From positions 380 to 64,379 of the forward strand of contig PWHN01000057.1 in the NCBI GenBank assembly GCA_003554945.1: a stretch of DNA of 64,000 nucleotides, given 5' to 3'. Position 1 is the first letter of the stretch, and the number at the start of each line of letters is the position of its first letter. The DNA is from a bacterium (GTDB lineage Bacteria > T1Sed10-126). Position numbers and translations under genes: made by a program. The notes beneath the pieces are model-generated. The model was given only the letters and a program-made list of their open reading frames with translations. It ran no database searches and was not told the DNA's origin. Shown here piece after piece: positions 1-64,000 of this stretch.

Positions 1-805
1 GACTGCGCAAATCTGCACCACGGGCGAGCATGTGAGTTGCAAAAGAGTGCCGCAACGTATGTGGGCTGACATCATTCAAACCAGCACGGGCTGCATATTT
101 TTTGACTATTTGCCAGATTTGCTGACGGCTTACTGGATCCCCGTCCGCATTAATAAATACTTCATTAACCGTCCCACGGGGGTCCCAGTCTTTTCTCACC
201 TCACGAAAATATTTGCGCAGCCATTTTAAAGCCTGACGTCCCAGGGGAACCAGTCGCTGCTTGTCCCCCTTACCGGTCACCCGCAGTTCACCACGCTCCC
301 AGTCAATGTTTTCACTTTTCAACCCGGCCGCTTCCGAAACCCGCAGACCGGCCCCGTAAAGCGACTCCAGCAGGGCCCGGTCCCTGACTTCAGGGCCGGG
401 TTCTTCTACTTCCGGTGCATCCAGTAACTGCTCAACCTCTTTTTCATCCAGATAGTCTGGAAACTGGTCCTGCTGACGCGGTCGATCCAGTTTTTCAAGC
501 GGATTAGAATCGACAACCTCTTTTTCCTTAAGAAAGCTAAAAAAACGATTCAGCGTGGCAAGCCGCCGACTGATAGTACGCCCGGCGTATTCGCCACTCC
601 GACAGAGCTCAAGATAATCAGTTAAAACGTATACGTCCACCTCGGACGGCGCTATTGATTTTGTCCGGACAAAATCTAAAAAATGGGACAGGTCGCTACA
701 GTAGGAATTAACTGTATTCTCTGCGAGCCCCTCTGAAACCAGCAACTGCTGGCGAAAAAGGTCCAGATAACGACCCCAATTAGTTGCTTTATCGGAGCCA
801 CTCAA
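1..805 (-). CDS. xerD: Tyrosine site-specific recombinase of the XerC/XerD type. The C-terminal end runs off the window. The start codon is uncertain (candidate TTG near 805).
   Basis: The minus-strand translation of 1..~800 gives WGRYLDLFRQQLLVSEGLAENTVNSYCSDLSHFLDF and then GKGDKQRLVPLGRQALKWLRKYF...SPHTLRHSFATHMLARGADLRS. This is an XerD-like core-binding domain plus catalytic motifs. The ORF track does not list it because it lacks an ATG start and a stop inside the window. Confidence 0.7.
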   Translation of the reverse strand, partial: MSGSDKATNWGRYLDLFRQQLLVSEGLAENTVNSYCSDLSHFLDFVRTKSIAPSEVDVYVLTDYLELCRSGEYAGRTISRRLATLNRFFSFLKEKEVVDSNPLEKLDRPRQQDQFPDYLDEKEVEQLLDAPEVEEPGPEVRDRALLESLYGAGLRVSEAAGLKSENIDWERGELRVTGKGDKQRLVPLGRQALKWLRKYFREVRKDWDPRGTVNEVFINADGDPVSRQQIWQIVKKYAARAGLNDVSPHTLRHSFATHMLARGADLRS

Positions 806-1899
806 CGGCCCGCTTGAACCGGCGCTGTCTCGCCATCTGTAAGATAATCAAGTCCCCAGACAAAAATTACCGCCAGCACCATAATCGCTAACAGACGAAT
901 ACTGGCAAGAGTGGTGGCTTCCTCCGGCAGCCACCGCCAGGGCCATATACCGCGCAAACAACCGAGCATAAACCCAATCAGCCCGGCCATTGTGTAGTCG
1001 TTGTAATTGGTCAGTAAATACTTTAAGAGACGTGAAATTGTTACGATACCGATTAACATCCCAGAGACAAAAATAATCAAATAGAGGATTTCACCGCCGG
1101 GCTGCCGACCGGCAGCCAGCCGGCTGTTGAAAAGATGGAGGAGGTTCAGGACAAAGGTGTAACTACTCAAAATCAAAAGAATATAGGCACCGCTGATGCC
1201 CGGCAAAATCATCGCTGATATGGCCAGGGCGCCGGAAACAAAGACAAACCAGTGAGGAGAACGGGGAATTAAAACATTGTCTCCCGCCGAAACATAAGTC
1301 TCAGCAGAGGTTTTTTCATCGTCAGAAAATAAATGTTGGTTTTCTTGCCGTCCCAGAACTTCCGAAACAGTCCCTGATGAATACTGCTCAAATAATAGCT
1401 GCTCCAGGGGCTGACCGCTGGATTCCACTTCAACCCAGATCCGTGGGCCGGCGGACCCACTGGCCCCGTGTCCCGTAACAAGCCAGCCAACTGTAAAAAG
1501 CACAATGAGAAAAACAATCGCTGGTATCAGCCGGCGAAAAGAACGGCTCTGAATGGCTCTCGCCGGCACGTGAACACTCCCCAGTATAAGTCCAAAAAAA
1601 GCAGCTCTGACGATAGCGGGATAACTCTCCAGAACAGGTGGGATAACTGCGCCACCAATGCTCAAAGCCGTAAATATGCCGGCACCAAGAATTAAGAAAA
1701 AAATGGCCTTGAGACGCCGCATCTCCGCCAGAACAGTTCCCGTAAAGGCTCTTGTCCCCCGCCCGATATTTCGAACACAATGAAAAACCCAGACCAGATC
1801 AAGTGAACCCAGGGCGGTTATCAACTCACGGTAAATTCCCAGCACAAGGGCCATTGTTCCGCCGCTAACACCGGGAATTACGTCAGCAATTCCCATGCA
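802..1899 (-). CDS. DUF368 family integral membrane protein, a putative undecaprenyl-phosphate translocase-type family. The track ORF 802..2037 has a spurious N-terminal extension; the likely start is the MGIADVIPG codon at 1899.
   Basis: Two PG(V/I)S(G)xG motifs are present (IPGVSGGT and LPGISGAY) in a polytopic hydrophobic protein. The track ORF overlaps the pcm C-terminus when read from 2037. Confidence 0.55.
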   Translation of the reverse strand, partial: CMGIADVIPGVSGGTMALVLGIYRELITALGSLDLVWVFHCVRNIGRGTRAFTGTVLAEMRRLKAIFFLILGAGIFTALSIGGAVIPPVLESYPAIVRAAFFGLILGSVHVPARAIQSRSFRRLIPAIVFLIVLFTVGWLVTGHGASGSAGPRIWVEVESSGQPLEQLLFEQYSSGTVSEVLGRQENQHLFSDDEKTSAETYVSAGDNVLIPRSPHWFVFVSGALAISAMILPGISGAYILLILSSYTFVLNLLHLFNSRLAAGRQPGGEILYLIIFVSGMLIGIVTISRLLKYLLTNYNDYTMAGLIGFMLGCLRGIWPWRWLPEEATTLASIRLLAIMVLAVIFVWGLDYLTDGETAPVQAGR

Positions 1900-1969
1900 G
1901 ACCCCTTTTAAATATAGACAAATCCAACCAGTTAAATTTCGTCGTCTCTCGGACGAACTTTTCCTCTCC

Positions 1970-2641
1970 TCAACCATCCCAGCCAAATACTCCCACCAGT
2001 GGCACAAAAACACATGAGATATTCTTGTGCCGTTCAAAATTGCCGGGTCCCTTCTTTATAACGACAGTCATTGTTTGCGAACGCCTCGACCCTACAGGAA
2101 TTACCATCCGACCGCCGTCGGCGAGTTGTTCTTCCAACGGCAGAGGAATTTTGGGGGCGGCGGCAGTGACAATTATTCTGTCGAAGGGCGCCTCTTCTTC
2201 CCAACCCCTGGTTCCATCTCCCACCTTAAACTTCACCTGATCGGCCAGCCCCAGGTTTTCGAGCCGCTGGCGGGCAAGATTAGTTAATGATTTACTCATC
2301 TCAACTGTAAAAATTTCTGCTCCTATTTTTGCTAAAATAGCAGTCTGATAGCCGGAGCCGGTTCCAATTTCAAGAACTTTTAACCCCGCCTCAACTTTTA
2401 ATTGTTGTGTCATCAGGGCGACAATTTAGGGCTGGGAGATCGTCTGCCCTTCCCCGATAGGCAGAGCACAATCATCATAGGCCCGGTTTCGGCGGGCCTC
2501 CGGAACAAACTTTTCACGAGGAATACTGCGGAATGCTTCTAAAACCCGGGGGTCGCTTATCCCGCGACGTTCGAGATGGTAGCGCACCATCTCTTCGCGT
2601 TTCTGCCGGAGCTTATCAGGTGAATTATAACTATTGCTCAC
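1970..2641 (-). pseudogene. pcm: Protein-L-isoaspartate O-methyltransferase, a single reading frame interrupted by an in-frame TAA (minus-strand codon at 2426..2428) at the position of the conserved Tyr in SQPY.
   Basis: Track ORFs 2426..2641 (ends ...[11 protein letters not shown]) and 1970..2413 ([28 protein letters not shown]) are in the same frame and are separated only by TAA-ATT-GTC-GCC-CTG. The Pcm consensus here is GQTISQPYMVA and the SAM-binding motif is [10 protein letters not shown]. Confidence 0.7.
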
Positions 2642-4755
2642 GGCAATAAATATCTTCCGGAAAATCTAAAGATTGAATTCATGTAATGTAGCGAGAGAGC
2701 ATATCGACGCCAGTCGCCCGGGCGCATGATATCTATTGGACTGCGAAATATACCCGTGTAATGGCCCCTTAAAACTTGATTGTAGTCGGACCAAGTTCTG
2801 CTGACAGAAAGTTCCGCAAGGTTCATCTGTTCGGCATCGCCAACCTCCAGCAAACTGAAATCATCCGGAATTGATTCTACTGTCGGATTTACAATAACAA
2901 AGGGCACGGCGTTGTTGCGCAAACGGTTAGCCAATCTCTGCAATTCTTCAGTTTCGGGGTAGTCAACCAGGCGGGGCGTAACAAGTATTACTCCCAGCGA
3001 ACCACGACGGCGAAATCCATAATCAAGTGCTCTATGTAGCGTCTCTTCAAAAACAGTGTCAGAACTGATAGATTGCCGGTAGGGGTGACTCCGCGCTATT
3101 GCGTTTCGGAGCAATGTCCTGTGCCGGGTCCGCGTCTGCACCGTCGGACGCGGAAACCCGTGAACTGACCATATAGATCCCTGAGAATCGGCGGGTGCTC
3201 CATTAATAACATCAAGTAAAAAATGCTGGATTTCTTCCCACTGAGTCCGGCTTTCGAAAGCATCGTCAACTACCATTACCCAGCTTGGCCCGTATTGATT
3301 CCGGGTCGGGCGCAGAAGACTTGGGAGTGCTTTACGCTCCTGGATCTCAATACCAAAGTTCTTATCTCCCAAATGTTGAAACCGGCTGCTCATAAGGGGA
3401 TCACGAATTATAAAATTCATCCTCATAACCGGATAATTCAAGAAATTTATACGTCTTTCTTGAAATAAAAGGTCCGGGTCAGGCTGTTCCGGCGGTCGGT
3501 AAATCGGCAGAAGACTGCCCTCAAACAACGAGAGTATTAGCCTGTCCCCACTAAACAATATATCGGCTACGTCACCGCCGGGCAGCGATTCGCCGTCGGC
3601 TTCAAGATAAACCGGATTCAGGTCGTCATCAAATTTAAAAAAAAGCGGTCCTCCGGCGGCATACAATTCCCCCTCGCGCCAGAAGAGACGGCGAACCCCG
3701 TGATCAGGATCAAGCTGATGAGTTTGTTTTTCATTTCCCCGCCGATCTAAAATTAATATTCTATCTTCTTCACGGTCCAGGACCCAGAACTCACCGTCCG
3801 GACTGAGAGCAACGTCCTGAACGTCAAAAAGCGGGGGAGCCTGCCAGACAGTTCCAATATATTGGCCCCGACGGGAAAATCTCACTATTTCTCTACCCCC
3901 GTCGTTATAAACATATATAGAACCGCCGGTGGCAAAACTGCGCATTGGGGACTCAAGACCGGTATCAATAAATATTTCCGGCTGACCATCAAGATCTATC
4001 AACGTCAACCGATCGGCGGCATATTCCGTAACTACTACCCCCCTGCCATCCAATACGGTTAAATCTGTCGGCCTCTGGAAACCACGCCAGCGATTCAACT
4101 GCTCCCCTTCCTCGGAGTAGAGAAAAATTCTCCCCAGCTTATAAGAGGCACTAAAAAAACCTCCGTTTTCTCGCGGCGCCAGAGCGACCGGATTCAGATT
4201 TTGTTTTCTACCGGCGGCTCGCCCACTTATACGTCCCTCTAAACGCCACTGCTCTCCGGGAACAGGCTGTGGAGGGTCATAATTTAACTGGTGACTATTT
4301 AATGCATTCTGGAATCTATCACGTCCTCCGCCGGGCCTGGTTAAACCCTCTTCCCAGGTTTCCAATGCTTTTTCATTTTTTCCGAGAGCATAATAAGTTT
4401 TCCCCAACCAGTAACGAGCTTCGTCGTAACCTGGATCACCGAGCAGGGCTCGTTCCAATCGCTCTTGAGCCATTACCAGATTCCCGTCCTGGTGATAAGC
4501 GAGATAGCCAAACGTGAACTGCGTTTCAGTATCCCCGGGATCAATTTCTTCCGGTTCCTCAACCTCCTCGGGGTCTTCAATAAAATCAATGTCATCCTCA
4601 GGCATTTCTTCTTCCGGCGGTTGCTCCAGCAGCTCCATCTCTTCTTCGGTAAATTCTTGCTGCGGCTCGCCCCTTAAAGGCTGAACACCCCCCAAACCAA
4701 TCAGGAAACCGACCAGTAATATAACCAGCAGCTTCAAGGTAACTGTTCCGCCCAT
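2638..4755 (-). CDS. Secreted multidomain protein with a signal peptide, an acidic linker, a TPR-like segment, a beta-propeller-like repeat region and a C-terminal vWA-like segment. Function unknown.
   Basis: The N-terminus [23 protein letters not shown] is hydrophobic. An [19 protein letters not shown] acidic run follows. The segment [23 protein letters not shown] is TPR-like. The repeated DG/WV motifs are consistent with propeller blades. The call comes from composition and motifs, not from a match. Confidence 0.35.
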
Positions 4756-5513
4756 CTTGAGTCCGGATAGTCTGACAGCAGGCGCCGTCTATAACGCTGC
4801 GCTCGTTCAGATTCACCGGCTAAATTTTCTGAAATAAACCAGGCTCCATATAGAATTTCAGGGGTCCGGGGATGACCAAAAAAATTGGATAGGAAACGAT
4901 CTCCCGCCTGCAGAGCCAGCTCAATTTCAGCCTGGCTTTCATAAAAGACAAACAACCTGTAGAGGGCCTCAGCACGAACTTCAGGTCTACCAGTTTCATC
5001 AATTATATGTTGGAGGAAGGAGACAATTTGAGAGGCATTACCCTGACGAGCATAATCCTGTAGGCGGGAAAAATCAGGATCGTCCACATTTACCTCAAAT
5101 TCATCTGATATCTCAGCCGTATCAGATTCAGTTTCTCTTTCAGCAACAAGGTGAAGCCCGGCAAAAGTCAACGACGCTCCAATAACAAAACCAACAACAG
5201 CGAGTAAAAAAATTGTCTTCCCCCGCCGAAAAAAAGCGACAGTCGAATTTTGAGGTTCAGATTTTTTAGGCGGGTCAACTACTTTTACCCGCCTGTCGGA
5301 ATCTTTTTCATTTTTTTCAAATTGGATTGGTTCGGGAAAGGAATTGTCCTTAGAATGTTGGCTGCAGCGGCCTTTCGCCCCCTCAACCGGCCAGCGTGAA
5401 CAGGGAGTTCCAGCTTCAAGAGGAACTCCGCAAACTTCTCTCCCCAGCTCTTTTTCTAACTGTTCAATTTTTTCCTCATGTCGAGAGGACCAACCGGCCT
5501 CAATTTGAGCCAA
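4734..5513 (-). CDS. Membrane-anchored protein with an N-terminal Cys-containing segment, one transmembrane helix and a C-terminal TPR-like periplasmic domain. Function unknown.
   Basis: The ORF is 259 aa. The central stretch IFLLAVVGFVIGASLTFAGLHLV is a transmembrane helix. The protein is helical with a TPR-like C-terminus. It overlaps the upstream gene by 22 bp. Confidence 0.35.
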   Translation of the reverse strand: MAQIEAGWSSRHEEKIEQLEKELGREVCGVPLEAGTPCSRWPVEGAKGRCSQHSKDNSFPEPIQFEKNEKDSDRRVKVVDPPKKSEPQNSTVAFFRRGKTIFLLAVVGFVIGASLTFAGLHLVAERETESDTAEISDEFEVNVDDPDFSRLQDYARQGNASQIVSFLQHIIDETGRPEVRAEALYRLFVFYESQAEIELALQAGDRFLSNFFGHPRTPEILYGAWFISENLAGESERAQRYRRRLLSDYPDSRWAEQLP

Positions 5514-5518
5514 ACCTA

Positions 5519-7273
5519 TCAGCCTTTCATAGCGTTAGGCAGTTCATCCCCCAGGAGATCGCCAAAAGTTATGCCGTCACCACCGCCACCTTCTTCTTCC
5601 ATATACTCCTCCATCTGCTCCTTTGCTCTTTCCTTCTCGTATTCCTTAATGCTCAGATCTATCTTACGCTCATCCTCATCAACCCCAATGACTTTCACCT
5701 TGACTTTTTCGCCTTCTGAAATTTCTTCATAAGGGTTGACTCGTTTACCATCGGCCATCTCGCTGACGTGGACAAGGCCTTCCAGGTCTTTATCAATTTT
5801 AACAAAAGCACCAAACTGAAGAACACTCGTCACCTTGCCCTCAACTGTTGAGCCCACCGGGTATTTGCGAACTTTCTTAACCCATGGGTTAGGCAACATC
5901 TGTTTAATTCCGAGTTCAACCCGCTGCCGGTTGGGGTCCATGGCAAGCACTTTACATTTGACCTGCTGACCAATTTTGAACTGGTCAAACAGATCCACCT
6001 CTTTATCCTCCCATTGAATATTCCTCTTTTGAATCCGTCCCCGGACATTTTCCAGCAACTGTACTTTTATGTCATTCGGAGTTATATCAACCACTGGGGC
6101 AGCAAGCACCGTTCCGACCGGGAATCGCTTCTGGAGAACCTCCCAGGGGTTCTTCTGGGTTTGCTTATGACTCAAAAGAACGTGCCGGCGCTGTTTATCA
6201 ATTGAAACAATCTTCACTTCCATCTTATCCCCTTCGGCGAACTGTTCCTCTGGATGATCCCAGGTCTTGGCCCAGGAGAGCTCATCCTCGGGCACCTTCC
6301 CTTCGACGTCCCGTTCAAGACGTATAAATACTCCATCACTCCAGACATCAACTATCTCACCGGTGGTTATATCTCCTTCTGAATATTTTTCATCAATATT
6401 CTCCCAGGGATCCGGATATTTCTGTTTCAAACCAAGCGAGACCTTTCCTTCTTCTCTATCCATATCCAGCACTTTTACCTCAATTTTTTTCTGCATTTCA
6501 ACGTAGTCACCCACGTCCCTTACTGGACCCCAGGCGACGTCGCTTTTGTGCAAAAGTCCATCCACAGGTCCAAGGTCAACGAAGGCACCAAAATTAACAA
6601 TATTTTTTACACGTCCTTCAACCCAATCCCCTATAGAAATATCCTCAAAGAACTCTTGTTGCTCTTTTTGCCGTTCCTGTTCCAAAAATTCGCGGCGGCT
6701 GACGACAACATTTTCCTCTTCCCGATCATACTCGAGGACCTTCAGCTTGAAAGAACGATCAATGTATTTGTCGGTATTTTTCTTATGGCTCAAACTCAGG
6801 TGAGAATACGGCATAAAGGAGGTAAGATGCTCAAACAGTTGAACCAGAAAGCCCCCTTTGATCTTCTTAAATATTTTACCTTCCAGGACGTCTCCGTTCT
6901 CATGCGCCGCTTTAATTTTTGCCCATGATCGATCAGCCACTGCCTCTTTTTCACTTAAAAGCGGCAGATTATCACGGTGTTCAGTTTCAATAATTTTTAC
7001 ATACTTTTTGTCACCAACGGAAACCCCTCCCTCGTGAAGCTTATCAAACGGCAAAACACCATCGGCGGGACCACCAAAATCAACTAAGGCGTGATCGTCC
7101 TCCAACCGGACAACTTCGGCGCCGTATATTGCTCCTTTTTTAATTTCAGCCATCTGTAGTTCTTCTTCCTCTTCGCTTACCTCTTCCTCTTGGACTTCCT
7201 CTTCGGCTGAGACAGTCTCGTAATCGAAATCCTCGTCCTCAGGATCCAACATCGTGGGTTTGGGGTCTACCAT
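5519..7273 (-). CDS. rpsA: 30S ribosomal protein S1
   Basis: The protein is 584 aa with six S1-like repeats (patterns such as GxV..I...GAFV.L and VHVSE) and an acidic N-terminal tail. Confidence 0.9.
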   Translation of the reverse strand: MVDPKPTMLDPEDEDFDYETVSAEEEVQEEEVSEEEEELQMAEIKKGAIYGAEVVRLEDDHALVDFGGPADGVLPFDKLHEGGVSVGDKKYVKIIETEHRDNLPLLSEKEAVADRSWAKIKAAHENGDVLEGKIFKKIKGGFLVQLFEHLTSFMPYSHLSLSHKKNTDKYIDRSFKLKVLEYDREEENVVVSRREFLEQERQKEQQEFFEDISIGDWVEGRVKNIVNFGAFVDLGPVDGLLHKSDVAWGPVRDVGDYVEMQKKIEVKVLDMDREEGKVSLGLKQKYPDPWENIDEKYSEGDITTGEIVDVWSDGVFIRLERDVEGKVPEDELSWAKTWDHPEEQFAEGDKMEVKIVSIDKQRRHVLLSHKQTQKNPWEVLQKRFPVGTVLAAPVVDITPNDIKVQLLENVRGRIQKRNIQWEDKEVDLFDQFKIGQQVKCKVLAMDPNRQRVELGIKQMLPNPWVKKVRKYPVGSTVEGKVTSVLQFGAFVKIDKDLEGLVHVSEMADGKRVNPYEEISEGEKVKVKVIGVDEDERKIDLSIKEYEKERAKEQMEEYMEEEGGGGDGITFGDLLGDELPNAMKG

Positions 7274-7304
7274 CGCCGCTTAAAACCTCCTGTTAAAAAT
7301 TAAT

Positions 7305-7970
7305 TTACTCACTATTTTTGAGATTAACAACTGCAGAACGTATCCGCTCCGCCACTTTTCTATATGTTTTACGGTCCGGATTGTCCATATCCAGATCATC
7401 AAAATTTATCATTTTGCCAAAAGTCACGGTTGTTTTACGGGGCCGGGGTAACATTTTTCCCGGCGGCCAGGCTTCAAAAGTTCCATCTATGTAACCCGGC
7501 AGGACACCAACGCCGGCGTCAAGAACTATCTTCCCCACTCCCGCCTTAAAATCTTGAACACTCCCATCCCTTGTTCTCGTCCCCTCGGGAAACATTAACA
7601 ATAAATTTTTCTTTTTTAGAATTTCAACCGCTTTTTTCATTGCTCCCCGGTCAAATCCCCCTCGCTTTACAGGAAAGGAATGGTATGCCCGAATAAGTGA
7701 ACCAAAAATGGGAATGTCATGAAGGGATTGCTTGGCCATATAATAGACTGGCCGGGGCAGATCAACGCCAACTAAAGGCGGGTCAAGCACACTGGCATGG
7801 TTTGTGGCTATCACAGCTCCTTCTCGCTGAGGAAGATTTTCAACACCTTTTGTTTCATGTCTGAAATAGAGGTTGAACATTGCTTTGACCGGTGGCTGGG
7901 CCCAACGATAATACCAGCGACGCTGCGCCCTGACCGGTATCTTCATGTCATGCATCTTGTTTGGCTTCAA
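7305..7970 (-). CDS. plsC: 1-acyl-sn-glycerol-3-phosphate acyltransferase
   Basis: The acyltransferase motifs ATNHASVLDPP and FPEGTRT are present. Confidence 0.8.
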   Translation of the reverse strand: MKPNKMHDMKIPVRAQRRWYYRWAQPPVKAMFNLYFRHETKGVENLPQREGAVIATNHASVLDPPLVGVDLPRPVYYMAKQSLHDIPIFGSLIRAYHSFPVKRGGFDRGAMKKAVEILKKKNLLLMFPEGTRTRDGSVQDFKAGVGKIVLDAGVGVLPGYIDGTFEAWPPGKMLPRPRKTTVTFGKMINFDDLDMDNPDRKTYRKVAERIRSAVVNLKNSE

Positions 7971-8628
7971 TCTTCTCCATTATTTTTTCAACTACTTCTT
8001 CAATTGTAAAATCAGAGGTGTCTATTATACAAGCATCCTCCGCTGGTTTCAAAGGCCCTGACGCCCTACCGCGGTCGGTCGCATCTCGTTCTTCAATTTC
8101 TTCTACCACAGAATTAAAGCTAACGTCTTCGCTAGCCTGCTGTAATTCATTATACCGCCTCTGAGCACGTATATCAAGCGTAGCGTCTAAATAAAATTTA
8201 TAACGAGCTTGAGGAAAAACAACGGTCCCAATATCCCTTCCGTCCATTATTACTTTGCCCTCCTCGCCAAGAGCCTGCTGTTTTTCAACTAATTTTTCCC
8301 GCACCCCTGGCAGAGCAGCCACTTTACTTACCTGCTGGTTCACACGATTACGCCTGATATCCTTGCTTACGTCCTCGCCGTCCATAAAAACCTTCAACCC
8401 ATCATCTTTAAAACTCATCCTCATCGTAGTGTCATTTAATAAGTCGACCAGACTATCCTCATCCTCGACGGAAATCGAGCTTTGAAGGGCCTTCAGACAG
8501 AGACACCTATACATCGCTCCCGTGTCAATATAGTCCCAATCAAGTCTTTTGGCTAGCTCTTTCGAAACTGTACTCTTCCCGCTGCCAGCGGGTCCATCCA
8601 CAGCAATAACTTCCTGTTCTTCTGTCAA
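7948..8628 (-). CDS. cmk: Cytidylate kinase
   Basis: The P-loop AVDGPAGSGKSTV is present, the protein has CMP-kinase length and layout, and it lies downstream of rpsA as in many bacteria. Confidence 0.85.
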   Translation of the reverse strand: MTEEQEVIAVDGPAGSGKSTVSKELAKRLDWDYIDTGAMYRCLCLKALQSSISVEDEDSLVDLLNDTTMRMSFKDDGLKVFMDGEDVSKDIRRNRVNQQVSKVAALPGVREKLVEKQQALGEEGKVIMDGRDIGTVVFPQARYKFYLDATLDIRAQRRYNELQQASEDVSFNSVVEEIEERDATDRGRASGPLKPAEDACIIDTSDFTIEEVVEKIMEKIEAKQDA

Positions 8629-8650
8629 AGTTGATCAACCCTATCTTGTG

Positions 8651-9742
8651 TTAAATTATCTTCACTCCTGTTGCTCTATCCTGCAATAACTCACGCGCTT
8701 TTGCTTGCTCCGTCTGCCGACGAAAAGCAAGCCTGATTGTTCCTTTTTCCCCTTCCCGCACACGAAGCACCTCAATATCACATATATTAACCTCTTCCTC
8801 ACCCAATATACCTGTTATTTCAGCCAGTATACCGGGACTATCCGGAGCCTGAATTCTTAGTTCATAAAGAGTCCCCACAAGACCTTTCGCTTTTTCCGGA
8901 ATAAGACTTCGTATTTTGGCCGCCTGACTCAGCCAGGCGCTAACCTCCGGCCAGTCTTCCTCCTCAATCAATCGCTTCACTTTTTCAATTCGTCCCTCAA
9001 ACTCTGCAAGTGCCTCCAGAACTTTCTCCCTGTTAGTTTCCAGGATGTCACGCCAGAGAGCCGGATCACTTGAGGCTATTCGAGTGGTATCTCTAAACCC
9101 ACCGGCCGCGAGCGGCAAAGCATCTTTTTCATAATCTTCCACTCCGCCAACCGCGTGAATAAGAGCGGCGGCACCAACGTGCGGCAGGTGACTGATATGA
9201 GCGGCAACTCGATCGTGTTGGGCGGGCGACAGTTCCATAATATGAGCACCAAGTTGCTCCCATATTTGTCGCACTTCGTTAAGCTTATCACATCTGCCTG
9301 ACGACGGCGTCAGCACACAGATGGCGTTTTCAAACAGCAGCGGATCTGAGGCTTCAAGTCCCTGTTTTTCTGAACCTGCCATCGGATGAGCCCCCACAAA
9401 TTCAACCGAATCCGGAAGAATTTCAGCGGCGCGGCTGCATATCCATTCTTTGGTCGAACCAACATCAGTAACAAAACCGGGCTGGTTCCCTCCAGACGCA
9501 ACCTCTTTCAGCACCTGTGGCATAGAAGGGACAGGCAGTGCCAGCAGAAGGCCGTCTACTTCCTCTGGCAAGTCTCCCGGCTCATATGCGCTCTCAATTA
9601 TCTCGTTTTTTAGAGCTAATTGCAATCGTTCACTGTCCCGATCCCAGCCGCTAACCACAATTTTTGTGTCGGATAACCCCCGGGCTATAGATCCTCCTAT
9701 CAGTCCCAGACCAACGATGTGTAAATTCAATTCAGAATCCAC
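8651..9742 (-). CDS. tyrA: Prephenate/arogenate dehydrogenase with a C-terminal ACT domain
   Basis: The N-terminal Rossmann motif IVGLGLIGGS is present. The PDH core carries HDRVAAHISHLPH. The C-terminal ACT-like segment has ILAEITGILGEE. Confidence 0.8.
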   Translation of the reverse strand: MDSELNLHIVGLGLIGGSIARGLSDTKIVVSGWDRDSERLQLALKNEIIESAYEPGDLPEEVDGLLLALPVPSMPQVLKEVASGGNQPGFVTDVGSTKEWICSRAAEILPDSVEFVGAHPMAGSEKQGLEASDPLLFENAICVLTPSSGRCDKLNEVRQIWEQLGAHIMELSPAQHDRVAAHISHLPHVGAAALIHAVGGVEDYEKDALPLAAGGFRDTTRIASSDPALWRDILETNREKVLEALAEFEGRIEKVKRLIEEEDWPEVSAWLSQAAKIRSLIPEKAKGLVGTLYELRIQAPDSPGILAEITGILGEEEVNICDIEVLRVREGEKGTIRLAFRRQTEQAKARELLQDRATGVKII

Positions 9743-10862
9743 AAACCTGGTCCAGAGCTGCTAAAAATTGGTCGTTTTCTTCCCGTCTACCAACTGTCAG
9801 CCGGAAATGGTTTTTAAGACCGTAAGGGGCCATAGAACGAACTATAACCCCTTCAGGGAGCAGGTCTTCAAACAACTGCTCCCCAGTAAAATCTCCGGGT
9901 GCTTCCACTAAAATAAAATTTGCTGACGGTGGAACGTAATTGATTTGTCGCCGGTCAAATTCTTTTAACAAACGCTCACGCTCTGAAATAATTTTTTTAC
10001 GGGAGGTTTCCAAAAATTCTGCCTCGTTTAGTGCTGCCTTCGCCAGCGCCTGAGCGGGCCGGTTCACATTGAAAGGTGGACGTACCTTGTGTAGCTCGGA
10101 GGCCAGCTCCGGCTCCATAAGTCCATAGCCGACCCGTAAGCCTGGCAGCGCATAAGCTTTGGAAAAAGTTCGCAATACAACAACACCGGCCTGACCGGCG
10201 TTACGAGTTTTTAGAAAATCAATCCCGTTTGGATAGTCCGGTTGCGTCATCAACTCAAAATATGCCTCATCTATGAGCAGTAGACAGTGACCTGGTAATC
10301 GCTCATAAAACTCCTTGAATTCCTGTTTTGAAAGGTAACGGGAGGTGGGATTGTTTGGATTAGGGATACAAACCCAGCGGGTCTGCGGGCCAATCTGCTT
10401 AAGCATCGCTTCGAGGTTCAGATCAAAATTATCGTCAACCGGCACCGGTTTGGGTTCTGCTCCCATCATCAGGGCATCCATTTGATAGATAACAAACGAG
10501 GGATCGCCGCAGACAATCTCCAGCCCCGGTTCCAGAGTCGCCTTGGCCAGGCAATCAAGAATCTCGTCACTGCCCGCACCTACTACTATACCTTCTGCCG
10601 GCCAGTCATATTTATCGGCCAGAGCTTCACGCAGGTAAAAACAACCGCCATCCGGGTAGCGATTTAACTTCGAAAACTCCTGTTCGTAAATGTTTTTCAA
10701 CTGGGCCGGTGGTGAATATGGGTTTTCGTTCGAAGCCAGCTTCACCGGCAGCTCATCAAGATTGTATTTGGCCTGTATCTCTTCCATTGGTTTCCCCGGT
10801 TCATAGGCCTGTAACCTGTTCAGTGAATCCCGCACTCTGTAAGGTGATTCTTTATCCGTCAT
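9732..10862 (-). CDS. hisC: Histidinol-phosphate/aromatic aminotransferase (class II PLP-dependent). The likely start is MTDKESPY, internal to track ORF 9732..10892.
   Basis: The family signature YPDGG and a PLP-lysine region (TFSKAYALPGLRVGY) are present. It sits in an operon with tyrA and pheA. Confidence 0.8.
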   Translation of the reverse strand: MTDKESPYRVRDSLNRLQAYEPGKPMEEIQAKYNLDELPVKLASNENPYSPPAQLKNIYEQEFSKLNRYPDGGCFYLREALADKYDWPAEGIVVGAGSDEILDCLAKATLEPGLEIVCGDPSFVIYQMDALMMGAEPKPVPVDDNFDLNLEAMLKQIGPQTRWVCIPNPNNPTSRYLSKQEFKEFYERLPGHCLLLIDEAYFELMTQPDYPNGIDFLKTRNAGQAGVVVLRTFSKAYALPGLRVGYGLMEPELASELHKVRPPFNVNRPAQALAKAALNEAEFLETSRKKIISERERLLKEFDRRQINYVPPSANFILVEAPGDFTGEQLFEDLLPEGVIVRSMAPYGLKNHFRLTVGRREENDQFLAALDQVCGF

Positions 10863-11937
10863 GAAAAGGCTCCTCCCTTGGATATGAACCAAGTATTTTG
10901 AAAAATGGTGTCTCTGATTTTAACGCGTCTAATAGTTTTTGAATTTTTTCGTCATCCTGGTGACCGATAAAATCGACAAAAAAGATGTAATCCCAGGTCT
11001 TACTTTTTGCCGGACGCGACTCTATTTTCGTCATGTTCACACTTAGCCTTCCAAACGGCTCAAGTGTATCGTAGAGTGCTCCCACTCGATCTTTAACTGA
11101 AAAAGCTATCGTTGTCTTATCCTCACCGGTTGGCTCCGGTATTTCACAACCGAGAACTAAAAAACGTGTATAGTTATCAAGACGGTCTTCAATTTTGTTG
11201 GCCAGAATCTTAAGTCCATAAATTTCTGCCGCCACCGGGCTGGCCACAGCCGCCGTATCAGTCTCCCCGGCGGCCAGTTCAGCTGCTCGGGCGGTACTAT
11301 TGACCTCACGTATTTTAACCTCAGACAAATTCTTTTCTATCCACTGTCGTGACTGAGCCAGGGCCTGGCGGTGTGAACAGAGTATTTTCACATCTTTTAG
11401 CTCTTCCATTTGTCCCAGAAGACACAGATCAACAGCCAGGTAGCTTTCACTACAGATAAACAGGTTGGACTCCAGAAAACGATCAAGCGTATGTCGGACT
11501 GCTCCCTCTTGACTGTTTTCAATCGGGACCACACCAAAATCAACTTCACCCCGACTGACCGCGGTAAAAACTTCGTCCACACTTTCTCTCGAATCATAAC
11601 TGCTGGCCGCACCAAATCGATCCAGAGCGGCGCAGTGAGTAAATGTTGCTTCCGGGCCAAGATAAGCTACCCGCAGAGGCTTTTCAAGATTCAAACAGGC
11701 CGCGGTAATTTCGTTGTATATCCGTCTGAGAGACGCTTCTGGAAAGTTACCGCAGTTGAGCTCCAATATCCGCTCAACCACTTCCTTCTCCCGTTCTGGG
11801 ACGTAGAGCCTGAGTCCCTGTTCTTTCTTTATTGCCCCCACCTCTTCGGCAACGCGGGCTCGTTTGTGAAGTAAATCCACCATTTGCCTGTCAATTTCGT
11901 CTATCTGACTACGATATTTGTCCAGCTCGTCACTCAT
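10852..11937 (-). CDS. pheA: Bifunctional chorismate mutase/prephenate dehydratase (P-protein) with an ACT domain. The start is chosen at MSDELDKYRSQ.
   Basis: The N-terminal CM domain has IDEIDRQMVDLLHKRARVAEEVGAIK. The PDT core has TRF. A C-terminal ACT domain is present. The track ORF's N-terminal extension overlaps scpB. Confidence 0.8.
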   Translation of the reverse strand: MSDELDKYRSQIDEIDRQMVDLLHKRARVAEEVGAIKKEQGLRLYVPEREKEVVERILELNCGNFPEASLRRIYNEITAACLNLEKPLRVAYLGPEATFTHCAALDRFGAASSYDSRESVDEVFTAVSRGEVDFGVVPIENSQEGAVRHTLDRFLESNLFICSESYLAVDLCLLGQMEELKDVKILCSHRQALAQSRQWIEKNLSEVKIREVNSTARAAELAAGETDTAAVASPVAAEIYGLKILANKIEDRLDNYTRFLVLGCEIPEPTGEDKTTIAFSVKDRVGALYDTLEPFGRLSVNMTKIESRPAKSKTWDYIFFVDFIGHQDDEKIQKLLDALKSETPFFKILGSYPREEPFHDG

Positions 11938-12487
11938 TCTGTTCCTCCCTGCTGCGCAATGTTTCCACCTCATCCTCGTCCGGCAAATCATTAAGACTGC
12001 CGAGACCAAAATAATCTAAAAATTTCTTGGTGGTTGAATATTCCATTGGCCGGCCAATTTCATCACGGCGTCCCTTGATTTTAATAAATCCCTTTTCCAG
12101 AAGAGTATTAATAACTGACTGCGAATTCACTCCCCGCAAAGACTCAACCTCCGCCCGGGTTACCGGCTGGTAATAAGCAACTATGACCAGTGTCTCAATA
12201 GCGGAGTCTGAAAGACGGGCCCGGGTCTGCCGCCCAAAAAGTTTCTCTAAAAACGAGTAGTGCTCCTCTCTGGTGGTCATTTTAAAACCACCAGAAATCT
12301 CCAGCAACTGCATTCCTCGCTCCTGTTCTTTATACTCCTCTTTTAATTCAAGCATAATCTGACGGATTTTACCACCGTCAACCGGAAGAATATCACTCAA
12401 TTCTGCAGCCCTTATTGGTTCTTCTGAAACAAAAAGCGCCGCCTCAATAAGTGCTTTTAGATTTAACTCCTCTCCTTCTATTTCCAT
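11930..12487 (-). CDS. scpB: Segregation and condensation protein B
   Basis: The protein has ScpB-like winged-helix repeats and the right size (185 aa), and it lies immediately downstream of scpA. Confidence 0.75.
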   Translation of the reverse strand: MEIEGEELNLKALIEAALFVSEEPIRAAELSDILPVDGGKIRQIMLELKEEYKEQERGMQLLEISGGFKMTTREEHYSFLEKLFGRQTRARLSDSAIETLVIVAYYQPVTRAEVESLRGVNSQSVINTLLEKGFIKIKGRRDEIGRPMEYSTTKKFLDYFGLGSLNDLPDEDEVETLRSREEQNE

Positions 12488-12511
12488 CGGTTACTACCTT
12501 TCGATATCAAT

Positions 12512-13234
12512 CTACCCAACATTTTGCTGACCCGGGGTTATTACAAATATTTCGTCTGTTGAAACCTGTTTTACAATCCTCAGCTCAGCCTGTTTTACAA
12601 GCTGTAAAAGCGCTACAAAGGTTACAACAATCTCTTCGCGAACCGGACGAGAACTGAGCAGCTCAGCAAAAGCGACCGGTTCACCGGGGTTGACAGAACT
12701 CTTTATCCGCTCCATCTGTTCCTCAGTATCGTAGTTGTCAGAAAATTTAAAGTGTGGTAGCTCTCGCTGATCACGTTGAGTAACAACTATATTTTGAAAA
12801 GCCTTGACTAACTCAAACAGGGTTACCTCTTTATAAACAGTTTCCCCTGACCTCACAAACTCGGGCAAATCAGGTCGAGTGTCATAAAGCCGGGCTCGTT
12901 CTTTCGCCTTCTCTTTAAGTGTCTCACCGACCTGGAGAAAAAATTGTCGTTTTTCATCGGGTAATTCTTCTTTTTCATCTTCCTCGGGTTCTTCTTCGCC
13001 TCCCGGCAAAAGCTCACGTGTTTTTATTCGCAGCAGTTCAGAAAATAGTAGAAGCAGTGAGGAGGCACCACCGACAGTCCAGTCGCTGCTGTTTCCCAGA
13101 TGATTAATAAAATCCTCAACCAAGTCAGCTAGTTTTATTTCGCTGATCGGCACGTCGTGACTGCGAGCTACCTCCAGCAGTCCCTCCAGCGGCCCCTGAT
13201 AATGCTCGTCGTATACCTCATAATCAAGCTCCAT
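12512..13234 (-). CDS. scpA: Segregation and condensation protein A (kleisin)
   Basis: The size (240 aa) and sequence character are ScpA-like, and it is arranged with scpB. Confidence 0.7.
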   Translation of the reverse strand: MELDYEVYDEHYQGPLEGLLEVARSHDVPISEIKLADLVEDFINHLGNSSDWTVGGASSLLLLFSELLRIKTRELLPGGEEEPEEDEKEELPDEKRQFFLQVGETLKEKAKERARLYDTRPDLPEFVRSGETVYKEVTLFELVKAFQNIVVTQRDQRELPHFKFSDNYDTEEQMERIKSSVNPGEPVAFAELLSSRPVREEIVVTFVALLQLVKQAELRIVKQVSTDEIFVITPGQQNVG

Positions 13235-15837
13235 TAGTTAAATTCATATTCCTTCTTAAAAAATTCTTTTAATTCCTCTTTGTCCTCAGTTCCGGTGTCC
13301 AGTTGATAAGCAAATATATTCTCAAGCATCTCTCCCATAATCGGTCCCGGCTCAACCCCCCACTCCTTCAAATCCTCGCCGTCCACTATACGTGATACCG
13401 GGGCTATTTCCTCACGATATGTTTTTATCTTTTTCTGGATATTTTCGCTTTCACTGGCCAGCAATGCCACAAAAACTTCCGCCTCTCGAATATAATTCAG
13501 CAAATTATACAACCTTGAGGGCTGGCTTGCAAACTCAACCTCTCCCCGGATCTCTTCAAATTGTTTGAATTTGTTGACTATCCGACAGCGGCGTTGATTA
13601 AACATTAACCGTTCTGCCAGCTGCTCAATTTTTTCGGAAGGGAAGGGACGCAGAAGCAAGCAGTAATAAACCATTTCGGGGCGTTTTAAATCCTCCTCAT
13701 CCAGCAGGGTATGGGCTTGCTTAAACCATAATTCCATCTCTTCTACCCACTTGAATTCAGGCATAAAATTAGAGAATACGTCACGCTCAAAAAGCCGCTT
13801 GACCACCTTTACCGGCGACGGTTCCCGAAAGACCCGGTCAATCTCATCGCGAAGCCGATCACCGCTCACCTCGGCAAAGGGATGGCCATTAAGGGCCTGC
13901 TGAAGCTGGAATCTAGTGTCTCTTGCCAGTTTGAAATCAAACCGGGCCGCAAACCGAAAGGCGCGAAATATTCTGATCGGATCGTCAAGAAAACTCATCG
14001 CATATATTATTTTTATCACGCCCTCTTCCAGATCCTGTCGTCCTCCGAAAATATCCAGCAGCTCGCCAAAATCTTCCGGAACTAGACTTACAGCCATGCT
14101 GTTAATAGTAAAATCGCGCCGCCTTAAGTCCTGTTGTACAGAAGCCTGGTCAATATTCACCCTGGGCAGCGCCGCCGGATGTGAGTAATACTCTGAACGC
14201 GCTGTGGCCAAATCTATATTATCACTACCTGGCATATAGACTCGCGCAGTCCTGAACTTTTCGTGAGTATTATATTCATAATCATAGCGCCGAGAAATTT
14301 CTTCGGCAAAATTCACTGCATCTTGCTCTACTACGAGATCTAATTCTCCCGGCTTAATCTCCAACAAAATGTCACGAACACTACCGCCAACAAGATAAAG
14401 TTTTTCCCCTATTCCCTCCGCCACTCTCCCCCATTCTTTAAGCAGCTTGAATTGCTCCGGCTCAAGCACTTCCTTCAATAATCTCTTCACGTTGTCGGGC
14501 TCCGGCTGTTGGGAATAGGGCGGCGACGATTCCTTAACCCGGGCGGGACTGTAACGCTCGTGTAAGATCCGAACCACGTCGGTTCTTGTAACTATACCTA
14601 CTAATAAGCCGTTTTCTGTTACCGGCAATCTACCAATCTGTTCTTCCGTCAATATGTTTTGAATCTGCTGCAGACCGGTATCAGGAGAAATTGTTACAAC
14701 CTCCGGTGTCATAAACCCTTTCACCGGGGCATGAGTTAAATCGTGCTCAACCGCCTTGTCAATATCGCTACGGGTAATAATACCGCAGAGTCTGTTCTCC
14801 TTATCTGTAATTGGCAAACCACCGTGGCCCAGCTCTAACATTATTTGATGGGCCTTTTCCACCTTCAAATCTTCTCTGATTGAGTGCGCCGGCGTCGTCA
14901 TCACCTCGGCGGCAGTTAACTCCGGTTTAAGTCGCTCTTCCAGAAACCGAATCAAAGCATCCCTGGCCTCCGAAAGTGTTAACCCGGCAAGTGTTGCTGA
15001 TGCCGCACGCTTGTGCCCACCACCGCCAAACTGCCGGGCGATCGCACCGCCATCGACGTTCTGATAGCGGTTTCTTACAACCATCTGAATCCGCTGATTC
15101 ATCCTTACCATCAGGATCAACAGATTGGCATTCTCCATATCCCGCAGCTTGTGTGCGATTAAAGCCACCTCGGGAATATAACGGTCTCGCTCTGCCGTCG
15201 AAATTACCACCGGCACGTTGTTTATGGTGATTTTTTCGCTCTTGGCCAGAACCTCGTTTAATAACTCTTTCTGTTCTGAACTGAGTGGACGATTACAAAA
15301 ATTTTGCACCAGATCAAGGTCAGCTCCGGCGCCAAGTAAAAACTCTCCGGCACTGTAATCAGAAGGAGTGGCAGTCCCAAACTGCAGGTTCCCGGTCTCC
15401 TGGTGCAGGCCAATCATGAAAAGCGTCGCCTCAAACGAGGTAACCCCCAGGTTTTTGTCTCGTAGTTTCTGCACCATTATGGAAATTAGCGACCCCGCCT
15501 CGCCCACAATCGTTTCCGCGGCGTCGATGTCCCCCTGTTCGGGCGGATGATGGTCGTATAAAATAATTTCGTCGGCTTTACCCAGAAATTCCGCGTAAGG
15601 ACCAAGACGCTCCCTTTTGTTGGTGTCTACCACAATCATCTTATCAATCTCTTGATCCCTGTATTCTGAATAGCGAAAGAAAGAGAAATGATCCCGGTAT
15701 AAGTTTAAAAATTCCAATACCCCCCCCTCCGCTGTCGGCTGTAAATATATCTTCGCCTCGGGATGCAGCTTCTTCGCCGCCACCATAGAACCAACACAAT
15801 CAAAATCTAAGTTCTGGTGCCCCACAATTATATCCAT
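13234..15837 (-). CDS. Fusion protein with an N-terminal DHH/DHHA1 phosphoesterase, tandem CBS domains and a C-terminal poly(A) polymerase / CCA tRNA nucleotidyltransferase head domain
   Basis: The DHH motif is in HQNLDFDCVGSMVAA...DHHP. The DHHA1 motif is GGGGH. The tRNA-NT motif GGSVRDILL...DLDL is present. The protein is 867 aa. Confidence 0.75.
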   Translation of the reverse strand: MDIIVGHQNLDFDCVGSMVAAKKLHPEAKIYLQPTAEGGVLEFLNLYRDHFSFFRYSEYRDQEIDKMIVVDTNKRERLGPYAEFLGKADEIILYDHHPPEQGDIDAAETIVGEAGSLISIMVQKLRDKNLGVTSFEATLFMIGLHQETGNLQFGTATPSDYSAGEFLLGAGADLDLVQNFCNRPLSSEQKELLNEVLAKSEKITINNVPVVISTAERDRYIPEVALIAHKLRDMENANLLILMVRMNQRIQMVVRNRYQNVDGGAIARQFGGGGHKRAASATLAGLTLSEARDALIRFLEERLKPELTAAEVMTTPAHSIREDLKVEKAHQIMLELGHGGLPITDKENRLCGIITRSDIDKAVEHDLTHAPVKGFMTPEVVTISPDTGLQQIQNILTEEQIGRLPVTENGLLVGIVTRTDVVRILHERYSPARVKESSPPYSQQPEPDNVKRLLKEVLEPEQFKLLKEWGRVAEGIGEKLYLVGGSVRDILLEIKPGELDLVVEQDAVNFAEEISRRYDYEYNTHEKFRTARVYMPGSDNIDLATARSEYYSHPAALPRVNIDQASVQQDLRRRDFTINSMAVSLVPEDFGELLDIFGGRQDLEEGVIKIIYAMSFLDDPIRIFRAFRFAARFDFKLARDTRFQLQQALNGHPFAEVSGDRLRDEIDRVFREPSPVKVVKRLFERDVFSNFMPEFKWVEEMELWFKQAHTLLDEEDLKRPEMVYYCLLLRPFPSEKIEQLAERLMFNQRRCRIVNKFKQFEEIRGEVEFASQPSRLYNLLNYIREAEVFVALLASESENIQKKIKTYREEIAPVSRIVDGEDLKEWGVEPGPIMGEMLENIFAYQLDTGTEDKEELKEFFKKEYEFN

Positions 15838-15902
15838 CTGTTTCTCCTTATCTGTCTTGTTCGAAATATTTTTTTCCTTGGCGCAGAAGAGAAAAAGAGC
15901 AA

Positions 15903-16826
15903 TTAATCGGTCCCGTCCTCCAGGTCTCCAAAATCTCCCTCAACAAGTGACATATACTTGCGTTTGACCGGTTTGCGCGTCTCCAGAGCCTCTCCCATTC
16001 CATCGGCGGCATGAATTAATGCCTGGAAAAATAATTTTAATCCGTTTCGCTTTGCGAAAGACTTAAAAAATTGTTTGCCCCAGAATAGAAAAGTCTTTCC
16101 AAACGCCAGGGGAACGCTAAAGTTGCGCCAGAAATACCAGGTTGAATTCCTGGTAACGTAATAAAAAAGTCGACTCGTCTCGCGGTTGCGGTTGGCTCGC
16201 CTGTGTAAAATGGTAATTAACGGAAAATATCTTACCTCGGCTCCGGAATTCAGTATTCTTGTCGCAAAATCCCTCTCTTCAACATAAATGAAGTAGCGGT
16301 CCCAGAATCCACCCGTCCGTTCAAACATTTCAGGACGGATAGCCGCCGCACAGGTACGAAATGTTGGACTTAAATAACCTTCCTTCTCACTGCCTACTTT
16401 CTTCCACCGAAACCACTTATCCTCCTCACCTTCACCGTCAATAACTCTAAAACCCGCTGCCCCTAAATCAGAGTTGCGGCGAAATTTTTCAACAATTCTC
16501 GTAATCGTATTCTCCTGGAGCAATTTACTGTCGTCGTCAAGGGAAATTATCAACTCTCCAGTCGCCTCATCCGCTCCAATATTTCTCCCACCCACCCCGC
16601 GATTTTCTTCCAGTTTAATTAACTTTACATCGGGATACTTCTCTTTGAGCGTCAGCGCAGTATCGTCCTCGCTGGCATTATCCACCACAATAATTTCAAT
16701 ACCTGGGAAATCCTGATTCTTAACCGAATTTATAGACTCCATCAACTGATCGCAGCGGTTTCGTGTTAATATGATAACCGAGACCAACTGAATTTCGTCC
16801 TCGCCAGCCAGGGTGGGCATAGACAA
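15903..16826 (-). CDS. Family 2 glycosyltransferase
   Basis: The GT2 N-terminus VSVIILTRNRCDQL...VVDNASEDDT and the DxD-like motif SLDDD are present. Confidence 0.75.
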   Translation of the reverse strand: MSMPTLAGEDEIQLVSVIILTRNRCDQLMESINSVKNQDFPGIEIIVVDNASEDDTALTLKEKYPDVKLIKLEENRGVGGRNIGADEATGELIISLDDDSKLLQENTITRIVEKFRRNSDLGAAGFRVIDGEGEEDKWFRWKKVGSEKEGYLSPTFRTCAAAIRPEMFERTGGFWDRYFIYVEERDFATRILNSGAEVRYFPLITILHRRANRNRETSRLFYYVTRNSTWYFWRNFSVPLAFGKTFLFWGKQFFKSFAKRNGLKLFFQALIHAADGMGEALETRKPVKRKYMSLVEGDFGDLEDGTD

Positions 16827-17030
16827 TCACTCTCCTCTAATGTCACAACTTCTTAATAACCTGTTTACTAAAGTTTTAAATCCGTATAATCTTATCAGCT
16901 TTTCCAGCGAAGGTAAAAGGAAGCGGAACTTTACCGTCTCCTGAGAATTGTTTATAATCCTATCCTAAAATCTATCTGTTCAACAGGTAAAACAAAACAA
17001 ACATACTCTAATGATTGCGAGGTAACTATA

Positions 17031-17879
17031 ATGCAAGAATTTGTCGCTGCCGCCGCTCAGATAGCAATTGAAGAGCCGGATAATTTTTCAGAAAATACCC
17101 GCAAGGTGGCCCGCTACCAGCGGCGCACCACCGACCGCTTTAACGCTCAACTTGTTGTCTACCCCGAATCAATAACAACCGGATTTACTCCCGGAGTAAA
17201 ACCACCCGAACTTCACGACGTCCTCCCCCCGTCCATGGAAGAGGGTCTGGGGCCAGTCCTTGAAGCGACTCGAGAAACTAATAGCTACGCCGTTGTCTCC
17301 TCTTATGAGCCCGGCGAAGATAAAAACACTGTCTACAACAGCGCCTTCCTCTGCGGTCCCGACGGCAAAATTGAAGGTCGGTACCGCAAAACTCACCTGT
17401 TTCCTACCGAACGGGTTGAAAACAGTGGCTGGTCAACACCGGGCAAGGAAATTCCCGTTTTTGAGACTCGGCTTGGCAAAATTGGCATCATAATTTGTTA
17501 CGACGGCGACTTCCCGGAACTCTCACGAATCCTCGCTTTGAAAGGCGCCGAAATAATTGTCCGGCCCGCCGCACTGCTGCGTAGTTTTGAAATCTGGGAC
17601 ATGAGCAATCGTATGCGGGCCTACGAAAATGACGTCTACTTCATCGGCGTAAACGCGATCGGCGAAGATGGTGCCGGAACTAAATTTTTCGGCCACAGCA
17701 TGATTGTGTCTCCGGCTGGACGACGTCTCCATCTGGCCAGAGCCGGTGAAGAAATTATTGCCGCAACAGTTAAACCACTAACAAAACACGAGGGAATTGA
17801 ATCCAATTATCCCGTCCTGTTTGATCATCTCCAGGACCGTAATGTAGAAAGCTACCAGGATTACTTAACTGACCTGTGA
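17031..17879 (+). CDS. Carbon-nitrogen hydrolase (nitrilase/amidase superfamily)
   Basis: The Glu-Lys-Cys triad context is present: YPE, RKTHLF, and the catalytic Cys in GIIICYDGDFPE. An SD GAGGT lies upstream. Confidence 0.8.
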   Translation: MQEFVAAAAQIAIEEPDNFSENTRKVARYQRRTTDRFNAQLVVYPESITTGFTPGVKPPELHDVLPPSMEEGLGPVLEATRETNSYAVVSSYEPGEDKNTVYNSAFLCGPDGKIEGRYRKTHLFPTERVENSGWSTPGKEIPVFETRLGKIGIIICYDGDFPELSRILALKGAEIIVRPAALLRSFEIWDMSNRMRAYENDVYFIGVNAIGEDGAGTKFFGHSMIVSPAGRRLHLARAGEEIIAATVKPLTKHEGIESNYPVLFDHLQDRNVESYQDYLTDL

Positions 17880-17900
17880 AACCCAAACGGAGGGAATAAC

Positions 17901-19532
17901 ATGAGCTCTCACGATAAGCTGCTTGCCGATTACAGATTACGACGTGAAGCTGTTGCCCGTCAGCTCGACACTGAACTTTTCGTCAAACCAGAGCAAACAG
18001 TTGAACTGCTGGAAACTGCTATCAAACCGGGCGACGTCGTCTGTCTTGAAGGCAACAACCAGAAACAGGCGGATTTTTTAGCTGAAGCACTGAGTAAAGT
18101 TAACCCGAAAGAAGTAAACAACCTCCACATGGTTCAATCCTCGCTGGTCCTCGACGAACATGTTGAAGTTTTTGAAAAAGGTATCGCCAACCGGCTGGAT
18201 TTTGCCTTCTCTGGACCCCAGGCGAAAAAGCTCTTCAAAGCAGTAAATAGCCAGCAGGTCAATGTGGGCGCCATTCACACCTACCTTGAGCTTTATGGCC
18301 GTTATTTTGTCGACCTCACGCCGCGGGTGGCCATGGTTGTCGCCGACGCCTGTGATCCATCAGGAAACCTTTACACCGGCGCTAATACCGAAGATACACC
18401 GCTGATAACTGAAGCCACTAATTTTAAAAATGGACTTGTTATCGCCCAGGTGAGCGAGAAAAAAGATTCTCTTTCTCGGGTTGATATACCGGCCGACTGG
18501 GTGGATTACATAGTTGTCACTGAAGAACCCTACCATCACGAAGCGCTCTTCACCCGCGACCCCGCTCAGATTACCGACCTCCAGGTATTAACCGGAATGA
18601 TGATAATCAAGGGGATTTATGAAGAATACAAAGTAAGCAAGTTAAACCATGGTCTGGGATTTGCCACTGCCGCTGTTGAATTACTTCTGCCCACTTACGG
18701 GCGTGAAATTGGACTTAGCGGCGAAGTCTGCTCGCACTGGGTTCTAAATCCCCACCCAACACTTATCCCGGCGATTGAGGAAGGGATCGCTCAAAAAGTT
18801 TATCCGTTTGGCGGCGAAATCGGGACTAACGAATACGTCCAGGCCCGACCCGACGTTTTCCCCACCGATAGTAACGGACTCATGCGTTCCGGCCGCTGCA
18901 ACGCCCACGTTGCCGGCCTGTATGGTATTGACTGCTTTACCGGCGCCACCCTGCAAATCGACAAATATGGTAACAGTTCCACCGCCATCGACGGCATGAT
19001 CGCCGGCTTTGGAGGCGCCCCCAACCTTGGCTCAACTCCTCCCGGACGCCGGCATCAGACGGAAGCTTTCGCCAAAGCCGGCGCTGTTCATTACGACAAC
19101 CACTACGGCAGGAAACTTGTCGTCCAGGTCACTCCTACCGTCAGCGAAAAGAAAAGCATACCCGTTTTCCGGGAAAAGTTAGACGCCTATGACCTCTATG
19201 AAGCCGGTCACTTCGAAGCTCCGCCTGTCATGATTGACGCTCAACAGATGACTCACATCGTCACTGAAAAAGGTATCGCCTACCTCGACCGCTGTAACTC
19301 CATGGAAGAACAGATGGCCGCTGTTCGCGCCGTCGCCGGCGACACCGAGGTGGGCGAACGTGAACGCACTGCTGAAACTGACCGGCTGCGCACAAAGGGA
19401 AAGGTTAAAACACCTGACGACCTGGGTATAAATGTGGCTGATGCTACAACCGACAAACTTGCCGCACACAGTATTGAAGATCTGGTTGAAATTTCCAACG
19501 GCCTTTACAATCCACCGCAGTATTTACTCTGA
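17901..19532 (+). CDS. Malonate decarboxylase alpha-subunit (MdcA) / citrate lyase alpha (CitF) family acyl-transferase. It is stand-alone, with no mdcC/D/E nearby.
   Basis: The protein is 543 aa. Long collinear identity blocks with MdcA include LEGNNQKQADFL, LHMVQSS, GAIHTY.EL, GNLYTGANTEDTP, LNHGLGFATAAVELLLPTYG, HWVLNPHPTLIPAIE, GNSST and GFGGAPN. A strong SD GGAGGG lies upstream. Confidence 0.7.
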   Translation: MSSHDKLLADYRLRREAVARQLDTELFVKPEQTVELLETAIKPGDVVCLEGNNQKQADFLAEALSKVNPKEVNNLHMVQSSLVLDEHVEVFEKGIANRLDFAFSGPQAKKLFKAVNSQQVNVGAIHTYLELYGRYFVDLTPRVAMVVADACDPSGNLYTGANTEDTPLITEATNFKNGLVIAQVSEKKDSLSRVDIPADWVDYIVVTEEPYHHEALFTRDPAQITDLQVLTGMMIIKGIYEEYKVSKLNHGLGFATAAVELLLPTYGREIGLSGEVCSHWVLNPHPTLIPAIEEGIAQKVYPFGGEIGTNEYVQARPDVFPTDSNGLMRSGRCNAHVAGLYGIDCFTGATLQIDKYGNSSTAIDGMIAGFGGAPNLGSTPPGRRHQTEAFAKAGAVHYDNHYGRKLVVQVTPTVSEKKSIPVFREKLDAYDLYEAGHFEAPPVMIDAQQMTHIVTEKGIAYLDRCNSMEEQMAAVRAVAGDTEVGERERTAETDRLRTKGKVKTPDDLGINVADATTDKLAAHSIEDLVEISNGLYNPPQYLL

Positions 19533-19711
19533 CACTCAGAACCTATCGAAACATCTCCGTCCTTCACCCCTCTTTGTCTTTCACCCATTAAGGGAGAAAG
19601 ATGCGTTGGAAGGTTCTGCTGATACTCAAAAACCCTTGAAGCAGCAGCACAATCAAGATATATTTATTGTCAACAAACACCTATCAAGTCTTCTGGAAAG
19701 GTGATAATCCC

Positions 19712-20527
19712 ATGCGCACCCCTTTTAACTATTTTGCTCCCGAGACCTTATCCGATGCCCATGAGCTGCTTGAAAAACATGGAGAACGGGCCGAAATTCT
19801 GGCCGGGGGGACCGATTTACTGGTTGATATCCGCAATGACATGAAACAACCCGACGCTGTTATTGATATAAAAAACATTGAAGAACTCAACGGTGTGGAG
19901 TTTGATTCCGACGACGGACTAATAATAAATGCCGCCGCCACCTGCACCGAAGTTTCCAGCCACACTGTCGTCCGAGACCGGTATCCTTTCATAGTTGAGG
20001 CTACCTCGGAACTGGCCTCGCACCAGGTCCGCAACCGGGCGACCGTTGTTGGCAATATATGCAACGCCTCACCCTGCGCTGACGCCGCACGGCCTTTACT
20101 CTGTCTCGACGCCTCAGTTGAAATCAGTTCGCTACAAAACAAGCGAACGCTACCACTTGAGGAGTTCATCACCGGCGTAAAACAAAACGACCTCGCCCCT
20201 GGCGAGCTGGTCGAACGGGTGCGCGTCCCCGTTGAAATGGCTGACGCCCGCGGCGCCAACCGTAAACTTAAACGTATCAAGGGACATGACCTTTCTCTGG
20301 CCAGCGTTACAATGGTTAAAACAGATGCGGAAACACGAGTCTCAATTGGCGCCTGCGGTCCTACCCCGGTAGTGCTGACCGGTTTTGACGCCAGCACTGA
20401 CGTTGACGAGCTTTGCAGTGCAGCCGAAGAGGCTATTTCACCAATCGACGACGTTCGCTCTACCGCCGAATACCGAAACTTCATGATTAAACAGTATATC
20501 CGAGAACTCGACGAAGAGTTGAGCTAA
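19712..20527 (+). CDS. Molybdenum hydroxylase FAD-binding subunit (CoxM/XdhB-like). The start is chosen at MRTPFNYFAP because the SD AAGGTGA sits 8 nt upstream.
   Basis: The FAD-binding fold has ILAGGTDLLVDIRN. The medium-subunit size is typical (~270 aa). Confidence 0.75.
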   Translation: MRTPFNYFAPETLSDAHELLEKHGERAEILAGGTDLLVDIRNDMKQPDAVIDIKNIEELNGVEFDSDDGLIINAAATCTEVSSHTVVRDRYPFIVEATSELASHQVRNRATVVGNICNASPCADAARPLLCLDASVEISSLQNKRTLPLEEFITGVKQNDLAPGELVERVRVPVEMADARGANRKLKRIKGHDLSLASVTMVKTDAETRVSIGACGPTPVVLTGFDASTDVDELCSAAEEAISPIDDVRSTAEYRNFMIKQYIRELDEELS

Positions 20528-20561
20528 CTCGTAATTTTACAATTCTCCACGGGAGGTTATT

Positions 20562-21047
20562 ATGCAAATAAATTTAACCATCAACGGTAATGAATATAGC
20601 CGTGAGGTCGATGAACACAGAAATCTGCTTCACTTTCTCCGCGAAGACCTCGGGCTGACCGGCACAAAAGAAGGGTGTGGCGCCGGAGAATGTGGCGCCT
20701 GCACAGTAATTATGGACGGCGAGCCGGTAAATTCCTGTCTTGTCCTGGCCGCCGAAGCCGACGGCTCTGAAATTGAAACTATCGAAGGCGAAGCAAGTGA
20801 AGGTGAGTTATCTGACTTACAGCAGGCCCTGCACGAACATCACGCCGTGCAGTGCGGCTTCTGCACTCCCGGAATGATTATGTCTCTCAAAGACCTGCTC
20901 CGCCGTAACTCAACCCCCGGTGAAAATGAAATTAGACAGGCGATTGAAGGTAACCTCTGCCGCTGCACCGGTTACGAACAAATAATCGAAGCAGTCCTCG
21001 ATTTAACAGGCCAACTCGATGAAAGAGAGGAGTTAAAGTATGCGTGA
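20562..21047 (+). CDS. Molybdenum hydroxylase [2Fe-2S] small subunit (CoxS-like)
   Basis: The plant-type cluster GCGAGECGACTV and the second cluster CGFCTPG...CRCTGY are present. Confidence 0.85.
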   Translation: MQINLTINGNEYSREVDEHRNLLHFLREDLGLTGTKEGCGAGECGACTVIMDGEPVNSCLVLAAEADGSEIETIEGEASEGELSDLQQALHEHHAVQCGFCTPGMIMSLKDLLRRNSTPGENEIRQAIEGNLCRCTGYEQIIEAVLDLTGQLDEREELKYA

Positions 21048-23433
21048 AGACACTCCCCAGGAAGAACTTAACTACGTTGGTAAAGGAACTGAACGAGTTG
21101 ATACAACTGAAAAATTAACTGGAAAGGCCAAATACACCGGCGATTTGCGCATGCCCGGCATGCTCCACGCCGCCGTCAAACGCAGTCCTCATGCTCGCGC
21201 AAAAATTAATAACATCGACACCTCCGACGCTGAAGCCATCCCCGGTGTCCACGCCGTTGTAACCGGAAAAGAATTTGATTACAAACTCGGTCTCTACCTG
21301 GTCGATAAGGATGTTCTCGCCCGGGAACGTGTCCGCCACCACGGTGAGGCAGTTGCTGCCGTCGCCGCAGAATCTCCCGGTTTGGCCGAGCAAGCAGTGA
21401 AAAAAATTGACGTTGATTACGAAGTTGAAGAACCTGTTCTTGACGCCCTCGAAGCTATTGAGGATGACGACAAGCTTGTTCACCCCGAACTGGACGACTA
21501 CGATTACTTTGAGCCCGCCTTCTCCCCTCAACCCGGCACTAACGTCGCCAACCACACTAAGATCCGTAAAGGCGACGTAGAACAAGGTTTTGAAGAGGCT
21601 GACCACGTAATTGAACGGGAATACACTAATCCCAACGTCCAGCACGTACCGATGGAAACACACGTCGCCGTGGCAAGCTGGAAGGAACAGGATGAGCTTG
21701 ATGTCCATACATCATGTCAGTCCCCCTTCACCGTCCGCAATCTTCTCTGCGTCGCTTTTGACCTGCCCCATACAAATGTTCATGTAGAAGTTCCTTACGT
21801 TGGTGGCGGGTTTGGTGGTAAAGCGGGAATTGGTGTCGAACCTCTGGCCGCCTGTCTGTCTAAAAAAGCTAATGGCCGGCCGGTAAAACTGGAAGCCAGC
21901 CGCGAGGAAGAGTTCAGTCTACTTCCCTGCCGCAGCGGACTAACCTACCGGATTAAATCCGGTGTTACCGAAGACGGTGACCTCGTGGCCCAAAAAATGA
22001 CAATGTTCTGGGACTCCGGCGCTTACGCCGATTATGCCGTTAATGTCACACGGGCATCGGCTTACTCGGCTTCCGGCCCCTACGAAATTCCCAACGCCCA
22101 CGTCGATGCTTATACGATTTACACAAATAAACCCTACGGCACTGCTTACCGTGGTTTCGGACACGTTGAGTTCTCCTGGGGTCTTGAACGACACATGGAC
22201 TTACTTGCTGAAACTATTGATATGGATCCACTTGAATTTAGAAAACAAAACGCTCTCAAACCCGGTTCCATTACGATTACCGGCGAGAAGATAGTGGAAA
22301 ACACCGGCAATGTAACTAAGTGCATGGAAGTGGCCGCTGAGGCCATAAATTATGGCGAACTCACGCCTGAAGAAAAAAAGCGACAGGAAGAGACGGGAAT
22401 GAAGATCGCCAAATCCGTCTCCGCTCTGCACAAGGCGCCGGCTATGCCCTCCTTCACTGCAACCGCCGCCGAACTGCGCATGAACGAAGATGGCTCTATA
22501 AATGCCGATCTATCTCTAACGGAATACGGACAGGGAACTTACACCGCCCTCACCCAGATTATTGCTGAGGAACTGGGCTTCCCGCCGGAGCGTATCAACC
22601 TGAGCATTAAAGGGGATACGGACAAGGCGCCCTACGACTGGCAGACAGTCGCTTCCAAGGGCCTGCTGATGTCCGGTAACGCCTGCATTAAGGCTGCGCG
22701 CGATCTGCTTGAGAAGGCCTACCAGGACGCCTCTGAAGTCCTACGCGCCGACCCCTGTGACCTCGACCATAACGAAAACGAAATTTACATTAAACATCAC
22801 CCCGAAGAATCCGTAACTTTCTCAGAACTTGCTGTTGGGTATGCTTATCCAACCGGCGAAGGTATCGGCGGCCCGATTATCGGTGTCGGACGCTACATGG
22901 CCCAGGGGTTGACCAATCTTGATAAAGAGACCGGCCAGGGTGAGCCGGCCCTGGACTGGACTTACGGCTCCCACGGCGTTGTCGTTGAAGTCAACGAAAT
23001 AACCGGTGAGTTTAACATCCTTAAAGTCGCCTCCGCTTTTGACGTTGGAAAAGCTATTAACCCCGCCAATATCCGCGGCCAGGTGATCGGTGGACTGATC
23101 CAGGGGTTAGGAACAACCATCTGCGAAGGTTACGCTTACGACGACGAAGGACACCTGCTTAACCCCTCCTTTACCGACAACAAAATTCCCACTTCTATGG
23201 ACGTCCCCGAGGAAATTGAAGGTATAGTAATTGAAACGCCTCAAATAGACGGCCCCTACGGGGCTCGCGGCGTCGGCGAACACCCCATGATTGCTCTCTG
23301 CGGCGCTATCGGCAACGCAATTTACTACGCCGCCGGTGCCGACCTGACCCACATGCCCATTCGCTCCGAGGACGTCTGGTGGGCCCTGCATAAGGACGAG
23401 GACCGCGATCGACCAAGATATTCGATCTGCTGA
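21040..23433 (+). CDS. Molybdenum hydroxylase large (molybdopterin-binding) subunit of the xanthine dehydrogenase / aldehyde oxidase / CoxL family
   Basis: The protein is 797 aa and translationally coupled to the 2Fe-2S subunit. Motifs of the aldehyde oxidase/xanthine dehydrogenase a/b hammerhead and Mo-binding domains are present (GGGFGGK, Q.ESPF). Confidence 0.8.
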   Translation: MREDTPQEELNYVGKGTERVDTTEKLTGKAKYTGDLRMPGMLHAAVKRSPHARAKINNIDTSDAEAIPGVHAVVTGKEFDYKLGLYLVDKDVLARERVRHHGEAVAAVAAESPGLAEQAVKKIDVDYEVEEPVLDALEAIEDDDKLVHPELDDYDYFEPAFSPQPGTNVANHTKIRKGDVEQGFEEADHVIEREYTNPNVQHVPMETHVAVASWKEQDELDVHTSCQSPFTVRNLLCVAFDLPHTNVHVEVPYVGGGFGGKAGIGVEPLAACLSKKANGRPVKLEASREEEFSLLPCRSGLTYRIKSGVTEDGDLVAQKMTMFWDSGAYADYAVNVTRASAYSASGPYEIPNAHVDAYTIYTNKPYGTAYRGFGHVEFSWGLERHMDLLAETIDMDPLEFRKQNALKPGSITITGEKIVENTGNVTKCMEVAAEAINYGELTPEEKKRQEETGMKIAKSVSALHKAPAMPSFTATAAELRMNEDGSINADLSLTEYGQGTYTALTQIIAEELGFPPERINLSIKGDTDKAPYDWQTVASKGLLMSGNACIKAARDLLEKAYQDASEVLRADPCDLDHNENEIYIKHHPEESVTFSELAVGYAYPTGEGIGGPIIGVGRYMAQGLTNLDKETGQGEPALDWTYGSHGVVVEVNEITGEFNILKVASAFDVGKAINPANIRGQVIGGLIQGLGTTICEGYAYDDEGHLLNPSFTDNKIPTSMDVPEEIEGIVIETPQIDGPYGARGVGEHPMIALCGAIGNAIYYAAGADLTHMPIRSEDVWWALHKDEDRDRPRYSIC

Positions 23434-23533
23434 CGATTTCGTCTTAAATACTCGCAGCGACTTCTTACTCAAGGACACATCACCTCTGTGGGGACGTGTC
23501 TCTGCCCTCTTCGAAAACTCCTTCGATATTCTT

Positions 23534-24238
23534 TTGGATGATTACCTGGTAAATATCAACTCCGCTCGTCCCGCCCTACATCCGCTGGGAATACTGAGCC
23601 CCGCTTCACTTATTTCTGAAGTCCGCACTGACCAGACGGCTACACTTGAGCCCAACCAGCTTCAAATTGGGTCGCGACAATTCCAGCTTCAGACCCATTT
23701 CGAGCCACCACCTCCTCCTGCAGCAAATGAATTAAAAAATATTGATCTCTCCCCCCTGCGCAAATGTCTCAAAATCCAGGTTAATAAAAGCCGACACAGC
23801 TCTTGCCTCTTGACAAACGATTTTGACTCTCCGCCTGAAATTATTTCCCGCGCCGGACGCGCTTTAGTCGCACAGCTGAATGAAAAACAGGTTGATTTTA
23901 ACCGGCTGTTAAATTACTTTGGCGACGGTGAGGGACTTACCCCTTCTTTTGACGACATCTGCGCTGGAATGCTCTTCGTTGACCGACGGCTAAACTGCAG
24001 CAATGTTAAGCTGCCCGGCGACCTTTTCGAACGGCTAAAAAACAAAACTACCCTGACCAGCCGCTGGCAACTTGAGTTTGCTCGGCGGGGGAAGCTCAGT
24101 CTGGCTTTCGAACAGCTATTTAACCGGCTGATAGAGGGAAAAGTAGCAATTAAAGACTGCTTCTCAGCCTGTCGCTGCGGTCATACTTCGGGTGCAGACA
24201 TATTAACCGGAATTTATCTTTATTTTGAAAATTTCTAA
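23534..24238 (+). CDS. Hypothetical protein, possibly DUF2877-like (YlbF/AllH-type partner of FdrA and DUF1116). It starts with TTG in the track, and the start is uncertain.
   Basis: The protein is 234 aa with GDGEGLTPSFDD and GHTSGADILTG motifs. Its position directly after the Mo-hydroxylase and before fdrA/DUF1116 supports the call. The assignment rests mainly on context. Confidence 0.35.
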   Translation: MDDYLVNINSARPALHPLGILSPASLISEVRTDQTATLEPNQLQIGSRQFQLQTHFEPPPPPAANELKNIDLSPLRKCLKIQVNKSRHSSCLLTNDFDSPPEIISRAGRALVAQLNEKQVDFNRLLNYFGDGEGLTPSFDDICAGMLFVDRRLNCSNVKLPGDLFERLKNKTTLTSRWQLEFARRGKLSLAFEQLFNRLIEGKVAIKDCFSACRCGHTSGADILTGIYLYFENF

Positions 24239-24639
24239 CCACTCAACACTGTTCACCCAACATATAGTTAAATGCAAAGTTTGACCGTTTTATACCTTCC
24301 TGATCAACATAATCTGTGCCTCAAACTATGCATATAACTTAACCAACCGCGAGTTGCCTTCAAAACCACCTTTTTAACACCATATTACTCTCCCCTAACT
24401 ACGCCCACGTCCGTTCAACCCCTTTAACGCACTCTTTTTAGACAGCCTTTTCCCTGCACAAAGCCTGAAAAACCCAATTTTTCCTGGTTTTTACAAAATT
24501 GAATTGGTAACTGTTTAGCGCCTATCGTCATATTTCGTTTAGTTCGTCATTTCGACCCCAGAGCTGGAAAACACCAGCTTAAAGCTCAAAGCTAATTCAA
24601 ATCCATTAAGTGCTCATAATCTTGTTCTTTAACTTGAGT

Positions 24640-25060
24640 TTGGTTTTGGTCTTTCGCCTCTTCGCCCCGTCGCCCGCTCGCCTCTTCGAGCATTCCGGCC
24701 TCCGAGCCGGAATCCAGAGGCGTTGAGCTTTTGATTGTCATTCCTGCGGAAGCGGGAATCCAGCGGCGTTGAATTTGAATTAAGAAAAAGTCAATGTCAA
24801 AGTCACTGGATTGTCCGGTCAAGCCGGACAATGACGACCAATAGATCAAGCCCGTTCTTGAATTTGACGTCATTCCGGCCTCCGAGCCGGAATCCATCTT
24901 GAAGAGCAGTAATCGGTAATCGGTAATCAGTGTTCAGTGAAGTCAAAACCGATTACCGAATACCGAACACCGTTTACTGAACTTCTTGCAGGTCAAGTCC
25001 TGGGACGTTATTCGTTCCCGCAATGACGGCCGATAGAGCATACCCGTAACGGCGGCGGTG
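24640..25060. repeat. Copy A of a modular hairpin-rich miniature repeat family. It holds dRS3-like hairpins of the form ATTCC(G/C)GC-N6-8-GC(G/C)GGAAT at 24692..24713, 24740..24759 and 24871..24892. It holds a TTGTCCGG..CCGGACAA hairpin at about 24810..24830, a TCGGTAA heptamer array at about 24908..24960, and a TTATTCGTTCCCGCAATGAC module at about 25005.
   Basis: I read these directly from the sequence. The same modules recur at 26430..26600, 28805..29060, 33470..33710 (inverted) and 57610..57700. Track ORF 24592..24897 is an artefact of the repeat. Confidence 0.8.
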
Positions 25061-25154
25061 GCGCCAAATAAATACGCAAATTGCTATCAATCGAATAAAA
25101 ACAAATATTGTTCTGTTATATTCAATGAATAGATAAACGACCACACTAACTACA

Positions 25155-25283
25155 CCCCCTCAGAAAAAATTTCCTCCTTGAAGGGGGGAAAGACAAAGGG
25201 AGATGAAATATAGCCCTCGCACGCAAGGGAAAAGGCAACTTTTTAGAAAGTCTCTAACTACGTCAAAGTATTTTGACGTAGTT
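25155..25283. repeat. H3 module (CCCCCTT..GGGGAAAGACAAAGGG) at 25155..25200, followed by a perfect 12-bp-stem hairpin AACTACGTCAAA-GTAT-TTTGACGTAGTT at 25256..25283 that abuts the integrase start codon
   Basis: The inverted repeat is read directly. The H3 module also occurs at 26458..26505, 33528..33575 and 57617..57650. Confidence 0.75.
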
Positions 25284-26288
25284 ATGGATAAATTCCACGC
25301 TGATGGGTGGTCTATCATGCAAAAAACATTGGAGGTAAGTGGCGGCTCCATGCCGACGGCACATCTGCTGGCGGAGGATTTTCAACGCATGTTGACGGAA
25401 AACGACTACAGTCAGAGCACCTGCTCCACTTACCTCCGCTTCGTCGAACCCTTCCTCAAAGAAAATCCTCATCCCGCAGAAATGGACCGTTATGACGTCG
25501 GACGGTACATCCTCAAGTGGCGCAATCAGCTCAGCAATAACTCGATGAAACTGGCCACCAGCGCCCTGATTAAATTTTACAAATACCTTAAGTTTTACCA
25601 CGGTTTCCGACGGGCCGACGCAGTTATCGATCACATCCAGGATTTGAAGGGAGAATTTTTTCGCACCCCCTCTTTTCAACCGGACCCGATGAGCGAGGAT
25701 GAATTAAGTACCCTCTTCCAGTACACCCTGGGGGCAAATCCCCGTCAGGTTAGGCGCCGAAATATCATTACTATACTGCTGGGCACCGGTCTGCGCGTCT
25801 CCGAATTCTGTGCCGTGCGCCGCGATCAGGTTGCGATCCACGAACCCGGCGTCCAGTCACATATTTTTGTTCCCGGGGGAAAAACAGCTTCGGCCCGGCG
25901 CAAAATTCCTCTCCACCGCGACTTCCCCTACTCCAACTCCTGGATACTCGGCGAACGAGTCGTCGAAGCATTCGACAGCTATGAAAAAGTCCGACCCGTT
26001 CCTCGAACTGAGGAAACAGAAAATTTCTGGTTTATCTCCGAACGGGGCCAGCCCATCTCCAAACGTTCCGTCCAGGCAATGTTTACCCGTCTCTGTGAAA
26101 AATCAGGGCTGCAGAAAAAAAGGGCGGAAGCTGATGAAAACTCACTGTCGGTTCACAATCTACGTCACACTTTTGCCACTCAACTGGCCATGCAGGGAGC
26201 TAACGCCTACCAGATCAAGGCTATCCTCGGCCACGCTTCAGTCAGCACCTCCCAGGCCTACATCCGACTGCTCGATCGCGTCGGCTAA
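25284..26288 (+). CDS. Tyrosine recombinase/integrase. The start is ambiguous (25203, 25284, 25317 or 25350). The track's first 27 codons are encoded by repeat DNA and are probably not real.
   Basis: The catalytic motifs are present: box I GLRVSEFCAV, the K-box GGKTASAR, and HNLRHTFAT...LGHASVSTSQAYIR with the tyrosine. About 90 residues lie between the K-box and the HxLRH box, which is longer than in XerC/D. Confidence 0.8.
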   Translation: MDKFHADGWSIMQKTLEVSGGSMPTAHLLAEDFQRMLTENDYSQSTCSTYLRFVEPFLKENPHPAEMDRYDVGRYILKWRNQLSNNSMKLATSALIKFYKYLKFYHGFRRADAVIDHIQDLKGEFFRTPSFQPDPMSEDELSTLFQYTLGANPRQVRRRNIITILLGTGLRVSEFCAVRRDQVAIHEPGVQSHIFVPGGKTASARRKIPLHRDFPYSNSWILGERVVEAFDSYEKVRPVPRTEETENFWFISERGQPISKRSVQAMFTRLCEKSGLQKKRAEADENSLSVHNLRHTFATQLAMQGANAYQIKAILGHASVSTSQAYIRLLDRVG

Positions 26289-26429
26289 AAAACAGTCGTT
26301 ACTCACTCCAAATAGCTTACCTGACCGACCGGGGATAACTAACGCCGGTCCAACCCTACGTTTTTATTTAGTTTATCAGCAATTTTCGATACACTTGTAG
26401 AAATAAGAAACTCACTCAAAACCACTCAA

Positions 26430-26600
26430 CGTCACCCCGGACAGGTGACCCCGGAATCCCCCCTTTCTTTTTCCCCCCTTGAAGGGGGGAAAGACAAAGG
26501 GGGGTGAAGAAAATGGATTGCGGAGCGGGGTCCGCAATGACGAGCAATAGGTCACTATCTGAAAAGTTATTCGTTCCCGACAATGACAAAAACATTGGAA
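26430..26600. repeat. Partial copy of the modular repeat family. It holds a GTCACC..GGTGAC hairpin, an H3 module at 26458..26505, the H2 hairpin ATTGCGGAGCGGGGTCCGCAAT at 26517..26538, and a TTATTCGTTCCCGACAATGAC module.
   Basis: Read directly. Track ORF 26412..26615 on the minus strand lies entirely within the repeat and is probably spurious. Confidence 0.75.
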
Positions 26601-26635
26601 GATTTTAAACCCCACAACAGAGGAGTGTAAAAACT

Positions 26636-28162
26636 ATGGAAGTAATCACTAAAATCAAGCAGGACACCTATTACGACTCAGTGACACTGATGCTGGTCAG
26701 CAGCGAAATTGAAAAAATGGAAGCTGTTGAAGAAGCGATGATCGGCATGGGAACGGATTACAACATCGAGAGCCTTCAACGGCTGGATATGTTTGGCACA
26801 GAGCACGAGGACGCAACACCGAATGACCTGATTCTCACCGTAAAAGCAGCCGACGCCAAAGCGGGCGAAAAAGCTATTGAAACGGCAGAAGAAAAGCTGA
26901 AAGAAAAATCTCAATCCAGCGGTGGCGTAAGCGCCTACAACCCTCCGACCCAGGAGAGAGCCGCCGACATGCTCCCCGGGGCCAACATGGTCTTAATTTC
27001 TGTGCCGGGTGAGCACGCAGCCAAAGAGGCCCACGAAGCACTGGACAACGACCGGCACGTCATGCTGTTTTCGGACAACGTAAGCCTGGATGAAGAACTG
27101 GAACTGAAAGAAAAAGCGGTGAAAAAAGGACTGCTTATGATGGGGCCCGACTGCGGGACCTCAATTATCAACGGCGTGCCACTCGCCTTCGCCAACGCCG
27201 TTCGCGGGGGTAATATTGGACTGGTCGCCGCCTCGGGCACCGGCCTGCAGGAGACTACGAGCATAATTCATCAGCTTGGTGGCGGTATCAGTCAGGCTAT
27301 CGGTGTCGGCGGACGCGACCTCTCTGCCCAAATTGAAGGGCGAATGACGCTACTGGCCGCCAGGGCCCTCGATCGCGACGACAATACCGATGTTATCACC
27401 CTGATTTCTAAACCACCCGACGAGACAATCCTCGCACCTCTGCTAAAGGAGCTTAATTCACTCAGTAAACCGGTAGTCATTTATTTTATTGGTGCCGATC
27501 AGGCAAAAATTGAAGCGGAAGGATTCACCGCCGCCGGCGACCTGGAGAACGCTGCCGTACAATCCTGCCGGCTCGCTGGTGTTGATGCTGCCGACTCACT
27601 AATAAACCAGGCGGAAATTGAACAAAAAGCGGCCAAAATACAGCTTTCCGGTCCTTATCTACGTGGTCTCTATTCCGGCGGCACTCTCTGCGATGAAGCC
27701 CAGCGAATCCTCCACGATCGGCTGGATGAAATTTACTCGAACACACCCGTTGAAGGTTGTCACGAACTCGAAGACCTCTATCAAAGCAAAGCGCACACAA
27801 TCATCGACCTCGGCGAGGACGAGTTCACCCAGGGACGCGCTCACCCCATGATCGATCCTACACTGCGTAAAGAAAGAATTGTTCAAGAAATGCAAGACCC
27901 TGAAGTGGGGATAATACTGTTGGACGTCGTCCTCGGCTATGGCGCTCATCCGGACATGGCCGGTGCCCTCGTCGAAGCTATAGAAGAGGGTAAATCCGCC
28001 GCGGACAGTCCACCGCTGGTTGCCGCTTCTATCTGTGGAACCGACCAGGACCCGCAAAATTACGAACAGCAGAAAAATACCCTCGAAGAGGCTGGGGTTT
28101 ATGTTTTCCCATCTAACGTCTCCATGGTAAAATTTGCATATCAGTTGTTTGAAACGACATAA
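26636..28162 (+). CDS. fdrA: FdrA family protein (succinyl-CoA-synthetase-like fold), reported in E. coli as the AllF subunit of oxamate carbamoyltransferase
   Basis: The protein is 508 aa. Its N-terminus MEVITKIKQDTYYDSVTLMLVSSEI is characteristic of FdrA. CoA-binding and ligase-like glycine-rich segments are present (GPDCGTSIINGV, GLVAASGTGLQE). The SD is AGAGGAG. Confidence 0.7.
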   Translation: MEVITKIKQDTYYDSVTLMLVSSEIEKMEAVEEAMIGMGTDYNIESLQRLDMFGTEHEDATPNDLILTVKAADAKAGEKAIETAEEKLKEKSQSSGGVSAYNPPTQERAADMLPGANMVLISVPGEHAAKEAHEALDNDRHVMLFSDNVSLDEELELKEKAVKKGLLMMGPDCGTSIINGVPLAFANAVRGGNIGLVAASGTGLQETTSIIHQLGGGISQAIGVGGRDLSAQIEGRMTLLAARALDRDDNTDVITLISKPPDETILAPLLKELNSLSKPVVIYFIGADQAKIEAEGFTAAGDLENAAVQSCRLAGVDAADSLINQAEIEQKAAKIQLSGPYLRGLYSGGTLCDEAQRILHDRLDEIYSNTPVEGCHELEDLYQSKAHTIIDLGEDEFTQGRAHPMIDPTLRKERIVQEMQDPEVGIILLDVVLGYGAHPDMAGALVEAIEEGKSAADSPPLVAASICGTDQDPQNYEQQKNTLEEAGVYVFPSNVSMVKFAYQLFETT

Positions 28163-28278
28163 CTAAACGCAAAAACGCCAAGAAATCGATTTGGAGGATG
28201 ACATCAAAAACTATAACAACTTTAAGATCAAGAGCGAAAAACACTAAGTCGCAAAGACGCTAAGGAAGACAATTAATT

Positions 28279-28521
28279 ATGGACGAGAATTATTTGAGTA
28301 ATCAAATAATCAATGCTGCTATTGAGGTTCATCAATGGCTCGGTGGACCTGGTTTGTTGGAGTCTGTGTACGAAAAATCTTTAGCAAAAGAGTTACGGGA
28401 TCGTAACTTTAAAATTCAACAACAAGTCAGCTTCCCTATTGAATATAAAGAGGAAGAACTTAATGAAAAATTCAGATAAGAAGGTATCCATCGAGTGGTT
28501 AACAATTTGTAATTAAAAACT
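28279..28521 (+). pseudogene. Degraded GxxExxY-family gene (PD-(D/E)XK-like, often transposon-associated). The N-terminal 66 codons are followed by a stop and then by the family's C-terminal EGIHRVVNNL in frame. About 50-60 internal codons are deleted.
   Basis: The N-terminal part is NAAIEVHQWLGGPGLLESVYEKSLAKELRDRNFKIQQQVSFPIEYKEEEL..FR. After the TAA the frame continues EGIHRVVNNL-stop, which matches the family C-terminus G(I/L)xRxVNN. The local region is AT-rich. Confidence 0.6.
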
Positions 28522-28590
28522 TTGCGGCTTTGCGCCTTCGCGTTTTTGCTTTTTTTCACTATGTCATTAACCTATAACAGGGTGATTTTT

Positions 28591-28764
28591 ATGAAGCCAA
28601 TTGACTCGCTTTTTAACGAAGAAGTTAAAGTGATTAACCTGGGGATTCCCGCTTTTCGCGACGACCTTGACGAGCAGGGCGTGGAAGTGGTTCACGTCGA
28701 CTGGAGTCCTCCGGCCGGCGGCAACAAAAAAATGCAGTCACTGCTCAACCAGCTCAAGGGGTGA
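28591..28764 (+). CDS. Small hypothetical protein of 57 aa (MKPIDSLFNEEVKVINLGIPAFRDDLDEQGVEVVHVDWSPPAGGNKKMQSLLNQLKG), located between fdrA and the DUF1116 gene
   Basis: An SD-like AGGGTGA lies 7 nt upstream of the ATG. There is no recognisable family. The longer track ORF 28522..28764 begins with a hydrophobic stretch that is unlikely to be real. Confidence 0.35.
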   Translation: MKPIDSLFNEEVKVINLGIPAFRDDLDEQGVEVVHVDWSPPAGGNKKMQSLLNQLKG

Positions 28765-28804
28765 CTATTAAAAATCATTTGAGCTTATTAGGATTATCTC
28801 AAAA

Positions 28805-29060
28805 TTTTTCCTCGTCATTCCCGCGGAAGCGGGAATCAAGTTGAAGTTCAGTAACCGGTAATCGGTAGTCGGTGATCGGTAACTTCGGTAGTTCAACATC
28901 AAAGTCACTGGATTACCCGGTCGAGCCTTGGGGCGTTATTCGTTCCGGGCAATGACGTTCGGTAATGCTGAATTACGGGTCGGACCCCACAATGATGAGC
29001 GTAAGGTCTTGACTGTCATTCCCGCGGAAGCGGGAATCCAGCGACGTTGAACTTATGATG
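28805..29060. repeat. Copy B of the modular repeat family, in the same orientation as copy A. It holds ATTCCCGCGGAAGCGGGAAT hairpins at 28817..28836 and 29017..29036, a TCGGTAA heptamer array, and TCAAAGTCACTGG and TTATTCGTTCCGGGCAATGAC modules.
   Basis: Read directly. The module order is shuffled relative to copy A. Confidence 0.8.
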
Positions 29061-29119
29061 GTTAAGAAGCATCCGCTTTTGATATTATGATGTTAACCCG
29101 CAACACACAACACGATGTT

Positions 29120-29306
29120 ACTTTCACACTTTTTCACTTTTTAACTTTTTAACTTTGCAACTTTATAACTTTCACACTTTTAAACTTTGTAACTTTCACA
29201 CTTTTAAACTTTGTAACTTTCACACTTTTAAACTTTGTAACTTTCACACTTTTAAACTTTGTAACTTTCACACTTTTTAACTTTCACACTTTTTAACTTT
29301 CACACT
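29120..29306 (+). promoter_or_regulatory. Tandem array of about 23 octamers (A/C)ACTTTNN. It includes four perfect copies of the 24-mer CTTTCACACTTTTAAACTTTGTAA and ends in CTTTCACACTCTAAGGAGG (the SD), 9 nt before the DUF1116 ATG. It is extremely G-poor.
   Basis: Direct reading shows ACTTT recurring with strict 8-bp period over about 187 bp. A second shorter array of the same unit precedes the next gene. Confidence 0.8.
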
Positions 29307-29322
29307 CTAAGGAGGAAATAAA

Positions 29323-30570
29323 ATGAACGTTGACATAGAAAAAGCTAATCAGAAGGTAATCGATAAAATCCAGGCTGGTAATCCGGTACTTAAAGGTATT
29401 GGAACGGTTGGTGAAAATGTCCCGGAAGTTCACAAAAAAATGATACTTCACGCCGGCCCGCCAGTGGAATGGGAAGACATGAGTGGCCCCACCAGGGGAG
29501 CTGTAATTGGCGGTTTAATCTACGAGGGGCTTGCCAAAGACGAGGACGAGGCGCGGGCGCTCGCCGCATCCGGTGAAATAGAGTTTGACCCCTGGCACGA
29601 ACATAGTGGTGTTGGGCCGATGGCCGGCGTCGCCACTGTCAGCATGCCGGTCTGGATTGTGGAAAATACGACTGAAGGCGGGCAAGCCTACTGCACATTC
29701 AACGAAGGGCTTGGCAAGGTCTTACGTTACGGTGCCTACGCGCCTGATGTGATTGACCATCTTAAGTGGATGGAAAATGAGCTGGCTCCAGTTTTAACTG
29801 AAACGCTGGCCCAGCTTGATAATGAAATAAACCTGAAGAGTATTATCGCTGAAGCTCTTGAGATGGGAGATGAGGTTCACAACCGCAACCGGGCGGCCAC
29901 TTCACTCTTCTACCGCCGCATCACTCCGGCTCTTTTGGAAACCGATTTCAACGTTGATAAAAAGAAAAAGGTCCTGGAATTTATTGACTCTAACGATCAT
30001 TTCTTTTTAAATCTCAGCATGCCGGCGGCCAAATCAATGATCCAGGTCGCCGAGGGAATTGAAGGCTCCTCTATCCTGACAGTTTTAGCACGAAACGGTA
30101 CTGAAACGGGAATAAAAATAGCCGGACTGGGTGACCAGTGGTTCACCGCCAAAGCGCCGGTTCCCGAGGGCCTGCTCTTCTCCGGTTACGATAAAGACGA
30201 CGCCTGTGCCGATATTGGCGACAGCACGATCACTGAAACTGTCGGTCTTGGTGCCTTTTCCATGGCTGCCTCACCGGCAATTGTTAAATTTGTCGGCGGC
30301 AGCGTCGAGGACGCTTTCAACTTCACCCGTAAAATGTATGAAATCTGTGAAGACGAGTCCGAAAACTTCAAGGTGGCCACGCTGGACTTTCGCGGCGCAC
30401 CGACCGGAGTCAACTTGCTAAAAGTCTGTGAGCTTGATATCACGCCCCAGATTAATACCGGTATAGCCCACAAGGAGCCGGGCATAGGACAAATTGGGGC
30501 CGGACTTGTTCAGGCACCAATGAAGTGTTTCGAACAGGCGCTGGAGGCGTTCGCCGCCAAATACGCATAA
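29323..30570 (+). CDS. DUF1116 family protein (YlbE-like), reported as the AllG subunit of oxamate carbamoyltransferase
   Basis: The protein is 415 aa. The conserved N-terminal block ILHAGPPVEWEDMSGPTRGAVIGGLIYEGLAKDEDEA and the block NEGLGKVLRYGAY are typical of YlbE/DUF1116. The gene context with fdrA supports it. Confidence 0.65.
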   Translation: MNVDIEKANQKVIDKIQAGNPVLKGIGTVGENVPEVHKKMILHAGPPVEWEDMSGPTRGAVIGGLIYEGLAKDEDEARALAASGEIEFDPWHEHSGVGPMAGVATVSMPVWIVENTTEGGQAYCTFNEGLGKVLRYGAYAPDVIDHLKWMENELAPVLTETLAQLDNEINLKSIIAEALEMGDEVHNRNRAATSLFYRRITPALLETDFNVDKKKKVLEFIDSNDHFFLNLSMPAAKSMIQVAEGIEGSSILTVLARNGTETGIKIAGLGDQWFTAKAPVPEGLLFSGYDKDDACADIGDSTITETVGLGAFSMAASPAIVKFVGGSVEDAFNFTRKMYEICEDESENFKVATLDFRGAPTGVNLLKVCELDITPQINTGIAHKEPGIGQIGAGLVQAPMKCFEQALEAFAAKYA

Positions 30571-30574
30571 CTAA

Positions 30575-30633
30575 AACTTTCACACTTTGTAACTTTCAAA
30601 CTTTCACACTTTGTAACTTTCAAACTTTCACAC
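30575..30633 (+). promoter_or_regulatory. Second tandem array of about 7.5 octamers (AACTTTCA / CACTTTGT / AACTTTCA ...). It ends in CTTTCACACTCTAAGGAGG, 8 nt before the cyclase ATG.
   Basis: Direct reading. The terminal 19 nt are identical to the end of the first array. Confidence 0.8.
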
Positions 30634-30650
30634 TCTAAGGAGGAGTCACA

Positions 30651-31430
30651 ATGGTAAAACTTTATGATTTAACACAAGATCTGAGCATTCACACCCCCCC
30701 CTGGCCCAGTTACATGCCCCTGCAACTGCAGTATTTTAAACGTATTTCAGGTGCCCACATGGGACAGGGAGCCAACGGTCAGATCGTCAAGACGAGTATG
30801 CACGTCGGCACACACATAGACGGCGAGAAACACTTTGACGCCAAGGGACGGACGATAGGCGAAGTCCCGCTTGAGGAATTTTGCGGGGAGGGAGTAGTCG
30901 TTGACATCTCTGATGATGTTGAAGATTTTTCTCTTTACTCACCCGAGATGCTGGAATCAAAGGCCGACATTCGTGAAGGAGACATTCTAATAATTAACAC
31001 CGGCTACCACAGATACGCCTGGGACCAGCCCGAGAGCGACGAGCTGCGCTACATGGTCAAACACCCGGGCCCAAACCCTGACTTTCACAAGTGGGCCCTG
31101 GAGATGGATTTCAAGTGGATTGGCGTCGACTGCGGTAGTGCCGACCATCCGATGAACACTATCCTTCGTGACTGGCACCCCGGTCTGTTCGAAAAAGCCG
31201 AGGCAAAACTTAAAGAAGACTACGGCAAGAGCTGGGACGAGATGTTCCCCTACGAGGAATACTACCAGGTCATGCACCTTGATCTATTTCCAGAGGGCCT
31301 GATCCACGCCGAAAACCTCGGCGGCGAAATTAACGAGCTCAACAACCAGCGCTCCTGGATTGGGCTTTTCCCCTGGAAAGGTATCGAAATGGAGTCCTCA
31401 ATCTGCCGCATTGCTGCTTTTGAGTTTTAA
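30651..31430 (+). CDS. Cyclase-family metal-dependent hydrolase (kynurenine formamidase / isatin hydrolase family)
   Basis: The signature motif HxGTHxDxxxH appears as MHVGTHIDGEKHF. The protein is 259 aa. The SD is AAGGAGG. Confidence 0.75.
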   Translation: MVKLYDLTQDLSIHTPPWPSYMPLQLQYFKRISGAHMGQGANGQIVKTSMHVGTHIDGEKHFDAKGRTIGEVPLEEFCGEGVVVDISDDVEDFSLYSPEMLESKADIREGDILIINTGYHRYAWDQPESDELRYMVKHPGPNPDFHKWALEMDFKWIGVDCGSADHPMNTILRDWHPGLFEKAEAKLKEDYGKSWDEMFPYEEYYQVMHLDLFPEGLIHAENLGGEINELNNQRSWIGLFPWKGIEMESSICRIAAFEF

Positions 31431-31550
31431 ATCCTCGTTGGCTCCTTAATAACTACTCATCTATCCCCTCTCCCCTGGAGGGAGAGGGTCAGAGCCTGCC
31501 CCGGACTTGATCCGGGGGGAAAAAAAGGTGAGTAGTTACGATATATTTTA

Positions 31551-31593
31551 CAGCGGCGTGGGCAATTAAGCACCCACGCCGCTGCCTTTATTT
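31551..31593 (+). terminator. Intrinsic terminator after the cyclase gene. The 12-bp stem is CAGCGGCGTGGG..CCCACGCCGCTG and it is followed by CCTTTATTT.
   Basis: A perfect GC-rich inverted repeat with a T-rich tail, read directly. It is preceded at 31455..31530 by CCCTCTCCCCTGGAGGGAGAGGG-type hairpin repeats. Confidence 0.7.
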
Positions 31594-31900
31594 AAAATCG
31601 GGTAATTTCTTCAGCACTTCCTTTTCAATCGGTTACTTTTTTCCCGATTTATCTTAGCTTTTCCAGGATTCATTACCAACCATTTCTATTTGTGAAATAA
31701 TCCCGCCAGAAAATTTCCTCCTCTGAATACCTGCCACAATAAAATAACCCCTACAACAAGAGATTTTTTGGCATGGGTTTCCTGACAATATCATCCTCAT
31801 ATCAAAGAATGATTAATTTTTAGACGCAATTTGGAAATTGGTATGGTAATTGCTTTTTAAAATAACTGAGTGCAATAATAAGTTTAAAGGAGGGTTAAAG

Positions 31901-32089
31901 ATGGTTACAAAAACAAAAGGCGTGCAAAAACGTATTCGTGAGTTAGCGCCGGGGATGGAGTTGGCCAAAGCTGCTCACAGCCGCAGTGGCTCACGTCTGT
32001 TTGACGAAGGAGTAACCTTGTCGGGAGCAGACATCGACAAGCTCAAAAACTGGAACGTGCGCAGTGTCTACGTAGTCCCGGAAACCTAA
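31901..32089 (+). CDS. Small hypothetical protein of 63 aa (MVTKTKGVQKRIRELAPGMELAKAAHSRSGSRLFDEGVTLSGADIDKLKNWNVRSVYVVPET). It converges on the malic enzyme gene and overlaps its stop.
   Basis: A strong SD AAGGAGGG lies 7 nt upstream of the ATG at 31901. There is no family assignment. The track's longer version starts at 31850. Confidence 0.4.
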   Translation: MVTKTKGVQKRIRELAPGMELAKAAHSRSGSRLFDEGVTLSGADIDKLKNWNVRSVYVVPET

Positions 32090-33399
32090 GGTTCAGGCAC
32101 TGGCTCAAGCTCAACAAGACTTTCAGCGCTGGAGCGAAGCTCCGCGGCTGAAAGTTGTAGCGAAGCCACCCCTTCCTCCATTGCCTTCTCCCCAACAGCA
32201 ACGGCAGCATTGACAAAAGATTCTTTATCCTCCATTGTGGGAACAATATAATCCTCCCGCAGTCCCTTTTCTTCCGCTGTTTTAGCAATTGCCTCGGCTG
32301 CTGCTATTGCCATACCGTCGGTTACCGTCCGAGCGCGTACATCGAGTGCCCCCCGAAATATAGCCGGAAAACCAAGAGAATTATTAATCTGGTTTGGGAA
32401 ATCTGAACGTCCCGTGCCGACAACTTTAGCCCCCGCCTCTTTTGCCTCCCAGGGCCATATTTCCGGCAACGGATTTGCAACCGCGAAGACAACCGGGTTT
32501 TCATTCATCTTGGCAATCCACTCTTTTTTAACCGTTCCTGGACGCGGACAGGAGGCAGCCACCATAACATCAGTGCCTCTGATTGCTTCGCCGCTATCCC
32601 CTCGACGGTCCTCCGCATTTGATTTTTCTACCAGCTCCCATTTATAGGGGTTTTCCTGGCGCATTTGCTCGGCATCGTCGCGATCTTTGTATAAAATACC
32701 GCGGCTGTCGGCAACATAAAAGTTACCGGGGTCAGCTCCGGCAGTTTCAAGAATTCTACACAATGCAATGTTGGCGGCACCGGCTCCAATAATACTAAAT
32801 TTGGCCTCAGAGATTTTTTTGCCAACCAGTTTCAGAGCATTTATAATACCTGCCAGCTCAACGGCAGCCGTCCCCTGCTGATCATCGTGCCAGACCGGCA
32901 CGTCAAGTTCCTCGCGCAACCGGTCGAGGATATAAAAACACTTGGGAGTTTCTATATCTTCAAGATTTATCCCACCAAAAGCAGGCACTATTCTTTTCAC
33001 GGTCTCAACAAATTTGTCAGCATCTTTTACCGCCAGCGGTAGCGGAAAAGCGCTAACTCCACCAAGATATTTAAATAACATTGCTTTACCTTCCATAACC
33101 GGCAAACTTGCCTCAGGGCCAATGTCTCCCAGTCCAAGTACCCGGCTACCGTCGGTAACCACGGCAACATTGTTCCACTTGTTTGTATAGTCGTAAACCA
33201 GTTCGGGCGTCTCAGCGATCTCCTCACAGGGAGCCGCAACTCCAGGCGTATACCAGATCCCAAAATCATCCATGCTCCTGACCGGAACCTGGACCTGTCC
33301 GCCATATTTACCCCGGTATTTACGGTGCATCCCCGGCGCTTTCTGCCTTGGTTCTTCAGCTTTTCGTAAAAATTTTTCCTTTTCACTTTCGTCCGGCAT
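32086..33399 (-). CDS. maeA: NAD(P)-dependent malic enzyme (short form)
   Basis: The malic enzyme N-terminal and NAD-binding domains are present (YTPGVA, FNDDQQGTAAV, GAGAAN). The protein is 437 aa. Confidence 0.85.
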   Translation of the reverse strand: MPDESEKEKFLRKAEEPRQKAPGMHRKYRGKYGGQVQVPVRSMDDFGIWYTPGVAAPCEEIAETPELVYDYTNKWNNVAVVTDGSRVLGLGDIGPEASLPVMEGKAMLFKYLGGVSAFPLPLAVKDADKFVETVKRIVPAFGGINLEDIETPKCFYILDRLREELDVPVWHDDQQGTAAVELAGIINALKLVGKKISEAKFSIIGAGAANIALCRILETAGADPGNFYVADSRGILYKDRDDAEQMRQENPYKWELVEKSNAEDRRGDSGEAIRGTDVMVAASCPRPGTVKKEWIAKMNENPVVFAVANPLPEIWPWEAKEAGAKVVGTGRSDFPNQINNSLGFPAIFRGALDVRARTVTDGMAIAAAEAIAKTAEEKGLREDYIVPTMEDKESFVNAAVAVGEKAMEEGVASLQLSAAELRSSAESLVELEPVPEP

Positions 33400-33469
33400 C
33401 TCTAATACCTCCGCTATTTATATTCTTGCTGCTTATTTACATTTCTAACTTTTTTTACAGAACCAACCG

Positions 33470-33710
33470 ATTCCCGTCATTGAGAGAACGACTAACGTCC
33501 CAAAACTTGACCCGCAAGACATTTTTACCCCCCCTTTGTCTTTCCCCTCTTCAAGGGTGGAAAGGAAAGGGGGGATGGTCTTGAACTAAAGATTGTCATT
33601 GCGGGCTCCAACCCGCAATCCATTTTTACGGGTTTGAATGATAAACACGTCAACTTCAAGATGGATCCCGGCTCGCGCTCCCTTCGGTCGCTTGGCCGGA
33701 ATGACGGAGT
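33470..33710. repeat. Copy C of the modular repeat family, in inverted orientation relative to A/B. It holds an H3 module CCCCCCTTTGTCTTTCCCC..GGGGGG, the H2 hairpin ATTGCGGGCTCCAACCCGCAAT, and the reverse complement of the dRS3-like hairpin (GGATCCCGGCTCGCGCTCCCTTCGGTCGCTTGGCCGGAATGAC).
   Basis: Read directly. It lies between the 3' end of the fumarase beta gene and the malic enzyme promoter region. Confidence 0.75.
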
Positions 33711-34240
33711 TAGGTTTTGTGTTTTGCATCAATCGTTACAATTAATGGTCCAAACTTGTTCATTTCAAAAACCCAGACCGCTTCTGCCATCCCCAACTCC
33801 TCTAACCAGTAGACATCTGTAACACGCTCTATTGCCTCCGCGGCTGCAACAGCCGCTCCGCCGGGAAATTGTGCATATATGCATCCGCATCTTTTCATGG
33901 CCTCGGCCGTCCCCTGCCCCATACCTCCCTTGCCAATTAATACTCGTGGCGTGTATCGATTTATAAAATCAGGCGCGAAAGGCTCCATCCGCATACTGGT
34001 CGTCGGCCCGGCGGCCAGAACTTTCCACTCGCCGGCACTGCCGGCAATAAGTGGACCGCAGTGAAAAATTGCACCGCCAACTATTCTTTGTTTCAACTCG
34101 GCAGGGACTTCCGCTTCTGCATTCAATATATTATTATGGGCAGCATCACGAGCCGTAACTACGGTACCGGTCAAATATATCTCATTTCCGACTTTTAGCT
34201 TACGAACCTCCTCTTCCGTCATCGGCAGTTCAAATTCCAT
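33710..34240 (-). CDS. fumB: Class I fumarate hydratase / L(+)-tartrate dehydratase beta subunit
   Basis: The protein is a C-terminal-domain homolog of Fe-S hydro-lyase, 176 aa, and translationally coupled to the alpha subunit. Confidence 0.8.
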   Translation of the reverse strand: MEFELPMTEEEVRKLKVGNEIYLTGTVVTARDAAHNNILNAEAEVPAELKQRIVGGAIFHCGPLIAGSAGEWKVLAAGPTTSMRMEPFAPDFINRYTPRVLIGKGGMGQGTAEAMKRCGCIYAQFPGGAAVAAAEAIERVTDVYWLEELGMAEAVWVFEMNKFGPLIVTIDAKHKT

Positions 34241-35121
34241 TAGAGCCGCACCAGCCTCCAGGAGCCTTTTGGATCAAACTCAATCACAGAGTATCTATGG
34301 GCCCAGCACTGTATAACGATACCGACGGGAAATGAAGCCGGATGGCGGGCGGACAGATTTAGATGCACCGCCAGCGCGGTCGGCTCACCGCCCAGTCCCA
34401 TCGGCCCGGCTCCCCGGGCATTAATTGCCTCCAGTATCTCTGCTTCTATCTCCGCCGCTTCAGGATCCGGATTTGGCTCGCCGATTGGCCTGAACAGACT
34501 TTTTTTAGCCTGTTTCAATGCAGAATCAGCGCTCCCGCCAACAGCAACGCCAACCAGCACCGGTGGACAGGGCTGGCCGCCGGCGGCCACTACATGCTCT
34601 ACGACGACATCTTTAACAACATTCAGACCGGTAGACGGGGCAAGCATTTTCAAAGCACAGTGATTTTCCGCACCTCCACCTTTGGGAAATATATAAATTT
34701 TACAGCTATCCCCGGCCTCAAGCTCCCAATCAACCAGAGGCATCTGCGGACCGCTGTTGTCCCCGTAGTTCTTCCCATTCAGTGGGTTAACCGTGTTTGG
34801 TCGCAGAGGGACTGCACGAGTGGCCGTTGCTACTGCCTCTTTTATCGCTGGATATATCTCTTCCTGAGCGGGGAAATCATGTCCTGCTTCAACAAAAAAT
34901 GCCAGCAGACCGGTATCCTGACAGAGCGGCAGCTGTTTCTCTTCTGCCAGTTCTATATTCTTTAAAATTGTCTGCAATTGAGTTAAAGCCGCGCCCGTGG
35001 CTGTTTTGGCCGCTTCTCGCAGACGCTCAGTAACAGCAGGTGGCAGGGTGGTTACGGCAGACTTTATCCCCGCTACCAGTCCCGCTTCCATCTCTTCGCG
35101 TATCACAGAAGAATTATTCAC
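34240..35121 (-). CDS. fumA: Class I fumarate hydratase / tartrate dehydratase alpha subunit
   Basis: The protein is 293 aa with the Fe-S hydro-lyase N-terminal domain. Cysteines of the cluster ligand set are present. Confidence 0.8.
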   Translation of the reverse strand: MNNSSVIREEMEAGLVAGIKSAVTTLPPAVTERLREAAKTATGAALTQLQTILKNIELAEEKQLPLCQDTGLLAFFVEAGHDFPAQEEIYPAIKEAVATATRAVPLRPNTVNPLNGKNYGDNSGPQMPLVDWELEAGDSCKIYIFPKGGGAENHCALKMLAPSTGLNVVKDVVVEHVVAAGGQPCPPVLVGVAVGGSADSALKQAKKSLFRPIGEPNPDPEAAEIEAEILEAINARGAGPMGLGGEPTALAVHLNLSARHPASFPVGIVIQCWAHRYSVIEFDPKGSWRLVRL

Positions 35122-36086
35122 CCGGCACCGTTCAACCAGTGGCTAAAGTCACGATCCAGCAGATTGCTCAGCCGCTCAACTTCTGGTTTAGTCTGCTCAT
35201 TCAACTTTTGCCGCAGCTCACGAGAAAGTGGCGGCCGGGAAAATGTCTCTACCACTGCCGGTTCAATACTGCGCCACGCCTCCATGCAGGTGCGAACCGG
35301 CACAAGATCACGAATATTTTGTTTGGTATCACCGGAAAGCTTCTGAATTAACTCCTGCACAAACTTGCTCTTAAAACGGCCGTTGGAATTATATTTCTTA
35401 AAATTAACTCTGTCCGCAAAGTCAAGTTCAAGAAAATTCAGGATCCGACAGTAAACTTCCTCCACATCCTGCTTCATCTCGTCAAGCGTTACTACCAGCA
35501 CGTTCTCACGTCCAAATTCTCTAAAATAACGCTGTATCTGATCTGTGTAACGATAAACTTGAGTATATAAAAGACCGTCAGGAAAATAAGCAGCCTCAGG
35601 GACATGACGTCCTTCTTGCCGTTCAGGGACAAGCTCAAGAGCCCGCTCAAAATCTTTCTCTGTTTCATTTCCAAGAAAAAGATACTGACTGTGCAGCGAA
35701 TACATGGCCTCTGGTATACTACGAAGCATTATTATAATTTTAGCGTCGGGAGAAAAAGACTTTATCTCCCGGGCCGCCACTCGTGAGTAGAGATACCAGG
35801 TAGAAGCTTCACCAACACGCTTGTAATCTGATGAGCCTTCAAAGAAGGAGAGATACTCCATTAAATCACGGGTACGTAACTTGTGGTTGGTTAAATCCTT
35901 ACAAAAATGCAGGGGCTCCTTGGGGATTGACATGAAGATATCCGGGTGCTGTTTTAAATAAAAATACATTGATGTGGTGCCACATTTTGGAGCGCCGACA
36001 ATAAAAAAATTCGGCCGTTTTACCCCCTTTTCTTTTTGCAACGACACCAAATTAGTGACTCGCCCTGTCACCGGCATAAATATCAA
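35118..36086 (-). CDS. Sulfotransferase-family protein
   Basis: The 5'-PSB motif is GAPKCGTTS and a 3'-PB-like motif is RSIPEAMYS. The protein is 322 aa. Confidence 0.65.
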   Translation of the reverse strand: MIFMPVTGRVTNLVSLQKEKGVKRPNFFIVGAPKCGTTSMYFYLKQHPDIFMSIPKEPLHFCKDLTNHKLRTRDLMEYLSFFEGSSDYKRVGEASTWYLYSRVAAREIKSFSPDAKIIIMLRSIPEAMYSLHSQYLFLGNETEKDFERALELVPERQEGRHVPEAAYFPDGLLYTQVYRYTDQIQRYFREFGRENVLVVTLDEMKQDVEEVYCRILNFLELDFADRVNFKKYNSNGRFKSKFVQELIQKLSGDTKQNIRDLVPVRTCMEAWRSIEPAVVETFSRPPLSRELRQKLNEQTKPEVERLSNLLDRDFSHWLNGAG

Positions 36087-36095
36087 CTCGCTCCG

Positions 36096-37211
36096 TTAAG
36101 TTTCAAAACGATAGTTCTTTACGGCCCAGCTAAATTCGCTGATTATAACCCAGAGACTGGCTGCTACCGGGATTGCCAGGACCATGCCCAGCATGCCGGC
36201 GAGCTGGCCGCCGGCAATAATAACTATCACCACAATTAACGGATGCATCGACATGCTCTGGGAAAAAGCGACTGGTTTGACCGCTATGTTATCAATAAGT
36301 TGGACAAGCAAAATTAGTAGCATTACCATAATTACGGGAAGGGCCGAGCCGGTTTCAATTAATTGTACTATAATTGCCGGGAGGGCTCCCACTACAGGCC
36401 CAACATAGGGAACCACATTTGCCAGCCCCACAAATATTCCGATTGTAATCGCATAGGGCACATCGAGCAGCCAGAACCCCCCCGCGCTTAACAGAGCAAT
36501 TACAACCGCTTCTATTGCAAGCCCCCGGACATACTCACCTATTTTTTGGTCGACTTTATTATATATCTGATAAATCATCTCAAAAAAAACGTTAGGCACT
36601 CCGCTCAAGAAAAAAGTTTCTATAGCCTGTTGATCGCGAACAATAAAAAAAGCAATAAACGGAATAACTACAACGTATACCGCAACGTGAGGTAATATTC
36701 TACCAATTGTTAGCAGAAGAAGAGTAAGCTGCTGCAGACCCCAGTCATAAGCATACGAAACCTGGTCATGGAATGTGCCCTCCGGTATAAAGCCAAGCGA
36801 ACGTTCCAGCTCACTCAAATAGCCCATGATCCCCAGGACTTCTTCAATTTCTCCAGGTTCTTCTTCCTCGAGCAATTCTTCCATCTCCAGTTCTCCCAGC
36901 GTCCGCCGCAGGTTAATTGCCTGGTTGTAAATATGGGGAATAAAACCACCCAGCAGAGTTACAAGTATTAAAAATAAAACTACAAAGACAAGCGCCGTCG
37001 ACGTATAACGAGAAAACCCACGATGTTCAAGCGACTCGACCGGCGGGCGCAAAAGGTACGAAAACAGAACAGCTATGAATAGCATACTGACCAGATGATA
37101 CAGCTCCGGAATAAAATAGAGGGTTACTGCAAAAATTATGAGAGGCAGAAAGTAATGAATCAGCGAGACAACAAGCCTGGGAGTTGGGGCCCATGACTTA
37201 GATTCACTCAT
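36096..37211 (-). CDS. AI-2E family transporter (PerM/UPF0118 permease)
   Basis: The protein is 371 aa and polytopic, with the characteristic layout of two blocks of transmembrane helices and a conserved C-terminal GxxGxxxxxP-type region. Confidence 0.7.
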   Translation of the reverse strand: MSESKSWAPTPRLVVSLIHYFLPLIIFAVTLYFIPELYHLVSMLFIAVLFSYLLRPPVESLEHRGFSRYTSTALVFVVLFLILVTLLGGFIPHIYNQAINLRRTLGELEMEELLEEEEPGEIEEVLGIMGYLSELERSLGFIPEGTFHDQVSYAYDWGLQQLTLLLLTIGRILPHVAVYVVVIPFIAFFIVRDQQAIETFFLSGVPNVFFEMIYQIYNKVDQKIGEYVRGLAIEAVVIALLSAGGFWLLDVPYAITIGIFVGLANVVPYVGPVVGALPAIIVQLIETGSALPVIMVMLLILLVQLIDNIAVKPVAFSQSMSMHPLIVVIVIIAGGQLAGMLGMVLAIPVAASLWVIISEFSWAVKNYRFET

Positions 37212-37809
37212 TGACTTCAGCCTCGCTATCCTGCTGATTTAGACGCAAATTTTCTTGCCGTATCTTCAAAAACTGCTGGCCTATGTGAGCAGTTAAGTTC
37301 CCATGTACTTTCAATCCGGCCGAGGGGTTACGGTAGACAAAACGTTCCAGTCCTTTTCTGAATAGAACCAGGGTCTTTGTTGAAGCACGAGTACGAGCAT
37401 CATACATACGGCGATGTTCACAACATAAGGCTAGTTCCCCAAAGATATTTCCCGACTCGAGATAACTACCATCCATCTGCTTGACCGCCGGGCAACTTAA
37501 CTCAACCCGGCCATTACAGATTATATACATTGCAGTCGCCGGATCTCCTTCGGAAAATATGCTCTCCCCTTTGGTAAACTGTCGCTCGTGCAGATAATCA
37601 GCAAGCGCCAGATATTGAGAGCTGCGCAACCCACTAAATACCTCGATATCGGACAGCAGGTCAATTAACTCCTGAGCCTCTGGATCTTCCGGTTCATGTA
37701 TTTGCTCCCACCATTCAACTACCATCCCGCGCAGATCACACCAGTAAAGCTTTATCTTTTCTTTTATGTCGTTGAGAATCTTCTTTCCCTCCTTTGTATA
37801 ACCAGGCAT
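37204..37809 (-). CDS. Cyclic-nucleotide-binding domain protein with no HTH output domain. The start is chosen at MPGYTKEG because an SD GGGAGGA sits 7 nt upstream. The track's GTG start at 37872 includes repeat-derived codons.
   Basis: The cNMP-binding core is FSGLRSSQYLALADYL...GESIFSEGDPATAMYIICNGRVEL...GNIFGELAL. Confidence 0.7.
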   Translation of the reverse strand: MPGYTKEGKKILNDIKEKIKLYWCDLRGMVVEWWEQIHEPEDPEAQELIDLLSDIEVFSGLRSSQYLALADYLHERQFTKGESIFSEGDPATAMYIICNGRVELSCPAVKQMDGSYLESGNIFGELALCCEHRRMYDARTRASTKTLVLFRKGLERFVYRNPSAGLKVHGNLTAHIGQQFLKIRQENLRLNQQDSEAEVNE

Positions 37810-37828
37810 AAAATATCCTCCCATGTTT

Positions 37829-37882
37829 ACATCTTTAAGTCCGTCACGTATTTCCATCTTTAAGTCCGTCACGTATTTCCAT
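37829..37882. repeat. Perfect tandem duplication of the 25-mer ATCTTTAAGTCCGTCACGTATTTCC, immediately upstream of the cNMP-binding protein gene
   Basis: Direct reading. Each unit contains GTCACGTA. Confidence 0.8.
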
Positions 37883-38067
37883 CTGAAACCCCGGTAACAA
37901 TAGATTCCTGTTCTCGCAGAAATGACAAAGTAGAGGGGCCTGAATTATTTTAACATATTACTTGTCTCAGTATAATATCCGACTTTCCCTTTCACGTCTC
38001 GAAAGTTATACTTAATTTCAAGAAATGAGTCTACTTTAAATCAACATCTTACTGGAGGTATGTCCTG

Positions 38068-38979
38068 ATGTTTAATGCCCTTACTTCCGTGACGTATGAG
38101 ACAGTTCTCATCCTGCTGCACGATATTATCAATTATCCGCTATTCAAGCTCCAGGACACTCCGATCACCCTGCTTGCCATTCTTTTGTTTGTGGCTGTTA
38201 TCGCCGGCTCATACCTGATTTCAATCTATATTCGCAAACTATACGATCGACGTCTTACAACTCGCTTTTCCTCCGGAATTGACTTCACAGTAAAGCGGCT
38301 AATACATTACACAGTTTTAATTATTGGATTTTTGGTAGCTTTTGAAATCGCCGGCATCGACCTCTCCAGTCTTGCGATCATCGCCGGTTTCCTCAGTGTA
38401 GGTATTGGTTTCGGGCTTCAGAATATAACTTCTAACTTCATCAGCGGACTGATCCTTCTCTTTGAAAGACCAATCGAAGTCGGAGATACCGTAACTGTCG
38501 GTGACCAGCTCGGAACCGTTACCGGTATTAATCTTCGAGCAACGGAAGTCAACACCTGGGAGAATATCGACATTATCATCCCAAACTCCGCTTTTGTCGA
38601 GGATAACGTTATCAACTGGTCACATGGCGAGGAATACATTCGGGTGAGCTGTCCGGTGGGGGTTGCTTACGGGGCCGACACTGAGAAAGTTCGGGATATT
38701 TTGTATGAAATCGCCCGTGAACATCCAAAAGTATTAGATACTCCCGAGCCAAATGTACTTTTTCTTGAATTTGGCGACTCTTCCCTGGACTTCGAACTGC
38801 GTATATGGATTCGAACTCCCCGTCGCCGCAACTGGATAAAAAGTGAAATAAACTACGAAATCGACCAGCGGTTCCGTGAAGAAAATATCGAAATCCCCTT
38901 CCCGCAGAGAGACCTGCACCTGCGCAGCGCAACTGAACTCAGACTTAAGCAAGCCGATACCAATAGACAAGGAGATTAA
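38068..38979 (+). CDS. mscS: Small-conductance mechanosensitive channel (MscS family)
   Basis: The pore-lining glycine-rich helix GFLSVGIGFGLQNITSNFISGLILLFERP and the beta domain are present. The protein is 303 aa. Confidence 0.8.
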   Translation: MFNALTSVTYETVLILLHDIINYPLFKLQDTPITLLAILLFVAVIAGSYLISIYIRKLYDRRLTTRFSSGIDFTVKRLIHYTVLIIGFLVAFEIAGIDLSSLAIIAGFLSVGIGFGLQNITSNFISGLILLFERPIEVGDTVTVGDQLGTVTGINLRATEVNTWENIDIIIPNSAFVEDNVINWSHGEEYIRVSCPVGVAYGADTEKVRDILYEIAREHPKVLDTPEPNVLFLEFGDSSLDFELRIWIRTPRRRNWIKSEINYEIDQRFREENIEIPFPQRDLHLRSATELRLKQADTNRQGD

Positions 38980-38995
38980 ACTAAACTCTCCCCCC

Positions 38996-40081
38996 TCATT
39001 TTTCGATTGTAATAAAATTCTCGGCGACTGCAGTAACGCCTCCGCTGATTGAGGCGTGCTGATAGTTGCTTATCCCTTCGGGAGCCGGTTCGGCGACAAC
39101 GTCTCCCCTTTTTACCCGGTTGCCCGGTTCAACCACTGGCTGGCTCGGACTCACACCCCCCGCCAGCAGCGGATTGCTAATCAACGGTACTCGCACCTCA
39201 TCTGGTTCCAACCACTTGGGTTCCGGGAAGTCTTCCGTTGGGGACCAGTCCCCAGCCGCCAGAGCATTAATTCTTTCCGGCTCTCTCTTCTCTCGATACT
39301 CTTCAACAAAATCTCTACCGGCAATCATCAATCCGTTGGTTCGTTTGCTGACAACAGAGTCACTGAACGATCTCTCCACCTCACAGCACCAGCCCGGTCC
39401 ACCATCCAATAATACCGGCTCTTCCAGATTGTTTAGATCCATATCTTCCGCGGCGTCCAGCAGATCAAACACGGGCGTACCTATCGGAACAACAAAATAC
39501 CTGCCCGGCAACTCTGGGCCGTATAACAAAACATGTTTACGGGTCACCGGTCTACCTTCTAACAAGGCTAACAGGATGTTATAGGTTGTTTCAGCGTTCT
39601 GCACGATCCAACCGTGATTGGTCGGCAAATCTCCCCCTACACGTTCACCGGCCACTGTCCAGAGCAGTGATGACTCCTGGCTGATCTCGTAACGGTCTCT
39701 GGTGTAGGCGAGAATTAGACCCTGCCGGTCCTCAACGTCCAGCGGCAGGTCAGCCGGAAAATATACATTTTCGGCCAGCAATTTTTCCAGCTCTTCAAAC
39801 CATTTTTTACGATATTTTTCTTTAGTAGCCACCACAACTGAGTCAAAGACTTCAGTGGCCAGTTTACTGAGCCCTTTCTGGTAAAATTCAGCCTGAGACG
39901 AAATTAGCCAGCAATCGCCATAAAATGGCGGTTCCCCCTCCTGGAGATTTACCATTAAGTTCTCAATTTCGTCGAGATTCTGCCACTTGACGTAGGTTGG
40001 AAATCCGGCCCCACCGGCACCGGCGACACCACACTTCCAGATCCGCTCCGCCAGGTCAGCTCTGGCCGGCAGTTCCGTCAT
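38996..40081 (-). CDS. RnfC/NqrA/NuoF-like protein with permuted domain order. The N-terminus is a Complex1_51K-type nucleotide-binding motif (GxxGAGGAGFPTYVKW). The C-terminus is an RnfC_N-like barrel-sandwich domain. It has no Fe-S cysteine motifs.
   Basis: The N-terminal motif is CGVAGAGGAGFPTYVKWQN. The C-terminal segment is VRVPLISNPLLAGGVSPSQPVVEPGNRVKRGDVVAEPAPEGISNYQHASISGGVTAV, which matches the RnfC N-terminal consensus pattern (PL..H.G....P.V..GD.V..G..IA...G..S...HAS.SG.V.A.). No CxxCxxCxxxCP motif is present. Confidence 0.5.
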   Translation of the reverse strand: MTELPARADLAERIWKCGVAGAGGAGFPTYVKWQNLDEIENLMVNLQEGEPPFYGDCWLISSQAEFYQKGLSKLATEVFDSVVVATKEKYRKKWFEELEKLLAENVYFPADLPLDVEDRQGLILAYTRDRYEISQESSLLWTVAGERVGGDLPTNHGWIVQNAETTYNILLALLEGRPVTRKHVLLYGPELPGRYFVVPIGTPVFDLLDAAEDMDLNNLEEPVLLDGGPGWCCEVERSFSDSVVSKRTNGLMIAGRDFVEEYREKREPERINALAAGDWSPTEDFPEPKWLEPDEVRVPLISNPLLAGGVSPSQPVVEPGNRVKRGDVVAEPAPEGISNYQHASISGGVTAVAENFITIEK

Positions 40082-40130
40082 TAGTATCTCCTTTCAATTA
40101 ACTAAAACTTTATTTCATTTGAACTTTAGT

Positions 40131-41249
40131 TTAAAACCAGAGAGGAACCAACTGAATAAGCACCCCGGCGGCCAGGGCTGAACCGATTACTCCGGCGACA
40201 TTGGCGCCCATAGCCACCATGATAAGCTGATTGGAGGGGTCTTCTTCCTGACCTACCTTGTGTGCAACACGGGCTGCCATGGGCACGGCACTAACCCCGG
40301 CGGCTCCAATAATAGGATTAACTTTCCCGCCGGTTACCCAGCACATAATCTTACCGAACACAAGTCCGCAGATAGTCGCAAAAATAAAGGCACAGACGCC
40401 GAGTAGTAAAATCCCCAGAGTTTCCCAGCGCCAGAAACGCTCCGCCGGCATTGAAGCCCCAACCGCCAGACCGAGCAGTAATGTTACAATGTCCATCAGA
40501 TAATCCTGGGCCGCCCGGTTAAGCCGCTCAACCACCCCACAGACACGAATAAAATTACCGAGCATTAGCATACCTACGAGCGGCGCTGCGGTCGGAATTA
40601 AAAGGATAGTGATAACCATGCAGACGGCTGGAAAAATAATTTTTACAGTGTTGTTAACCTTGACGCTGGTTCCCATCTTGATAGCTCTCTCTTTTTTAGT
40701 AGTTAACGCTTTTATAACCGGGGGCTGGATTAACGGAACAAGAGCCATGTAAGAATAAGCTGCAACGGCAATCGGTCCTACAAGATCACCGGCCAGCCTG
40801 TTAGCGGCAAAAATTGCCGTCGGTCCGTCAGCACCACCAATAATGCCAATCGCTGCCGCCTGGGCCGGTGTAAAACCCAGTAATATGGCGCCGAGCAGAG
40901 TCAAAAAGATGCCGGCCTGAGCGGCCATACCGAGCAGCATAGTATAAGGGGCCGAAAGCAGCGGAGTAAAGTCAGTCAACGCCCCCACACCAAGAAAAAT
41001 CAACGGCGGTAAAATTTCATAACTTATCCCCAGCTTAAAGAAAGAAAGCAACCCGTCCTCGGCAAGTAAATCGGTCGCCGGCATATTTGCCAGCACAATA
41101 CCAAATCCTATCGGCACGAGCAGCAGTGGCTCAAACTGCTTTTTTACCCCGAGATAGACGAGGATTAAACCGACTATGATCATTCCCGCCTGTCCAAGGG
41201 AAAAATACTCTATTCCGGTCAGACCAATAATTTGTTGAATAGCTTCCAA
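40131..41249 (-). CDS. Sodium-translocating decarboxylase beta subunit (OadB/MmdB/GcdB family)
   Basis: The protein is 372 aa and polytopic, with conserved Asp/Ser-containing helices typical of OadB. Confidence 0.8.
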   Translation of the reverse strand: MEAIQQIIGLTGIEYFSLGQAGMIIVGLILVYLGVKKQFEPLLLVPIGFGIVLANMPATDLLAEDGLLSFFKLGISYEILPPLIFLGVGALTDFTPLLSAPYTMLLGMAAQAGIFLTLLGAILLGFTPAQAAAIGIIGGADGPTAIFAANRLAGDLVGPIAVAAYSYMALVPLIQPPVIKALTTKKERAIKMGTSVKVNNTVKIIFPAVCMVITILLIPTAAPLVGMLMLGNFIRVCGVVERLNRAAQDYLMDIVTLLLGLAVGASMPAERFWRWETLGILLLGVCAFIFATICGLVFGKIMCWVTGGKVNPIIGAAGVSAVPMAARVAHKVGQEEDPSNQLIMVAMGANVAGVIGSALAAGVLIQLVPLWF

Positions 41250-41256
41250 CTTATTT

Positions 41257-41670
41257 CTACTCCCCCTTGAAAGTAACTAATTTGTCTTCTTCTTCGACGC
41301 TCTCGCCTTCGTTTACGTAAACCTGATCTACAGTCCCAGCTTGAGGGGCAGGAATGACCGTTTCCAGTTTCATCGCCTCCAGCTTTACCAGATCGTCACC
41401 GGATTTTACACTATCTCCCACATTGACCATGACCTCCAATACCTTGCCCGAAAGCGGTGACAAAACTTCTCCTCCCTCAGCGACATTTGGCTCGCTCGCA
41501 TCCTGGGCAACCGTCCCGCCCCCGGTTTGCTCACCTGAGCCCGATCCGGCTCCCTTGAGAAGCTTAAATCTCCAGCTTTTTTCGCCGATTCGTGCTTCGT
41601 AACCGTCACCGGCCCAATCAACTTCTATCTCAATTTTTTCGCCGTCTCGCTCAAATTCATATTTTGCCAT
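41257..41670 (-). CDS. Biotin carboxyl carrier subunit of the decarboxylase (MmdC/GcdC-like)
   Basis: The biotinyl-lysine motif EAMKLE is present, along with a C-terminal lipoyl/biotinyl domain and an Ala/Gly/Pro-rich linker. Confidence 0.75.
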   Translation of the reverse strand: MAKYEFERDGEKIEIEVDWAGDGYEARIGEKSWRFKLLKGAGSGSGEQTGGGTVAQDASEPNVAEGGEVLSPLSGKVLEVMVNVGDSVKSGDDLVKLEAMKLETVIPAPQAGTVDQVYVNEGESVEEEDKLVTFKGE

Positions 41671-41769
41671 TCTATCAGTCCTGTTTCATCACCTACCGAA
41701 GCATATCCCCTCTCCCGGAAGAGCGGGGGAAGTAATTTTCGGAAAACTTCGCTAGATTGTGATCTTGTT

Positions 41770-42054
41770 TTACTTTAAATTTTTAGATCCTTTATTTAAT
41801 CGCTCGCCCAGTTTAAGCTGACGGCGATGGTGTTCAACCGCCGCTGCAGCAAGCAGAGAGTCATCAGCTTCCTCGGCTTCTTTTTCTTCTTCCGATTCTT
41901 TAGCTGGTTCTTTTTCAACTGTACCGGTAACCGCCGGAAAAAGCACACGCAAAATTAATACAGTAAATACTAACAACAAGAGGGAGGCGGCCACAACGCT
42001 AATTCCCACAACTGATACCAGCAGAGCCGTATTGAAAATTGTCCAATCAACCAC
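41770..42054 (-). CDS. Small membrane-anchor subunit of the decarboxylase complex (OadG/MmdD-like)
   Basis: The protein is 94 aa. It has an N-terminal transmembrane helix (LLVSVVGISVVAASLLLLVFTVLILRVLF) followed by a charged tail. It sits between the carboxyltransferase and BCCP genes. Confidence 0.6.
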   Translation of the reverse strand: MVDWTIFNTALLVSVVGISVVAASLLLLVFTVLILRVLFPAVTGTVEKEPAKESEEEKEAEEADDSLLAAAAVEHHRRQLKLGERLNKGSKNLK

Positions 42055-42068
42055 AAAAGGTCACCATG

Positions 42069-43640
42069 TTAGAGCGGAATGTTACCGTGCATTTTGTCTG
42101 GCCGCTGCTGGTTCTTGTCAATAACCATTTCCAGGGATTCAACAAGCGACCGGCGGGTCTCGGCCGGGTTGATTATCTGGTCAACAAGACCGTCATCGGC
42201 AGCACGGTAAGGATTAGAAAATTTTTCACGAAACTCGTCTATTTTCTCCTGTCGTTTCAGCTCAGGGTCATCGGCCTCTTCAATTTCTCTGCTGTGAATT
42301 ATGTTAACCGCTCCCTGTGCCCCCATAACAGCAATTTCGGCGGTTGGATAGGCAATTACAGAGTCGTAGCCAAGATCACGACTGCACATGGCTACAAAAG
42401 CTCCTCCGTAGGACTTGCGCACTATCAAACTGAGTTTGGGCACAGTTGCCTCCGCATAAGCGAAAAGCATCTTGGCGCCGTGTCGAATAACGCCACCGTG
42501 CTCCTGGCCGACCCCTGGTAGAAATCCGGGCACGTCTACAAAGTTGATCAACGGTATGTTAAACGAGTCACATAACCTGATAAATCGGGCAATCTTGTCG
42601 GCACTGTCGATATCCAGACAACCGGCCAGCTTCTTGGGCTGATTACCAATAATTCCCACCGGATGACCGGCCAAACGTCCAAACCCAATAACACAGTTAT
42701 CCGCAAAACCCGGTTTTAACTCCATAAACTGCTGGTCGTCCAGAACCGGCCGTATAACCTCTCGCATGTCGAAAGCCTGCTTGGGATCGGTAGGGACAAC
42801 TTCCAGTATCTCGTCGGTAGAACGATCAACCGGGTCCTCGAATTGGGCTGTCGGGGGGGACTGTCTGAAATTGTCCGGTAAAAACTTGAGCAATTTCTTT
42901 ACCGCGTCCAAGCACTTACGCTCATCCGTATAAAACTGATCAGCCGTTCCTGTCTTCCTAACGTGGGTATGAGCTCCTCCGAGTTCCTGAACCCCCACCT
43001 GCTCTCCCGTGACCTCTTTTATCACCTTGGGTCCGGTTAAAAACATGTTACTGGTCTCTTCAACCATAAAAATAAAATCTGTTATCGCCGGCGAATAAAC
43101 AGCTCCCCCGGCACAAGGTCCCATTATACAGGTTATTTGAGGAATTACGCCGGAAGCAAACGTATTATTTTTAAATATCTTACCGTATCCGTTCAGGGAA
43201 TGTATCCCTTCCTGAATTCGAGCGCCACCGGAGTCATTTATCTGAATGAAAGGCACACCGTTTTCACGTGCTTTTTCCTGGACCGCGGTGATTTTTTCAG
43301 CATGCATCTCACCAAGCGAACCACCCATAACCGTAAAATCTTGCGCCATTAGAAAAACAGGCCGCGAATCTATCTGTGCCGCTCCTGTAACCACGCCGTC
43401 GCCGGCGGGACGTTTCTCCGACATCCCAAAGTCAGTGCAGCGGTGTTTGGTAAAGGGATTTATTTCCCGGAAAGACCCCTCGTCCACGAGAAAATCTATC
43501 CGCTCACGGGCTGTCATCTTTCCCTTTTCATGCTGCTTTTCTATTCGCTCCTCACCACCACCAAGTTCTGTCTCTTCCCTTCTTTCCTCTAACTCGTCTA
43601 TAAGTTCCTGCATAGCATCTCTATTCTGCTCGTTATCCAT
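42069..43640 (-). CDS. mmdA: Carboxyltransferase subunit (methylmalonyl-CoA decarboxylase alpha / propionyl-CoA carboxylase beta family)
   Basis: The protein is 523 aa. Carboxyltransferase N- and C-domains are present, including the GGARIQEG-type motif and GGAYVAM-type motif. Confidence 0.85.
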   Translation of the reverse strand: MDNEQNRDAMQELIDELEERREETELGGGEERIEKQHEKGKMTARERIDFLVDEGSFREINPFTKHRCTDFGMSEKRPAGDGVVTGAAQIDSRPVFLMAQDFTVMGGSLGEMHAEKITAVQEKARENGVPFIQINDSGGARIQEGIHSLNGYGKIFKNNTFASGVIPQITCIMGPCAGGAVYSPAITDFIFMVEETSNMFLTGPKVIKEVTGEQVGVQELGGAHTHVRKTGTADQFYTDERKCLDAVKKLLKFLPDNFRQSPPTAQFEDPVDRSTDEILEVVPTDPKQAFDMREVIRPVLDDQQFMELKPGFADNCVIGFGRLAGHPVGIIGNQPKKLAGCLDIDSADKIARFIRLCDSFNIPLINFVDVPGFLPGVGQEHGGVIRHGAKMLFAYAEATVPKLSLIVRKSYGGAFVAMCSRDLGYDSVIAYPTAEIAVMGAQGAVNIIHSREIEEADDPELKRQEKIDEFREKFSNPYRAADDGLVDQIINPAETRRSLVESLEMVIDKNQQRPDKMHGNIPL

Positions 43641-43772
43641 TGTGAACTCTTCTCCTCATTTTATAAAAATCATCCGCTCGTCCAAAATTAACTGTATGGT
43701 TAAATGTGCCTTTCCCCATCAATCTGTTTTTAAATGAAGAAAACGCTTGTTATCGGATAAATTTTTTCGAGT

Positions 43773-44210
43773 TTAAGCGGGGTCTACGTAAAACAGCGTA
43801 TCGTCTTTACTTACCGGCTCGGCGTCGGTTTTGCAGACTTCTTTGATCGTCCCCTTGCACTCGGCTTCAATCTCATTCATTAACTTCATCGCTTCAATGA
43901 TACAGACGGTTGTCGAGTAACTGACTTTGTCACCGGGCTGCACAAAAGGTTCGGCGTCCGGTGCCGGTGCTTCGTAGAATGTACCCACCATAGGCGCCTC
44001 AATAGCAACCCAATTCTCCGCCGGGGCTCCCTGCGCCCGGGGTTTTGCTCCCCGAACAGCCTGAGGCGCACTTTCGGCGGCGGGCGCAACAGCTCCCGGT
44101 GGGGTCGAACTAAGTTTTACCTCAAACTCTTCATCCGTCCAACCGAGTTCTGTGAGCGCGGCCTCTTCTTTCAACTGCGCTATCTCCTGTAACGTTTGCC
44201 AGGGAATCAC
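43773..44210 (-). CDS. accB: Biotin carboxyl carrier protein (AccB-like)
   Basis: The segment APMVGTFYEAPAPDAEPFVQPGDKV...VCIIEAMKLMNEIEAE is the classic AccB biotinyl domain. No accC is adjacent. Confidence 0.75.
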   Translation of the reverse strand: MIPWQTLQEIAQLKEEAALTELGWTDEEFEVKLSSTPPGAVAPAAESAPQAVRGAKPRAQGAPAENWVAIEAPMVGTFYEAPAPDAEPFVQPGDKVSYSTTVCIIEAMKLMNEIEAECKGTIKEVCKTDAEPVSKDDTLFYVDPA

Positions 44211-45358
44211 TGCGAGATCATCTCCCTTAAAGGTAGATTTTTTGCATAATCTGGTCTTTCAATTAATTTGTTTTCAAGTAAATAACGGTATATTGATTCC
44301 TTTAGTTTCGTCAACCCTTCTCCGGTCCGGGCGGAAACAAAATAAGCATCAGGGAATTGTTTCTGGTAACGTTCAACCAGTCCCTCACTGGCCAGATCAA
44401 TTTTGTTAAAAACTTTAAAAATAGGTCGTTCGGCAACACCCAATTCTTCCAACAATTCCGTCACTGTGTTCATTTTTTCCTGCAACCGTGCCCCGGTAAT
44501 ATCAATCACGTGGAGCAGACAATGAGCTCTGTCCAACTCCTCCAGAGTGGCAATAAAAGCATCCTTTAGCTTGGGAGGCATACGCTGAATAAATCCAACG
44601 GTATCAGTGAGAAGAAAATAGCGGTCCCCTTCAAGATGAACTCTCCGGGTCTTTGTATCCAGGGTTGCAAAAAGCATATCCTCTTCCCGCTCTTCTGAAT
44701 CAGAAAATTTATTTAAAAGTGTTGTCTTGCCGCTGTTAGTATAACCAACCAGACTAATTTCAGGGATTCCCCTGCGATTTTTTCGCTGCGTTCTCCGTTT
44801 GTCTCTAATGCTCTGCAACCGCGTCTCAAGCTGGTGAATACGTTCGCGCAAATCACGCTCCTTGATTGTCATTTTTGTTTCCCCGGGACCACGTGTCCCT
44901 ATCCCGGCACCGGGATTCGTCAGAGCCCACCCCCAACCCCGCTTGCGGGGCAGGTTGTGCTGAAGTTGGGCCAGCTCTACCTGCATTTTTGCGTCCTTGG
45001 TATGAGCACGCTGAGCAAAAATATCAAGAATAAGATCCGTCCGGTCAATCACCTTGACTGGAAACTTCTCCCGCAATTTGTCGTGCTGAGCGGGCTTCAG
45101 GTTCTCATTAAATATAACCAGGTCAAAATCCTTCGATTTTTCAGCCAGTTCTTTTACTTTACCCGAACCTATCATCGTCGAAGGATCCGGTTTTGACCGT
45201 TGCTGTATTTCTATCTCTTCCAGCCTCGCGCCGGCGGTAGCAGCTAAAAGACCAAGCTCACGTAACTCCTCTTTCAGAGCACGTCCACTCGAACGCCAGC
45301 CATCAATTGCCACTCCCAGCGCCACTTCTACATCATTGGAGCTCGTATTTTTGCTCAA
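44207..45358 (-). CDS. hflX: GTPase HflX
   Basis: The HflX N-domain and the G-domain (GYTNSGKTTLLN, DTVGF) are present. It overlaps miaA by 26 bp. Confidence 0.85.
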   Translation of the reverse strand: MSKNTSSNDVEVALGVAIDGWRSSGRALKEELRELGLLAATAGARLEEIEIQQRSKPDPSTMIGSGKVKELAEKSKDFDLVIFNENLKPAQHDKLREKFPVKVIDRTDLILDIFAQRAHTKDAKMQVELAQLQHNLPRKRGWGWALTNPGAGIGTRGPGETKMTIKERDLRERIHQLETRLQSIRDKRRTQRKNRRGIPEISLVGYTNSGKTTLLNKFSDSEEREEDMLFATLDTKTRRVHLEGDRYFLLTDTVGFIQRMPPKLKDAFIATLEELDRAHCLLHVIDITGARLQEKMNTVTELLEELGVAERPIFKVFNKIDLASEGLVERYQKQFPDAYFVSARTGEGLTKLKESIYRYLLENKLIERPDYAKNLPLREMISQ

Positions 45359-46289
45359 TTACCCGAATCAACTCCTCGCTATCCGTTTCCGGATGACCGC
45401 TGATATCCGTAGGCATCTGGTCAAACCAGCGGATCTGTTTACGTGCAAATTTTTTAGTTCGCCGTGTTATATTATCAATTGCTTCTTCTCTTGTCAGCTC
45501 CCCCTGCAAGCACCTCAGCCCTTCAGTAAAACCAATAGCCTGCTTAATATTTCGGTTCAGATCTTTACGCTGCTGCAGTTGTTCAACTTCCTCAACCAAC
45601 CCTTCCTCAAACATCTGCTCCGCCCGCCTTCTAATTCGCCTGTATAGTTCCTCCCGTGGTCTTTTCAAATAGACCAGAAGCGGGTTCAGACCGTTGCGAA
45701 ATTGTTTCTCGCCACTTATTAACTCTGTCTTAGTCCGTCCGGTCTCGTGATAAATTTCTAGCGCTCTAATAATGCGCCTCAGATCATTAGGATGAATATT
45801 TTCTGCCGCCTGGGGATCAATTTCCAGCAGTTCTTGATGCAGCACCCGGCTTCCCGCTTCTTGAGCTCGCTCACGCAACCGGGCGCGGTATTCAGGATTA
45901 GCAGCGGGCATTTCGTCGAGACCATAAAGGTATTTTTGAATATACATCGCAGTGCCACCGACCAGGACCGGTAGCCGGGCCGATTTAACCGCTGCTTCTA
46001 CCGCCTCCTCAGCCAGTTTTAGAAAAGCAGCAACGTCAAAATTTTCGGCCGGATCCAGCTCATTTACACCGCTATGCTTAATTTCGGCCAATACTCCCGC
46101 CGGCGGACTGGCGGTCGCCACGTCAAACCCACGATAAACCTGCATCGAATCGGCAGAAATAACGTGGATTGAATAACCATTGAGATTGTTATAAACAAAG
46201 CTCGATTTACCGACAGCCGTCGGCCCAACTATTATTAAAGGTTTTTTCTTGTCCAGTTTAACTGCCTTTAAACCTCCATCCACTGCCAC
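45333..46289 (-). CDS. miaA: tRNA dimethylallyltransferase
   Basis: The P-loop GPTAVGKS is present. The length and downstream motifs are those of the MiaA family. Confidence 0.85.
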   Translation of the reverse strand: MAVDGGLKAVKLDKKKPLIIVGPTAVGKSSFVYNNLNGYSIHVISADSMQVYRGFDVATASPPAGVLAEIKHSGVNELDPAENFDVAAFLKLAEEAVEAAVKSARLPVLVGGTAMYIQKYLYGLDEMPAANPEYRARLRERAQEAGSRVLHQELLEIDPQAAENIHPNDLRRIIRALEIYHETGRTKTELISGEKQFRNGLNPLLVYLKRPREELYRRIRRRAEQMFEEGLVEEVEQLQQRKDLNRNIKQAIGFTEGLRCLQGELTREEAIDNITRRTKKFARKQIRWFDQMPTDISGHPETDSEELIRVIEQKYELQ

Positions 46290-46560
46290 TATAACGGTAA
46301 GTAAGATTTTTTGTTTGCAGCAAAATTCAGATCGCCGGGAAACACTACCGGTTCCTAAATTTGCCCTTTATTTTAACAAAAATACCCCGGTTTAAGCCAA
46401 ACAATTTTTAATATCTGCTCACCTTATCTTTCCCCCGTCAAGTAAGAAAACGAAACGTCCCCCCCTTCAAGAGTGGAAAGCTTTTCGGCGAGACTCGATT
46501 TCGTCTTTGTCGGTAGGTTTTGAACTAGGGTTGGAGGGTATTTCCGAGAAAAACTGTTAA

Positions 46561-46830
46561 TCAAGCCAGCTCGTCCACAAACTGCCCTTCAAAATCGAGC
46601 TCGGGCCGTTCAAGAACTTCTACCATGATTTCTATCCTCTGCAAACGACGCCTTAAGTCAGAACTTGACGCCTGAGCGGTAGAGGCGGAAGACGAACCGG
46701 TCTGCCTGGTTACAGGCCCACTATTTAACGAAGCACCGGCACCACTGACTACGCCCGTACTCATGAATCTTCTACCTCCCCTTTCAATCTCGCCCATTTT
46801 CCTACCATTTAAAATATAATACAATCTCAC
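46561..46830 (-). CDS. Small hypothetical protein. The likely start is an internal Met (MGEIERGG or MSTGVV). It has a Ser/Ala-rich low-complexity middle and a conserved-looking C-terminal helix.
   Basis: The ORF is present. There are no Sm motifs, so it is not Hfq. Confidence 0.3.
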   Translation of the reverse strand: MRLYYILNGRKMGEIERGGRRFMSTGVVSGAGASLNSGPVTRQTGSSSASTAQASSSDLRRRLQRIEIMVEVLERPELDFEGQFVDELA

Positions 46831-46933
46831 CTCAGAGTCAACTTTTGACCCGACAAAACCAAAAATATTTTATATAATTTTGCACGAAAAAAAGTAACAT
46901 CGCTGTTAATTTAAACAGGAGGCCTAATTTTTA

Positions 46934-47938
46934 ATGAAAATTTATGACACAGTAATAATTGGCTCCGGTGCCGCCGGACTGACTGCAGCCATATATACGG
47001 CAAGAGACGGCTTGAAGACCGCCGTTCTGGCCGGAAATACTCCGGGCGGCCAACTTACTCAAACCCCCGACGTCGAAAATTATCCCGGCTTTCCCGAGGG
47101 AATATCCGGCTCTGAATTAATGCAAAGAGCACGAACACAGGCCGAAAATTTTGGTGCCGAAATATTGCCTGTGCTGGCCAGATCGGCTGATTTTTCGGAT
47201 CTGCCCTACACCATAGAAACTACTGACAATACTGTTAGAGGCCAGAGCGTAATTATTGCCAGCGGTGCCAGCGCTCGCTGGCTTGGTTTAGAATCCGAAA
47301 CCAAATACCGCGGAAAAGGTGTCTCGGCCTGCGCCACCTGTGACGGTTTCTTTTTTCAGGGCGAGGAAGTTCTGGTAATTGGCGGCAGTGACGCCGCCGC
47401 AGAGGAGGCACTATTCCTCACAAAATTCGCCCGCCGGGTTCGCATTTTACACAGACGCGATGACCTGCGCGCCTCAAATGCTCTTAAACAACGACTGAAA
47501 GCAAACGATAAAATCGAAATACTCTGGAATACTGAGCTTATAGAGGTACTGGGAGACGGTGAGAAAGTTACCGGTGCCCGAGTTATTACACACCCTGACG
47601 GCCACCCGAAAAATAAGTTAAACCAGGAGGATCAGTTGATCGAGGAAAAAGAACTCGAATGTGCTGGTATATTTATTGCCATTGGCCACTCCCCCAACAC
47701 CGATTTTCTTGAATCAACCGCTGTAAAAACGGACAAACGTGGCTATATCATTGCAGAAAATGAAGTTTTTACCGGTGTCGAGGGGGTCTTTGCCGCCGGC
47801 GACGCAGCTGACTCTCGCTATCAACAGGCTGTTACAGCAGCCGGTACAGGATGCAAAGCAGCCCTGGAAGTGGAAAGATTCCTGGCCGGTTGCAGAACCT
47901 ACCAAAGCATCTCCCCTCCCCTGGAGGGAGGGGATTAA
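46934..47938 (+). CDS. trxB: Thioredoxin reductase. The last ~10 codons and the stop codon lie inside a CCCCTCCCCTGGAGGGAGGGG hairpin repeat.
   Basis: The FAD motif GSGAAGLTAAIY, the active site CATCDG and the NADPH motif GGSDAAAEEALFL are present. Confidence 0.9.
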   Translation: MKIYDTVIIGSGAAGLTAAIYTARDGLKTAVLAGNTPGGQLTQTPDVENYPGFPEGISGSELMQRARTQAENFGAEILPVLARSADFSDLPYTIETTDNTVRGQSVIIASGASARWLGLESETKYRGKGVSACATCDGFFFQGEEVLVIGGSDAAAEEALFLTKFARRVRILHRRDDLRASNALKQRLKANDKIEILWNTELIEVLGDGEKVTGARVITHPDGHPKNKLNQEDQLIEEKELECAGIFIAIGHSPNTDFLESTAVKTDKRGYIIAENEVFTGVEGVFAAGDAADSRYQQAVTAAGTGCKAALEVERFLAGCRTYQSISPPLEGGD

Positions 47939-48125
47939 GGGGAGGGGGGGGAAGGAATTTTGGAACCTTTCGGTAGATTCTGGCCGGTTAAAAAATCTCT
48001 TGTTTTCTTTGATAATTTAACTATAATGGAATTATAGTAATTCTCACTTGGGCCTTCACCTGTAAAGAATCAGGTGCTAATAGCTGCTTTTACAGGTTAT
48101 GCTCAGGTCATGCTGGAGTGATAAA

Positions 48126-48656
48126 ATGAGTAAAATGAGCAACGATGACTTAGAAAAGATTATTGAGCTTGACATTGAGTCCGAGCTGCAGCCGTGGCCT
48201 GAGGACATGAGTCAAATATTTGAGGCAGTTGTAACTACTGACAAAGTCGACGAACAGACCCTCCGCGAGTATCTTTACTCAACAAGGCCTTCCCTTAAGG
48301 ACATCTCCCGGGCACTTCAGATGGTCGCTGAAAGCCAGCGCAACAATATATCAAGCGACAGCTTTGAAAAAATTAGTCAGGGCCTAGAAATATTAGGACC
48401 ACAAGTTGACCTTGGACTACCGGACGAAGAACTGCAAAATGTCTACGACAGATTAATAGAGCTCCTGAAAAAAACTCAGGAAAATGGCGAAATTGATATT
48501 GATAAAGTAATTCTACACTCCATCTTCATACTGGTGGGGACCATAGTCGCCAGCATAACCATACCACATCTGATAAAAAAACGTGACGAATACGGCGATC
48601 AGGTGGGGAAAGCCATTGACTGGCTAAAAGATATTTTCCAAAAAGAAACAGACTAA
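48126..48656 (+). CDS. Hypothetical protein with a C-terminal transmembrane helix. The start is chosen at MSKMSNDD; the track starts at 48099.
   Basis: The ORF is 177-185 aa with one hydrophobic helix (ILHSIFILVGTIVASITIPHLI). There is no family assignment. Confidence 0.4.
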   Translation: MSKMSNDDLEKIIELDIESELQPWPEDMSQIFEAVVTTDKVDEQTLREYLYSTRPSLKDISRALQMVAESQRNNISSDSFEKISQGLEILGPQVDLGLPDEELQNVYDRLIELLKKTQENGEIDIDKVILHSIFILVGTIVASITIPHLIKKRDEYGDQVGKAIDWLKDIFQKETD

Positions 48657-48795
48657 TTTCAGTTATTAATAATTATTGTTTGCTACTGTAGCTTCTTTAT
48701 GCTATAGTTTGGTTGAAAGCAACAGTTTAAAGCCTGACAGACCGTTATGACGGGCTTTCAGGTTAGAATACTACGCAGCAAAGGAGGTTGTCACA

Positions 48796-48996
48796 GTGCC
48801 AACAGGGACCGTTAAATGGTTTGATGACGCCAAGGGTTACGGCTTCATTGAACAAGAAACGGGCGAGGATGTATTTGTCCACTTCTCGGACATTGAAGTC
48901 GAAGGTTACAAAACCCTCGACGAAAACCAGGAAGTCGAGTTTGAACTCGAAGAAACTGAAAAAGGCCTCGCCGCTGTCGAAGTTACCCCGCTTTAG
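48796..48996 (+). CDS. cspA: Cold-shock protein (CspA family)
   Basis: The RNP motifs KGYGFI and VFVHF are present. The protein is 66 aa. A long 5' leader is typical of csp genes. Confidence 0.9.
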
Positions 48997-49028
48997 GTGA
49001 GGTTAAGTTCACCAAGCGTTATATAAAA

Positions 49029-49068
49029 GAGCTTCCTCCGGGTTAACCCGGAGGAAGCTCTTTTTTTT
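49029..49068. terminator. Bidirectional intrinsic terminator between cspA (+) and the convergent HAD-hydrolase gene (-). The 16-bp perfect stem is GAGCTTCCTCCGGGTT..AACCCGGAGGAAGCTC, with T8 on the plus strand and a T-rich tail on the minus strand.
   Basis: Read directly. Confidence 0.85.
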
Positions 49069-49076
49069 GTACTGTT

Positions 49077-49829
49077 TTAGTCCTGCAGCCAGCGCTTCAT
49101 AAGCTCCAGAACACCGTAGGCCGCCTGGTTTTCCAGCAAGATTCCGTCGTTGCTTTTTACCGCTTCTCGGACGATCGGTTCAGCGTTGGCAACAGCAGCA
49201 GATAAATAGCCGTAACGCCCGTCAAGCATATCGATATCGTTGGCCGAATCACCAACACAAATAACCTCCGGTGACTCAAGCGAAGTAGTTCGCTCGAGCC
49301 GTTTCAAACAGCGTCCCTTCCCCACTTCTTTCGGGGCCAGTGTAAGATGAACACGATTACGCAGGGTCTGTTGCCCTTTTTTCAACATTTTTTTCAAAAA
49401 TTCTTCGGCTTCAATAGCCTCTGCTTCCGAAGCAAAAATTAAGTGCCCGTGCTCATTATCTGGCTCCAGCTCTGCTTTGTTAAGACAACGAAGAAGCTTG
49501 GGCAGTAGCTCCTTCCAATCACTATCAACTTCTTGAGTTCGACGCCGTAGTCTCGAATTCCACTCCTCATCAGCCTCAAATCTATCCCCTCTGTTAAAAT
49601 GGATAAACCTTTCTCGAGATATAATCGTTCCGGGACGCTGAGGCCAGTTCTCACTAAATTTACGCACCTGTTCAAAACTGCGGCCGGTCGCCACAATCCA
49701 GCGGCAGTCTTCTAATAGCTGACTATCAAGCAGGTAAAAAAATTCCCACGGTGGGTCGGTAGTGTCGGGTAAAAATAGAGTGCTATCAAGGTCGGTTACA
49801 AATACGCTAATATCGGCAAGTCGAGTCAT
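49077..49829 (-). CDS. HAD-superfamily hydrolase (subfamily IIB / Cof-like sugar-phosphatase)
   Basis: Motif I is FVTDLDSTL. The protein has a cap domain and motifs III/IV (GDSANDIDM). Confidence 0.65.
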   Translation of the reverse strand: MTRLADISVFVTDLDSTLFLPDTTDPPWEFFYLLDSQLLEDCRWIVATGRSFEQVRKFSENWPQRPGTIISRERFIHFNRGDRFEADEEWNSRLRRRTQEVDSDWKELLPKLLRCLNKAELEPDNEHGHLIFASEAEAIEAEEFLKKMLKKGQQTLRNRVHLTLAPKEVGKGRCLKRLERTTSLESPEVICVGDSANDIDMLDGRYGYLSAAVANAEPIVREAVKSNDGILLENQAAYGVLELMKRWLQD

Positions 49830-50456
49830 CTAACCGGCTGCTTTTTCAGCTGCTGCCTCCAGCTTTGGCTCGTAAAAATTTAACAGCTCACAGTAAATAC
49901 GATAATTTTTGCGGGCGCCCGATAGACCGGTGTGAGTGGTAGGGTCATCAGCATTGTAGTGCTGCGGCTCATCGTCCAGGCCAAGCAGGTCAATAATCTC
50001 ACTGGAGTGCAATTTACTTATCCCCATTCCCCAGGCCAGTGAGGGCAAATCCATCACATAGTCGTGCACAACGTCAATATGTTTTCCCGCTTTTTGAAAC
50101 ATCTGATCCAGAAAAGCAGAGTCAAACGAAGAACGATAAGCACTCATCATCACCTGCTTATCGGCCGCATGTTCGTCATAAAAATCAACTATTTCTTCCA
50201 CTGTTTCCTCGGCGGTTAAGGTGTCAAACTCCTCCCACTTCTCCACACTGAAGCCGTTACAACGGGCGGCTCCGGGCATCGTCCGCTCGGGATGTGCGGG
50301 CATAACGCGACGGTGATAATTGGCTATCTCACCATCCCGCGGATCAGCAAGTACTATTCCCACGTCGATAACTTCATGATAACCGGGATTGAGCCCGGTT
50401 GTTTCTACGTCGGTAAAGGCTATCAGCCAGTCCTCTTCTTCAAATATAGCTAACAT
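49830..50456 (-). CDS. DEDDh-family 3'-5' exonuclease (DnaQ/RNase T-like)
   Basis: Exo I is FTDVETTGL. The Exo III-like motif is HYNADDP (H..AD). The protein is 208 aa. Confidence 0.65.
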   Translation of the reverse strand: MLAIFEEEDWLIAFTDVETTGLNPGYHEVIDVGIVLADPRDGEIANYHRRVMPAHPERTMPGAARCNGFSVEKWEEFDTLTAEETVEEIVDFYDEHAADKQVMMSAYRSSFDSAFLDQMFQKAGKHIDVVHDYVMDLPSLAWGMGISKLHSSEIIDLLGLDDEPQHYNADDPTTHTGLSGARKNYRIYCELLNFYEPKLEAAAEKAAG

Positions 50457-50585
50457 GTTTTATTTTCCTTTTTTGTTATGGGATTATATTCAAAACTAAG
50501 CTGCATTATGCATCAACTGTTGTTATTTTTAAGCCTTAAAATATATCACGGGAAGAGATAGAAATCAAGTGTTTGGAAGATTTGG

Positions 50586-50628
50586 CAAAAAAATAAAAAT
50601 CCGGCGGCAGTGACCCGCCACCGGATTT
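50586..50628 (-). terminator. Intrinsic terminator downstream of the GlsB-family gene. The stem is AAATCCGGTGGCGG..CCGCCGCCGGATTT, followed on the minus strand by TTATTTTTTT.
   Basis: Read directly on the minus strand. Confidence 0.75.
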
Positions 50629-50659
50629 CAACAACTATTCCCAACTTGGCCGTCGAAGC

Positions 50660-50977
50660 TTACAGCGATGATTCCTCCGAACTACTGCAGGCTGCGCTGC
50701 AGGTGCGGACCATATCTACGGCAAAAATAATTAACGCAAAAGCACCAAGTATTGCCGGGATTATGTAAACATCGATATCACCTTCAAATTTCAGGGCCTC
50801 AAACCAGTGCCCGAATACGGGTGTTCCCAGCCAGGCACCTAACCACCCAATAATTACTTTGTTCACAAAAGAATCCCATCCACCTCTAACGCTATAGCCG
50901 CTAAAGTGTAATATCAGTGAGACAACTACACTTATAACGAGCAGTATTAAAAAACTCAAAAAACACATGCCAATCAT
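50660..50977 (-). CDS. GlsB/YeaQ/YmgE family stress-response membrane protein (transglycosylase-associated)
   Basis: The protein is 105 aa. The GWLGAWLG glycine-zipper motif and two or three transmembrane helices are present. Confidence 0.7.
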   Translation of the reverse strand: MIGMCFLSFLILLVISVVVSLILHFSGYSVRGGWDSFVNKVIIGWLGAWLGTPVFGHWFEALKFEGDIDVYIIPAILGAFALIIFAVDMVRTCSAACSSSEESSL

Positions 50978-51278
50978 GCTGAATCCCTCCTAAAGTGTGA
51001 TTGATAACTCTTTGCCACATCGTTACAATATACAACACCAATTGTTTATTATCAAGATTAAAATTAATTATGGGGAAATTTGCCGAAGAGATCCTAAAAT
51101 TGCCCACGTTGAGTGACTTTTTTCAGGGGAGCAAAAGCCAATTTCCTGGACAACGGGAAAAACAAAGTCCAAAAGCCAAAAATGGCGGGAAATGCCCCAT
51201 CACACTTGCGCATTTTCGCAAATGATCATTTGATCATTTGCGCAATTGCGAAAATGTGCAAATGACTGGGGGATTTGG

Positions 51279-51941
51279 TTAGTTGGTACAGCTCTCTTGT
51301 TCTAACTCTTGAAGGCGACCGTAAAGTTCTTTTTCCTCTTCTCGCAGACAGATACGGCTGTTGTCCTGTGTCTGCAGGTCGCGATCCACTCTATCAAAAT
51401 TTATCGACAGCCCCAGTGATTCAAAACCGTCCTTAACGTGCTGGGCGCGGTTAATTATGGACTCATAGCTAATAATTATACTATCCTCCACGTTCTCGTA
51501 AGCGGCGATCAAGGCGTTATTATTCTTAAACCAGGATAATGAAAATTCTCCCAATCCACGTTTGAAAAGGCTGGCTTTTACGTCGGCAGGGTGACGATAA
51601 ATAAGGACGAGCCGCAAATTTTTAGCGACATGACGATAGAAAAAAAGTGCCGGCACGCGCACCAGTTTCAACCCAGCGGTCCCTTGAACATCATTCAAAA
51701 GGCGAACCACCTTGTTCATCCGCCCGGTTATTTCTGGAGTCATGGCCTTCTGCAGCAGCTCTTTGGAAAGCTCCTTGGCCTGTTTTATTTCGTAATAGCC
51801 GGCACGATTGTAGTCGTCCCCCTCAAAATCAGAAGGAAAAGTAACGCCTGCACTTTCCACAAGTTGGCAGGCAAGCGAAGTTCCAGAGCGGGGATGACCG
51901 GCAACTAAAACGGCGTCGTCAAGCATTACAGCTTTTGCCAA
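51279..51941 (-). CDS. Sulfotransferase-family protein. It is the second one in the window.
   Basis: The 5'-PSB-like motif is GHPRSGTS. The 3'-PB-like motif is YRHPADVKAS, which fits R.P.D...S. The protein is 220 aa. Confidence 0.6.
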   Translation of the reverse strand: MAKAVMLDDAVLVAGHPRSGTSLACQLVESAGVTFPSDFEGDDYNRAGYYEIKQAKELSKELLQKAMTPEITGRMNKVVRLLNDVQGTAGLKLVRVPALFFYRHVAKNLRLVLIYRHPADVKASLFKRGLGEFSLSWFKNNNALIAAYENVEDSIIISYESIINRAQHVKDGFESLGLSINFDRVDRDLQTQDNSRICLREEEKELYGRLQELEQESCTN

Positions 51942-51947
51942 GACAAA

Positions 51948-54602
51948 TCACTCCTTCTGGAGCAAAGAAATAGTCTGCTCCAGCCTTTCAACCTCGTCCT
52001 CTACTTCAAGAAGCTCTTCCTTGCTTTCTTCAATAACGCCCAGCGGGGCATTCTCAAGAAATTGTGGGTTCTCCAGCCGCTGATTTAGCTCTTCAATACG
52101 CTGCTGCCGGTCGGCAAGATCAGACTGGAGACGTTCCGTTTCTTTTTGAACATCAATAACTCCGGCCAGCGGCAGGAGAATTGTTCCAAAATCAAGCACT
52201 TCGGTCGAACAGAGCTTGGGCTGTTGTCCATCCGTCAGTTCGAATGATTCCACCCCGACCAGTTTTTGCACATAAGGCTCCATTTCCAGCAGTTTTTGAC
52301 TTGCCTGTTCTTCCGGGTCAATCAGCAGACTGACGCCTGAGCTACGCTGAACGTTAAACTCTTTCTTCAAATGGCGGCCGGAGCGAATTACCTCCTGAAG
52401 CTGCTCGACAACTGCAAGTGATTTTTGATCTAACCACTGTTCGGGCGGCGACGGCCACTCGGTATTTATAATTAGCTTACCATTGGGATTAAGCCTACCA
52501 TAAAGCTCCTCCGTCAAATGCGGCATTACCGGGTGAAGAGCCTTCAGAGATTCCACAAGAACCCGGTAGAGAACTCGCTCAACGTTACGCTGTTCTTCAC
52601 CGGCGCTAACATCAAGCCGTATTTTTGAAAACTCTATATACCAGTCACAGTATTCGTGCCAGAAAAACTGATAAAGGTTGTCCGCGTAGCGGTCAAAATT
52701 ATAGTTTTCCAATGCTTCCGTAGCAGCTTCCATACGCTCCTTAAAACGGCCAAGTATCCATTTTTCAATAGCAGAACAGTGTTCAATTTCAATTGGTTCG
52801 ACGAGATATTGAGCAGTGGGGTCATCAAGTGCAAAATCAAGATAACGAACGGCGTTCCAGATCTTGTTGGCGAAATTCCGAAAACCTTTTACACGATCAT
52901 ATGAGAGCCTTATGTCGCGACCCTGGGCGGCAAGGGCGCAGAGTGTAAAACGCAATGCATCACAGCCGTACTCATCAATCACGTCGAGCGGGTCAATAAC
53001 GTTCCCCAGCGATTTACTCATCTTCTCGCCGGACTCGGTTCTAATAAGTGCATGAATATAAACGTCGTCGAAGGGGCGCTCGTCCATGCAGTAATAACCC
53101 ATCATAATCATCCGGGCAACCCAAAAATAAATTATGTCAAAGCCGGTGGAGAGTACATCGGTAGGATAAAAAGCTTCCAGATCTGCAGTATCCTCAGGCC
53201 AACCGAGAGTGGAGAAGGGCCAGAGGGCCGAAGAAAACCAGGTGTCCAGAACATCTGAATCCTGCTCCAGGTCAACCTGCTTACCATAAATTTCTTGCGC
53301 TTTTTCCTCAGCTTCCTCTTCACTGCGAGCGACTATGGTCTCACCGTCCGGACCATACCAGACGGGAATTCGGTGGCCCCACCATATCTGACGGCTGATA
53401 CACCAGTCGCGAATGTTCTCCATCCACTCAAAATAAGTCTTTTCCCAGCGTTCAGGATAAAATTGAACCTCGTCGTCCTTGACCGCTTCGATGGCCGGTT
53501 CCGCCAGGGGTTCCATTGAAACAAACCACTGTTTGGAAACATAGGGCTCAATCTCGGTATCACAGCGGTAGCAGTGCCCAACGTCATGGGAATAAGGTTC
53601 AATCTCTAACAAGTAATCCTGTTGTTTTAAGTCTTCAACCACTTTTTCACGAACTTCGTAGCGATCAAGCCCGGCGTAGGGCTGACCGGCATTCTGATTG
53701 TAGGTTCCGTCTTCATTCAATAGGTTAATTAACTCCAGTCCGTGGTCCTCGCCAATTCTAAAGTCCAGGTCGTCGTGCCCCGGTGTGATTTTTACAAGAC
53801 CTGAACCAAAATCGGGATCGACACGATCGTCAGCAACAACTGGCAGCTCACGCTCAACAAGTGGGAGCAAGGCTTTCTCGCCTTCCAGATGAGTATAACG
53901 CTCATCACGGAGATGAAAAGCAACGGCGGTATCGCCAAGCATCGTCTCCGGCCGGGTGGTGGCAATGTGCAGGTAATCGTCTGAATTCAAAAGCGGATAC
54001 TTTATATGATACCAGTGGCCGTCAACCTCCTGATGTTCCACTTCAACGTCAGAAAGAGCGGTATGACAGCGGGGACACCAATTTACGATGTAGTCGCCCT
54101 GGTAGATAAGTTCATCCTCGTAAAGTCTGATAAAAACTTCGGTGACAGCACGGGAAAGTCCTTCGTCAAGCGTAAAACGCTCGCGGCTCCAATCACATGA
54201 AACACCAAGAGCCTTAAGCTGATGAATAATCTGATCCCCGTATTCCTGCTTCCACTCCCAGACACGGTCGAGAAATTTTTCTCGCCCAAGCTCCTCGCGA
54301 CTACTGCCTTCTTCTGCAAGCTGTCGCTCTACCACATTCTGGGTGGCAATGCCGGCGTGGTCGGTGCCAGGCAGCCAGAGGACTTCGTATCCCTGTAAAT
54401 TACGCCAGCGGGCTAAAACATCCTGCAGAGTACAGTTGAGCGCATGTCCCATGTGAAGCGTTCCCGTAACATTTGGAGGGGGAATAACCATTGAAAATTT
54501 TTCTCGTTCTGAACTGTCCTCAGCGGCAAAAACCCCCGCTTCCAGCCATTTTTCGTAAATATCCTTTTCAAAATTTTTAGGATCGTAATCTTCTATCTTC
54601 AA
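51948..54602 (-). CDS. valS: Valine--tRNA ligase
   Basis: The protein is 884 aa. The HIGH motif (PNVTGTLHMGHAL) and KMSKS are present, with a C-terminal coiled-coil. Confidence 0.95.
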   Translation of the reverse strand: MKIEDYDPKNFEKDIYEKWLEAGVFAAEDSSEREKFSMVIPPPNVTGTLHMGHALNCTLQDVLARWRNLQGYEVLWLPGTDHAGIATQNVVERQLAEEGSSREELGREKFLDRVWEWKQEYGDQIIHQLKALGVSCDWSRERFTLDEGLSRAVTEVFIRLYEDELIYQGDYIVNWCPRCHTALSDVEVEHQEVDGHWYHIKYPLLNSDDYLHIATTRPETMLGDTAVAFHLRDERYTHLEGEKALLPLVERELPVVADDRVDPDFGSGLVKITPGHDDLDFRIGEDHGLELINLLNEDGTYNQNAGQPYAGLDRYEVREKVVEDLKQQDYLLEIEPYSHDVGHCYRCDTEIEPYVSKQWFVSMEPLAEPAIEAVKDDEVQFYPERWEKTYFEWMENIRDWCISRQIWWGHRIPVWYGPDGETIVARSEEEAEEKAQEIYGKQVDLEQDSDVLDTWFSSALWPFSTLGWPEDTADLEAFYPTDVLSTGFDIIYFWVARMIMMGYYCMDERPFDDVYIHALIRTESGEKMSKSLGNVIDPLDVIDEYGCDALRFTLCALAAQGRDIRLSYDRVKGFRNFANKIWNAVRYLDFALDDPTAQYLVEPIEIEHCSAIEKWILGRFKERMEAATEALENYNFDRYADNLYQFFWHEYCDWYIEFSKIRLDVSAGEEQRNVERVLYRVLVESLKALHPVMPHLTEELYGRLNPNGKLIINTEWPSPPEQWLDQKSLAVVEQLQEVIRSGRHLKKEFNVQRSSGVSLLIDPEEQASQKLLEMEPYVQKLVGVESFELTDGQQPKLCSTEVLDFGTILLPLAGVIDVQKETERLQSDLADRQQRIEELNQRLENPQFLENAPLGVIEESKEELLEVEDEVERLEQTISLLQKE

Positions 54603-54694
54603 TTATGAGCCTCCTTTTTCTTTTTCGTTATCATTCTCCCCCTCTCCCTGCCCCTCTCCTCCCCCAATGGGGGAGAAAATACAAAAGAGGGGGA

Positions 54695-56263
54695 CTAGTC
54701 CCGCGTTTTCATTAGCTTATAATCCACACCATCTGTGAGAGCTTCCCAGCTCGCTTCAATTATATTCTCCGAGACACCGACCGTACTCCATGATTCCTCC
54801 TGGTCGGCCATAGTAATAAGCACCCGTACTTTGGCGGCGGTGCCGGCACGCTCGTCAAGAACCCGCACCTTAAAATCTGTTAAATGGGCTTCCTTCAGTT
54901 CAGGATAAAAAGGGTCAAGCGCCTTACCGAGTGCTTTGTCCAGTGCATTAACAGGACCGACTCCGTCAGCGGCAGTATGCTCTATCTGATCGCCAACTCT
55001 AACTTTAATTGTCGCCTCACAAAGCCGCTGAACATCCTCCTTCTGTTCACTTATAACTCGAAATCCATCAAGACTGAAGTAAACCCTATGCTTCCCCTGC
55101 AGTTCGTTTACCAGGATTTCAAAAGAACCGTCAGCGGCTTCATACTGATAACCTTTATTCTCTAACTCTTTAACCTTTTCGACGATTTTCGTAACTTCGT
55201 CCCTGTCCTCAATGTCAAGGCCCAGCTCTTCGGCTTTCTGCAGGACATTGCTTTTACCGGAGAGCTCACTTACCAGGACCCGGCGGGAATTACCAACCAG
55301 CTCCGGCTGTAGGTGTTCATAAGTCTCGGGGTTGCGCCGAACAGCACTAACGTGAATGCCACCTTTGTGAGCGAAAGCGGAGTCACCAACGTAAGGCTTG
55401 CGGTGATCTGGAGAGATGTTCGCAACCTCGTAAACAAAACGACTGGTCCGGCGCAGATTTTTTAATTTTTCTTTGCCTACCGTTTCATACCCCATTTTAA
55501 AGGTCAGGTTGGGCAAAATTGCAGTCAAATCAGCATTACCACAGCGTTCGCCGAGGCCATTGATAGTGCCGTGAACATGAACGGCACCAGCGCGCACGGC
55601 AGCCAGGGTATTTGCAACTCCACAGGCCGAGTCGTTGTGGGCATGAATACCCAGCGGGGTGTCTACAGCTTCAGCGGTTTTGGCGGTAATTTCATAAATC
55701 TCATGGGGTAAACGGCCGCCGTTAGTTTCACACAAACAGAGGCAGTCGGCACCCGCCTCCGCGGCGACGCGGATGGTTTTTATAGCATACTCGGGATCGT
55801 CGGCGTAGGCATCGAAGTAATGCTCGGCGTCGTAAATGACTTCTCGCCCCGCTTCCTTGACGTGAGAGACGGAACTAAAAATCATGTCCAGGTTTTCCTC
55901 CGGTTCAACCTGCAGTGCATCCTCAACATGCAGCCTCCATGTTTTACCAAAGATAGCAACAGCCGGCGTTTCCGACTCCAACAGCGCCTGAATGTTTGGG
56001 TCTTCAGAGGGTTTATTGTTAGCGTGTCGGGTACTACCGAATGAAGTCAGGGTTGAATTTTTTAGATTCTCCTTTTTCATCTGCGCAAAATATTCCATAT
56101 CCTTCGGATTTGAACCCGGCCAGCCGCCTTCTATATAATCAAGCCCCAACTCGTCAAGATGACGAGTTATGCGCAGTTTATCCTCAAGCGAAAATGAAAT
56201 GTTTTCCGCCTGTGAGCCGTCACGCAGTGTTGTATCGTAAATATCAATTTTCATTATTATCAC
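54695..56263 (-). CDS. cimA: Citramalate synthase / 2-isopropylmalate synthase family enzyme. Its length and the C-terminal LeuA-dimer domain fit CimA.
   Basis: The N-terminal TIM barrel has [10 protein letters not shown]. It also has HAHND and a C-terminal regulatory domain. The protein is 522 aa. Confidence 0.8.
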
Positions 56264-56337
56264 GTCCTACAATTAATAGTAGCTGTTCAACTCTATTCGC
56301 GTCCCCGCCAGATTAAATTACGAACAACGGAAAATAT

Positions 56338-57552
56338 TCACAGTTCATAGACATCGTGCAGGATCTGGACAGCCTCATCGCTCTGCTTTTCACTGACCAG
56401 AACAGAGATTTTTATTTCCGATGTGGAGATAGTCTCGATGTTGATCCCGGCCCCTCCAAGAGCGTTAAAAAGCTTTTGCGCCACCCCGGGGTGGTTACGC
56501 ATACCGGACCCGACAACAGAAACCTTGGAAATGGCGTCATCTGTTGTTAATTCGCTGCCACAACCGGTTTCAACCAGTTCATCCAGGATTTCCAGAGCTT
56601 CAGCCGAGTCAGTGCGCGAGACGGTAAAAGAAATATCGTTGGCACCTTCCTTGTGGACCGGACTGCTCTGAACGATCATGTCCACATTGATATCAGCATC
56701 AGCCAGGGCACCAAATATCTTCCCTGCCATGCCCGGTTTGTCGGGTACATCAAGTACCGTAAATCGTGTCTGATCATCATCGGACGTAACTGCTCTTACC
56801 TCTACATCTTCCATATCTTCATCACTTCCTGTAATAATTGTTCCAATTTGGTCGTTAAAACTTGATCTAACATGTAACTTTACGTTATATTTCCAGGCAA
56901 ATTCAACGGCTCTTACCTGAAGCACCTCAGCACCCAGGCTGGCCAGCTCCAGCATTTCTTCAGGACTGATCCTATCAATTTTATGCGCTCCTTTTACCAC
57001 CTGAGGATTAGCCGTGAAGACACCGTCAACATCCGTATAAATTTCACATTCGTCAGCATCAAGCGCTGCGGCCAATGCAACGGCCGTAGTATCCGAACCC
57101 CCACGGCCAAGTGTTGTCACGTCCTCCTCCTCGGTAATACCCTGAAAACCGGCGGCTATGACTATATTCCCCGCCTCCAGCTCCTGCCTCAGACGCTGGT
57201 CATCAATATTCAAAATACGGGCCTTTGTGTGGGTAAAATCCGTTTTAATACCAAGCTGATGTGCAATCAGGGCTCGAGCGTCCTTGCCTTCGTCGGCGAC
57301 CGCCATGGCTAACAAAGCGCTGCTGATAACTTCACCGGTTGACATCAACAGATCCATCTCACGTTTCGGACGAATGTTGGAGACCTCCTCGGCCAACTCA
57401 ATTAACTCGTCTGTAGTATCTCCAAGCGCCGATACCACGGCGACAACTTGATTGCCCTGATCTGCCGTTTCTACTATCCGGCGGGCAACATTTTTTATTT
57501 TATCAACATCGGCGACCGAACTGCCGCCGTATTTCTGAACGTGTAATTCCAT
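56338..57552 (-). CDS. lysC: Aspartate kinase with C-terminal ACT domains
   Basis: The N-terminus QKYGGSSV is present, followed by the amino-acid kinase fold and two ACT repeats. The protein is 404 aa. Confidence 0.9.
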   Translation of the reverse strand: MELHVQKYGGSSVADVDKIKNVARRIVETADQGNQVVAVVSALGDTTDELIELAEEVSNIRPKREMDLLMSTGEVISSALLAMAVADEGKDARALIAHQLGIKTDFTHTKARILNIDDQRLRQELEAGNIVIAAGFQGITEEEDVTTLGRGGSDTTAVALAAALDADECEIYTDVDGVFTANPQVVKGAHKIDRISPEEMLELASLGAEVLQVRAVEFAWKYNVKLHVRSSFNDQIGTIITGSDEDMEDVEVRAVTSDDDQTRFTVLDVPDKPGMAGKIFGALADADINVDMIVQSSPVHKEGANDISFTVSRTDSAEALEILDELVETGCGSELTTDDAISKVSVVGSGMRNHPGVAQKLFNALGGAGINIETISTSEIKISVLVSEKQSDEAVQILHDVYEL

Positions 57553-57609
57553 TTTACATACTCCTTAAATTGATTTGTCAAAATCATACCACAGCCAAAA
57601 CCTTCCGGT

Positions 57610-57700
57610 GTCATTCCTCCTCCCCTTTTTGAAAGGGGAAAGACAACGGGGACCATAAAAAATGGATTGCGGGGCGGGGCCCGCAATAACGAACTCGTTG
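57610..57700. repeat. Copy D of the modular repeat family. It holds H3 (CCCCTTTTTGAAAGGGGAAAGACAACGGGG) and the H2 hairpin ATTGCGGGGCGGGGCCCGCAAT at 57665..57686.
   Basis: Read directly. Track ORFs 57495..57716 and 57565..57771 are probably artefacts. Confidence 0.75.
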
Positions 57701-57782
57701 GAAGATTCCGTGCCACAACAAGCCATTACAGGCGGCTCTGTTGAAATCCTTACTGGAGTCAGGCTACTCAAAGGTGTTGGGG

Positions 57783-57872
57783 CTCATTCTTCCGAGCACT
57801 CAATTTAAAGCGTAAGAAGTAATAGATGTCAAAATTTGCTTTCATATGTTTTATTGAGTGCTCGGTCCGAGG
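57783..57872. mobile_element. Short MITE-like element of about 90 bp with terminal inverted repeats CCGAGCACTCAAT / ATTGAGTGCTCGG. It is a deletion derivative of the about 360-bp element at 63331..63690.
   Basis: The left end CTCATTCTTCCGAGCACTCAAT and the right end ATTGAGTGCTCGGTCC match the ends of the longer copy (CTCATTTTCTCGAGCACTCAAT / ATTGAGTGTTCGGTCC). Confidence 0.65.
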
Positions 57873-58046
57873 TATATCTGGCAAAAATCAGATCATCCAG
57901 GATCTATTGCCAGCTATAAATCCGTCAAACACCTTCGAGTAGCCTAATTAAAGTTTATAGATATTTAAATCAATTGCTCTCTAAGATAGCAAAAAGGATT
58001 TCAACAGAGCCTTATAGCCGCTTGCCAGTAATTATGTCATATCTGT

Positions 58047-59237
58047 TTAAAATTCTCCGTTTTCTTTATACCAGTGGGCCAACCTGTTCCAGGCGCGAGG
58101 AGCAAAAGGAGCTTCTCGTGAGCCCGACTCAGTACAAGTATATTTATTTTTGCCCCCGTCCAGGACTAAAAATGGAACCGGTTCTTTGACGTGAGTCCGC
58201 TCCTGTATTGGCGTGTAGTGATCAGGCCCCAGGGCCAGATGAAACTTATTTTTTTGCCAGCGCTTATAAACCACTGAAAGGATTTCACTGTCAAATTTTT
58301 CAATCATCTCCAGTTTTAAACGAGCATCACCGTCATGACCGGCTTCGTCCGGCGCCTCCAGGTGAAGGAAAACCAGACGTCCGGGTTCCAATTCAGCTAT
58401 TGCTGCGTCAGCTTTAGCTCTCATATCAGTATCAAATCCACCGGTGGCTCCAGGAACATCAATTTTCTCCATTCCCAGTGCTTGACCCAGTCCATTAATC
58501 AAATCAACACCGGCAATAACGCTTCCCTGAATTCCATAACGTTCTTTCAGTCCCGGCAACCCGGACAAACGACCCGGTCCCCAGGGCCAGATCATGTTGG
58601 CAGTCGGCTCGCCGGTCTTCAGAAGAGCCCTATTTTCAGGCTGCTCGCGCAGAAAATCTTGACTGGCCCACATCAACCGAGTCAAACGTTCTGCCGCTTC
58701 ACCGCGGGGTAAAAGCTCCTGCACCGGACGCCCCATTTCATCGTGAGGACGTGAACAATCTAATTCCCCTACTTCGCGAACCAACAAAATACCACGGTAA
58801 CCAACACCGTGATGAAAGGTATATTTTTCGCCGCCAAACTCTTCCTGCAGAGCTGAAAACAGAGCCGCTCCCACTTCTCCCGGCAGGCCACCAGCGGAAT
58901 AATCTATCAGACGATCGTTATTATCAACCGTCACTAGGTTACAGCGATACGCAACTTGATCGTCATCAAGCTCAAGCCCTAAGTTTAAAGCTTCCAGTGC
59001 TCCCCGCCCGAGATAATACTTTCGAGGATCGTAACCCAGCAAAGCCATGTTAGCCACACCGGAATCGGCCGGGCTTTCCGGCGGAATGTTCTGAATCCGG
59101 AAAGTTCGACCTGCTTCACAGAGCCGCTCGAGATTGGGAGTTGACGCCGCCTCCAGGGGAGTTTGTCCGTCCAACTCCTCCTGAGGCCAGTCCGCCATGC
59201 CGTCAGGAACAACCAGCAAATAACTTGCGTCGTTCAC
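58047..59237 (-). CDS. apgM: Cofactor-independent phosphoglycerate mutase, archaeal type
   Basis: The N-terminus LLVVPDGMAD is typical of the ApgM/PhnP-like alkaline-phosphatase-superfamily PGM. The protein is 396 aa. Confidence 0.75.
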   Translation of the reverse strand: MNDASYLLVVPDGMADWPQEELDGQTPLEAASTPNLERLCEAGRTFRIQNIPPESPADSGVANMALLGYDPRKYYLGRGALEALNLGLELDDDQVAYRCNLVTVDNNDRLIDYSAGGLPGEVGAALFSALQEEFGGEKYTFHHGVGYRGILLVREVGELDCSRPHDEMGRPVQELLPRGEAAERLTRLMWASQDFLREQPENRALLKTGEPTANMIWPWGPGRLSGLPGLKERYGIQGSVIAGVDLINGLGQALGMEKIDVPGATGGFDTDMRAKADAAIAELEPGRLVFLHLEAPDEAGHDGDARLKLEMIEKFDSEILSVVYKRWQKNKFHLALGPDHYTPIQERTHVKEPVPFLVLDGGKNKYTCTESGSREAPFAPRAWNRLAHWYKENGEF

Positions 59238-60532
59238 TCCGACTCGAAATCCTCTTCTATGCGCAATAGCTTCGGCTTGCGGCCAATAACATCCAGTTGT
59301 GAAATTTTGTCGACAGCGTCCTGAATTGACCCCTCCCGAGCCCTGTGCGTGGTCAAGACAACGGGAACAAGCTCTCCGGCTGAGCGACCGCGCTGAAGCA
59401 CAGTCTCTATACTGATTCGATGTTCCCCCAGAATTTTTGTTACTTTAGCCAGCACGCCGGGTTTATCAGTCGCATTCAGGCGAAGATAATAACGCGTCGA
59501 AAGCTCAGACGTAGAAACCAACCCCTCAGAGCTGTCGGAGTAATAAATCGACGGCTGTGAGTTGGGTTCCACTGTCGCCAGTGAGACAATATCCGAGACC
59601 ACAGCGCCTGCCGTCGACGGCCCCCCGGCTCCTTTCCCATAGAGCATTGAGGACCCCGTGGGATCGCTCTGAATGTAGACGGCGTTGTATTCGCAGTTGA
59701 CCGCCGCCAGAGCGGAGGAATCAGGGATTAAAGTTGGATGAACGCGAACATCAACTTTTTCTCCAATTTTTTTGGCAATACCCAGCAGCTTAATGCTGTA
59801 ATTCAATCTCTCAGCGTCCTCTATGATACTGGGCGTGATTAAATTTATTCCTTCCGTATGAACCTCTTCAACCGGGACGGGCATGCCAAAAGCAAGCTCA
59901 GCGAGTATCGTCATCTTATGGGCACTGTCCCGCCCTTCTACGTCGGCGGAGGGGTCAGCCTCAGCATACCCCTTATCCTGTGCCTCTTTTAGCGCTTCCC
60001 CGAAGGATAATCCCCGGCGGGCCATACTGGTGAGCATATAGTTGGTAGTGCCATTAATGATGCCATATATACACTCAAAATCAGCACCAACCATTGCCTC
60101 ACGAACAGTGCGTATTATAGGAATACTTCCGCCCACTGCAGCCTCAAAACGTATCTGCGCAGAACTTCGAGAGGCATGTCCAAAAATTTTCTGGCCGTGA
60201 TGTGCCAACAACTCTTTGTTGGCGGTAACAACATTAATTCCCCGGCCAAGTGCACTTTTTATCAAGTCCCCCGCCGGATTGATACCACCAATCAGCTCAA
60301 CAAAGACATCCAGTTCAGTATTGTCGAGCATTTCCTCGGCATTAGTGAATATTTCACGATCAGTAAGAAGTTTCTCCGCTCCCGATGGTAAGTCGGGGTC
60401 AGCCGCTGCAACCAGACGCACCTCAACACCGGTTCTCCGGGCAAGTTTTTCCTCTTTGTCAATCAGTTGCCGGGCCGTGCTAAAACCAACTGTTCCCAGA
60501 CCGGCGATTCCAACCTTTATCTGTCCTGTCAT
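59234..60532 (-). CDS. hom: Homoserine dehydrogenase with a C-terminal ACT domain
   Basis: The NAD-binding N-terminus VGIAGLGTVG, the catalytic domain and the ACT are present. The protein is 432 aa. Confidence 0.9.
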   Translation of the reverse strand: MTGQIKVGIAGLGTVGFSTARQLIDKEEKLARRTGVEVRLVAAADPDLPSGAEKLLTDREIFTNAEEMLDNTELDVFVELIGGINPAGDLIKSALGRGINVVTANKELLAHHGQKIFGHASRSSAQIRFEAAVGGSIPIIRTVREAMVGADFECIYGIINGTTNYMLTSMARRGLSFGEALKEAQDKGYAEADPSADVEGRDSAHKMTILAELAFGMPVPVEEVHTEGINLITPSIIEDAERLNYSIKLLGIAKKIGEKVDVRVHPTLIPDSSALAAVNCEYNAVYIQSDPTGSSMLYGKGAGGPSTAGAVVSDIVSLATVEPNSQPSIYYSDSSEGLVSTSELSTRYYLRLNATDKPGVLAKVTKILGEHRISIETVLQRGRSAGELVPVVLTTHRAREGSIQDAVDKISQLDVIGRKPKLLRIEEDFESE

Positions 60533-60573
60533 ACTATCAAACTCTTTCGTCAGTATAAATTCGGTACAAAAAA

Positions 60574-61482
60574 TTACAAGTCAAAATGAGTTAGTCGAAC
60601 AAATCTCTGGTAGCGTTCGTCAATATCCCATTCTTCCAGCTCCAGCAGCCGGCGGACACCAAACTCCTGGACAGTAAAGGAAGCAACAATATTGCCGTGA
60701 ACCAGGGCATGTTTGAGCGCGGTAAAGTCATCGCTTTCAGTCCCGGCCAGATAACCCATAAATCCTCCGCCAAAGCTATCACCAGCTCCAGTCGGGTCTT
60801 GAACCAGACCGACAGGAAAACCGGGAAGAACAAACTGCCAGTCGTGACCAACCATAAATACACCATGTTCCCCTTTTTTGATTATAACTATCGACGGGCC
60901 TCGTTGACGCAATTTTTGGGCAGCTGTAATCAAATTAGCTTCTCCGGTCATCATTTCCGCCTCAGACGAGTTGAGGAAAAAAATATCAATCTGTTCCAGA
61001 ACTCGATTGAGCGCTTCCGGTTTGCTGTCAATCCAAAAATTCATGGTGTCACAGGCAGTTACCCGGGTATTATCCATTTGTTCAAGAACAGAGAGTTGGA
61101 TTTCAGGATCAATATTTCCCAGAAAAACGTAAGGAGTCTCACAATATTCCGGGGGCAAATCCGGATCAAAATCTGCAAAGACGTTCAATTCCGTCTTTTC
61201 GGTTTGCGCCTCAAGATCAGATTCATAATATCCTTTCCAGCGGAAAGTTTTCTCATCCTCAATTACTTTAAGTCCTTCAAGATCGATACCGGACGCTTCC
61301 ATCGAGGATAGCAACCCGCTATCAAAATCACCACCCACAACTCCAACAAGGTTAACATCGGCAAAACGACTGGCAGCCAGGCTAAAATAGGTGGCGGCAC
61401 CACCAGGTTCCTCTTCAACTTCGCCGTGCGGCGTGCGGATTGAATCAAATGCAAGAGAACCGACAACAAGAACATCAGACAT
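60574..61482 (-). CDS. PfkB-family carbohydrate/nucleoside kinase
   Basis: PfkB signature 2 (DPTGAGDSFGGGFMGYL) and the N-terminal GG motif are present. Confidence 0.8.
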   Translation of the reverse strand: MSDVLVVGSLAFDSIRTPHGEVEEEPGGAATYFSLAASRFADVNLVGVVGGDFDSGLLSSMEASGIDLEGLKVIEDEKTFRWKGYYESDLEAQTEKTELNVFADFDPDLPPEYCETPYVFLGNIDPEIQLSVLEQMDNTRVTACDTMNFWIDSKPEALNRVLEQIDIFFLNSSEAEMMTGEANLITAAQKLRQRGPSIVIIKKGEHGVFMVGHDWQFVLPGFPVGLVQDPTGAGDSFGGGFMGYLAGTESDDFTALKHALVHGNIVASFTVQEFGVRRLLELEEWDIDERYQRFVRLTHFDL

Positions 61483-61625
61483 ATTTCAACAACTCCATTT
61501 TGTAAGTATTTGATGTAACAAAATTAGTTGGACTGGCGTAAATAATTTGAATAAAGAGTAAGCTCTGGCGGGAGGGACAGGTCCACGGTAAAAAAATGTG
61601 GATGTCCGAAGCAACTATTTTTTTA

Positions 61626-62357
61626 TTAGTTCTCCACAGTACTTATCCAGTAGCTATCAATTTCGCCATCTTCTACCATTTCTTCAGCAAAATTTTCCGC
61701 CTGAGAACGAGTCGGAAATTCACCGACACGAACCCGATACCAGTCAGCATCTTCAATAGTTGTTTCTTCGATTACAGCCGGATAACCTGCTGCCTCGAGC
61801 CGCTCGCGTTCGTTTTCTGCCGACTCCCTGTTTTCACTGGAAGCGACCTGAATCGTATGAAATTCACCCGCGATTTCAGGTTCTTCGGGTTCCTCAGGCT
61901 CTTCGGGTTCATCAATCTCCGGCGGTGTATCAGGTTCCTCTGGTTCTTCCGGTTCAGCATCTTCTTCCATAACAAGTCCCGGTTCCATCTCCCTTTCAAC
62001 CGGGTCAACCTCTTCCGGCGGCGTCTCTTCATCAACCAGAATCGCCGGCTCATCTTCCAAAAAGTCTATATCTTCGTCTGGAATCTCCGGCTCTGCTTCA
62101 AACTCCGGTTCTTCCAGATCAAAGTCCTCCATATCAATCTCTTCTTCTTCAAGCAGAGCGGCAAGATCCTCTCCAGGCAGCTCCGGTCGTTCTTCCGCTG
62201 TTAACTCCTGCCCCTCTTCAACCCCCCAATTGTAACCAAGATAAAATCCGGCTCCAAAAAATACCACCAGGAAAATTGCGACACCGGTTAAAGCCCACCC
62301 CAGTGCCGTGGAACTCAGCGTCCAGGCTTCGCTCTCTCGACGACTATATTTAGGCAC
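61626..62357 (-). CDS. SPOR-domain protein with an N-terminal transmembrane anchor and a highly acidic Glu/Pro-rich repetitive linker
   Basis: The C-terminal SPOR fold is FHTIQVASSENRESAENERERLEAAGYPAVIEETTIEDADWYRVRVGEF. The linker carries EEPEEP repeats. Confidence 0.75.
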   Translation of the reverse strand: MPKYSRRESEAWTLSSTALGWALTGVAIFLVVFFGAGFYLGYNWGVEEGQELTAEERPELPGEDLAALLEEEEIDMEDFDLEEPEFEAEPEIPDEDIDFLEDEPAILVDEETPPEEVDPVEREMEPGLVMEEDAEPEEPEEPDTPPEIDEPEEPEEPEEPEIAGEFHTIQVASSENRESAENERERLEAAGYPAVIEETTIEDADWYRVRVGEFPTRSQAENFAEEMVEDGEIDSYWISTVEN

Positions 62358-62359
62358 AG

Positions 62360-63256
62360 CTAATCACTCCTTTCAGAATCTATAACTAATTTAATCAATT
62401 CTTCCGCTTTGTCAATATTTTTCTCCATTTTACCGAGAAGCATTTCAATATCTTCTTCGTCTATATCAAGAACGCGCCAGACCTCTTCTTGAAAGTCCGG
62501 CGCCTTGTTATCCCCGGACCAACCGACGTCTTTCACCCGTGCCATTACGTCACCCACGTGGATGAAGAGGGGTAACTGTCGGTATTCTTCAGGTGCTTTC
62601 ATAGGCGAACGATAATACCGTATCCCATTAACTATATTTTCGGGTAAATTCCATGTTTTCGTTAACCATGCCCCTATTTCCGGGTGACCGGTTCCAAGGG
62701 TTTCCAGCTCTGCCTCATACATTGAACACTGATTTTCTTCAGCATATGAGAGAATTTGTCTTAACTCTCCGGGAGCAGCGAGATCAAGAAGCATCTTACC
62801 TATATTATGAAGAATCCCTGAGACTAACACCTCCTCCGGGTTGGGGTAGCGATCCCAGCGAGCAACAAGTTCAGCACCAATACCGGTGGCAATGGAATGT
62901 TTCCAGAGCCCGACCATATCAAATCCAGGAACGCTCTTTGAGCTAAATACATCAAGCACAGAGGCACTGAGAGCAAGACTTTTTATGGCATCAAACCCAA
63001 GTATAACGACCGCTTCGGTTACAGTCGATATTTCTCTCGAAAAACCATAAAATGCACTGTTTACAATTTTCAAAACTTTCGCAGTCAACGACGGATCCTG
63101 TGTAATTATCCGGTTAACATCCTTGGCGGTGGTCTCGGGGTCCTCTACCAGACCAACCAACTGGGTAACAACCTCAGGCAGTGTTGGCAAGTTACTTACA
63201 TTGCCAAACAATTCCTGGAATTTTTCGTCGCTAAACTGCTGCTCATTATCAGTCAA
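62360..63256 (-). CDS. HDOD-domain protein (HD-related output domain signalling protein)
   Basis: The HDOD core has LPTLPEVVTQLVGLVEDPETTAKDVNRIITQDPSLTAKVLKIVNSAFYG. An HD-like motif HNIGKMLL is present. Confidence 0.75.
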   Translation of the reverse strand: MTDNEQQFSDEKFQELFGNVSNLPTLPEVVTQLVGLVEDPETTAKDVNRIITQDPSLTAKVLKIVNSAFYGFSREISTVTEAVVILGFDAIKSLALSASVLDVFSSKSVPGFDMVGLWKHSIATGIGAELVARWDRYPNPEEVLVSGILHNIGKMLLDLAAPGELRQILSYAEENQCSMYEAELETLGTGHPEIGAWLTKTWNLPENIVNGIRYYRSPMKAPEEYRQLPLFIHVGDVMARVKDVGWSGDNKAPDFQEEVWRVLDIDEEDIEMLLGKMEKNIDKAEELIKLVIDSERSD

Positions 63257-63330
63257 TTCAGTTCATCACCTTAATCCGAATTATTTACGGCACTAAAGTT
63301 TTGCAAGCAAGATAATCTATATCTTATTTT

Positions 63331-63690
63331 CTCATTTTCTCGAGCACTCAATCGAGCATACAAGGAAAAACCGTTACCAAATAGTGAAGATGTCTCTTTG
63401 GCCTCATACAGGGAGCTACCTGCAGGTGTTTTTCGGGATTATAGCCGGTTGCAGGCCACGATGGCCTGGTTTGCAACCGGCTATACCTCGGAGGTTGCCT
63501 GGACCATTTAGCAATGGAGGCTTTTTCCTGCCACGATATCTATGGAACTGTAACCTCCTGTACTCATAAAAATGTGCAAAGTAAACACACGTCCCGATAG
63601 GGACCGAGAATGAGAAAAACATTTGCAGGTGGCTCCTAAATAGCGTAAATTTACTCCTCATCACACTCTCGATTGAGTGTTCGGTCCCCA
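63331..63690. mobile_element. MITE-like non-autonomous element of about 360 bp. Its terminal inverted repeats are CTCATTTTCTCGAGCACTCAAT ... ATTGAGTGTTCGGTCC. It has internal palindromes (CCGGTTGCAGGCC..GGCCTGGTTTGCAACCGG and GTCCCGATAGGGAC) and no transposase.
   Basis: The terminal inverted repeats were read directly. A short derivative lies at 57783..57872. Track ORFs 63384..63569 and 63416..63757 are probably artefacts of the element. Confidence 0.65.
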
Positions 63691-63753
63691 AAACGGAGAA
63701 ACCGTAAAACTTTAGTAGCAGCAATACAAATGCTGTAAATGTTTCAGTATAAC

Positions 63754-64000
63754 TCAACGGGGCTCTGCTGCTTCAAAAAGCTCTCCACCGGGCTGCAGTT
63801 TATGAGCAACTTCCTCAGCTTTTAGCTGAAGGTGATCTAAACTACCGCTGTTATCCACAATCTCGTCAGCACGTTCACATTTTTCCTCAGCGGATAGCTG
63901 CCGACGGCGCCGCCTGTCAAGTTCAGCTTCAGGAATACGAACGCGCCTGTTCACAACTTCTTCAGAAGCTGTCACACAGACTATCCAGTGACAGAGCCTG
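63754..64000 (-). CDS. coaE: Dephospho-CoA kinase, C-terminal part. The gene continues beyond the window edge, and the track's M at 63975 is a GTG internal to the gene.
   Basis: The C-terminal pattern R..IPEAELDRRRRRQLSAEEKCERADEIVDNSGSLDHL matches the CoaE C-terminus (Q.S.EEK...AD.VIDN.GSLE.L). The reading frame stays open to position 64000. Confidence 0.6.
   Translation of the reverse strand, partial: RLCHWIVCVTASEEVVNRRVRIPEAELDRRRRRQLSAEEKCERADEIVDNSGSLDHLQLKAEEVAHKLQPGGELFEAAEPR

What the first reader, a model, noticed from the sequence alone, without database searches (positions are those of the whole stretch)
17031..31430. A 14.4-kb same-strand cluster joins a molybdenum hydroxylase to an FdrA/DUF1116/DUF2877-like trio, a cyclase-family hydrolase, a nitrilase-superfamily hydrolase and a stand-alone MdcA-like protein. 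It is a candidate undescribed N-heterocycle or ureide catabolic module.
All nine genes are co-directional and closely spaced, apart from two stretches of inserted repeat and integrase DNA. Mo-hydroxylases of the CoxMSL/Xdh type hydroxylate purines, pyridines and related heterocycles. Cyclase-family enzymes (kynurenine formamidase, isatin hydrolase) and C-N hydrolases open or deamidate the resulting rings. The FdrA-YlbE(DUF1116)-YlbF(DUF2877) trio has been reported as an oxamate carbamoyltransferase in the E. coli allantoin pathway. I have not seen this particular combination described as a unit. It additionally includes an MdcA/CitF-family acyl-ACP/CoA transferase homolog with no MdcC/D/E partners. 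It lacks the carbamate kinase that normally accompanies the trio. It could encode a new route from a hydroxylated heterocycle to oxalurate/oxamate-like intermediates. The 234-aa ORF at 23534..24238 is assigned to DUF2877 only by motifs and context.
Basis: partly seen in the sequence, partly recalled or inferred. Interest (0 to 1): 0.75.

Follow-up and report, generated by a model that had tools for sequence, protein, structure and literature searches.

The report
Undescribed uracil-to-malonate catabolic operon
This gene cluster is conserved in hundreds of uncultured, mostly anaerobic bacteria and most likely breaks down the nucleobase uracil by a route I could not find described, in which the ring is oxidised, opened by an unusual hydrolase, and then split with phosphate to give carbamoyl phosphate and malonate.

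Summary
All the predicted domains are present on the + strand at 17031-31430. HMM hits confirm DUF2877/AllH and DUF1116/AllG.

The adjacency is not local. A cyclase-based scan found relatives in at least 540 species genomes. AllF-tail-AllG-cyclase is nearly invariant. In about half of the well-flanked loci CoxMSL and AllH lie within 8-10 kb.

Variable partners point to the substrate:
- UraA-type uracil permeases sit inside the operon.
- A uridine phosphorylase and a cytosine-deaminase-like gene sit in the operon in two phyla.
- An amidase plus a dicarboxylate CoA-transferase occur elsewhere, paralleling the window's CN-hydrolase plus MdcA pair.

Best model:
1. Uracil is hydroxylated to barbiturate by the Mo-hydroxylase.
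2. The cyclase-family hydrolase opens barbiturate to ureidomalonate.
3. AllHFG uses phosphate to yield malonamate and carbamoyl phosphate.
4. The CN-hydrolase yields malonate.
5. MdcA yields malonyl-CoA.

No step is shown biochemically. I found no published description. In this window the operon carries old repeat/integrase insertions, and AllH lacks the start codon its relative uses. I rate it a new variant of a known kind, with high interest.

The parts
17031..17879 (+). CN_hydrolase (nitrilase-superfamily amidase), 282 aa. Proposed role: malonamate to malonate plus NH3.
   Evidence: Pfam PF00795, E 1.2e-45. The Glu-Lys-Cys triad motifs PES / RKTH / ICYDGD are conserved. It is 46-53% identical to the CN_hydrolases that follow the cyclase in L005/L007 or pair with MdcA in L091.
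17901..19532 (+). Stand-alone MdcA-like acyl/CoA transferase, 543 aa. Proposed role: malonate plus acetyl-CoA to malonyl-CoA plus acetate.
   Evidence: PF16957, 752 bits. TIGR01110 scores 735.7, below its cut-off of 789.15. No MdcC/D/E was seen among the window ORFs scanned. The CN_hydrolase-MdcA pair recurs in L089, L090 and L091.
19712..20527 (+). Mo-hydroxylase FAD subunit (CoxM/XdhB-like).
   Evidence: PF00941, E 5e-51. The start at ATG 19712 is inferred from alignment with L089.
20562..21047 (+). Mo-hydroxylase 2x[2Fe-2S] subunit (CoxS-like).
   Evidence: PF01799 plus PF00111.
21040..23433 (+). Mo-hydroxylase molybdopterin subunit (CoxL/XdhA-like), 797 aa. Proposed role: uracil (and thymine) C6-hydroxylase.
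   Evidence: PF01315, PF02738 and PF20256. It is below every NCBIfam equivalog cut-off. Motifs are GGGFGGKA, AYRGFGH and GVGEH. The best PDB match is only E 2e-96, to a CoxL.
23435..24238 (+). AllH/DUF2877 homologue. The frame is open from before 23435, and the first canonical start is the TTG at 23534.
   Evidence: PF11392, 58.9 bits. The N-terminal 35-45 residues align with L003 AllH. The ATG used in L089 is ACG here. It is 31% identical to E. coli AllH over 120 aa.
24239..26635 (+). Inserted repeat DNA with a Xer-like tyrosine recombinase gene (25203-26288), flanked by 38-nt direct repeats at 25170-25207 and 26471-26508.
   Evidence: The region just downstream of AllH is shared by relative L089.
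26636..28162 (+). AllF/FdrA body, 508 aa.
   Evidence: NF004760, 511 bits, profile positions 4-494 of 555. It is 41% identical to E. coli AllF.
28279..28479 (+). Truncated PD-(D/E)XK (PDDEXK_3) gene fragment, inserted DNA that is not part of the pathway.
   Evidence: PF13366, profile positions 3-62 of 117.
28591..28764 (+). Small 57-aa ORF, the split C-terminal tail of AllF.
   Evidence: NF004760 positions 505-555 of 555, E 1.9e-12. It is 49% identical to E. coli AllF residues 509-555. It is conserved between AllF and AllG in relatives.
28765..29322 (+). Spacer with palindromic GTCATTCCCGCGGAAGCGGGAATC repeats, and an array of 8-nt-periodic repeats (29116-29306) that ends at the AllG Shine-Dalgarno sequence.
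29323..30570 (+). AllG/DUF1116, 415 aa.
   Evidence: PF06545, 311 bits. It is 43% identical to E. coli AllG over its full length.
30651..31430 (+). Cyclase-family metal hydrolase, 259 aa. Proposed role: barbiturate ring opening.
   Evidence: PF04199, E 6e-33. The HVGTHIDGEKH metal motif is present. It is only distantly related to kynurenine formamidase and isatin hydrolase. It is 75-96% identical to homologues across many phyla.
40131..43640 (-). Possible downstream partner outside the cluster: a Na+-translocating biotin decarboxylase set, comprising an MmdA-like carboxyltransferase, a biotin carrier and a beta pump subunit.
   Evidence: TIGR01117 scores 775 bits (below its cut-off of 998.8). 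TIGR01109 scores 465.6 bits (cut-off 190.6). A biotin carrier lies at 41257-41670. The link to this pathway is inferred only.

Best explanation
The cluster is one version of a widespread operon for anaerobic catabolism of uracil (and probably thymine), using an oxidative route with different enzymes from the classical one.

Proposed steps:
1. The three-subunit Mo-hydroxylase oxidises uracil at C6 to barbiturate.
2. The cyclase-family metal hydrolase opens barbiturate to ureidomalonate (3-oxo-3-ureidopropanoate), an N-acylurea.
3. The AllH / AllF / AllF-tail / AllG complex is homologous to E. coli oxamate carbamoyltransferase. It cleaves this acylurea with phosphate to malonamate plus carbamoyl phosphate. 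A carbamate kinase encoded elsewhere could convert the carbamoyl phosphate to ATP.
4. The CN_hydrolase deamidates malonamate to malonate.
5. The MdcA-like transferase makes malonyl-CoA.
6. The Na+-pumping decarboxylase 9 kb away could decarboxylate malonyl-CoA.

What is shown and what is inferred:
- Shown here: family assignments, conserved synteny, and the nature of the variable partner genes.
- Inferred: every substrate and reaction.
For: Conserved core:
- Among 33 loci with at least 8 kb on both sides of the cyclase, AllG and AllF each occur in 32. CoxL and AllH each occur in 17, the same 17 loci. Gene order is conserved across Cloacimonadota, Bacteroidales, Myxococcota, Hydrogenedentota, Thermotogae and others.

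Uracil as substrate:
- Permeases embedded in the operon are UraA-type. They score 35-39% identity and 243-270 bits to E. coli UraA, against 71-137 bits to XanQ/UacT. The best NCBIfam hit is uracil permease.
- In Elusimicrobia L048 and Sumerlaeota L076 the operon reads AllF-AllG-[cytosine-deaminase-like]-cyclase-[uridine phosphorylase]. TIGR01718 scores 286.5 against a cut-off of 280.3 in L076.

An amide, then a dicarboxylic acid, then a CoA ester:
- Many operons carry an amidase-signature enzyme plus a family III CoA-transferase. The transferase's best hits are oxalate and succinate/glutarate transferases.
- The window carries the non-homologous CN_hydrolase plus MdcA at the equivalent step. 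This pair recurs next to the AllHFG-cyclase genes in Kiritimatiellia L091, in a different arrangement.
- The same CN_hydrolase subfamily directly follows the cyclase in L005/L007.
- MdcA is the malonate-specific transferase of malonate decarboxylase (established knowledge).

Chemistry:
- AllFGH cleaves oxalurate, an N-acylurea, to oxamate plus carbamoyl phosphate (PMC11326118). Ureidomalonate is the next homologue of oxalurate.
- Barbiturate to ureidomalonate to malonate is the known oxidative pyrimidine route (PMC3758960).
- Cyclase-family enzymes open isatin and the 1,3-dicarbonyl ring of dihydrophloroglucinol in anaerobes (PMC10470551).

Mo subunit:
- CoxL keeps the catalytic Glu (GVGEH) and an Arg in the AYRGFG motif. 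It has Ala where xanthine dehydrogenases have Glu802 (residue roles are from established XOR knowledge).
Against: - No biochemical data exist for any protein of this family.
- No carbamate kinase is linked in the window or in the loci examined. The one exception lies beside a YgeW gene in L091 and belongs to the reductive urate pathway (PMC12507026).
- Riflebacteria-type loci have AllF-tail-AllG-cyclase with no Mo-hydroxylase or AllH within 10 kb. Thermotogae L094 has CoxMSL but no AllH. So neither component is obligatorily linked.
- A third, unexplained module of a GNAT-fold protein, with or without thiolase and DUF35, often replaces or accompanies the amidase/CoA-transferase genes and has no clear place in the scheme.
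- MdcA normally acts on an ACP-bound prosthetic group. Its use of free CoA esters here is assumed.
- In this window AllH lacks a canonical start at the conserved position, and the operon is interrupted by 2.4 kb and 1.1 kb of inserted DNA, so expression is uncertain.
- The window encodes no uracil permease.
Confidence: 0.55

Rival explanations
1. Hydrolytic rather than oxidative uracil route. The cyclase hydrolyses uracil itself to 3-ureidoacrylate. AllFG(H) phosphorolyses that to carbamoyl phosphate plus 3-aminoacrylate, which decays to malonic semialdehyde. The Mo enzyme then acts as an aldehyde oxidoreductase, making malonate for MdcA.
For: - The AllF-tail-AllG-cyclase core occurs without a Mo enzyme nearby in Riflebacteria-type loci.
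- The Mo-hydroxylase family includes aldehyde oxidoreductases, and CoxL lacks the Glu802 equivalent.
- The uracil-pointing partner genes and MdcA fit this route equally well.
Against: - It gives no role to the amidase or CN_hydrolase that co-occur with CoxMSL.
- Ureidoacrylate is a vinyl urea, not an N-acylurea like the known AllFGH substrate oxalurate (PMC11326118).
- Direct hydrolysis of the aromatic uracil ring is chemically hard. The known routes first oxidise, reduce or oxygenate it (PMC12507026).
- CoxL retains the Arg in the position of XOR Arg880, which in my recollection aldehyde oxidases lack.
Confidence: 0.15
2. Purine route as first suggested. The Mo enzyme is a xanthine dehydrogenase, and the trio is a true oxamate carbamoyltransferase acting on oxalurate derived from urate or allantoin.
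For: - AllF and AllG are 41% and 43% identical to the E. coli enzyme.
- The best NCBIfam names for CoxMSL are xanthine dehydrogenase subunits, although below their cut-offs.
- The NCS2 permease family also includes xanthine and urate carriers.
Against: - No uricase, allantoinase, allantoate amidohydrolase, ureidoglycine aminohydrolase or ureidoglycolate dehydrogenase appeared in the cluster or immediate flanks of the window. None appeared among the recurrent gene families of the 80 related loci either.
- The permeases are UraA-type, not XanQ/UacT-type.
- Uridine phosphorylase and a cytosine-deaminase-like gene sit in the operon.
- CoxL has Ala at the Glu802 position.
- MdcA and a dicarboxylate CoA-transferase have no role in oxamate metabolism.
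Confidence: 0.07
3. Another cyclic ureide or substituted pyrimidine is the true substrate (for example orotate, 5-substituted uracils, hydantoins or cyanurate/biuret-type compounds). Alternatively, the AllFG complex works here as an ADP-forming acyl-CoA synthetase-like enzyme rather than a carbamoyltransferase.
For: - FdrA has succinyl-CoA-synthetase-like CoA-binding and ligase domains.
- A GNAT-fold protein, a thiolase and DUF35 are frequent partners, which suggests acyl-CoA chemistry.
- The cytosine deaminase family also contains creatinine and other deaminases.
Against: - The uridine phosphorylase passes its equivalog cut-off.
- The UraA-type permeases and the malonate-specific MdcA fit uracil or thymine best.
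- The only biochemical datum for the trio is carbamoyl transfer (PMC11326118).
Confidence: 0.18
4. The arrangement in this window is a decaying remnant, or a chance juxtaposition created by mobile DNA, and is not a working unit.
For: - Two insertions with an integrase, a nuclease gene fragment and repeats lie inside the operon.
- AllH lacks the start codon its relative uses.
Against: - All pathway ORFs are intact.
- The same order, including the inserted region after AllH, is kept in relative L089. There the proteins are about 90-93% identical and the CoxL substitutions in the aligned stretch that I inspected (for example GAT to GAC) are synonymous.
- The gene set is syntenic across phyla.
Confidence: 0.05

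Closest known systems
[quoted passage not shown]
   Same: All three subunit families are present in the same relative order (H before or next to F, then G). AllF is 41% identical, AllG 43%, and AllH 31% over the C-terminal domain. The proposed reaction is phosphorolysis of an N-acylurea to an amide plus carbamoyl phosphate.
   Different: - AllF is split into a 508-aa body and a 57-aa tail.
- There is no adjacent carbamate kinase and there are no allantoin genes.
- It is linked instead to a cyclase-family hydrolase, a Mo-hydroxylase and uracil-related genes.
- The proposed substrate is ureidomalonate, not oxalurate.
Classical oxidative pyrimidine pathway (uracil/thymine dehydrogenase, barbiturase, ureidomalonase; Soong et al., cited in PMC3758960)
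   Same: The proposed intermediates are the same: uracil, barbiturate, ureidomalonate and malonate.
   Different: - Ring opening is by a PF04199 cyclase-family enzyme instead of an AtzD-family barbiturase.
- The ureide is cleaved phosphorolytically, then by an amidase, instead of hydrolytically to urea.
- The hosts are uncultured lineages, inferred to be anaerobic, rather than aerobic actinomycetes.
- Malonate is activated by a linked transferase.
Cyclase-family (PF04199) hydrolases: kynurenine formamidase, isatin hydrolase, dihydrophloroglucinol cyclohydrolase (PMC10470551)
   Same: The Pfam domain and the HxGTHxDxxxH metal motif are shared. The role is ring or amide cleavage next to a carbonyl. 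The dihydrophloroglucinol enzyme likewise opens a six-membered 1,3-dicarbonyl ring in anaerobes.
   Different: It is only remotely similar in sequence (best PDB E 2e-8; TIGR03035 scores 48.6 against a cut-off of 223). It forms its own extremely conserved subfamily, 75-96% identical across phyla.
Malonate decarboxylase alpha subunit MdcA / MadA
   Same: A full-length PF16957 match of 752 bits. The presumed specificity is for malonate.
   Different: It is below the TIGR01110 equivalog cut-off. No MdcC/D/E/B/G/H partners are present. It is always paired with a CN_hydrolase. It is therefore presumed to act as a free CoA-transferase.
Xanthine dehydrogenase / CoxL family Mo-hydroxylases
   Same: The three-subunit FAD, 2x[2Fe-2S] and MoCo architecture is shared. 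The catalytic Glu and an Arg in the AYRGFG motif are retained.
   Different: It is below all equivalog cut-offs. It has Ala at the Glu802 position and no CODH AYXCSFR loop. The closest solved structure matches at only E 2e-96.

Membership tests
Oxamate carbamoyltransferase AllFGH (E. coli type) | Homologues of all three subunits encoded together | tested here: met
   PF11392 scores 58.9 bits, NF004760 scores 511 bits and PF06545 scores 311 bits. Identity to the E. coli proteins is 31-43%.
Oxamate carbamoyltransferase AllFGH (E. coli type) | Single 555-aa AllF polypeptide | tested here: not met
   AllF is split into a 508-aa body (profile positions 4-494) and a 57-aa ORF (profile positions 505-555).
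Oxamate carbamoyltransferase AllFGH (E. coli type) | Operon with carbamate kinase allK, next to the allantoin genes allBCDE | tested here: not met
   tblastn with E. coli AllK finds nothing in the window and only L091 among the loci. No allantoin genes appear among the neighbours.
Oxamate carbamoyltransferase AllFGH (E. coli type) | Activity: oxalurate + Pi <-> oxamate + carbamoyl phosphate | not testable with these tools
   This needs an enzyme assay.
Xanthine dehydrogenase (XdhABC / PucCDE) | Score above the equivalog cut-off for the Mo subunit | tested here: not met
   NF043082 scores 505.9 against a cut-off of 780. TIGR03196 scores 443 against 783.
Xanthine dehydrogenase (XdhABC / PucCDE) | Substrate-binding Glu802 and Arg880, and catalytic Glu1261 (bovine numbering; established knowledge) | tested here: inconclusive
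   By motif inspection only: GGGFGGKA has Ala instead of Glu, AYRGFG keeps the Arg, and GVGEH keeps the Glu. No structural alignment was made.
Aerobic CO dehydrogenase form I (CoxL) | Active-site loop VAYRCSFR | tested here: not met
   The sequence reads TAYRGFGH. TIGR02416 scores 362.7 against a cut-off of 991.
Cyclase family PF04199 | Pfam domain above the gathering score, plus the His/Asp metal motif | tested here: met
   114.5 bits against a cut-off of 23.1. The motif HVGTHIDGEKH is invariant in homologues.
Kynurenine formamidase (KynB) | Equivalog score for TIGR03035 | tested here: not met
   48.6 bits against a cut-off of 223. The best PDB match is E 2e-8.
Malonate decarboxylase (Mdc/Mad) | MdcA together with an ACP (MdcC) and carboxyltransferase/decarboxylase subunits (MdcD/E or MadB-D) | tested here: not met
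   Only MdcA is present. TIGR01110 scores 735.7 against a cut-off of 789.15. The neighbours are a CN_hydrolase and CoxM.
Nitrilase superfamily (CN_hydrolase) | Pfam domain and the Glu-Lys-Cys catalytic triad | tested here: met
   PF00795 scores 156 bits. The triad motifs are conserved in the alignment.
Classical oxidative pyrimidine pathway | AtzD-family barbiturase and amidase-signature ureidomalonase | tested here: not met
   No such domain appears in any ORF of the cluster or of the related operons scanned. An amidase-signature protein occurs in some relatives, but alongside AllFGH.

The most novel reading that the evidence does not exclude
A widespread, previously unrecognised anaerobic pyrimidine fermentation pathway, present in at least 540 species-level genomes across many mostly uncultured phyla. 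In it, three steps of the 1950s 'oxidative pyrimidine pathway' are carried out by unrelated enzymes:
- a new Mo-dependent uracil dehydrogenase;
- a cyclase-fold barbiturase;
- an AllFGH-type ureidomalonate phosphorylase, which conserves the ureide bond energy as carbamoyl phosphate and hence ATP.

Malonyl-CoA decarboxylation might add a sodium-motive step. An uncharacterised GNAT-fold family (about 2,700 homologues, no Pfam entry) would serve as a further pathway component.
Probability: 0.45. Interest if true: 0.8.

Novelty: new variant of a known kind. Interest (0 to 1): 0.72.

Why it matters
If the model is right, it would matter in several ways:
- It assigns a function to a very common but unannotated operon of uncultured sediment, digester and subsurface bacteria (Cloacimonadota, Riflebacteria, Hydrogenedentota, Kiritimatiellia, Thermotogae and others).
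- It gives a second substrate, and therefore a general reaction type (acylurea phosphorolysis), to the recently discovered AllFGH enzyme class.
- It supplies candidate genes for uracil dehydrogenase. To my recollection (unverified), this activity has no sequence assigned.
- It shows that pyrimidines can be fermented with substrate-level ATP gain.
- It corrects likely mis-annotations in these genomes: 'kynurenine formamidase', 'malonate decarboxylase alpha', 'xanthine dehydrogenase' and 'oxamate carbamoyltransferase'.

Tried and rejected
- Purine/allantoin reading: rejected. No allantoin-pathway genes occur in any neighbourhood, and the permeases are UraA-type.
- CO dehydrogenase reading of CoxMSL: rejected on the active-site loop.
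- Riboswitch search for a ligand clue: Rfam at gathering threshold on the window and four operon loci gave only tRNAs.
- Carbamate kinase search: nothing in the window or loci, except at the edge of L091. That one sits beside YgeW, which belongs to the reductive urate pathway.
- Genes upstream of AllF in Riflebacteria (clusters c19, c22 and others) were tested as possible divergent AllH or alternative oxidoreductases. They are a lipase, a metallo-beta-lactamase-fold protein, a peptidase and similar proteins, and are unrelated.
- ABC-2 transporter and methyltransferase genes near some operons were judged unrelated.
- The 'u469' ORF cluster is an antisense artefact of AllG.
- Sequence searches for the 253-aa partner protein (Pfam, NCBIfam, PDB profile) found nothing. 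Only the predicted structure placed it in the GNAT fold.
- Taxonomy of the window could not be established.
- Eight literature searches found no description of the cluster.

Full report
**1. What is in the sequence**

The genes, in order, are:
- a nitrilase-superfamily CN_hydrolase (17031-17879);
- a full-length MdcA homologue (17901-19532; 752 bits to PF16957, but 735.7 against the 789.15 equivalog cut-off of TIGR01110);
- the three subunits of a Mo-hydroxylase (FAD subunit 19667/19712-20527, 2Fe-2S subunit 20562-21047, molybdopterin subunit 21040-23433);
- an AllH/DUF2877 protein (ORF 23534-24238, 58.9 bits against a gathering score of 25);
- a Xer-like tyrosine recombinase (25203-26288);
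- FdrA/AllF (26636-28162, NF004760, 511 bits);
- AllG/DUF1116 (29323-30570, 311 bits);
- a PF04199 cyclase-family protein (30651-31430).

The flanking genes are unrelated and lie on the other strand: a GT2 glycosyltransferase, a CBS-DHH-poly(A) polymerase fusion, malic enzyme and fumarase.

**2. Corrections to the anatomy**

*A missed small ORF.* Relatives always carry a 59-76-aa ORF between AllF and AllG. The window has it at 28591-28764 (alignment A2). It matches positions 505-555 of the 555-position FdrA profile (E 1.9e-12) and is 49% identical to residues 509-555 of E. coli AllF. The large AllF ORF covers only profile positions 4-494. AllF is therefore split into a body and a tail in this operon family. 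In some lineages the tail is fused to AllG instead, giving 467-474-aa AllG proteins.

*The AllH start.* The AllH frame is open from upstream of 23435, and its first 35-45 residues align with AllH of L003. Yet there is no ATG, GTG or TTG before the TTG at 23534. In relative L089 (same gene order; MdcA 93% identical and CN_hydrolase 90% identical) AllH is called from an ATG 62 nt inside the end of coxL. The window has ACG at that position, a change that is synonymous in the coxL frame. L089 has TTA where the window has the TTG. AllH here is therefore either started non-canonically or shortened at its N-terminus.

*The CoxM start.* CoxM most likely starts at the ATG at 19712.

*The two gaps are inserted DNA.*
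- 24239-26635 holds palindromic repeats and the recombinase gene, bracketed by 38-nt direct repeats.
- 28163-28590 holds a truncated PDDEXK_3 gene.
- 28765-29322 holds more palindromic repeats and an 8-nt-periodic array.

The region just after AllH is shared with L089. The insertions are therefore not recent, and the operon has persisted with them.

**3. Is the adjacency more than local?**

Yes, strongly. Neighbourhoods of AllG homologues at 66-75% identity from unrelated MAGs show the same order: CoxM-CoxS-CoxL-AllH-AllF-tail-AllG-cyclase, sometimes followed by a CN_hydrolase.

A scan of one genome per GTDB species with a cyclase alignment found relatives in at least 540 genomes. The best 80 are 75-96% identical to the window's cyclase. 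They come from Riflebacteria/Ozemobacteraceae, Cloacimonadota, Hydrogenedentota, Bacteroidales, Myxococcota, Elusimicrobia, Sumerlaeota and others.

I analysed these loci with tblastn, de novo ORF clustering and family HMMs. Among the 33 loci with at least 8 kb on both sides of the cyclase:
- AllG and AllF are each present in 32.
- CoxL and AllH are each present in 17, and these are the same 17 loci.
- An amidase-signature protein is present in 8, and a CN_hydrolase in 2.
- A family III CoA-transferase is present in 8.
- A 253-aa protein of unknown family is present in 10, usually with a thiolase and a DUF35 protein.
- An NCS2 permease is present in 7.

Two main layouts exist. The window type reads CoxMSL-AllH-AllF-tail-AllG-cyclase. 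The Cloacimonadota/Bacteroidales type reads AllH-AllF-tail-AllG-cyclase-CoxMSL-[CoA-transferase + amidase, or 253-aa protein + thiolase + DUF35]-permease. Riflebacteria mostly show only AllF-tail-AllG-cyclase.

**4. The MdcA question**

MdcA is rare among the cyclase-anchored loci (1 of 80). Its own closest homologues tell a consistent story, however:
- L089 repeats the window's arrangement.
- L090 has a CN_hydrolase-MdcA pair on its own.
- In Kiritimatiellia L091 the overlapping CN_hydrolase-MdcA pair lies divergently next to a [253-aa protein]-thiolase-DUF35-AllH-AllF-AllG-cyclase operon.
- L092 has MdcA 7-8 kb from an amidase and a MoCoBD gene.

The CN_hydrolases of all these contexts belong to one subfamily. 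They are 46-53% identical and the Glu-Lys-Cys triad is conserved. This is the same subfamily that follows the cyclase in L005/L007.

The window's CN_hydrolase + MdcA pair therefore parallels the amidase + CoA-transferase pair of other operons with unrelated enzyme families. That is a case of non-homologous replacement, and it defines two steps: amide to acid, then acid to CoA ester. The family III transferase is most similar to oxalate and succinate/glutarate CoA-transferases. MdcA is the malonate-specific transferase of malonate decarboxylase (established knowledge). The acid is therefore most likely malonate.

**5. Which heterocycle?**

Three independent context signals point to uracil.
- The permeases embedded in the operon in Cloacimonadota, Thermotogae (between CoxL and AllF in L094/L095) and L096/L097 are UraA-type. 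They score 35-39% identity and 243-270 bits to E. coli UraA, against 71-137 bits to XanQ or UacT. The best NCBIfam hit is uracil permease.
- In Elusimicrobia L048 and Sumerlaeota L076 the operon reads AllF-AllG-[cytosine-deaminase-like amidohydrolase]-cyclase-[uridine phosphorylase]. The phosphorylase passes the TIGR01718 equivalog cut-off in L076 (286.5 against 280.3). These are the two enzymes that deliver uracil from cytosine and uridine.
- Malonate is the carbon product of the known oxidative pyrimidine route: uracil to barbiturate to ureidomalonate to malonate plus urea (PMC3758960).

No allantoin or uricase genes occur anywhere. The Mo subunit is below every xanthine dehydrogenase cut-off. 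It carries GGGFGGKA (Ala in place of the purine-binding Glu802), keeps the Arg of the AYRGFG motif and the catalytic Glu (GVGEH), and lacks the CODH loop. Residue roles come from established knowledge of xanthine oxidoreductase, and the assignment is by motif only.

**6. Proposed mechanism (inferred)**

1. The Mo-hydroxylase converts uracil to barbiturate.
2. The cyclase-family metal hydrolase opens barbiturate to ureidomalonate. The HVGTHIDGEKH motif is invariant. The family already includes the lactam-opening isatin hydrolase and the dihydrophloroglucinol cyclohydrolase, which opens a six-membered 1,3-dicarbonyl ring in anaerobes (PMC10470551).
3. AllH/AllF/tail/AllG cleave the acylurea with phosphate, giving malonamate and carbamoyl phosphate. 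This is by analogy with E. coli AllFGH, which interconverts oxalurate + Pi and oxamate + carbamoyl phosphate (PMC11326118). Ureidomalonate is oxalurate plus one CH2.
4. The CN_hydrolase converts malonamate to malonate.
5. MdcA converts malonate to malonyl-CoA.

The window also encodes, 9 kb downstream on the other strand, a Na+-translocating biotin decarboxylase set: an MmdA-like carboxyltransferase, a biotin carrier and a beta pump subunit. This could decarboxylate malonyl-CoA, or methylmalonyl-CoA derived from thymine. The link is circumstantial.

**7. What does not fit**

- No carbamate kinase is linked. The one near L091 sits with YgeW, which belongs to the reductive urate pathway (PMC12507026).
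- Riflebacteria-type loci lack CoxMSL and AllH nearby. Thermotogae L094 has CoxMSL but no AllH.
- The 253-aa partner family has about 2,700 homologues, all labelled 'hypothetical', and no Pfam entry. Its predicted structure is a GNAT fold (AlphaFold2 pLDDT 74.9; all top Foldseek PDB hits are GNAT acetyltransferases). It directly follows the cyclase or AllG in many operons, with or without thiolase and DUF35. It implies further acyl-CoA chemistry that the scheme does not explain. A malonyl-CoA decarboxylase-like role is conceivable, because known malonyl-CoA decarboxylases use a GNAT fold, but I did not test this.
- A rival scheme cannot be excluded. In it, uracil is hydrolysed directly to ureidoacrylate and the Mo enzyme oxidises malonic semialdehyde. 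That scheme leaves the amidase and CN_hydrolase without a role.

**8. Novelty**

Eight full-text searches found no description of this gene set or of ureidomalonate phosphorolysis. The search terms covered FdrA/oxamate carbamoyltransferase, DUF1116/DUF2877, barbiturase/ureidomalonase/malonamate, uracil dehydrogenase, and combinations with anaerobic, molybdenum and carbamate kinase. A 2025 paper from a group active in this field lists only the oxidative, reductive, Rut and URC routes for pyrimidines. The library is incomplete, because subscription journals are missing, so prior publication cannot be ruled out.

Relative to known systems, this is a new variant. It has the same intermediates as the classical oxidative pathway but unrelated enzymes for ring opening and ureide cleavage, and it would give a new substrate to the AllFGH class.

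**9. Verdict**

My confidence that this is a conserved nucleobase/ureide catabolic operon is about 0.85. My confidence in the specific route (uracil, barbiturate, ureidomalonate, malonamate, malonate) is about 0.55. Interest is 0.72.

Noticed in passing
window 29116-29306 and 30574-30634: Arrays of 8-nt-periodic repeats (units such as AACTTTCACACTTTTTAACTTT, 24-nt super-period) run right up to the Shine-Dalgarno sequences of AllG and of the cyclase. The 12-mer AACTTTCACACT occurs 13 times in the window (0.28 expected) and only at these two places. It is also found in L001, L002 and L009 (the same or a very close organism) but in no other locus. A function as an unstructured leader or regulator is unknown.
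   Followed up: partly
window 25170-26508: A Xer-like tyrosine recombinase gene (25203-26288) is bracketed by 38-nt direct repeats (TTTCCTCCTTGAAGGGGGGAAAGACAAAGGG...), resembling a small integrative cassette inside the operon. The same repeat sequence is present in relative L089.
   Followed up: partly
window 24690-24900, 28814-28837, 29015-29038: Palindromic repeats (GTCATTCCCGCGGAAGCGGGAATC and CATTCCGGCCTCCGAGCCGGAATC) and GTAATCG heptamer runs occur in this 64-kb window only inside the two intergenic gaps of this operon.
   Followed up: partly
related loci, e.g. L041:5509-6264, L012:10827-11561, L094:12248-12976, L096:10347-11072, L091:6053-6826(-): A 231-288-aa protein family (about 2,700 homologues, all 'hypothetical', no Pfam, NCBIfam or PDB sequence hit) is tightly linked to AllG/cyclase, often with an archaeal-type thiolase and a DUF35 protein. 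Its AlphaFold2 model is a GNAT fold. It is absent from the window.
   Followed up: partly
loci L009-L088 compared with window 30651-31430: The cyclase is far more conserved than its operon partners. It is 75-96% identical across phyla, against 39-72% for AllF and 40-81% for CoxL in the same loci. This suggests very strong constraint and/or horizontal spread.
   Followed up: no
window 40131-43640 (-): A Na+-translocating biotin-dependent decarboxylase gene set: an MmdA-like carboxyltransferase, a biotin carrier and a beta pump subunit. A separate BCCP gene lies at 43773-44210. Fumarase, malic enzyme and an RnfC/Nuo51-like gene lie around it.
   Followed up: partly
window 32086-33399 (-); L009; Riflebacteria loci L022, L028, L031, L035, L042, L044: A malic-enzyme-family gene lies next to the operon in the window and in its closest relative L009. 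One also lies upstream of AllF in several Riflebacteria loci (8 of 80 loci). It may be coincidence or a functional link, such as a decarboxylating step.
   Followed up: no
L096:5329-11467 and L097: A variant operon reads UraA-type permease-AllH-AllF-AllG(469 aa)-[GNAT-fold protein]-[113-aa protein]. It has no cyclase gene and no Mo-hydroxylase within the locus.
   Followed up: no
window 13234-15837 (-): An 867-aa fusion protein combines DHH/DHHA1 phosphoesterase, CBS and poly(A) polymerase/CCA-adding head domains.
   Followed up: no

What the first reader, a model, noticed from the sequence alone, without database searches (positions are those of the whole stretch)
24239..26635. A tyrosine-recombinase gene and hairpin repeat DNA are inserted between the DUF2877-like gene and fdrA, splitting an otherwise contiguous operon.
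Upstream of the insertion, genes are separated by 0-180 bp. Here a 2.4-kb non-operonic block intervenes. It holds 350 bp of featureless spacer, about 420 bp of modular hairpin repeats (copy A), an H3 module and a 12-bp-stem hairpin abutting an integrase gene, and then another partial repeat (26430..26600) before fdrA. A second repeat copy (B, 28805..29060) in the same orientation lies after fdrA and the degraded GxxExxY gene. Copies A and B therefore bracket 25061..28804 as imperfect direct repeats. This looks like a recent insertion or rearrangement mediated by the recombinase and/or the repeat family into a metabolic operon. It may have placed fdrA under new control or mobilised it as cargo.
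Basis: partly seen in the sequence, partly recalled or inferred. Interest (0 to 1): 0.6.

Follow-up and report, generated by a model that had tools for sequence, protein, structure and literature searches.

The report
Recombinase module and hairpin repeats splitting operon
A small recombinase gene that always travels with its own 93-base palindromic DNA site has landed between two genes of a metabolic operon in an uncultured bacterium. The "hairpin repeat DNA" around it is a separate, genome-wide family of Neisseria-type hairpin repeats, so the case is a modest variant of known things, not a new kind of mobile element.

Summary
Window 24239-26635 is a 2.4-kb block between allH (DUF2877) and fdrA that carries an intact tyrosine recombinase and strongly folding hairpin repeats.

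Three related genomes (L005, L032, L033) have allH and fdrA adjacent, 81-368 bp apart, with no recombinase. Two of them carry the recombinase elsewhere. The arrangement here is therefore a derived insertion.

It is not recent. A sister species (L009, about 85% nucleotide identity) shares its left part.

The "featureless spacer" starts with a 93-nt imperfect palindrome (24251-24343). This element precedes the recombinase in all 8 genomes where enough upstream sequence is available, once per locus.

The recombinase belongs to a small clade (7 protein clusters). It is Xer-like, closest to XerA, and under purifying selection (dN/dS 0.06). The best reading is a "site plus simple recombinase" module, as in XerS/difSL. 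GC skew shows no replication terminus nearby.

The hairpins match the Neisseria dRS3/NTS consensus and also lie in other spacers in the window. In relatives they occur without the recombinase, and the recombinase occurs without them. Copies A and B are not element boundaries.

An 11-bp direct repeat (24237 and 26420) may mark the insertion (p about 0.005-0.01).

Interest is modest.

The parts
23534..24238 (+). allH (DUF2877/AllH), the last operon gene before the block. The frame is open back to 23366, but the ATG used in L009 is ACG here.
   Evidence: Pfam AllH E 9e-16; translation; L009 ORF 3983-4849.
24237..24247 (+). Left copy of the 11-bp perfect direct repeat AACCACTCAAC. It overlaps the allH stop codon.
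   Evidence: There are only two exact copies in 64 kb. P(>=11-mer shared by the two junction regions) is 0.005 by shuffling, and 2 of 167 real control windows reach it. The L009 copy has diverged.
24251..24343 (+). Conserved 93-nt imperfect palindrome that accompanies the recombinase gene. Its arms are about 24266-24284 and 24321-24339, around a centre of fixed length but variable sequence. The left box reads CAYYYAAC-ATATA-GTTAARTG.
   Evidence: The alignment of 7 genomes has no gaps. 81% of arm cells pair, against 21-48% when slid. Model R1 finds one copy per locus in 8 genomes, including L031, which was not in the training set (E 9e-11), and no second copy in the window.
24344..24689 (+). 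Unique spacer, absent between the element and the gene in other genomes. From about 24361 it is 97-100% identical to L009.
   Evidence: No significant fold (z -1.3 and +1.6) and no Rfam match.
24690..25050 (+). Hairpin array A: NTS/dRS3-type hairpins (24692-24713, 24740-24759, 24872-24893), an inverted variant (24810-24832), a heptad hairpin (24905-24985), and the module at 24991-25028.
25150..25207 (+). C/G-run hairpin module, one arm degenerate. It is the left member of the 38-nt direct repeat that flanks the recombinase.
   Evidence: Family D11 and pair I2.
25317..26288 (+). Xer-like tyrosine recombinase, 323 aa (the ORF is open from 25203). Catalytic R, K, H-x-x-R, H and Y are all present.
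   Evidence: dN/dS is 0.06 against L009.
26420..26430 (+). Right copy of the 11-bp direct repeat AACCACTCAAC.
26430..26600 (+). Hairpin array between the recombinase and fdrA: a strict Ssn-related-motif match at 26430-26461, a 23-nt-arm C/G palindrome at 26458-26504, a hairpin at 26517-26538, and a module at 26550-26587.
   Evidence: (I3).
26636..28162 (+). fdrA (AllF-type acyl-CoA synthetase), 508 aa, full length for this clade.
   Evidence: NCBIfam FdrA 510.8 bits, above the cut-off of 433; homologues are 505-510 aa.
28163..28591 (+). Second insertion: a degraded GxxExxY (PD-(D/E)XK_3) gene at 28279-28479, flanked by 18-nt inverted repeats at 28165-28182 and 28536-28553. It sits in a junction that is 5-25 nt long in relatives.
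   Evidence: (I10).
28592..28764 (+). 57-aa ORF homologous to the C-terminal 55 residues of E. coli FdrA. It is a separate ORF in all relatives as well.
28800..29060 (+). Hairpin array B, with two exact dRS3 matches (28817-28836 and 29018-29037).
29116..29310 (+). Tandem array (ACTTTNNN)n with a 24-nt super-period, immediately 5' of the allG ribosome-binding site. A shorter array lies at 30574-30634, before the cyclase gene.
   Evidence: (D1). Relatives have 43-nt and 24-nt spacers at these junctions.

Best explanation
The block is two unrelated things lying on top of each other.

(1) A compact "site plus simple tyrosine recombinase" module. It consists of a 93-nt imperfect palindrome followed by an intact Xer-like recombinase gene. 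The module is a conserved feature of a small uncultured lineage, seen once in each genome found. In the common ancestor of this genome and one sister species it came to lie between allH and fdrA of an operon encoding a xanthine-dehydrogenase-family enzyme and the oxamate carbamoyltransferase subunits. I infer that the palindrome is the recombinase's own cis site, for recombination and probably autoregulation. This would match the genetically linked XerS/difSL and XerH/difH modules and plasmid or transposon resolution systems. The module moved as a discrete unit, and the 11-bp direct repeat at 24237 and 26420 may be the scar.

(2) NIME-like arrays of dRS3/NTS-type hairpin repeats plus other hairpin modules. 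This is a genome-wide intergenic family that fills non-essential spacers independently of the recombinase. The same operon also acquired a GxxExxY remnant and short tandem arrays.

Shown: the interruption of the operon, the conservation and uniqueness of the palindrome, the integrity and purifying selection of the recombinase, and the dispersal and independence of the hairpins.

Inferred: that the recombinase acts on the palindrome, what the reaction is for, and how the module got here.
For: Contiguous allH-fdrA in L005, L032 and L033, with the recombinase elsewhere in the same genomes.

The palindrome is present once, in the same orientation, 164-237 nt upstream of the start codon in six other genomes. 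The distance is about 975 nt here and about 1140 nt in L009, because repeats lie in between.

The module is tight. In other genomes, unrelated genes lie 53-120 nt before the palindrome and in several start 4-21 nt after the stop codon. There are five different contexts.

Two divergent genomes keep Fpg-DUF2225-[module]-ApbE. Their flanking proteins are 61-73% identical and the recombinase is 77-87% identical.

Recombinase properties:
- A clade of 7 clusters at 62-100% identity, with the next hits at <=32%.
- All catalytic residues present.
- dN/dS 0.06.
- A two-domain fold, mean pLDDT 87, closest to XerA.

Linked site-plus-single-recombinase modules are documented for XerS/difSL and XerH/difH (PMC2731167, PMC5357621).

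Hairpins:
- They match dRS3 exactly twice, and the 28-nt NTS consensus three times with 2-3 mismatches, against 0 expected (PMC1797815, PMC11893778).
- They are dispersed in the window.
- They show insertion polymorphism against L009.
- They are not consistently associated with the recombinase in other genomes.
Against: No direct evidence shows that the recombinase binds or recombines the palindrome.

The architecture is atypical for a core site: 16-19-nt arms about 36-40 nt apart, or an 8+5+8 left box. Arm covariation is not above the shuffle controls.

GC skew is uniformly negative across the 64 kb and on both sides of the module in L004, L010 and L014. The module is therefore not at a skew switch, as a dif-type site should be.

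The 11-bp direct repeat is seen only here, was found post hoc, and is only moderately unlikely by chance.

The spacer and array A are 97-100% identical to L009, while recombinase synonymous sites differ by 20% and operon genes by 30-56%. The model does not explain this layering.
Confidence: 0.55

Rival explanations
1. The recombinase is the integrase of a minimal, now probably immobile, integrative element of 2.18 kb. The element is bounded by the 11-bp direct repeats (24237-24247 and 26420-26430), which are the shared att core. The palindrome is one arm of the former attP.
For: A perfect 11-mer occurs only at the two junctions. The left copy abuts the conserved element. The block is more similar to L009 than the flanking operon is. 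In L009, synteny ends exactly at the recombinase stop codon. The module sits in five different contexts.
Against: No comparable direct repeats flank the module in five other loci. Each genome found shows one copy, and two genomes as divergent as 61-73% in flanking proteins share the same position. There is no cargo, no tRNA or tmRNA target, and no relatives or motif in viral contigs. The L009 left repeat differs at 4 of 11 positions.
Confidence: 0.2
2. The palindrome is only the promoter or operator region of an ordinary lineage-specific gene. The gene reached this position through non-specific rearrangement, for example homologous recombination between dispersed hairpin repeats. The recombinase acts elsewhere in the genome.
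For: Conserved upstream boxes are normal for a vertically inherited gene. The right arm contains a -10-like CATATAAT/C. Dispersed repeats lie on both sides and differ between sister species.
Against: The sigma-70 consensus scan finds no promoter-like site on the + strand in the element. An invariant 12-mer, the fixed 96-column spacing across 7 genomes, and the two-armed symmetry go beyond a simple promoter. Simple tyrosine recombinases commonly have their site next to the gene.
Confidence: 0.15
3. One reading: the recombinase and the hairpin repeats form one system. Either the recombinase uses the hairpins as its sites, or copies A and B bound a composite unit carrying fdrA.
For: The repeats lie on both sides of the recombinase, and a 38-nt direct repeat flanks it (D11). 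In Neisseria, dRS3 is reported as a target of a phage recombinase, and NIME arrays were proposed as recombinase sites.
Against: Hairpins occur without the recombinase, and the recombinase occurs without hairpins, in relatives. The same modules sit in other spacers of the window. The order fdrA, 57-aa ORF, allG is ancestral. A and B are mosaics with one module inverted. In published work NTS-type repeats are tied to GIY-YIG Ssn nucleases, not to tyrosine recombinases.
Confidence: 0.07

Closest known systems
XerS/difSL and XerH/difH single-recombinase modules (chromosome dimer resolution)
   Same: One simple tyrosine recombinase is genetically linked to a low-GC palindromic site just upstream. 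The module is self-contained and present once per genome (PMC2731167, PMC5357621). The recombinase has the CB plus catalytic two-domain fold.
   Different: Those sites are 28-40 bp, with 10-11-bp arms around a 6-11-bp centre, and lie near the GC-skew switch. Here the conserved element is 93 nt with arms about 36-40 nt apart. It lies 164-237 nt from the gene, and no skew switch is seen within -24/+40 kb. Protein identity to any Xer is <=32% and all NCBIfam scores are far below the cut-offs.
Archaeal XerA (PDB 5hxy, 4a8e)
   Same: It is the best sequence and structure match (E 2.1e-24; Foldseek E 3e-12 at 27% identity; NCBIfam XerA 121.7 bits).
   Different: The score is below the XerA cut-off of 220. 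Relative to XerA, this protein has a 13-residue insertion after the Lys beta-hairpin and an 8-residue insertion before H-x-x-R. The host is bacterial.
Neisserial intergenic mosaic elements (dRS3 + RS) and NTS / Ssn-related motifs
   Same: ATTCCC-N8-GGGAAT hairpins, extended to CGTCATTCC...GGAATCYRG, are arrayed with short intervening segments in intergenic DNA and vary between close relatives.
   Different: The host is an uncultured non-neisserial lineage. The arrays also contain other hairpin module types (C/G-run palindromes, heptad hairpins). No ssnA-like GIY-YIG gene was seen in the window, though only by a crude motif scan. Only one site meets the strict published SRM pattern.
Integron integrase with attI
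   Same: The N-terminal SAM_4 domain and a site upstream of the gene. The left box reads RYYYAAC-N5-GTTRRRY in 6 of 7 genomes. That consensus is quoted from my own knowledge, so this is a lead only.
   Different: TIGR02249 scores 65.8 bits against a cut-off of 265. No attC cassette array is present, and the gene is not divergent from any cassette array.
Transposon and plasmid resolution modules with the site just upstream of a tyrosine recombinase (Tn4430 TnpI/IRS, F ResD/rfsF, P1 Cre/loxP; from my own knowledge)
   Same: A multi-box site directly upstream of, and probably regulating, a small tyrosine recombinase gene.
   Different: The context here is chromosomal housekeeping (ribosomal protein S1, ValRS, LeuA, ScpAB). 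No transposase or plasmid genes are present.

Membership tests
Tyrosine recombinase superfamily | Catalytic R...K...H-x-x-R...H/W...Y and the two-domain fold | tested here: met
   Pfam PF00589 at 99 bits, above the cut-off of 27. R198, K227, H318, R321, H344 and Y353 are invariant in the clade. The AF2 model has pLDDT 87 and matches XerA, Tn1549 Int, lambda Int and Cre.
XerC / XerD / XerA / XerS (NCBIfam equivalogs) | Score at or above the curated cut-off | tested here: not met
   XerA 121.7 against 220; XerC 117.8 against 335; XerD 106.6 against 330; XerS 56 against 267.
dif/Xer-type dimer-resolution module | A single palindromic low-GC site linked to the recombinase, seen once per genome | tested here: met
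   One 93-nt element per locus in 8 genomes, GC 0.30-0.44, and none elsewhere in 64 kb. One recombinase locus per genome in the GTDB scan.
dif/Xer-type dimer-resolution module | Site at the replication terminus (GC-skew switch) | tested here: not met
   Skew is -0.05 to -0.22 throughout the window, with only a local rise to about 0 (-0.009 to +0.004) at 26-32 kb and no lasting sign change. It is negative on both sides in L004, L010 and L014, with only a weak change in L002.
dif/Xer-type dimer-resolution module | Core of two 10-11-bp inverted arms around a 6-11-bp centre | tested here: inconclusive
   The left box CAYYYAAC-ATATA-GTTAARTG is an 8+5+8 quasi-palindrome. The stronger symmetry is 16-19-nt arms about 36-40 nt apart.
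dif/Xer-type dimer-resolution module | Absence of canonical XerC/XerD in the genome; dependence on FtsK | not testable with these tools
   Only fragments of the MAGs are available.
Integron integrase | TIGR02249 above cut-off and adjacent attC cassettes | tested here: not met
   65.8 bits against 265, matching the C-terminal stretch only. The neighbouring hairpins belong to a dispersed family with no cassettes.
Phage or ICE integrase in an integrated element | att direct repeats, cargo genes, and often a tRNA/tmRNA target | tested here: inconclusive
   There is one 11-bp direct repeat here but none in five other loci. There is no tRNA, no cargo, and no relatives in viral contigs.
NIME / dRS3 / NTS hairpin repeats | ATTCCC-N8-GGGAAT (dRS3) and the 28-nt NTS consensus | tested here: met
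   Two exact dRS3 matches and one with 1 mismatch, against 0.35 expected. Three NTS matches with 2-3 mismatches, against 0 expected.
NIME / dRS3 / NTS hairpin repeats | Arrays of hairpins separated by short variable segments, intergenic and variable between relatives | tested here: met
   Array A has hairpins 26-50 nt apart. There are other intergenic sites in the window. Presence differs between the window and L009.
NIME / dRS3 / NTS hairpin repeats | A cognate Ssn (GIY-YIG, cd10448) nuclease gene in the genome | not testable with these tools
   A motif scan found none in the window. The rest of the genome is not available.

The most novel reading that the evidence does not exclude
The 93-nt palindrome plus recombinase (about 1.3 kb without repeats) is a previously undescribed self-mobile unit. 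It would be an integrase-only element, a prokaryotic analogue of eukaryotic Cryptons, or a transposable Xer/dif-like module. It would relocate by recombination at the left edge of its own palindrome and could land inside operons. It would also define a new single-recombinase system in a barely sampled bacterial lineage.
Probability: 0.15. Interest if true: 0.65.

Novelty: new variant of a known kind. Interest (0 to 1): 0.35.

Why it matters
If the palindrome is the recombinase's site, this is a new single-recombinase site-specific system from an uncultured lineage. Its site architecture is unusual and its position is non-terminal. That would bear on how Xer-like modules originate and move, and it could provide a new recombinase/site pair.

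The locus also shows Neisseria-type NTS/dRS3 hairpin arrays colonising operon spacers far outside Neisseria. Insertion polymorphism between sister species makes it a small natural record of how such repeats inflate operons.

As an operon-disruption event it is ordinary.

Tried and rejected
- Rfam, at gathering threshold and at E<=1, gave only chance miRNA-like hairpin hits. No tRNA or tmRNA was found.
- The first genome-contig scan with FdrA found nothing, because its peptide patterns were too strict. The metagenome-contig scan with the recombinase alignment gave only two unrelated weak hits.
- Viral contigs hold no relatives and no motif.
- A literature search for the peptide strings that the hairpins translate to found nothing. 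A search for the T7 epsilon sequence returned only irrelevant sequence listings.
- The unique spacer 24346-24690 was tested as a structured RNA. It has no significant fold on either strand.
- A small ORF inside the palindrome is open in the window and in L010 but is stopped at its second codon in L014 and L002 (sequence). Rejected.
- The palindrome as a sigma-54 or sigma-70 promoter: the boxes are not consistent across genomes by eye, and the scan gave no hit.
- The palindrome as an invertible segment: a spacer of about 36-40 bp is too short for inversion of duplex DNA (own knowledge).
- Arm covariation does not exceed shuffles, so hairpin and protein-site models cannot be told apart.
- Direct repeats flanking the module in other loci reach only chance-level 8-9-mers.
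- Assembly chimera as the cause of the arrangement: three independent assemblies agree.
Full report
**What is there.** The + strand from 17031 to 31430 carries one operon-like row of genes:
- a nitrilase-family gene and an MdcA-like gene;
- the FAD, 2Fe-2S and molybdopterin subunits of a xanthine-dehydrogenase-family enzyme;
- allH (DUF2877), fdrA, a 57-aa ORF, allG (DUF1116) and a cyclase-family gene.

The rest of the window is chromosomal housekeeping: ribosomal protein S1, ValRS, LeuA, aspartate kinase and ScpAB. As ssDNA, the hairpin blocks fold far better than shuffled sequence (z -6.2, -3.9 and -4.6). The same arrangement appears in independent JGI and Logan assemblies of the same population.

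**Is it an insertion?** Yes. FdrA homologues of this clade are about 508 aa, so fdrA is intact. Three related genomes were examined:
- L005 (GCA_964631325.1, FdrA 72% identical);
- L032 (GCA_964555265.1, 68%);
- L033 (GCA_046546195.1, 66%).

All three carry FAD-Fer2-Mo-allH-fdrA-57aa-allG. L005 and L033 also show the cyclase gene, while L032's contig ends just after allG. Their allH-fdrA gaps are 81, 368 and 142 bp, with no recombinase. In two of these genomes the orthologous recombinase lies on another contig (L002/L011 and L010). The contiguous operon is therefore ancestral and the window's state is derived.

**It is not a recent, strain-level event.** L009 is a sister species whose operon genes are about 85% identical in DNA (dS 0.38-1.03). 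It has the same allH-element-spacer-repeats-recombinase order. In L009, homology stops at the recombinase stop codon (window 26292). A convergent NuoE-like gene follows instead of fdrA, so a second rearrangement has occurred there.

**The recombinase.** Alignment with its relatives puts the start at M39 (25317, 323 aa). All catalytic residues are invariant. It belongs to a clade of only seven 90%-identity clusters at 62-100% identity. The next hits are generic Xer proteins at <=32%. Every NCBIfam Xer or integron model scores far below its cut-off. The best solved relative is archaeal XerA. The AF2 model (pLDDT 87) is a standard core-binding plus catalytic fold, closest to XerA, followed by the Tn1549 and lambda integrase cores, XerH, IntI and Cre. 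Against L009 its dN/dS is 0.06. No relatives were found in viral contigs.

**The "featureless spacer" is not featureless.**
- Right after the allH stop lies a 93-nt element (24251-24343). It recurs upstream of this recombinase, in the same orientation, in every genome with enough flank: the window, L009, L010, L014, L002, L029, L004 and L031.
- The alignment of seven genomes has no gaps. It shows an invariant AACATATAGTTA, a second box AAACTWTKCRTATAA, and a centre of fixed length but free sequence.
- The two boxes are inverted repeats. 81% of cells pair in register, against 21-48% when slid. Covariation does not exceed shuffles.
- A sequence model finds exactly one copy per locus. It detects L031, which was not in the training set, at E 9e-11, and finds no second copy in the 64-kb window.
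- In the six other genomes the element ends 164-237 nt before the start codon. Here and in L009 about 750-900 nt of extra spacer and repeats lie in between.

**How tight the module is.** Unrelated genes end or begin 12-120 nt before the element. In several genomes they start 4-21 nt after the stop codon. There are five different contexts. Two divergent genomes nonetheless share Fpg-DUF2225-[module]-ApbE, with flanking proteins 61-73% identical and the recombinase 77-87% identical. Each genome in the GTDB scan showed one locus. The module is therefore a conserved, mostly vertically inherited unit that has occasionally relocated.

**Likely function.** The best-supported reading is a cis site with its cognate simple recombinase. 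This is the arrangement documented for XerS/difSL and for XerH/difH in most epsilon-proteobacteria (PMC2731167, PMC5357621). From my own knowledge, it is also the arrangement in transposon and plasmid resolution systems.

A true dif role faces two objections:
- GC skew is negative on both sides of the module throughout the window and in L004, L010 and L014.
- The site architecture is atypical.

I therefore treat "acts at its own upstream palindrome" as inferred, and the biological purpose as open.

**A possible insertion scar.** An 11-bp perfect direct repeat, AACCACTCAAC, occurs only at 24237-24247 and 26420-26430, bracketing 2183 bp. Shuffling gives P = 0.005, and 2 of 167 real control windows do as well. 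No such repeat flanks the module in other genomes, and the L009 left copy has diverged. It is suggestive at most.

**The hairpin repeats.**
- The commonest module, (C/T)GTCATTCC-stem-loop-stem-GGAATCCAG, matches the Neisseria dRS3 definition ATTCCC-N8-GGGAAT exactly twice.
- It matches the 28-nt NTS consensus three times with 2-3 mismatches, against none expected. The definitions come from PMC1797815 and PMC11893778.
- One site (26430-26461) meets the strict published Ssn-related-motif pattern.
- Together with the C/G-run palindromes, the GGATTG...CAATGAC hairpins, a heptad hairpin and a fifth module, they form NIME-like mosaics.

The family is dispersed. Copies lie at 19562, 33474-33706, 46460 and 57605-57700, all intergenic. 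It turns over quickly. L009 has a hairpin insertion of about 220 nt between the FAD and Fer2 genes, where the window has a 34-nt spacer. Array A also differs between the two genomes by a module swap.

The family is independent of the recombinase:
- L032 has hairpins in its allH-fdrA spacer without any recombinase.
- L002 has eight hairpin sites scattered over 18 kb.
- The recombinase loci of L004, L010, L013 and L031 have none.

Copies A and B are therefore two of many arrays and do not mark the ends of an element. The genes between them keep the ancestral order.

**Other decay in the same operon.**
- A degraded GxxExxY gene, flanked by 18-nt inverted repeats, sits in the fdrA/57-aa-ORF junction, which is 5-25 nt long in relatives.
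- Tandem (ACTTTNNN)n arrays precede the ribosome-binding sites of allG and the cyclase gene.
- The ATG start of allH is ACG here, and allH evolves with dN/dS 0.24.

**Unexplained.** Against L009, the non-coding stretch from about 24361 to 24902 is 97.5% identical, with 180 nt at 100%. Recombinase synonymous sites differ by 20%, and those of the operon genes by 30-56%. The stretch is not a structured RNA by folding and has no Rfam match. One possibility is recent gene flow ending in the arrays, as proposed for NIME arrays in Neisseria. An unknown constraint is another. I could not distinguish between them.

**Verdict.** The block is a real, derived interruption of the operon. It is older than the split of two species. 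The hairpins are bystanders from a known class of repeat. The unit that matters is the palindrome-plus-recombinase module, a new variant of the known "site plus single Xer-like recombinase" theme.

Noticed in passing
window 29116-29310 and 30574-30634: Tandem arrays of an 8-nt unit (ACTTTNNN; 24-nt super-period, 7 and 2.5 copies) lie on the coding strand directly before the CTAAGGAGG ribosome-binding sites of allG and the cyclase gene. Relatives have 43-nt and 24-nt spacers there. The units (T/A)AACTTT resemble the TTAACTTTA 'epsilon' translational enhancer of the T7 gene 10 leader. That resemblance is from my own knowledge and was not tested.
   Followed up: partly
window 28163-28591: A degraded GxxExxY (PD-(D/E)XK_3) gene with an internal deletion, flanked by 18-nt inverted repeats (28165-28182 and 28536-28553), is inserted in the fdrA/57-aa-ORF junction. 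The ancestral TGAtttttATG junction seems to survive at 28583-28594. It looks like a small selfish insertion of its own.
   Followed up: partly
window 23366-23534: The allH frame is open upstream, but the ATG used in the sister species is ACG here. The first canonical start is TTG at 23534, giving 234 aa against 245-288 aa in relatives. The allH dN/dS against L009 is 0.24, compared with 0.04-0.06 for its neighbours. The gene may be under relaxed selection.
   Followed up: partly
window 24361-24902 against L009 4972-5512: This non-coding spacer plus hairpin array A is 97.5% identical between two species whose neighbouring genes are about 85% identical. It includes 180 nt at 100%. It is much more conserved than the synonymous sites of the adjacent recombinase. 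Unexplained.
   Followed up: partly
L009 920-1140 against window 20521-20554: A hairpin-repeat cluster of about 220 nt sits between the FAD and Fer2 genes in the sister species but not in the window. This insertion polymorphism shows that the repeats move or are lost on a short time scale.
   Followed up: yes
L009 7066-7789: In the sister species, homology to the window ends at the recombinase stop codon, and a convergent NuoE-like [2Fe-2S] gene follows. No fdrA orthologue of that genome was found in the protein database or the genome scan, so the second half of the operon may be lost or moved there.
   Followed up: partly
window 25257-25282: A perfect 11-bp-arm palindrome, ACTACGTCAAA-GTAT-TTTGACGTAGT, lies 35 nt upstream of the likely recombinase start codon. 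L009 has a similar one. It is not seen upstream of the gene in the more distant genomes I inspected (L002, L004).
   Followed up: no
window 15903-16826 and L032/L033: A family-2 glycosyltransferase gene on the opposite strand precedes the operon in the window and in two relatives. In the window, two extra genes (nitrilase-family and MdcA-like) lie between it and the FAD subunit gene.
   Followed up: no

What the first reader, a model, noticed from the sequence alone, without database searches (positions are those of the whole stretch)
29120..29306. About 23 tandem octamers (A/C)ACTTTNN, including four perfect copies of the 24-mer CTTTCACACTTTTAAACTTTGTAA, form the entire 5' leader of the DUF1116 gene and end directly in its Shine-Dalgarno sequence.
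A strict 8-bp periodicity of the pentamer ACTTT is maintained over about 187 bp. The tract is almost devoid of G (about one G per 24 nt), so as RNA it would be unstructured and pyrimidine/A-rich. It terminates in CTTTCACACTCTAAGGAGGAAATAAAATG. Period 8 does not fit DNA bending (10.5) or CRISPR. Unit size and sequence do not resemble known iterons. Possibilities are a ribosome standby/S1-binding translational enhancer, a multivalent binding platform for an RNA- or ssDNA-binding regulator, or an operator array for a DNA-binding protein recognising ACTTT every 8 bp. I am not aware of a described bacterial leader of this type.
Basis: seen in the sequence. Interest (0 to 1): 0.72.

Follow-up and report, generated by a model that had tools for sequence, protein, structure and literature searches.

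The report
Octamer repeat leaders before ribosome sites
Two neighbouring genes of an uncultured soda-lake bacterium are each preceded by a run of 8-base repeats with a fixed ACTTT core that ends at the ribosome-binding site; the repeats are real, recent and under constraint, and probably tune translation, but they are a new variant of a known kind and their function is untested.

Summary
Positions 29120-29308 hold 23 in-register ACTTTNNN units plus a terminal ACTCT, followed directly by AAGGAGG and the AllG (DUF1116) start codon.

It fills the gap between AllG and the next gene, a cyclase, and ends in the same 22-nt junction.

A relative with 95% identical AllG has both arrays at the same sites. 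It has different copy numbers (11 and 6 units) and different spacers. Synonymous sites differ by about 31%, yet all 47 full units keep ACTTT. More distant relatives (73-80% identity) have compact gaps and no arrays. A short array with the ACTCTAAGGAGG junction also precedes a pilin-like gene in a metagenome that holds this organism.

My reading is a lineage-specific, slippage-grown repeat that is transcribed in sense. Its ACUUU core is most likely read on single-stranded RNA next to the ribosome-binding site, by an S1- or cold-shock-type protein, and so modulates translation.

Whether it enhances or damps translation is not resolved. Neutral junk and a DNA operator remain rivals.

Precedents exist: TAACTGA heptamers, the Moraxella UspA2 AGAT repeats, the T7 epsilon element, and the 8-bp arrays of TP228 parH.

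The parts
29120..29308 (+). Array 1. It has 23 in-register octamers ACTTT+NNN. The spacers in order are CAC TTC TTA TTA GCA ATA, then (CAC TAA GTA) x4, then CAC TTA CAC TTA CAC. A terminal degenerate unit ACTCT follows.
   Evidence: The array is also seen in JGI and Logan short-read contigs that break inside it.
29309..29325 (+). Shine-Dalgarno sequence AAGGAGG (29309-29315), a 7-nt spacer, and the ATG of AllG (29323-29325).
29323..30570 (+). AllG (DUF1116), the oxamate carbamoyltransferase subunit gene; 415 aa.
   Evidence: Pfam PF06545, E = 3.6e-93.
30576..30636 (+). Array 2. It has 7 octamers with spacers CAC GTA CAA CAC GTA CAA CAC, plus a terminal ACTCT. It fills the 80-nt gap between AllG and the cyclase gene.
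30637..30653 (+). Shine-Dalgarno sequence AAGGAGG (30637-30643), a 7-nt spacer, and the ATG of the cyclase gene. The 22-nt junction AACTTTCACACTCTAAGGAGGA is identical to the one after array 1.
30651..31430 (+). Putative cyclase-family gene (PF04199), the last gene of the operon.
   Evidence: The gene order is the same in relatives.
29062..29091 (+). Promoter-like site TTAAGA-18-TATGAT, which also contains TGATATTAT. It lies within a ~95-nt block upstream of array 1 that is about 96% identical in the relative L129.
   Evidence: consensus match only; conservation. Function is inferred, not shown.
29018..29037 (.). REP-like hairpin ATTCCCGC-GGAA-GCGGGAAT. It belongs to a mosaic intergenic repeat family that has invaded this operon.
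28591..28764 (+). Conserved 57-aa ORF between AllF and AllG. It marks the upstream end of the 558-nt gap that carries the REP elements and array 1.
   Evidence: no Pfam match.
31551..31584 (+). Perfect 12-bp hairpin followed by CCTTTATTT. It is the likely terminator at the end of the operon.
   Evidence: The terminator role is inferred.

Best explanation
The arrays are a lineage-specific octanucleotide minisatellite. They grew in place by replication slippage from a short pyrimidine-rich motif (CTTT(T)CAC) that already sat just 5' of the ribosome-binding sites of allG and the cyclase gene. This origin is inferred.

The arrays are transcribed in sense as part of the operon mRNA, or for array 1 from a promoter about 25 nt upstream. 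They form a G-poor, weakly structured RNA tract that ends directly at a consensus Shine-Dalgarno sequence.

The core (A/C)ACUUU recurs every 8 nt and is held constant by selection, while the next two to three bases drift. I take this as the signature of a sequence-specific reader of single-stranded RNA that binds one unit at a time.

The most likely readers are the OB-fold proteins that act at this position in other bacteria. One candidate is ribosomal protein S1 on the 30S subunit, which targets pyrimidine- and U-rich sequence upstream of the SD. The other is a cold-shock-domain protein, which occupies 6-7 nt and whose B. subtilis CspB consensus is GTCTTTG/T.

Binding next to the Shine-Dalgarno sequence would set the rate of translation initiation of the downstream cistron. 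Copy number (23 vs 11, and 7 vs 6, in two species) would act as an evolvable gain control.

I favour an enhancing, standby-type role. The direction of the effect is not established.

What is shown: the anatomy, the second array, conservation of the site and the core across two species, and absence from more distant relatives.
For: 1. Anatomy. Two arrays lie on the sense strand and both end in the identical junction AACTTTCACACTCTAAGGAGGA, followed by 7 nt and ATG.

2. A third case. The array ACTTTTAA ACTTTCTA ACTTTTCA ACTCT|AAGGAGG lies 10 nt before the ATG of a pilin-like gene with an N_methyl motif, on contig L131. L131 comes from metagenome SL_8KL_010_SED, which also holds this organism: its valS is 99.96% identical in nucleotides. 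L131 carries the same mosaic repeat family.

3. Conservation with turnover. The relative L129/L130 (AllG 95% aa; coding-sequence identity 87-91% nt, third codon positions 31% different) has both arrays at the same two sites. It has 11 and 6 units, different spacers, and the same junction.

4. Constraint on the core. All 47 non-terminal units in the four arrays keep ACTTT. The 10 distinct units differ only at positions 6-8, and position 8 is always A or C. At least 9 changes all falling in 3 of 8 positions gives roughly (3/8)^9, about 1.5e-4, if changes were unconstrained.

5. Strand asymmetry. G is 2-5% and C is 22-29% in the arrays. There is no ATG in the tract and stop codons occur in all three frames. 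The RNA is weakly folded.

6. Array 2 occupies a complete intercistronic gap, where the events expected are those on the mRNA.

7. Seeds in array-less relatives. L126 has TTTCACACAGGAGG before allG and ATCTTTTCACTGGAGG before the cyclase gene. L125 has AATCTTTTAAGGAGG before the cyclase gene.

8. Candidate readers are encoded in the window. These are a six-domain S1 at 5519-7273 (-) and a 66-aa CspA-type protein at 48796-48996 (+).

9. Precedents:
- The T7 epsilon enhancer UUAACUUUA(A) (PMC9590205). UUAACUUU occurs four times in array 1.
- B. subtilis CspB prefers GTCTTTG/T (PMC1904285).
- TAACTGA repeats upstream of start codons, with S1, Csp and Csr proposed as readers (PMC4679880).
Against: - There are no expression or 5'-end data. 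Transcription of array 1 from its own promoter rests on a 9-of-12 consensus match.
- Predicted accessibility of the SD-to-AUG segment is not improved by the arrays. Mean unpaired probability is 0.18-0.32 in the window, 0.52-0.54 in L129, and 0.25-0.71 in array-less orthologues. Opening energy is 7.2-7.6 kcal/mol in the window against 4.8-10.2 in those orthologues. A simple 'open leader' benefit is therefore not supported. CT-rich motifs close to an SD are known to damp translation (bioRxiv 10.1101/086108).
- Only about 3-4 units lie within reach of a ribosome docked at the SD, so 23 units are not explained.
- The arrays are dispensable for the gene family, since relatives at 73-80% identity lack them.
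- Only 2 of about 50 SD-led genes in the window have an array.
- ACTTT-octamer arrays in general are common: more than 120 loci in both genome and viral collections. They show no significant bias towards start codons (21 sense vs 11 antisense within 30 nt, p = 0.11; viral 9 vs 11).
- The epsilon-like octamer is absent from array 2.
- Three genes in sense orientation is weak statistics (chance about 1/8).
Confidence: 0.4

Rival explanations
1. The arrays are a neutral or nearly neutral slippage minisatellite. This genome is prone to simple-sequence and REP-like repeat proliferation. On this view the octamer arrays are tolerated expansions with no function of their own. Copy number drifts, and the junction with the Shine-Dalgarno sequence exists only because the seed motif happened to lie there.
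For: - The arrays are restricted to one shallow clade and absent at 73-80% AllG identity.
- Copy number and higher-order units differ between the two species.
- The same operon has been invaded by an integrase gene, a PDDEXK_3 fragment, REP hairpins and heptamer arrays.
- Other small period-8 and period-7 arrays lie nearby.
- Seeds are present in array-less relatives.
- Generic ACTTT octamer arrays are common and not tied to start codons.
Against: - There is no change in ACTTT in 47 units across two species whose synonymous sites differ by 31%, while positions 6-8 carry 10 variants. Homogenisation by slippage would also have homogenised the spacers.
- Both arrays are retained at both sites in both species, with an identical junction.
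- A third gene carries the same junction.
Confidence: 0.22
2. The arrays are a negative RNA-level element. They would act as a multicopy weak anti-Shine-Dalgarno or insulator: CUUUC and CUUU can pair with GGAGG and AAGG through G-U pairs. Either way they lower or uncouple expression of the downstream cistron, and a consensus SD partly compensates.
For: - CT-rich 3-5-mers within 25 nt upstream of an SD silence translation, and the effect grows with their number (bioRxiv 10.1101/086108).
- Predicted SD-to-AUG unpaired probability is low in the window leaders (0.18-0.32).
- There are 23 matches to R-N-W-T-T in array 1, one per unit.
- The accompanying SD is unusually strong (UAAGGAGG).
Against: - The invariant part is ACUUU, not the C-flanked CUUUC that would pair best. 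Only about one unit in three carries CUUUC.
- Opening energies are within the range of array-less orthologues.
- L129 leaders with arrays are predicted to be fairly open (0.52-0.54).
- It is not known whether this lineage has RNase E.
Confidence: 0.15
3. The arrays are a double-stranded DNA operator or centromere-like array. A small DNA-binding protein, for example a ribbon-helix-helix dimer, would bind one ACTTT box per 8 bp and coat the DNA cooperatively. This is how ParG acts on the ACTC-N4 boxes of TP228 parH/OF and how omega acts on heptads. The coat would repress or roadblock transcription.
For: The geometry is the same as a characterised system: a constant short box, an AT-rich spacer, an 8-bp period, up to 20 boxes, and a position immediately upstream of the regulated genes (PMC3130281). 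Array 1 lies just downstream of a promoter-like site.
Against: - No RHH, ParA or ParG gene was found among the long ORFs and 10 small ORFs tested around the operon.
- The context is chromosomal and housekeeping (rpsA, cmk, valS).
- Array 2 fills an intercistronic gap with no room for a promoter.
- The spacers are depleted in G but not in C, a strand asymmetry that a duplex reader does not need.
- All three known cases end exactly at an SD on the sense strand.
Confidence: 0.1
4. The array is a Rho loading (rut) site or a Nus/BoxA-type element in the leader that controls transcription elongation into allG and the cyclase gene.
For: The tract has C far in excess of G, is unstructured and is longer than 70 nt, as is typical of rut sites.
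Against: - YC dinucleotides, the preferred contacts of Rho's primary binding site, are depleted: 4.8 per 100 nt against 15.4 in the rest of the window.
- No unit matches the BoxA consensus GCTCTTTAACAA within 3 mismatches.
- Rfam finds nothing.
Confidence: 0.05

Closest known systems
TAACTGA heptamer direct repeats upstream of start codons in marine Beggiatoaceae, cyanobacteria and some Bacteroidetes (MacGregor 2015, PMC4679880). Related: contiguous heptamer repeats near start codons in Nostoc PCC 7120 (bioRxiv 10.1101/2022.06.06.494920).
   Same: - Short tandem direct repeats in intergenic DNA, in forward orientation, ending a few nucleotides before the start codon or SD.
- Few G residues.
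- Indels in whole-unit steps between related strains.
- No proven function; S1, Csp and Csr have been proposed as readers.
- The host genome here also carries TAACTGA-like heptamers (TTACTGA, TTACCGA) in its mosaic repeats.
   Different: - The unit here is 8 nt, with an invariant pentamer and a free triplet, rather than a fixed heptamer.
- The arrays are much longer than those of the Guaymas Beggiatoaceae genome (BOGUAY): 23 units against 2-6.
- They are followed by a consensus SD, whereas most BOGUAY repeats replace the SD.
- Only 2 arrays occur in 64 kb, against 169 sets per BOGUAY genome.
- The host is a deep-branching, uncultured soda-lake lineage.
Simple-sequence repeats in the 5' UTR that set expression level, for example AGAT(6-23) upstream of Moraxella catarrhalis uspA2 (as summarised in PMC4679880).
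   Same: A tandem repeat lies between the putative promoter and the start codon. Copy number differs between lineages (23 vs 11; 7 vs 6), which makes a 'tuning knob' role plausible.
   Different: - The unit is 8 nt with internal variation, not a perfect tetramer.
- One array is intercistronic.
- The host is not a pathogen and the genes are not surface-antigen genes.
- No data on expression against copy number exist here.
The T7 gene 10 epsilon translational enhancer UUAACUUUA(A) (PMC9590205), and the A/U- and pyrimidine-rich S1-dependent enhancers upstream of the SD
   Same: The core is the same: (U)UAACUUU occurs four times in array 1. The position is just 5' of a strong SD, and the tract is unstructured.
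   Different: - Epsilon is a single copy, whereas this is a 7-23-unit array.
- Array 2 and the L129 arrays mostly lack the UUAAC part.
- Complementarity to the host 16S rRNA could not be examined.
TP228 parH centromere and OF operator: ACTC boxes with 4-bp AT-rich spacers, bound by ParG ribbon-helix-helix dimers (PMC3130281).
   Same: The period is 8 bp, with a constant short box beginning ACT and a variable AT-rich spacer. There are about 20 boxes, placed immediately upstream of the regulated operon.
   Different: - TP228 is a plasmid partition system with parF and parG adjacent. Here the context is chromosomal and no RHH or ParA gene was found.
- ParG boxes work in either orientation and occur in mixed orientation. 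Here all units are direct, sense to the gene, and end at an SD.
CT-rich anti-Shine-Dalgarno insulators in sigma-54 promoter regions (bioRxiv 10.1101/086108).
   Same: Short CU-rich motifs lie within 25 nt upstream of a purine-rich SD, and their effect accumulates with their number.
   Different: - Those are irregular 3-5-mers, not a periodic array.
- Their effect was shown experimentally to be silencing. Here the sign is unknown, and the conserved pentamer is not the best SD complement.

Membership tests
Start-codon-proximal tandem repeats of the TAACTGA type (PMC4679880) | Tandem direct repeats of the heptamer TAACTGA or close variants. | tested here: not met
   The unit is an octamer ACTTT+NNN. 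TAACTGA-like heptamers do occur elsewhere in the genome's mosaic repeats but not in these arrays.
Start-codon-proximal tandem repeats of the TAACTGA type (PMC4679880) | Intergenic, in forward orientation, ending within a few nucleotides of the start codon or SD. | tested here: met
   Array 1, array 2, both L129 arrays and the L131 array all end directly at AAGGAGG, 7-10 nt before ATG, on the sense strand.
Start-codon-proximal tandem repeats of the TAACTGA type (PMC4679880) | Many sets spread over the genome, in front of unrelated genes. | tested here: inconclusive
   Two arrays occur in 64 kb, and none of about 50 other SD-led genes has one. One further case lies before a pilin-like gene in L131. 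The rest of the genome could not be scanned.
5'-UTR simple-sequence tuning repeats (Moraxella uspA2 AGAT type) | The repeat lies in the transcribed leader, between promoter and start codon. | not testable with these tools
   Only a 9-of-12 promoter-like match at 29062-29091 is available. There are no transcript data.
5'-UTR simple-sequence tuning repeats (Moraxella uspA2 AGAT type) | Copy number differs between related strains. | tested here: met
   23 vs 11 units and 7 vs 6 units between the window and L129. This is a comparison between species, not between strains.
5'-UTR simple-sequence tuning repeats (Moraxella uspA2 AGAT type) | Copy number changes expression. | not testable with these tools
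   This needs reporter assays.
T7 epsilon-type translational enhancer | Sequence UUAACUUUA upstream of the SD. | tested here: inconclusive
   TTAACTTT (8 of 9) occurs four times in array 1. It is absent from array 2, whose units read GTAACTTT, CAAACTTT and CACACTTT.
T7 epsilon-type translational enhancer | Enhances translation; originally linked to complementarity with 16S rRNA nucleotides 458-466. | not testable with these tools
   There is no 16S rRNA gene in the window and no expression data.
RHH operator/centromere arrays (TP228 parH/OF) | A constant short box with an AT-rich spacer at an 8-bp period, in arrays of about 8-20 boxes. | tested here: met
   This is a resemblance in geometry only.
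RHH operator/centromere arrays (TP228 parH/OF) | A cognate RHH protein and ParA-type ATPase encoded next to the array, on a mobile replicon. | tested here: not met
   Pfam scans of 30 long ORFs (17031-31430, 802-15837, 32086-43640 and valS) and of 10 small ORFs around the operon found no RHH, ParG or ParA. The context is chromosomal (rpsA, cmk, valS).
Rho utilisation (rut) site | An unstructured tract with C in excess of G, rich in YC dinucleotides. | tested here: not met
   C exceeds G and the tract is unstructured. However, YC dinucleotides occur at 4.8 per 100 nt against 15.4 in the background.
BoxA / Nus-factor site | Match to the consensus GCUCUUUAACAA. | tested here: not met
   No hit within 3 mismatches inside either array.
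CT-rich anti-SD insulator (bioRxiv 10.1101/086108) | CT-rich 3-5-mers within 25 nt upstream of the SD that sequester it. | tested here: inconclusive
   The motifs are present. Predicted SD-to-AUG unpaired probability is 0.18-0.32 in the window but 0.52-0.54 in L129. Opening energies lie within the range of array-less orthologues.
Any Rfam RNA family | Covariance-model match. | tested here: not met
   There are no gathering-level hits in the window. The only hit in 28700-30750 at E <= 1 is a chance match to mir-24.

The most novel reading that the evidence does not exclude
The periodic ACUUU array is a dedicated multivalent operator on mRNA for a specific oligomeric or cooperatively binding single-stranded-RNA protein of this uncultured lineage. 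It would be analogous in logic to TRAP on (G/U)AG repeats, or to T4 gp32 on its own unstructured leader. The protein would polymerise along 8-nt registers up to the Shine-Dalgarno sequence and switch translation of a small regulon (allG, the cyclase gene, a pilin gene). That would be a new class of post-transcriptional operator.
Probability: 0.12. Interest if true: 0.75.

Novelty: new variant of a known kind. Interest (0 to 1): 0.42.

Why it matters
If the core is read on the mRNA, these arrays are a natural, copy-number-graded series of a five-base translation signal placed directly against a consensus ribosome-binding site. There are 6, 7, 11 and 23 or more units in two species.

That is a ready-made experiment for an old question: how sequence upstream of the Shine-Dalgarno sequence (S1 and cold-shock-protein binding, standby sites, epsilon-type enhancers) sets initiation rates. 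It would also give a compact tunable part for synthetic biology.

The case also adds an octamer example, from a deep uncultured lineage, to the unexplained start-codon-proximal tandem repeats of Beggiatoaceae and cyanobacteria. This suggests that the phenomenon is broader than one heptamer.

If the arrays are neutral, the case still shows that an invariant core can persist in a fast-evolving minisatellite. That would need a mutational explanation.

Tried and rejected
1. Assembly artefact: rejected. The same array ends appear in JGI 3300027784 and SRR490134 contigs. A diverged version appears in ERZ27266011 and SRR9330141.

2. Coding sequence or upstream ORF: rejected. There is no ATG in the tract and stops occur in all sense frames.

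3. Known RNA family: none found.

4. A widespread conserved class of ACTTT-octamer leaders: not supported.
- Those arrays are mostly perfect repeats of a single unit, in many phyla.
- They show no significant preference for lying sense-upstream of an ATG: 21 vs 11, p = 0.11, and 9 vs 11 in viral contigs. Arrays with mixed spacers show no preference either.
- Because both scans saturated, I could not compare ACTTT with control pentamers.

5. Conserved leader of the AllG family: rejected. Three relatives at 73-80% identity have gaps of 24-44 nt with ordinary SDs.

6. Organism-wide translation signal: not supported within the window.

7. BoxA: rejected.

8. rut site: unlikely, because YC dinucleotides are depleted.

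9. Promoter inside the array: the consensus scan places no promoter-like site within either array.

10. RHH or ParG partner nearby: not found.

11. A simple 'more accessible RBS' benefit: not supported by partition-function folding.

12. The metagenome scan for the junction returned one contig only. It did not return the window's own short contigs, so its sensitivity is limited, and the number of array-led genes in this organism remains unknown.
Full report
**1. What is there**

The sequence at 29120-29308 (+) is a strict period-8 array. It has 23 units of ACTTT followed by three variable bases, then ACTCT, then AAGGAGG (29309-29315), seven bases, and the ATG at 29323.

- TRF scores it under periods 16 and 24.
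- The two-unit pattern ACTTTNNNACTTT occurs 28 times in the window against 0.25 expected from shuffles, and always on the + strand.
- The tract has 5 G in 187 nt and no ATG. It has stop codons in all three sense frames.
- The gene behind it matches Pfam AllG (PF06545, formerly DUF1116).

It lies at 30576-30636 and has seven units plus ACTCT. It fills the 80-nt gap between the AllG stop codon and the next gene, a putative cyclase at 30651-31430. Both arrays end in the identical 22-mer AACTTTCACACTCTAAGGAGGA.

**2. Context**

The window is chromosomal. It carries rpsA (six S1 domains), cmk, aromatic amino-acid genes, valS, a CspA-type gene and central-metabolism genes.

The arrays sit in a catabolic operon with this order:
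- xanthine-dehydrogenase-type subunits
- AllH
- AllF
- a conserved 57-aa ORF
- AllG
- the cyclase gene

In three relatives whose AllG is 73-80% identical, this operon is compact. The gaps before allG and the cyclase gene are 24-44 nt, with ordinary Shine-Dalgarno sequences and no arrays.

In the window the operon has been invaded:
- An integrase gene and REP-like hairpins lie between allH and allF.
- A PDDEXK_3 fragment lies after allF.
- Hairpins and heptamer arrays lie before array 1.

ValRS is at most 52% identical to anything outside a handful of unnamed MAGs. The valS gene is 99.96% identical to a contig from the soda-lake sediment metagenome SL_8KL_010_SED. The host is therefore a deep-branching, uncultured soda-lake bacterium.

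**3. Independent sightings and a close relative**

The exact AllG and AllF proteins occur on short-read contigs from JGI 3300027784 and SRR490134. Those contigs break inside the arrays, and each broken end carries four 24-mers. The arrays are therefore real, and 23 units is a lower bound.

A protein 95% identical to AllG lies on contigs from ERZ27266011 and SRR9330141. Both arrays are present there at the same two positions with the same junction. Array 1 has 11 units and array 2 has 6, and the spacers differ: CAC-TTA-ACA instead of CAC-TAA-GTA.

Coding DNA of the two lineages is 87-91% identical, and third codon positions differ at 31% of sites. Their ValRS proteins are only 85% identical. 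They are different species.

**4. Constraint**

Across the four arrays all 47 non-terminal units read ACTTT. The ten distinct units differ only at positions 6-8. Position 8 is A or C, position 7 is never G, and G is rare throughout.

Linking ten spacers needs at least nine changes. If changes fell evenly over eight positions, the chance that all nine fall in three of them is about 1.5e-4.

Slippage-driven homogenisation cannot explain this, because it would homogenise the spacers as well. The pentamer, and probably the hexamer (A/C)ACTTT, is therefore under selection. A mutational process that spares it would be the alternative.

The roughly 95 nt upstream of array 1 are about 96% identical between the two species, well above the synonymous-site level. 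This block holds a REP-like hairpin and the promoter-like site TTAAGA-18-TATGAT. The block belongs to a repeated mosaic element, so its conservation may have other causes.

**5. Origin**

Array-less relatives already carry the seed next to the SD:
- L126 has TTTCACACAGGAGG before allG.
- L126 has ATCTTTTCACTGGAGG before the cyclase gene.
- L125 has AATCTTTTAAGGAGG before the cyclase gene.

The simplest history is tandem amplification in place, in steps of 8 and 24 nt, of a pyrimidine-rich motif that flanked the ribosome-binding site. This is inferred.

**6. More cases**

A scan of JGI metagenome contigs for two units plus the junction found one contig, L131, from SL_8KL_010_SED. In L131 the sequence ACTTTTAA ACTTTCTA ACTTTTCA ACTCT|AAGGAGG lies 10 nt before the ATG of a gene with a type IV pilin N-terminal methylation motif. 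The whole leader has been duplicated once.

L131 carries the same mosaic repeat as the window, with the same hairpin and heptamer arrays; the aligned 189 columns are 78% identical, most of the difference being extra heptamer copies. It comes from the metagenome that holds this organism's valS. It is therefore probably the same genome or a close relative (inferred).

Within the window no other SD-led gene has an array. About 40 kb of fetched DNA from relatives has none either.

**7. Is this a general class?**

Most hits are perfect repeats of a single octamer in many phyla.

Their position relative to genes shows at most a weak bias. Within 30 nt of an ATG that opens a long ORF, 21 are sense and 11 antisense (p = 0.11). 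In viral contigs the counts are 9 and 11. Arrays with mixed spacers behave the same.

I therefore do not claim a widespread ACUUU-leader class. The interesting properties belong to this lineage.

**8. RNA properties**

The leader is very weakly folded: -19.2 kcal/mol for 265 nt (z = +0.75), and -17.6 kcal/mol for 161 nt around array 2.

The purine-rich SD-to-AUG segment can still make many weak pairs with the U/C-rich array. Its mean unpaired probability is 0.18-0.32 in the window, 0.52-0.54 in L129, and 0.25-0.71 in array-less orthologues. The energy to open it is 7.2-7.6 kcal/mol in the window against 4.8-10.2 in array-less orthologues.

The arrays therefore do not obviously make the ribosome-binding site more open. 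Thermodynamics does not tell whether they help or hinder translation.

**9. Mechanism**

Four features point to reading on the transcript rather than on duplex DNA:
- The fixed junction with the SD at three genes.
- The sense orientation.
- G is depleted while C is not.
- Array 2 occupies a whole intercistronic gap.

An invariant five-base core at an 8-nt step, with free spacers, points to a protein that binds one unit at a time. It does not point to selection on composition alone.

The proteins known to act on pyrimidine- or U-rich single-stranded RNA immediately 5' of the SD are ribosomal protein S1 and the cold-shock-domain proteins.
- B. subtilis CspB prefers the heptamer GTCTTTG/T (PMC1904285).
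- That cold-shock-domain proteins occupy 6-7 nt is from my own knowledge.
- Both proteins are encoded in the window.

The T7 gene 10 epsilon enhancer UUAACUUUA(A) shares the core (PMC9590205). UUAACUUU occurs four times in array 1 but not in array 2.

I therefore commit, at about 0.4, to a translation-modulating platform on the mRNA read by an OB-fold protein, more likely enhancing than damping, with copy number acting as a gain control.

Weak points:
- Only the last three or four units can touch a ribosome docked at the SD.
- The arrays are dispensable in relatives.
- There are no expression data.

**10. Rivals**

- *Neutral minisatellite (0.22).* It fits the repeat-ridden genome and the lineage restriction. 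It does not fit the invariant core.
- *Negative RNA element (0.15).* CT-rich motifs near an SD are known silencers (bioRxiv 10.1101/086108). Every unit also fits R-N-W-U-U, the pattern I recall for RNase E sites. However, the conserved pentamer is not the best SD complement.
- *Duplex-DNA operator (0.10).* TP228 parH/OF has exactly this geometry: ACTC boxes, 4-bp AT-rich spacers, and one ParG dimer per box (PMC3130281). No RHH or ParA gene is nearby, the context is chromosomal, and array 2 leaves no room for a promoter.
- *rut or BoxA element (0.05).* YC dinucleotides are three-fold depleted, and there is no BoxA match.

**11. Comparison with what is known, and novelty**

The closest described phenomenon is the set of TAACTGA heptamer repeats upstream of start codons in marine Beggiatoaceae, cyanobacteria and some Bacteroidetes. 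Their function is also unknown, and S1, Csp and Csr were proposed as readers (PMC4679880). Related heptamer repeats near start codons occur in Nostoc (bioRxiv 10.1101/2022.06.06.494920).

5'-UTR repeats with strain-dependent copy number that set expression are known from Moraxella uspA2 (summarised in PMC4679880).

Against these, the present case differs in four ways:
- The unit is an octamer with a fixed pentamer and a free triplet.
- The array is longer.
- It is coupled to a consensus SD rather than replacing it.
- One array is intercistronic.

I rate it a new variant of a known kind. It is moderately interesting, mainly as a natural copy-number series for testing how sequence upstream of the SD controls initiation.

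Noticed in passing
window 24690-25035 and 28808-29040; L131 1790-1960: A mosaic REP-like intergenic element family. These are flanked by heptamer arrays (GTAATCG, ACCGAAT, TTACTGA), some arranged as long inverted pairs. A closely matching copy of the composite (78% identity over 189 aligned columns, differing mainly in heptamer copy number) occurs at a different locus, in L131. The heptamers differ by one base from the TAACTGA repeats of Beggiatoaceae and cyanobacteria.
   Followed up: partly
window 24240-26635 and 28163-28590: The operon is interrupted compared with its relatives. A tyrosine-integrase gene (25203-26288) and about 1 kb of repeats lie between allH and allF. A truncated PDDEXK_3 ORF (28279-28479) lies between allF and the conserved 57-aa ORF. 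Relatives L125, L126 and L128 have gaps of 5-145 nt at these places.
   Followed up: partly
window 37826-37884: A tandem repeat of 2.4 copies of a 25-mer (TTTCCATCTTTAAGTCCGTCACGTA on the + strand; 97% matches). It lies directly upstream of the SD and ATG of the minus-strand gene starting at 37809, in the divergent region shared with an MscS-type channel gene. It could be an operator.
   Followed up: no
window 28520-28542 (also L129 1517-1546) and window 24653-24688: Two other small period-8 arrays. One is (A/G/C)CTT(T/C)GCG x3, about 50 nt upstream of the 57-aa ORF; it is conserved in the relative and begins AACTTTGCG. The other is TTCGCCCC x4.5, beside a REP hairpin.
   Followed up: no
window 31466-31488; L131 minus strand around 640-730 and 1140-1200: The hairpin CCCTCTCCC-N5-GGGAGAGGG recurs downstream of the cyclase gene and several times in L131. 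It is another dispersed repeat family of this genome.
   Followed up: no
window 28591-28764; L125 5783-5956; L126 5775-5957; L128 5787-5960: A 57-60-aa ORF with no Pfam match is conserved between allF and allG in every relative examined. It may be an unrecognised small subunit, or a split-off terminus, of the AllFGH oxamate carbamoyltransferase.
   Followed up: no
window 51948-54602 (valS) and the whole window: ValRS is 64-85% identical to a few unnamed MAG proteins and at most 52% identical to everything else. This indicates a deep-branching uncultured lineage. The same gene, at 99.96% nucleotide identity, is in the soda-lake sediment metagenome SL_8KL_010_SED.
   Followed up: partly
L131 498-606: The whole pilin leader (octamer array plus junction) is duplicated as a 57-nt unit x1.9. 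The upstream copy has lost GGAGG (ACTCTAAGTTTGATTTTT against ACTCTAAGGAGGTTGATTTAG). It is preceded by GGTTTTAC octamers in the same 8-nt register.
   Followed up: partly
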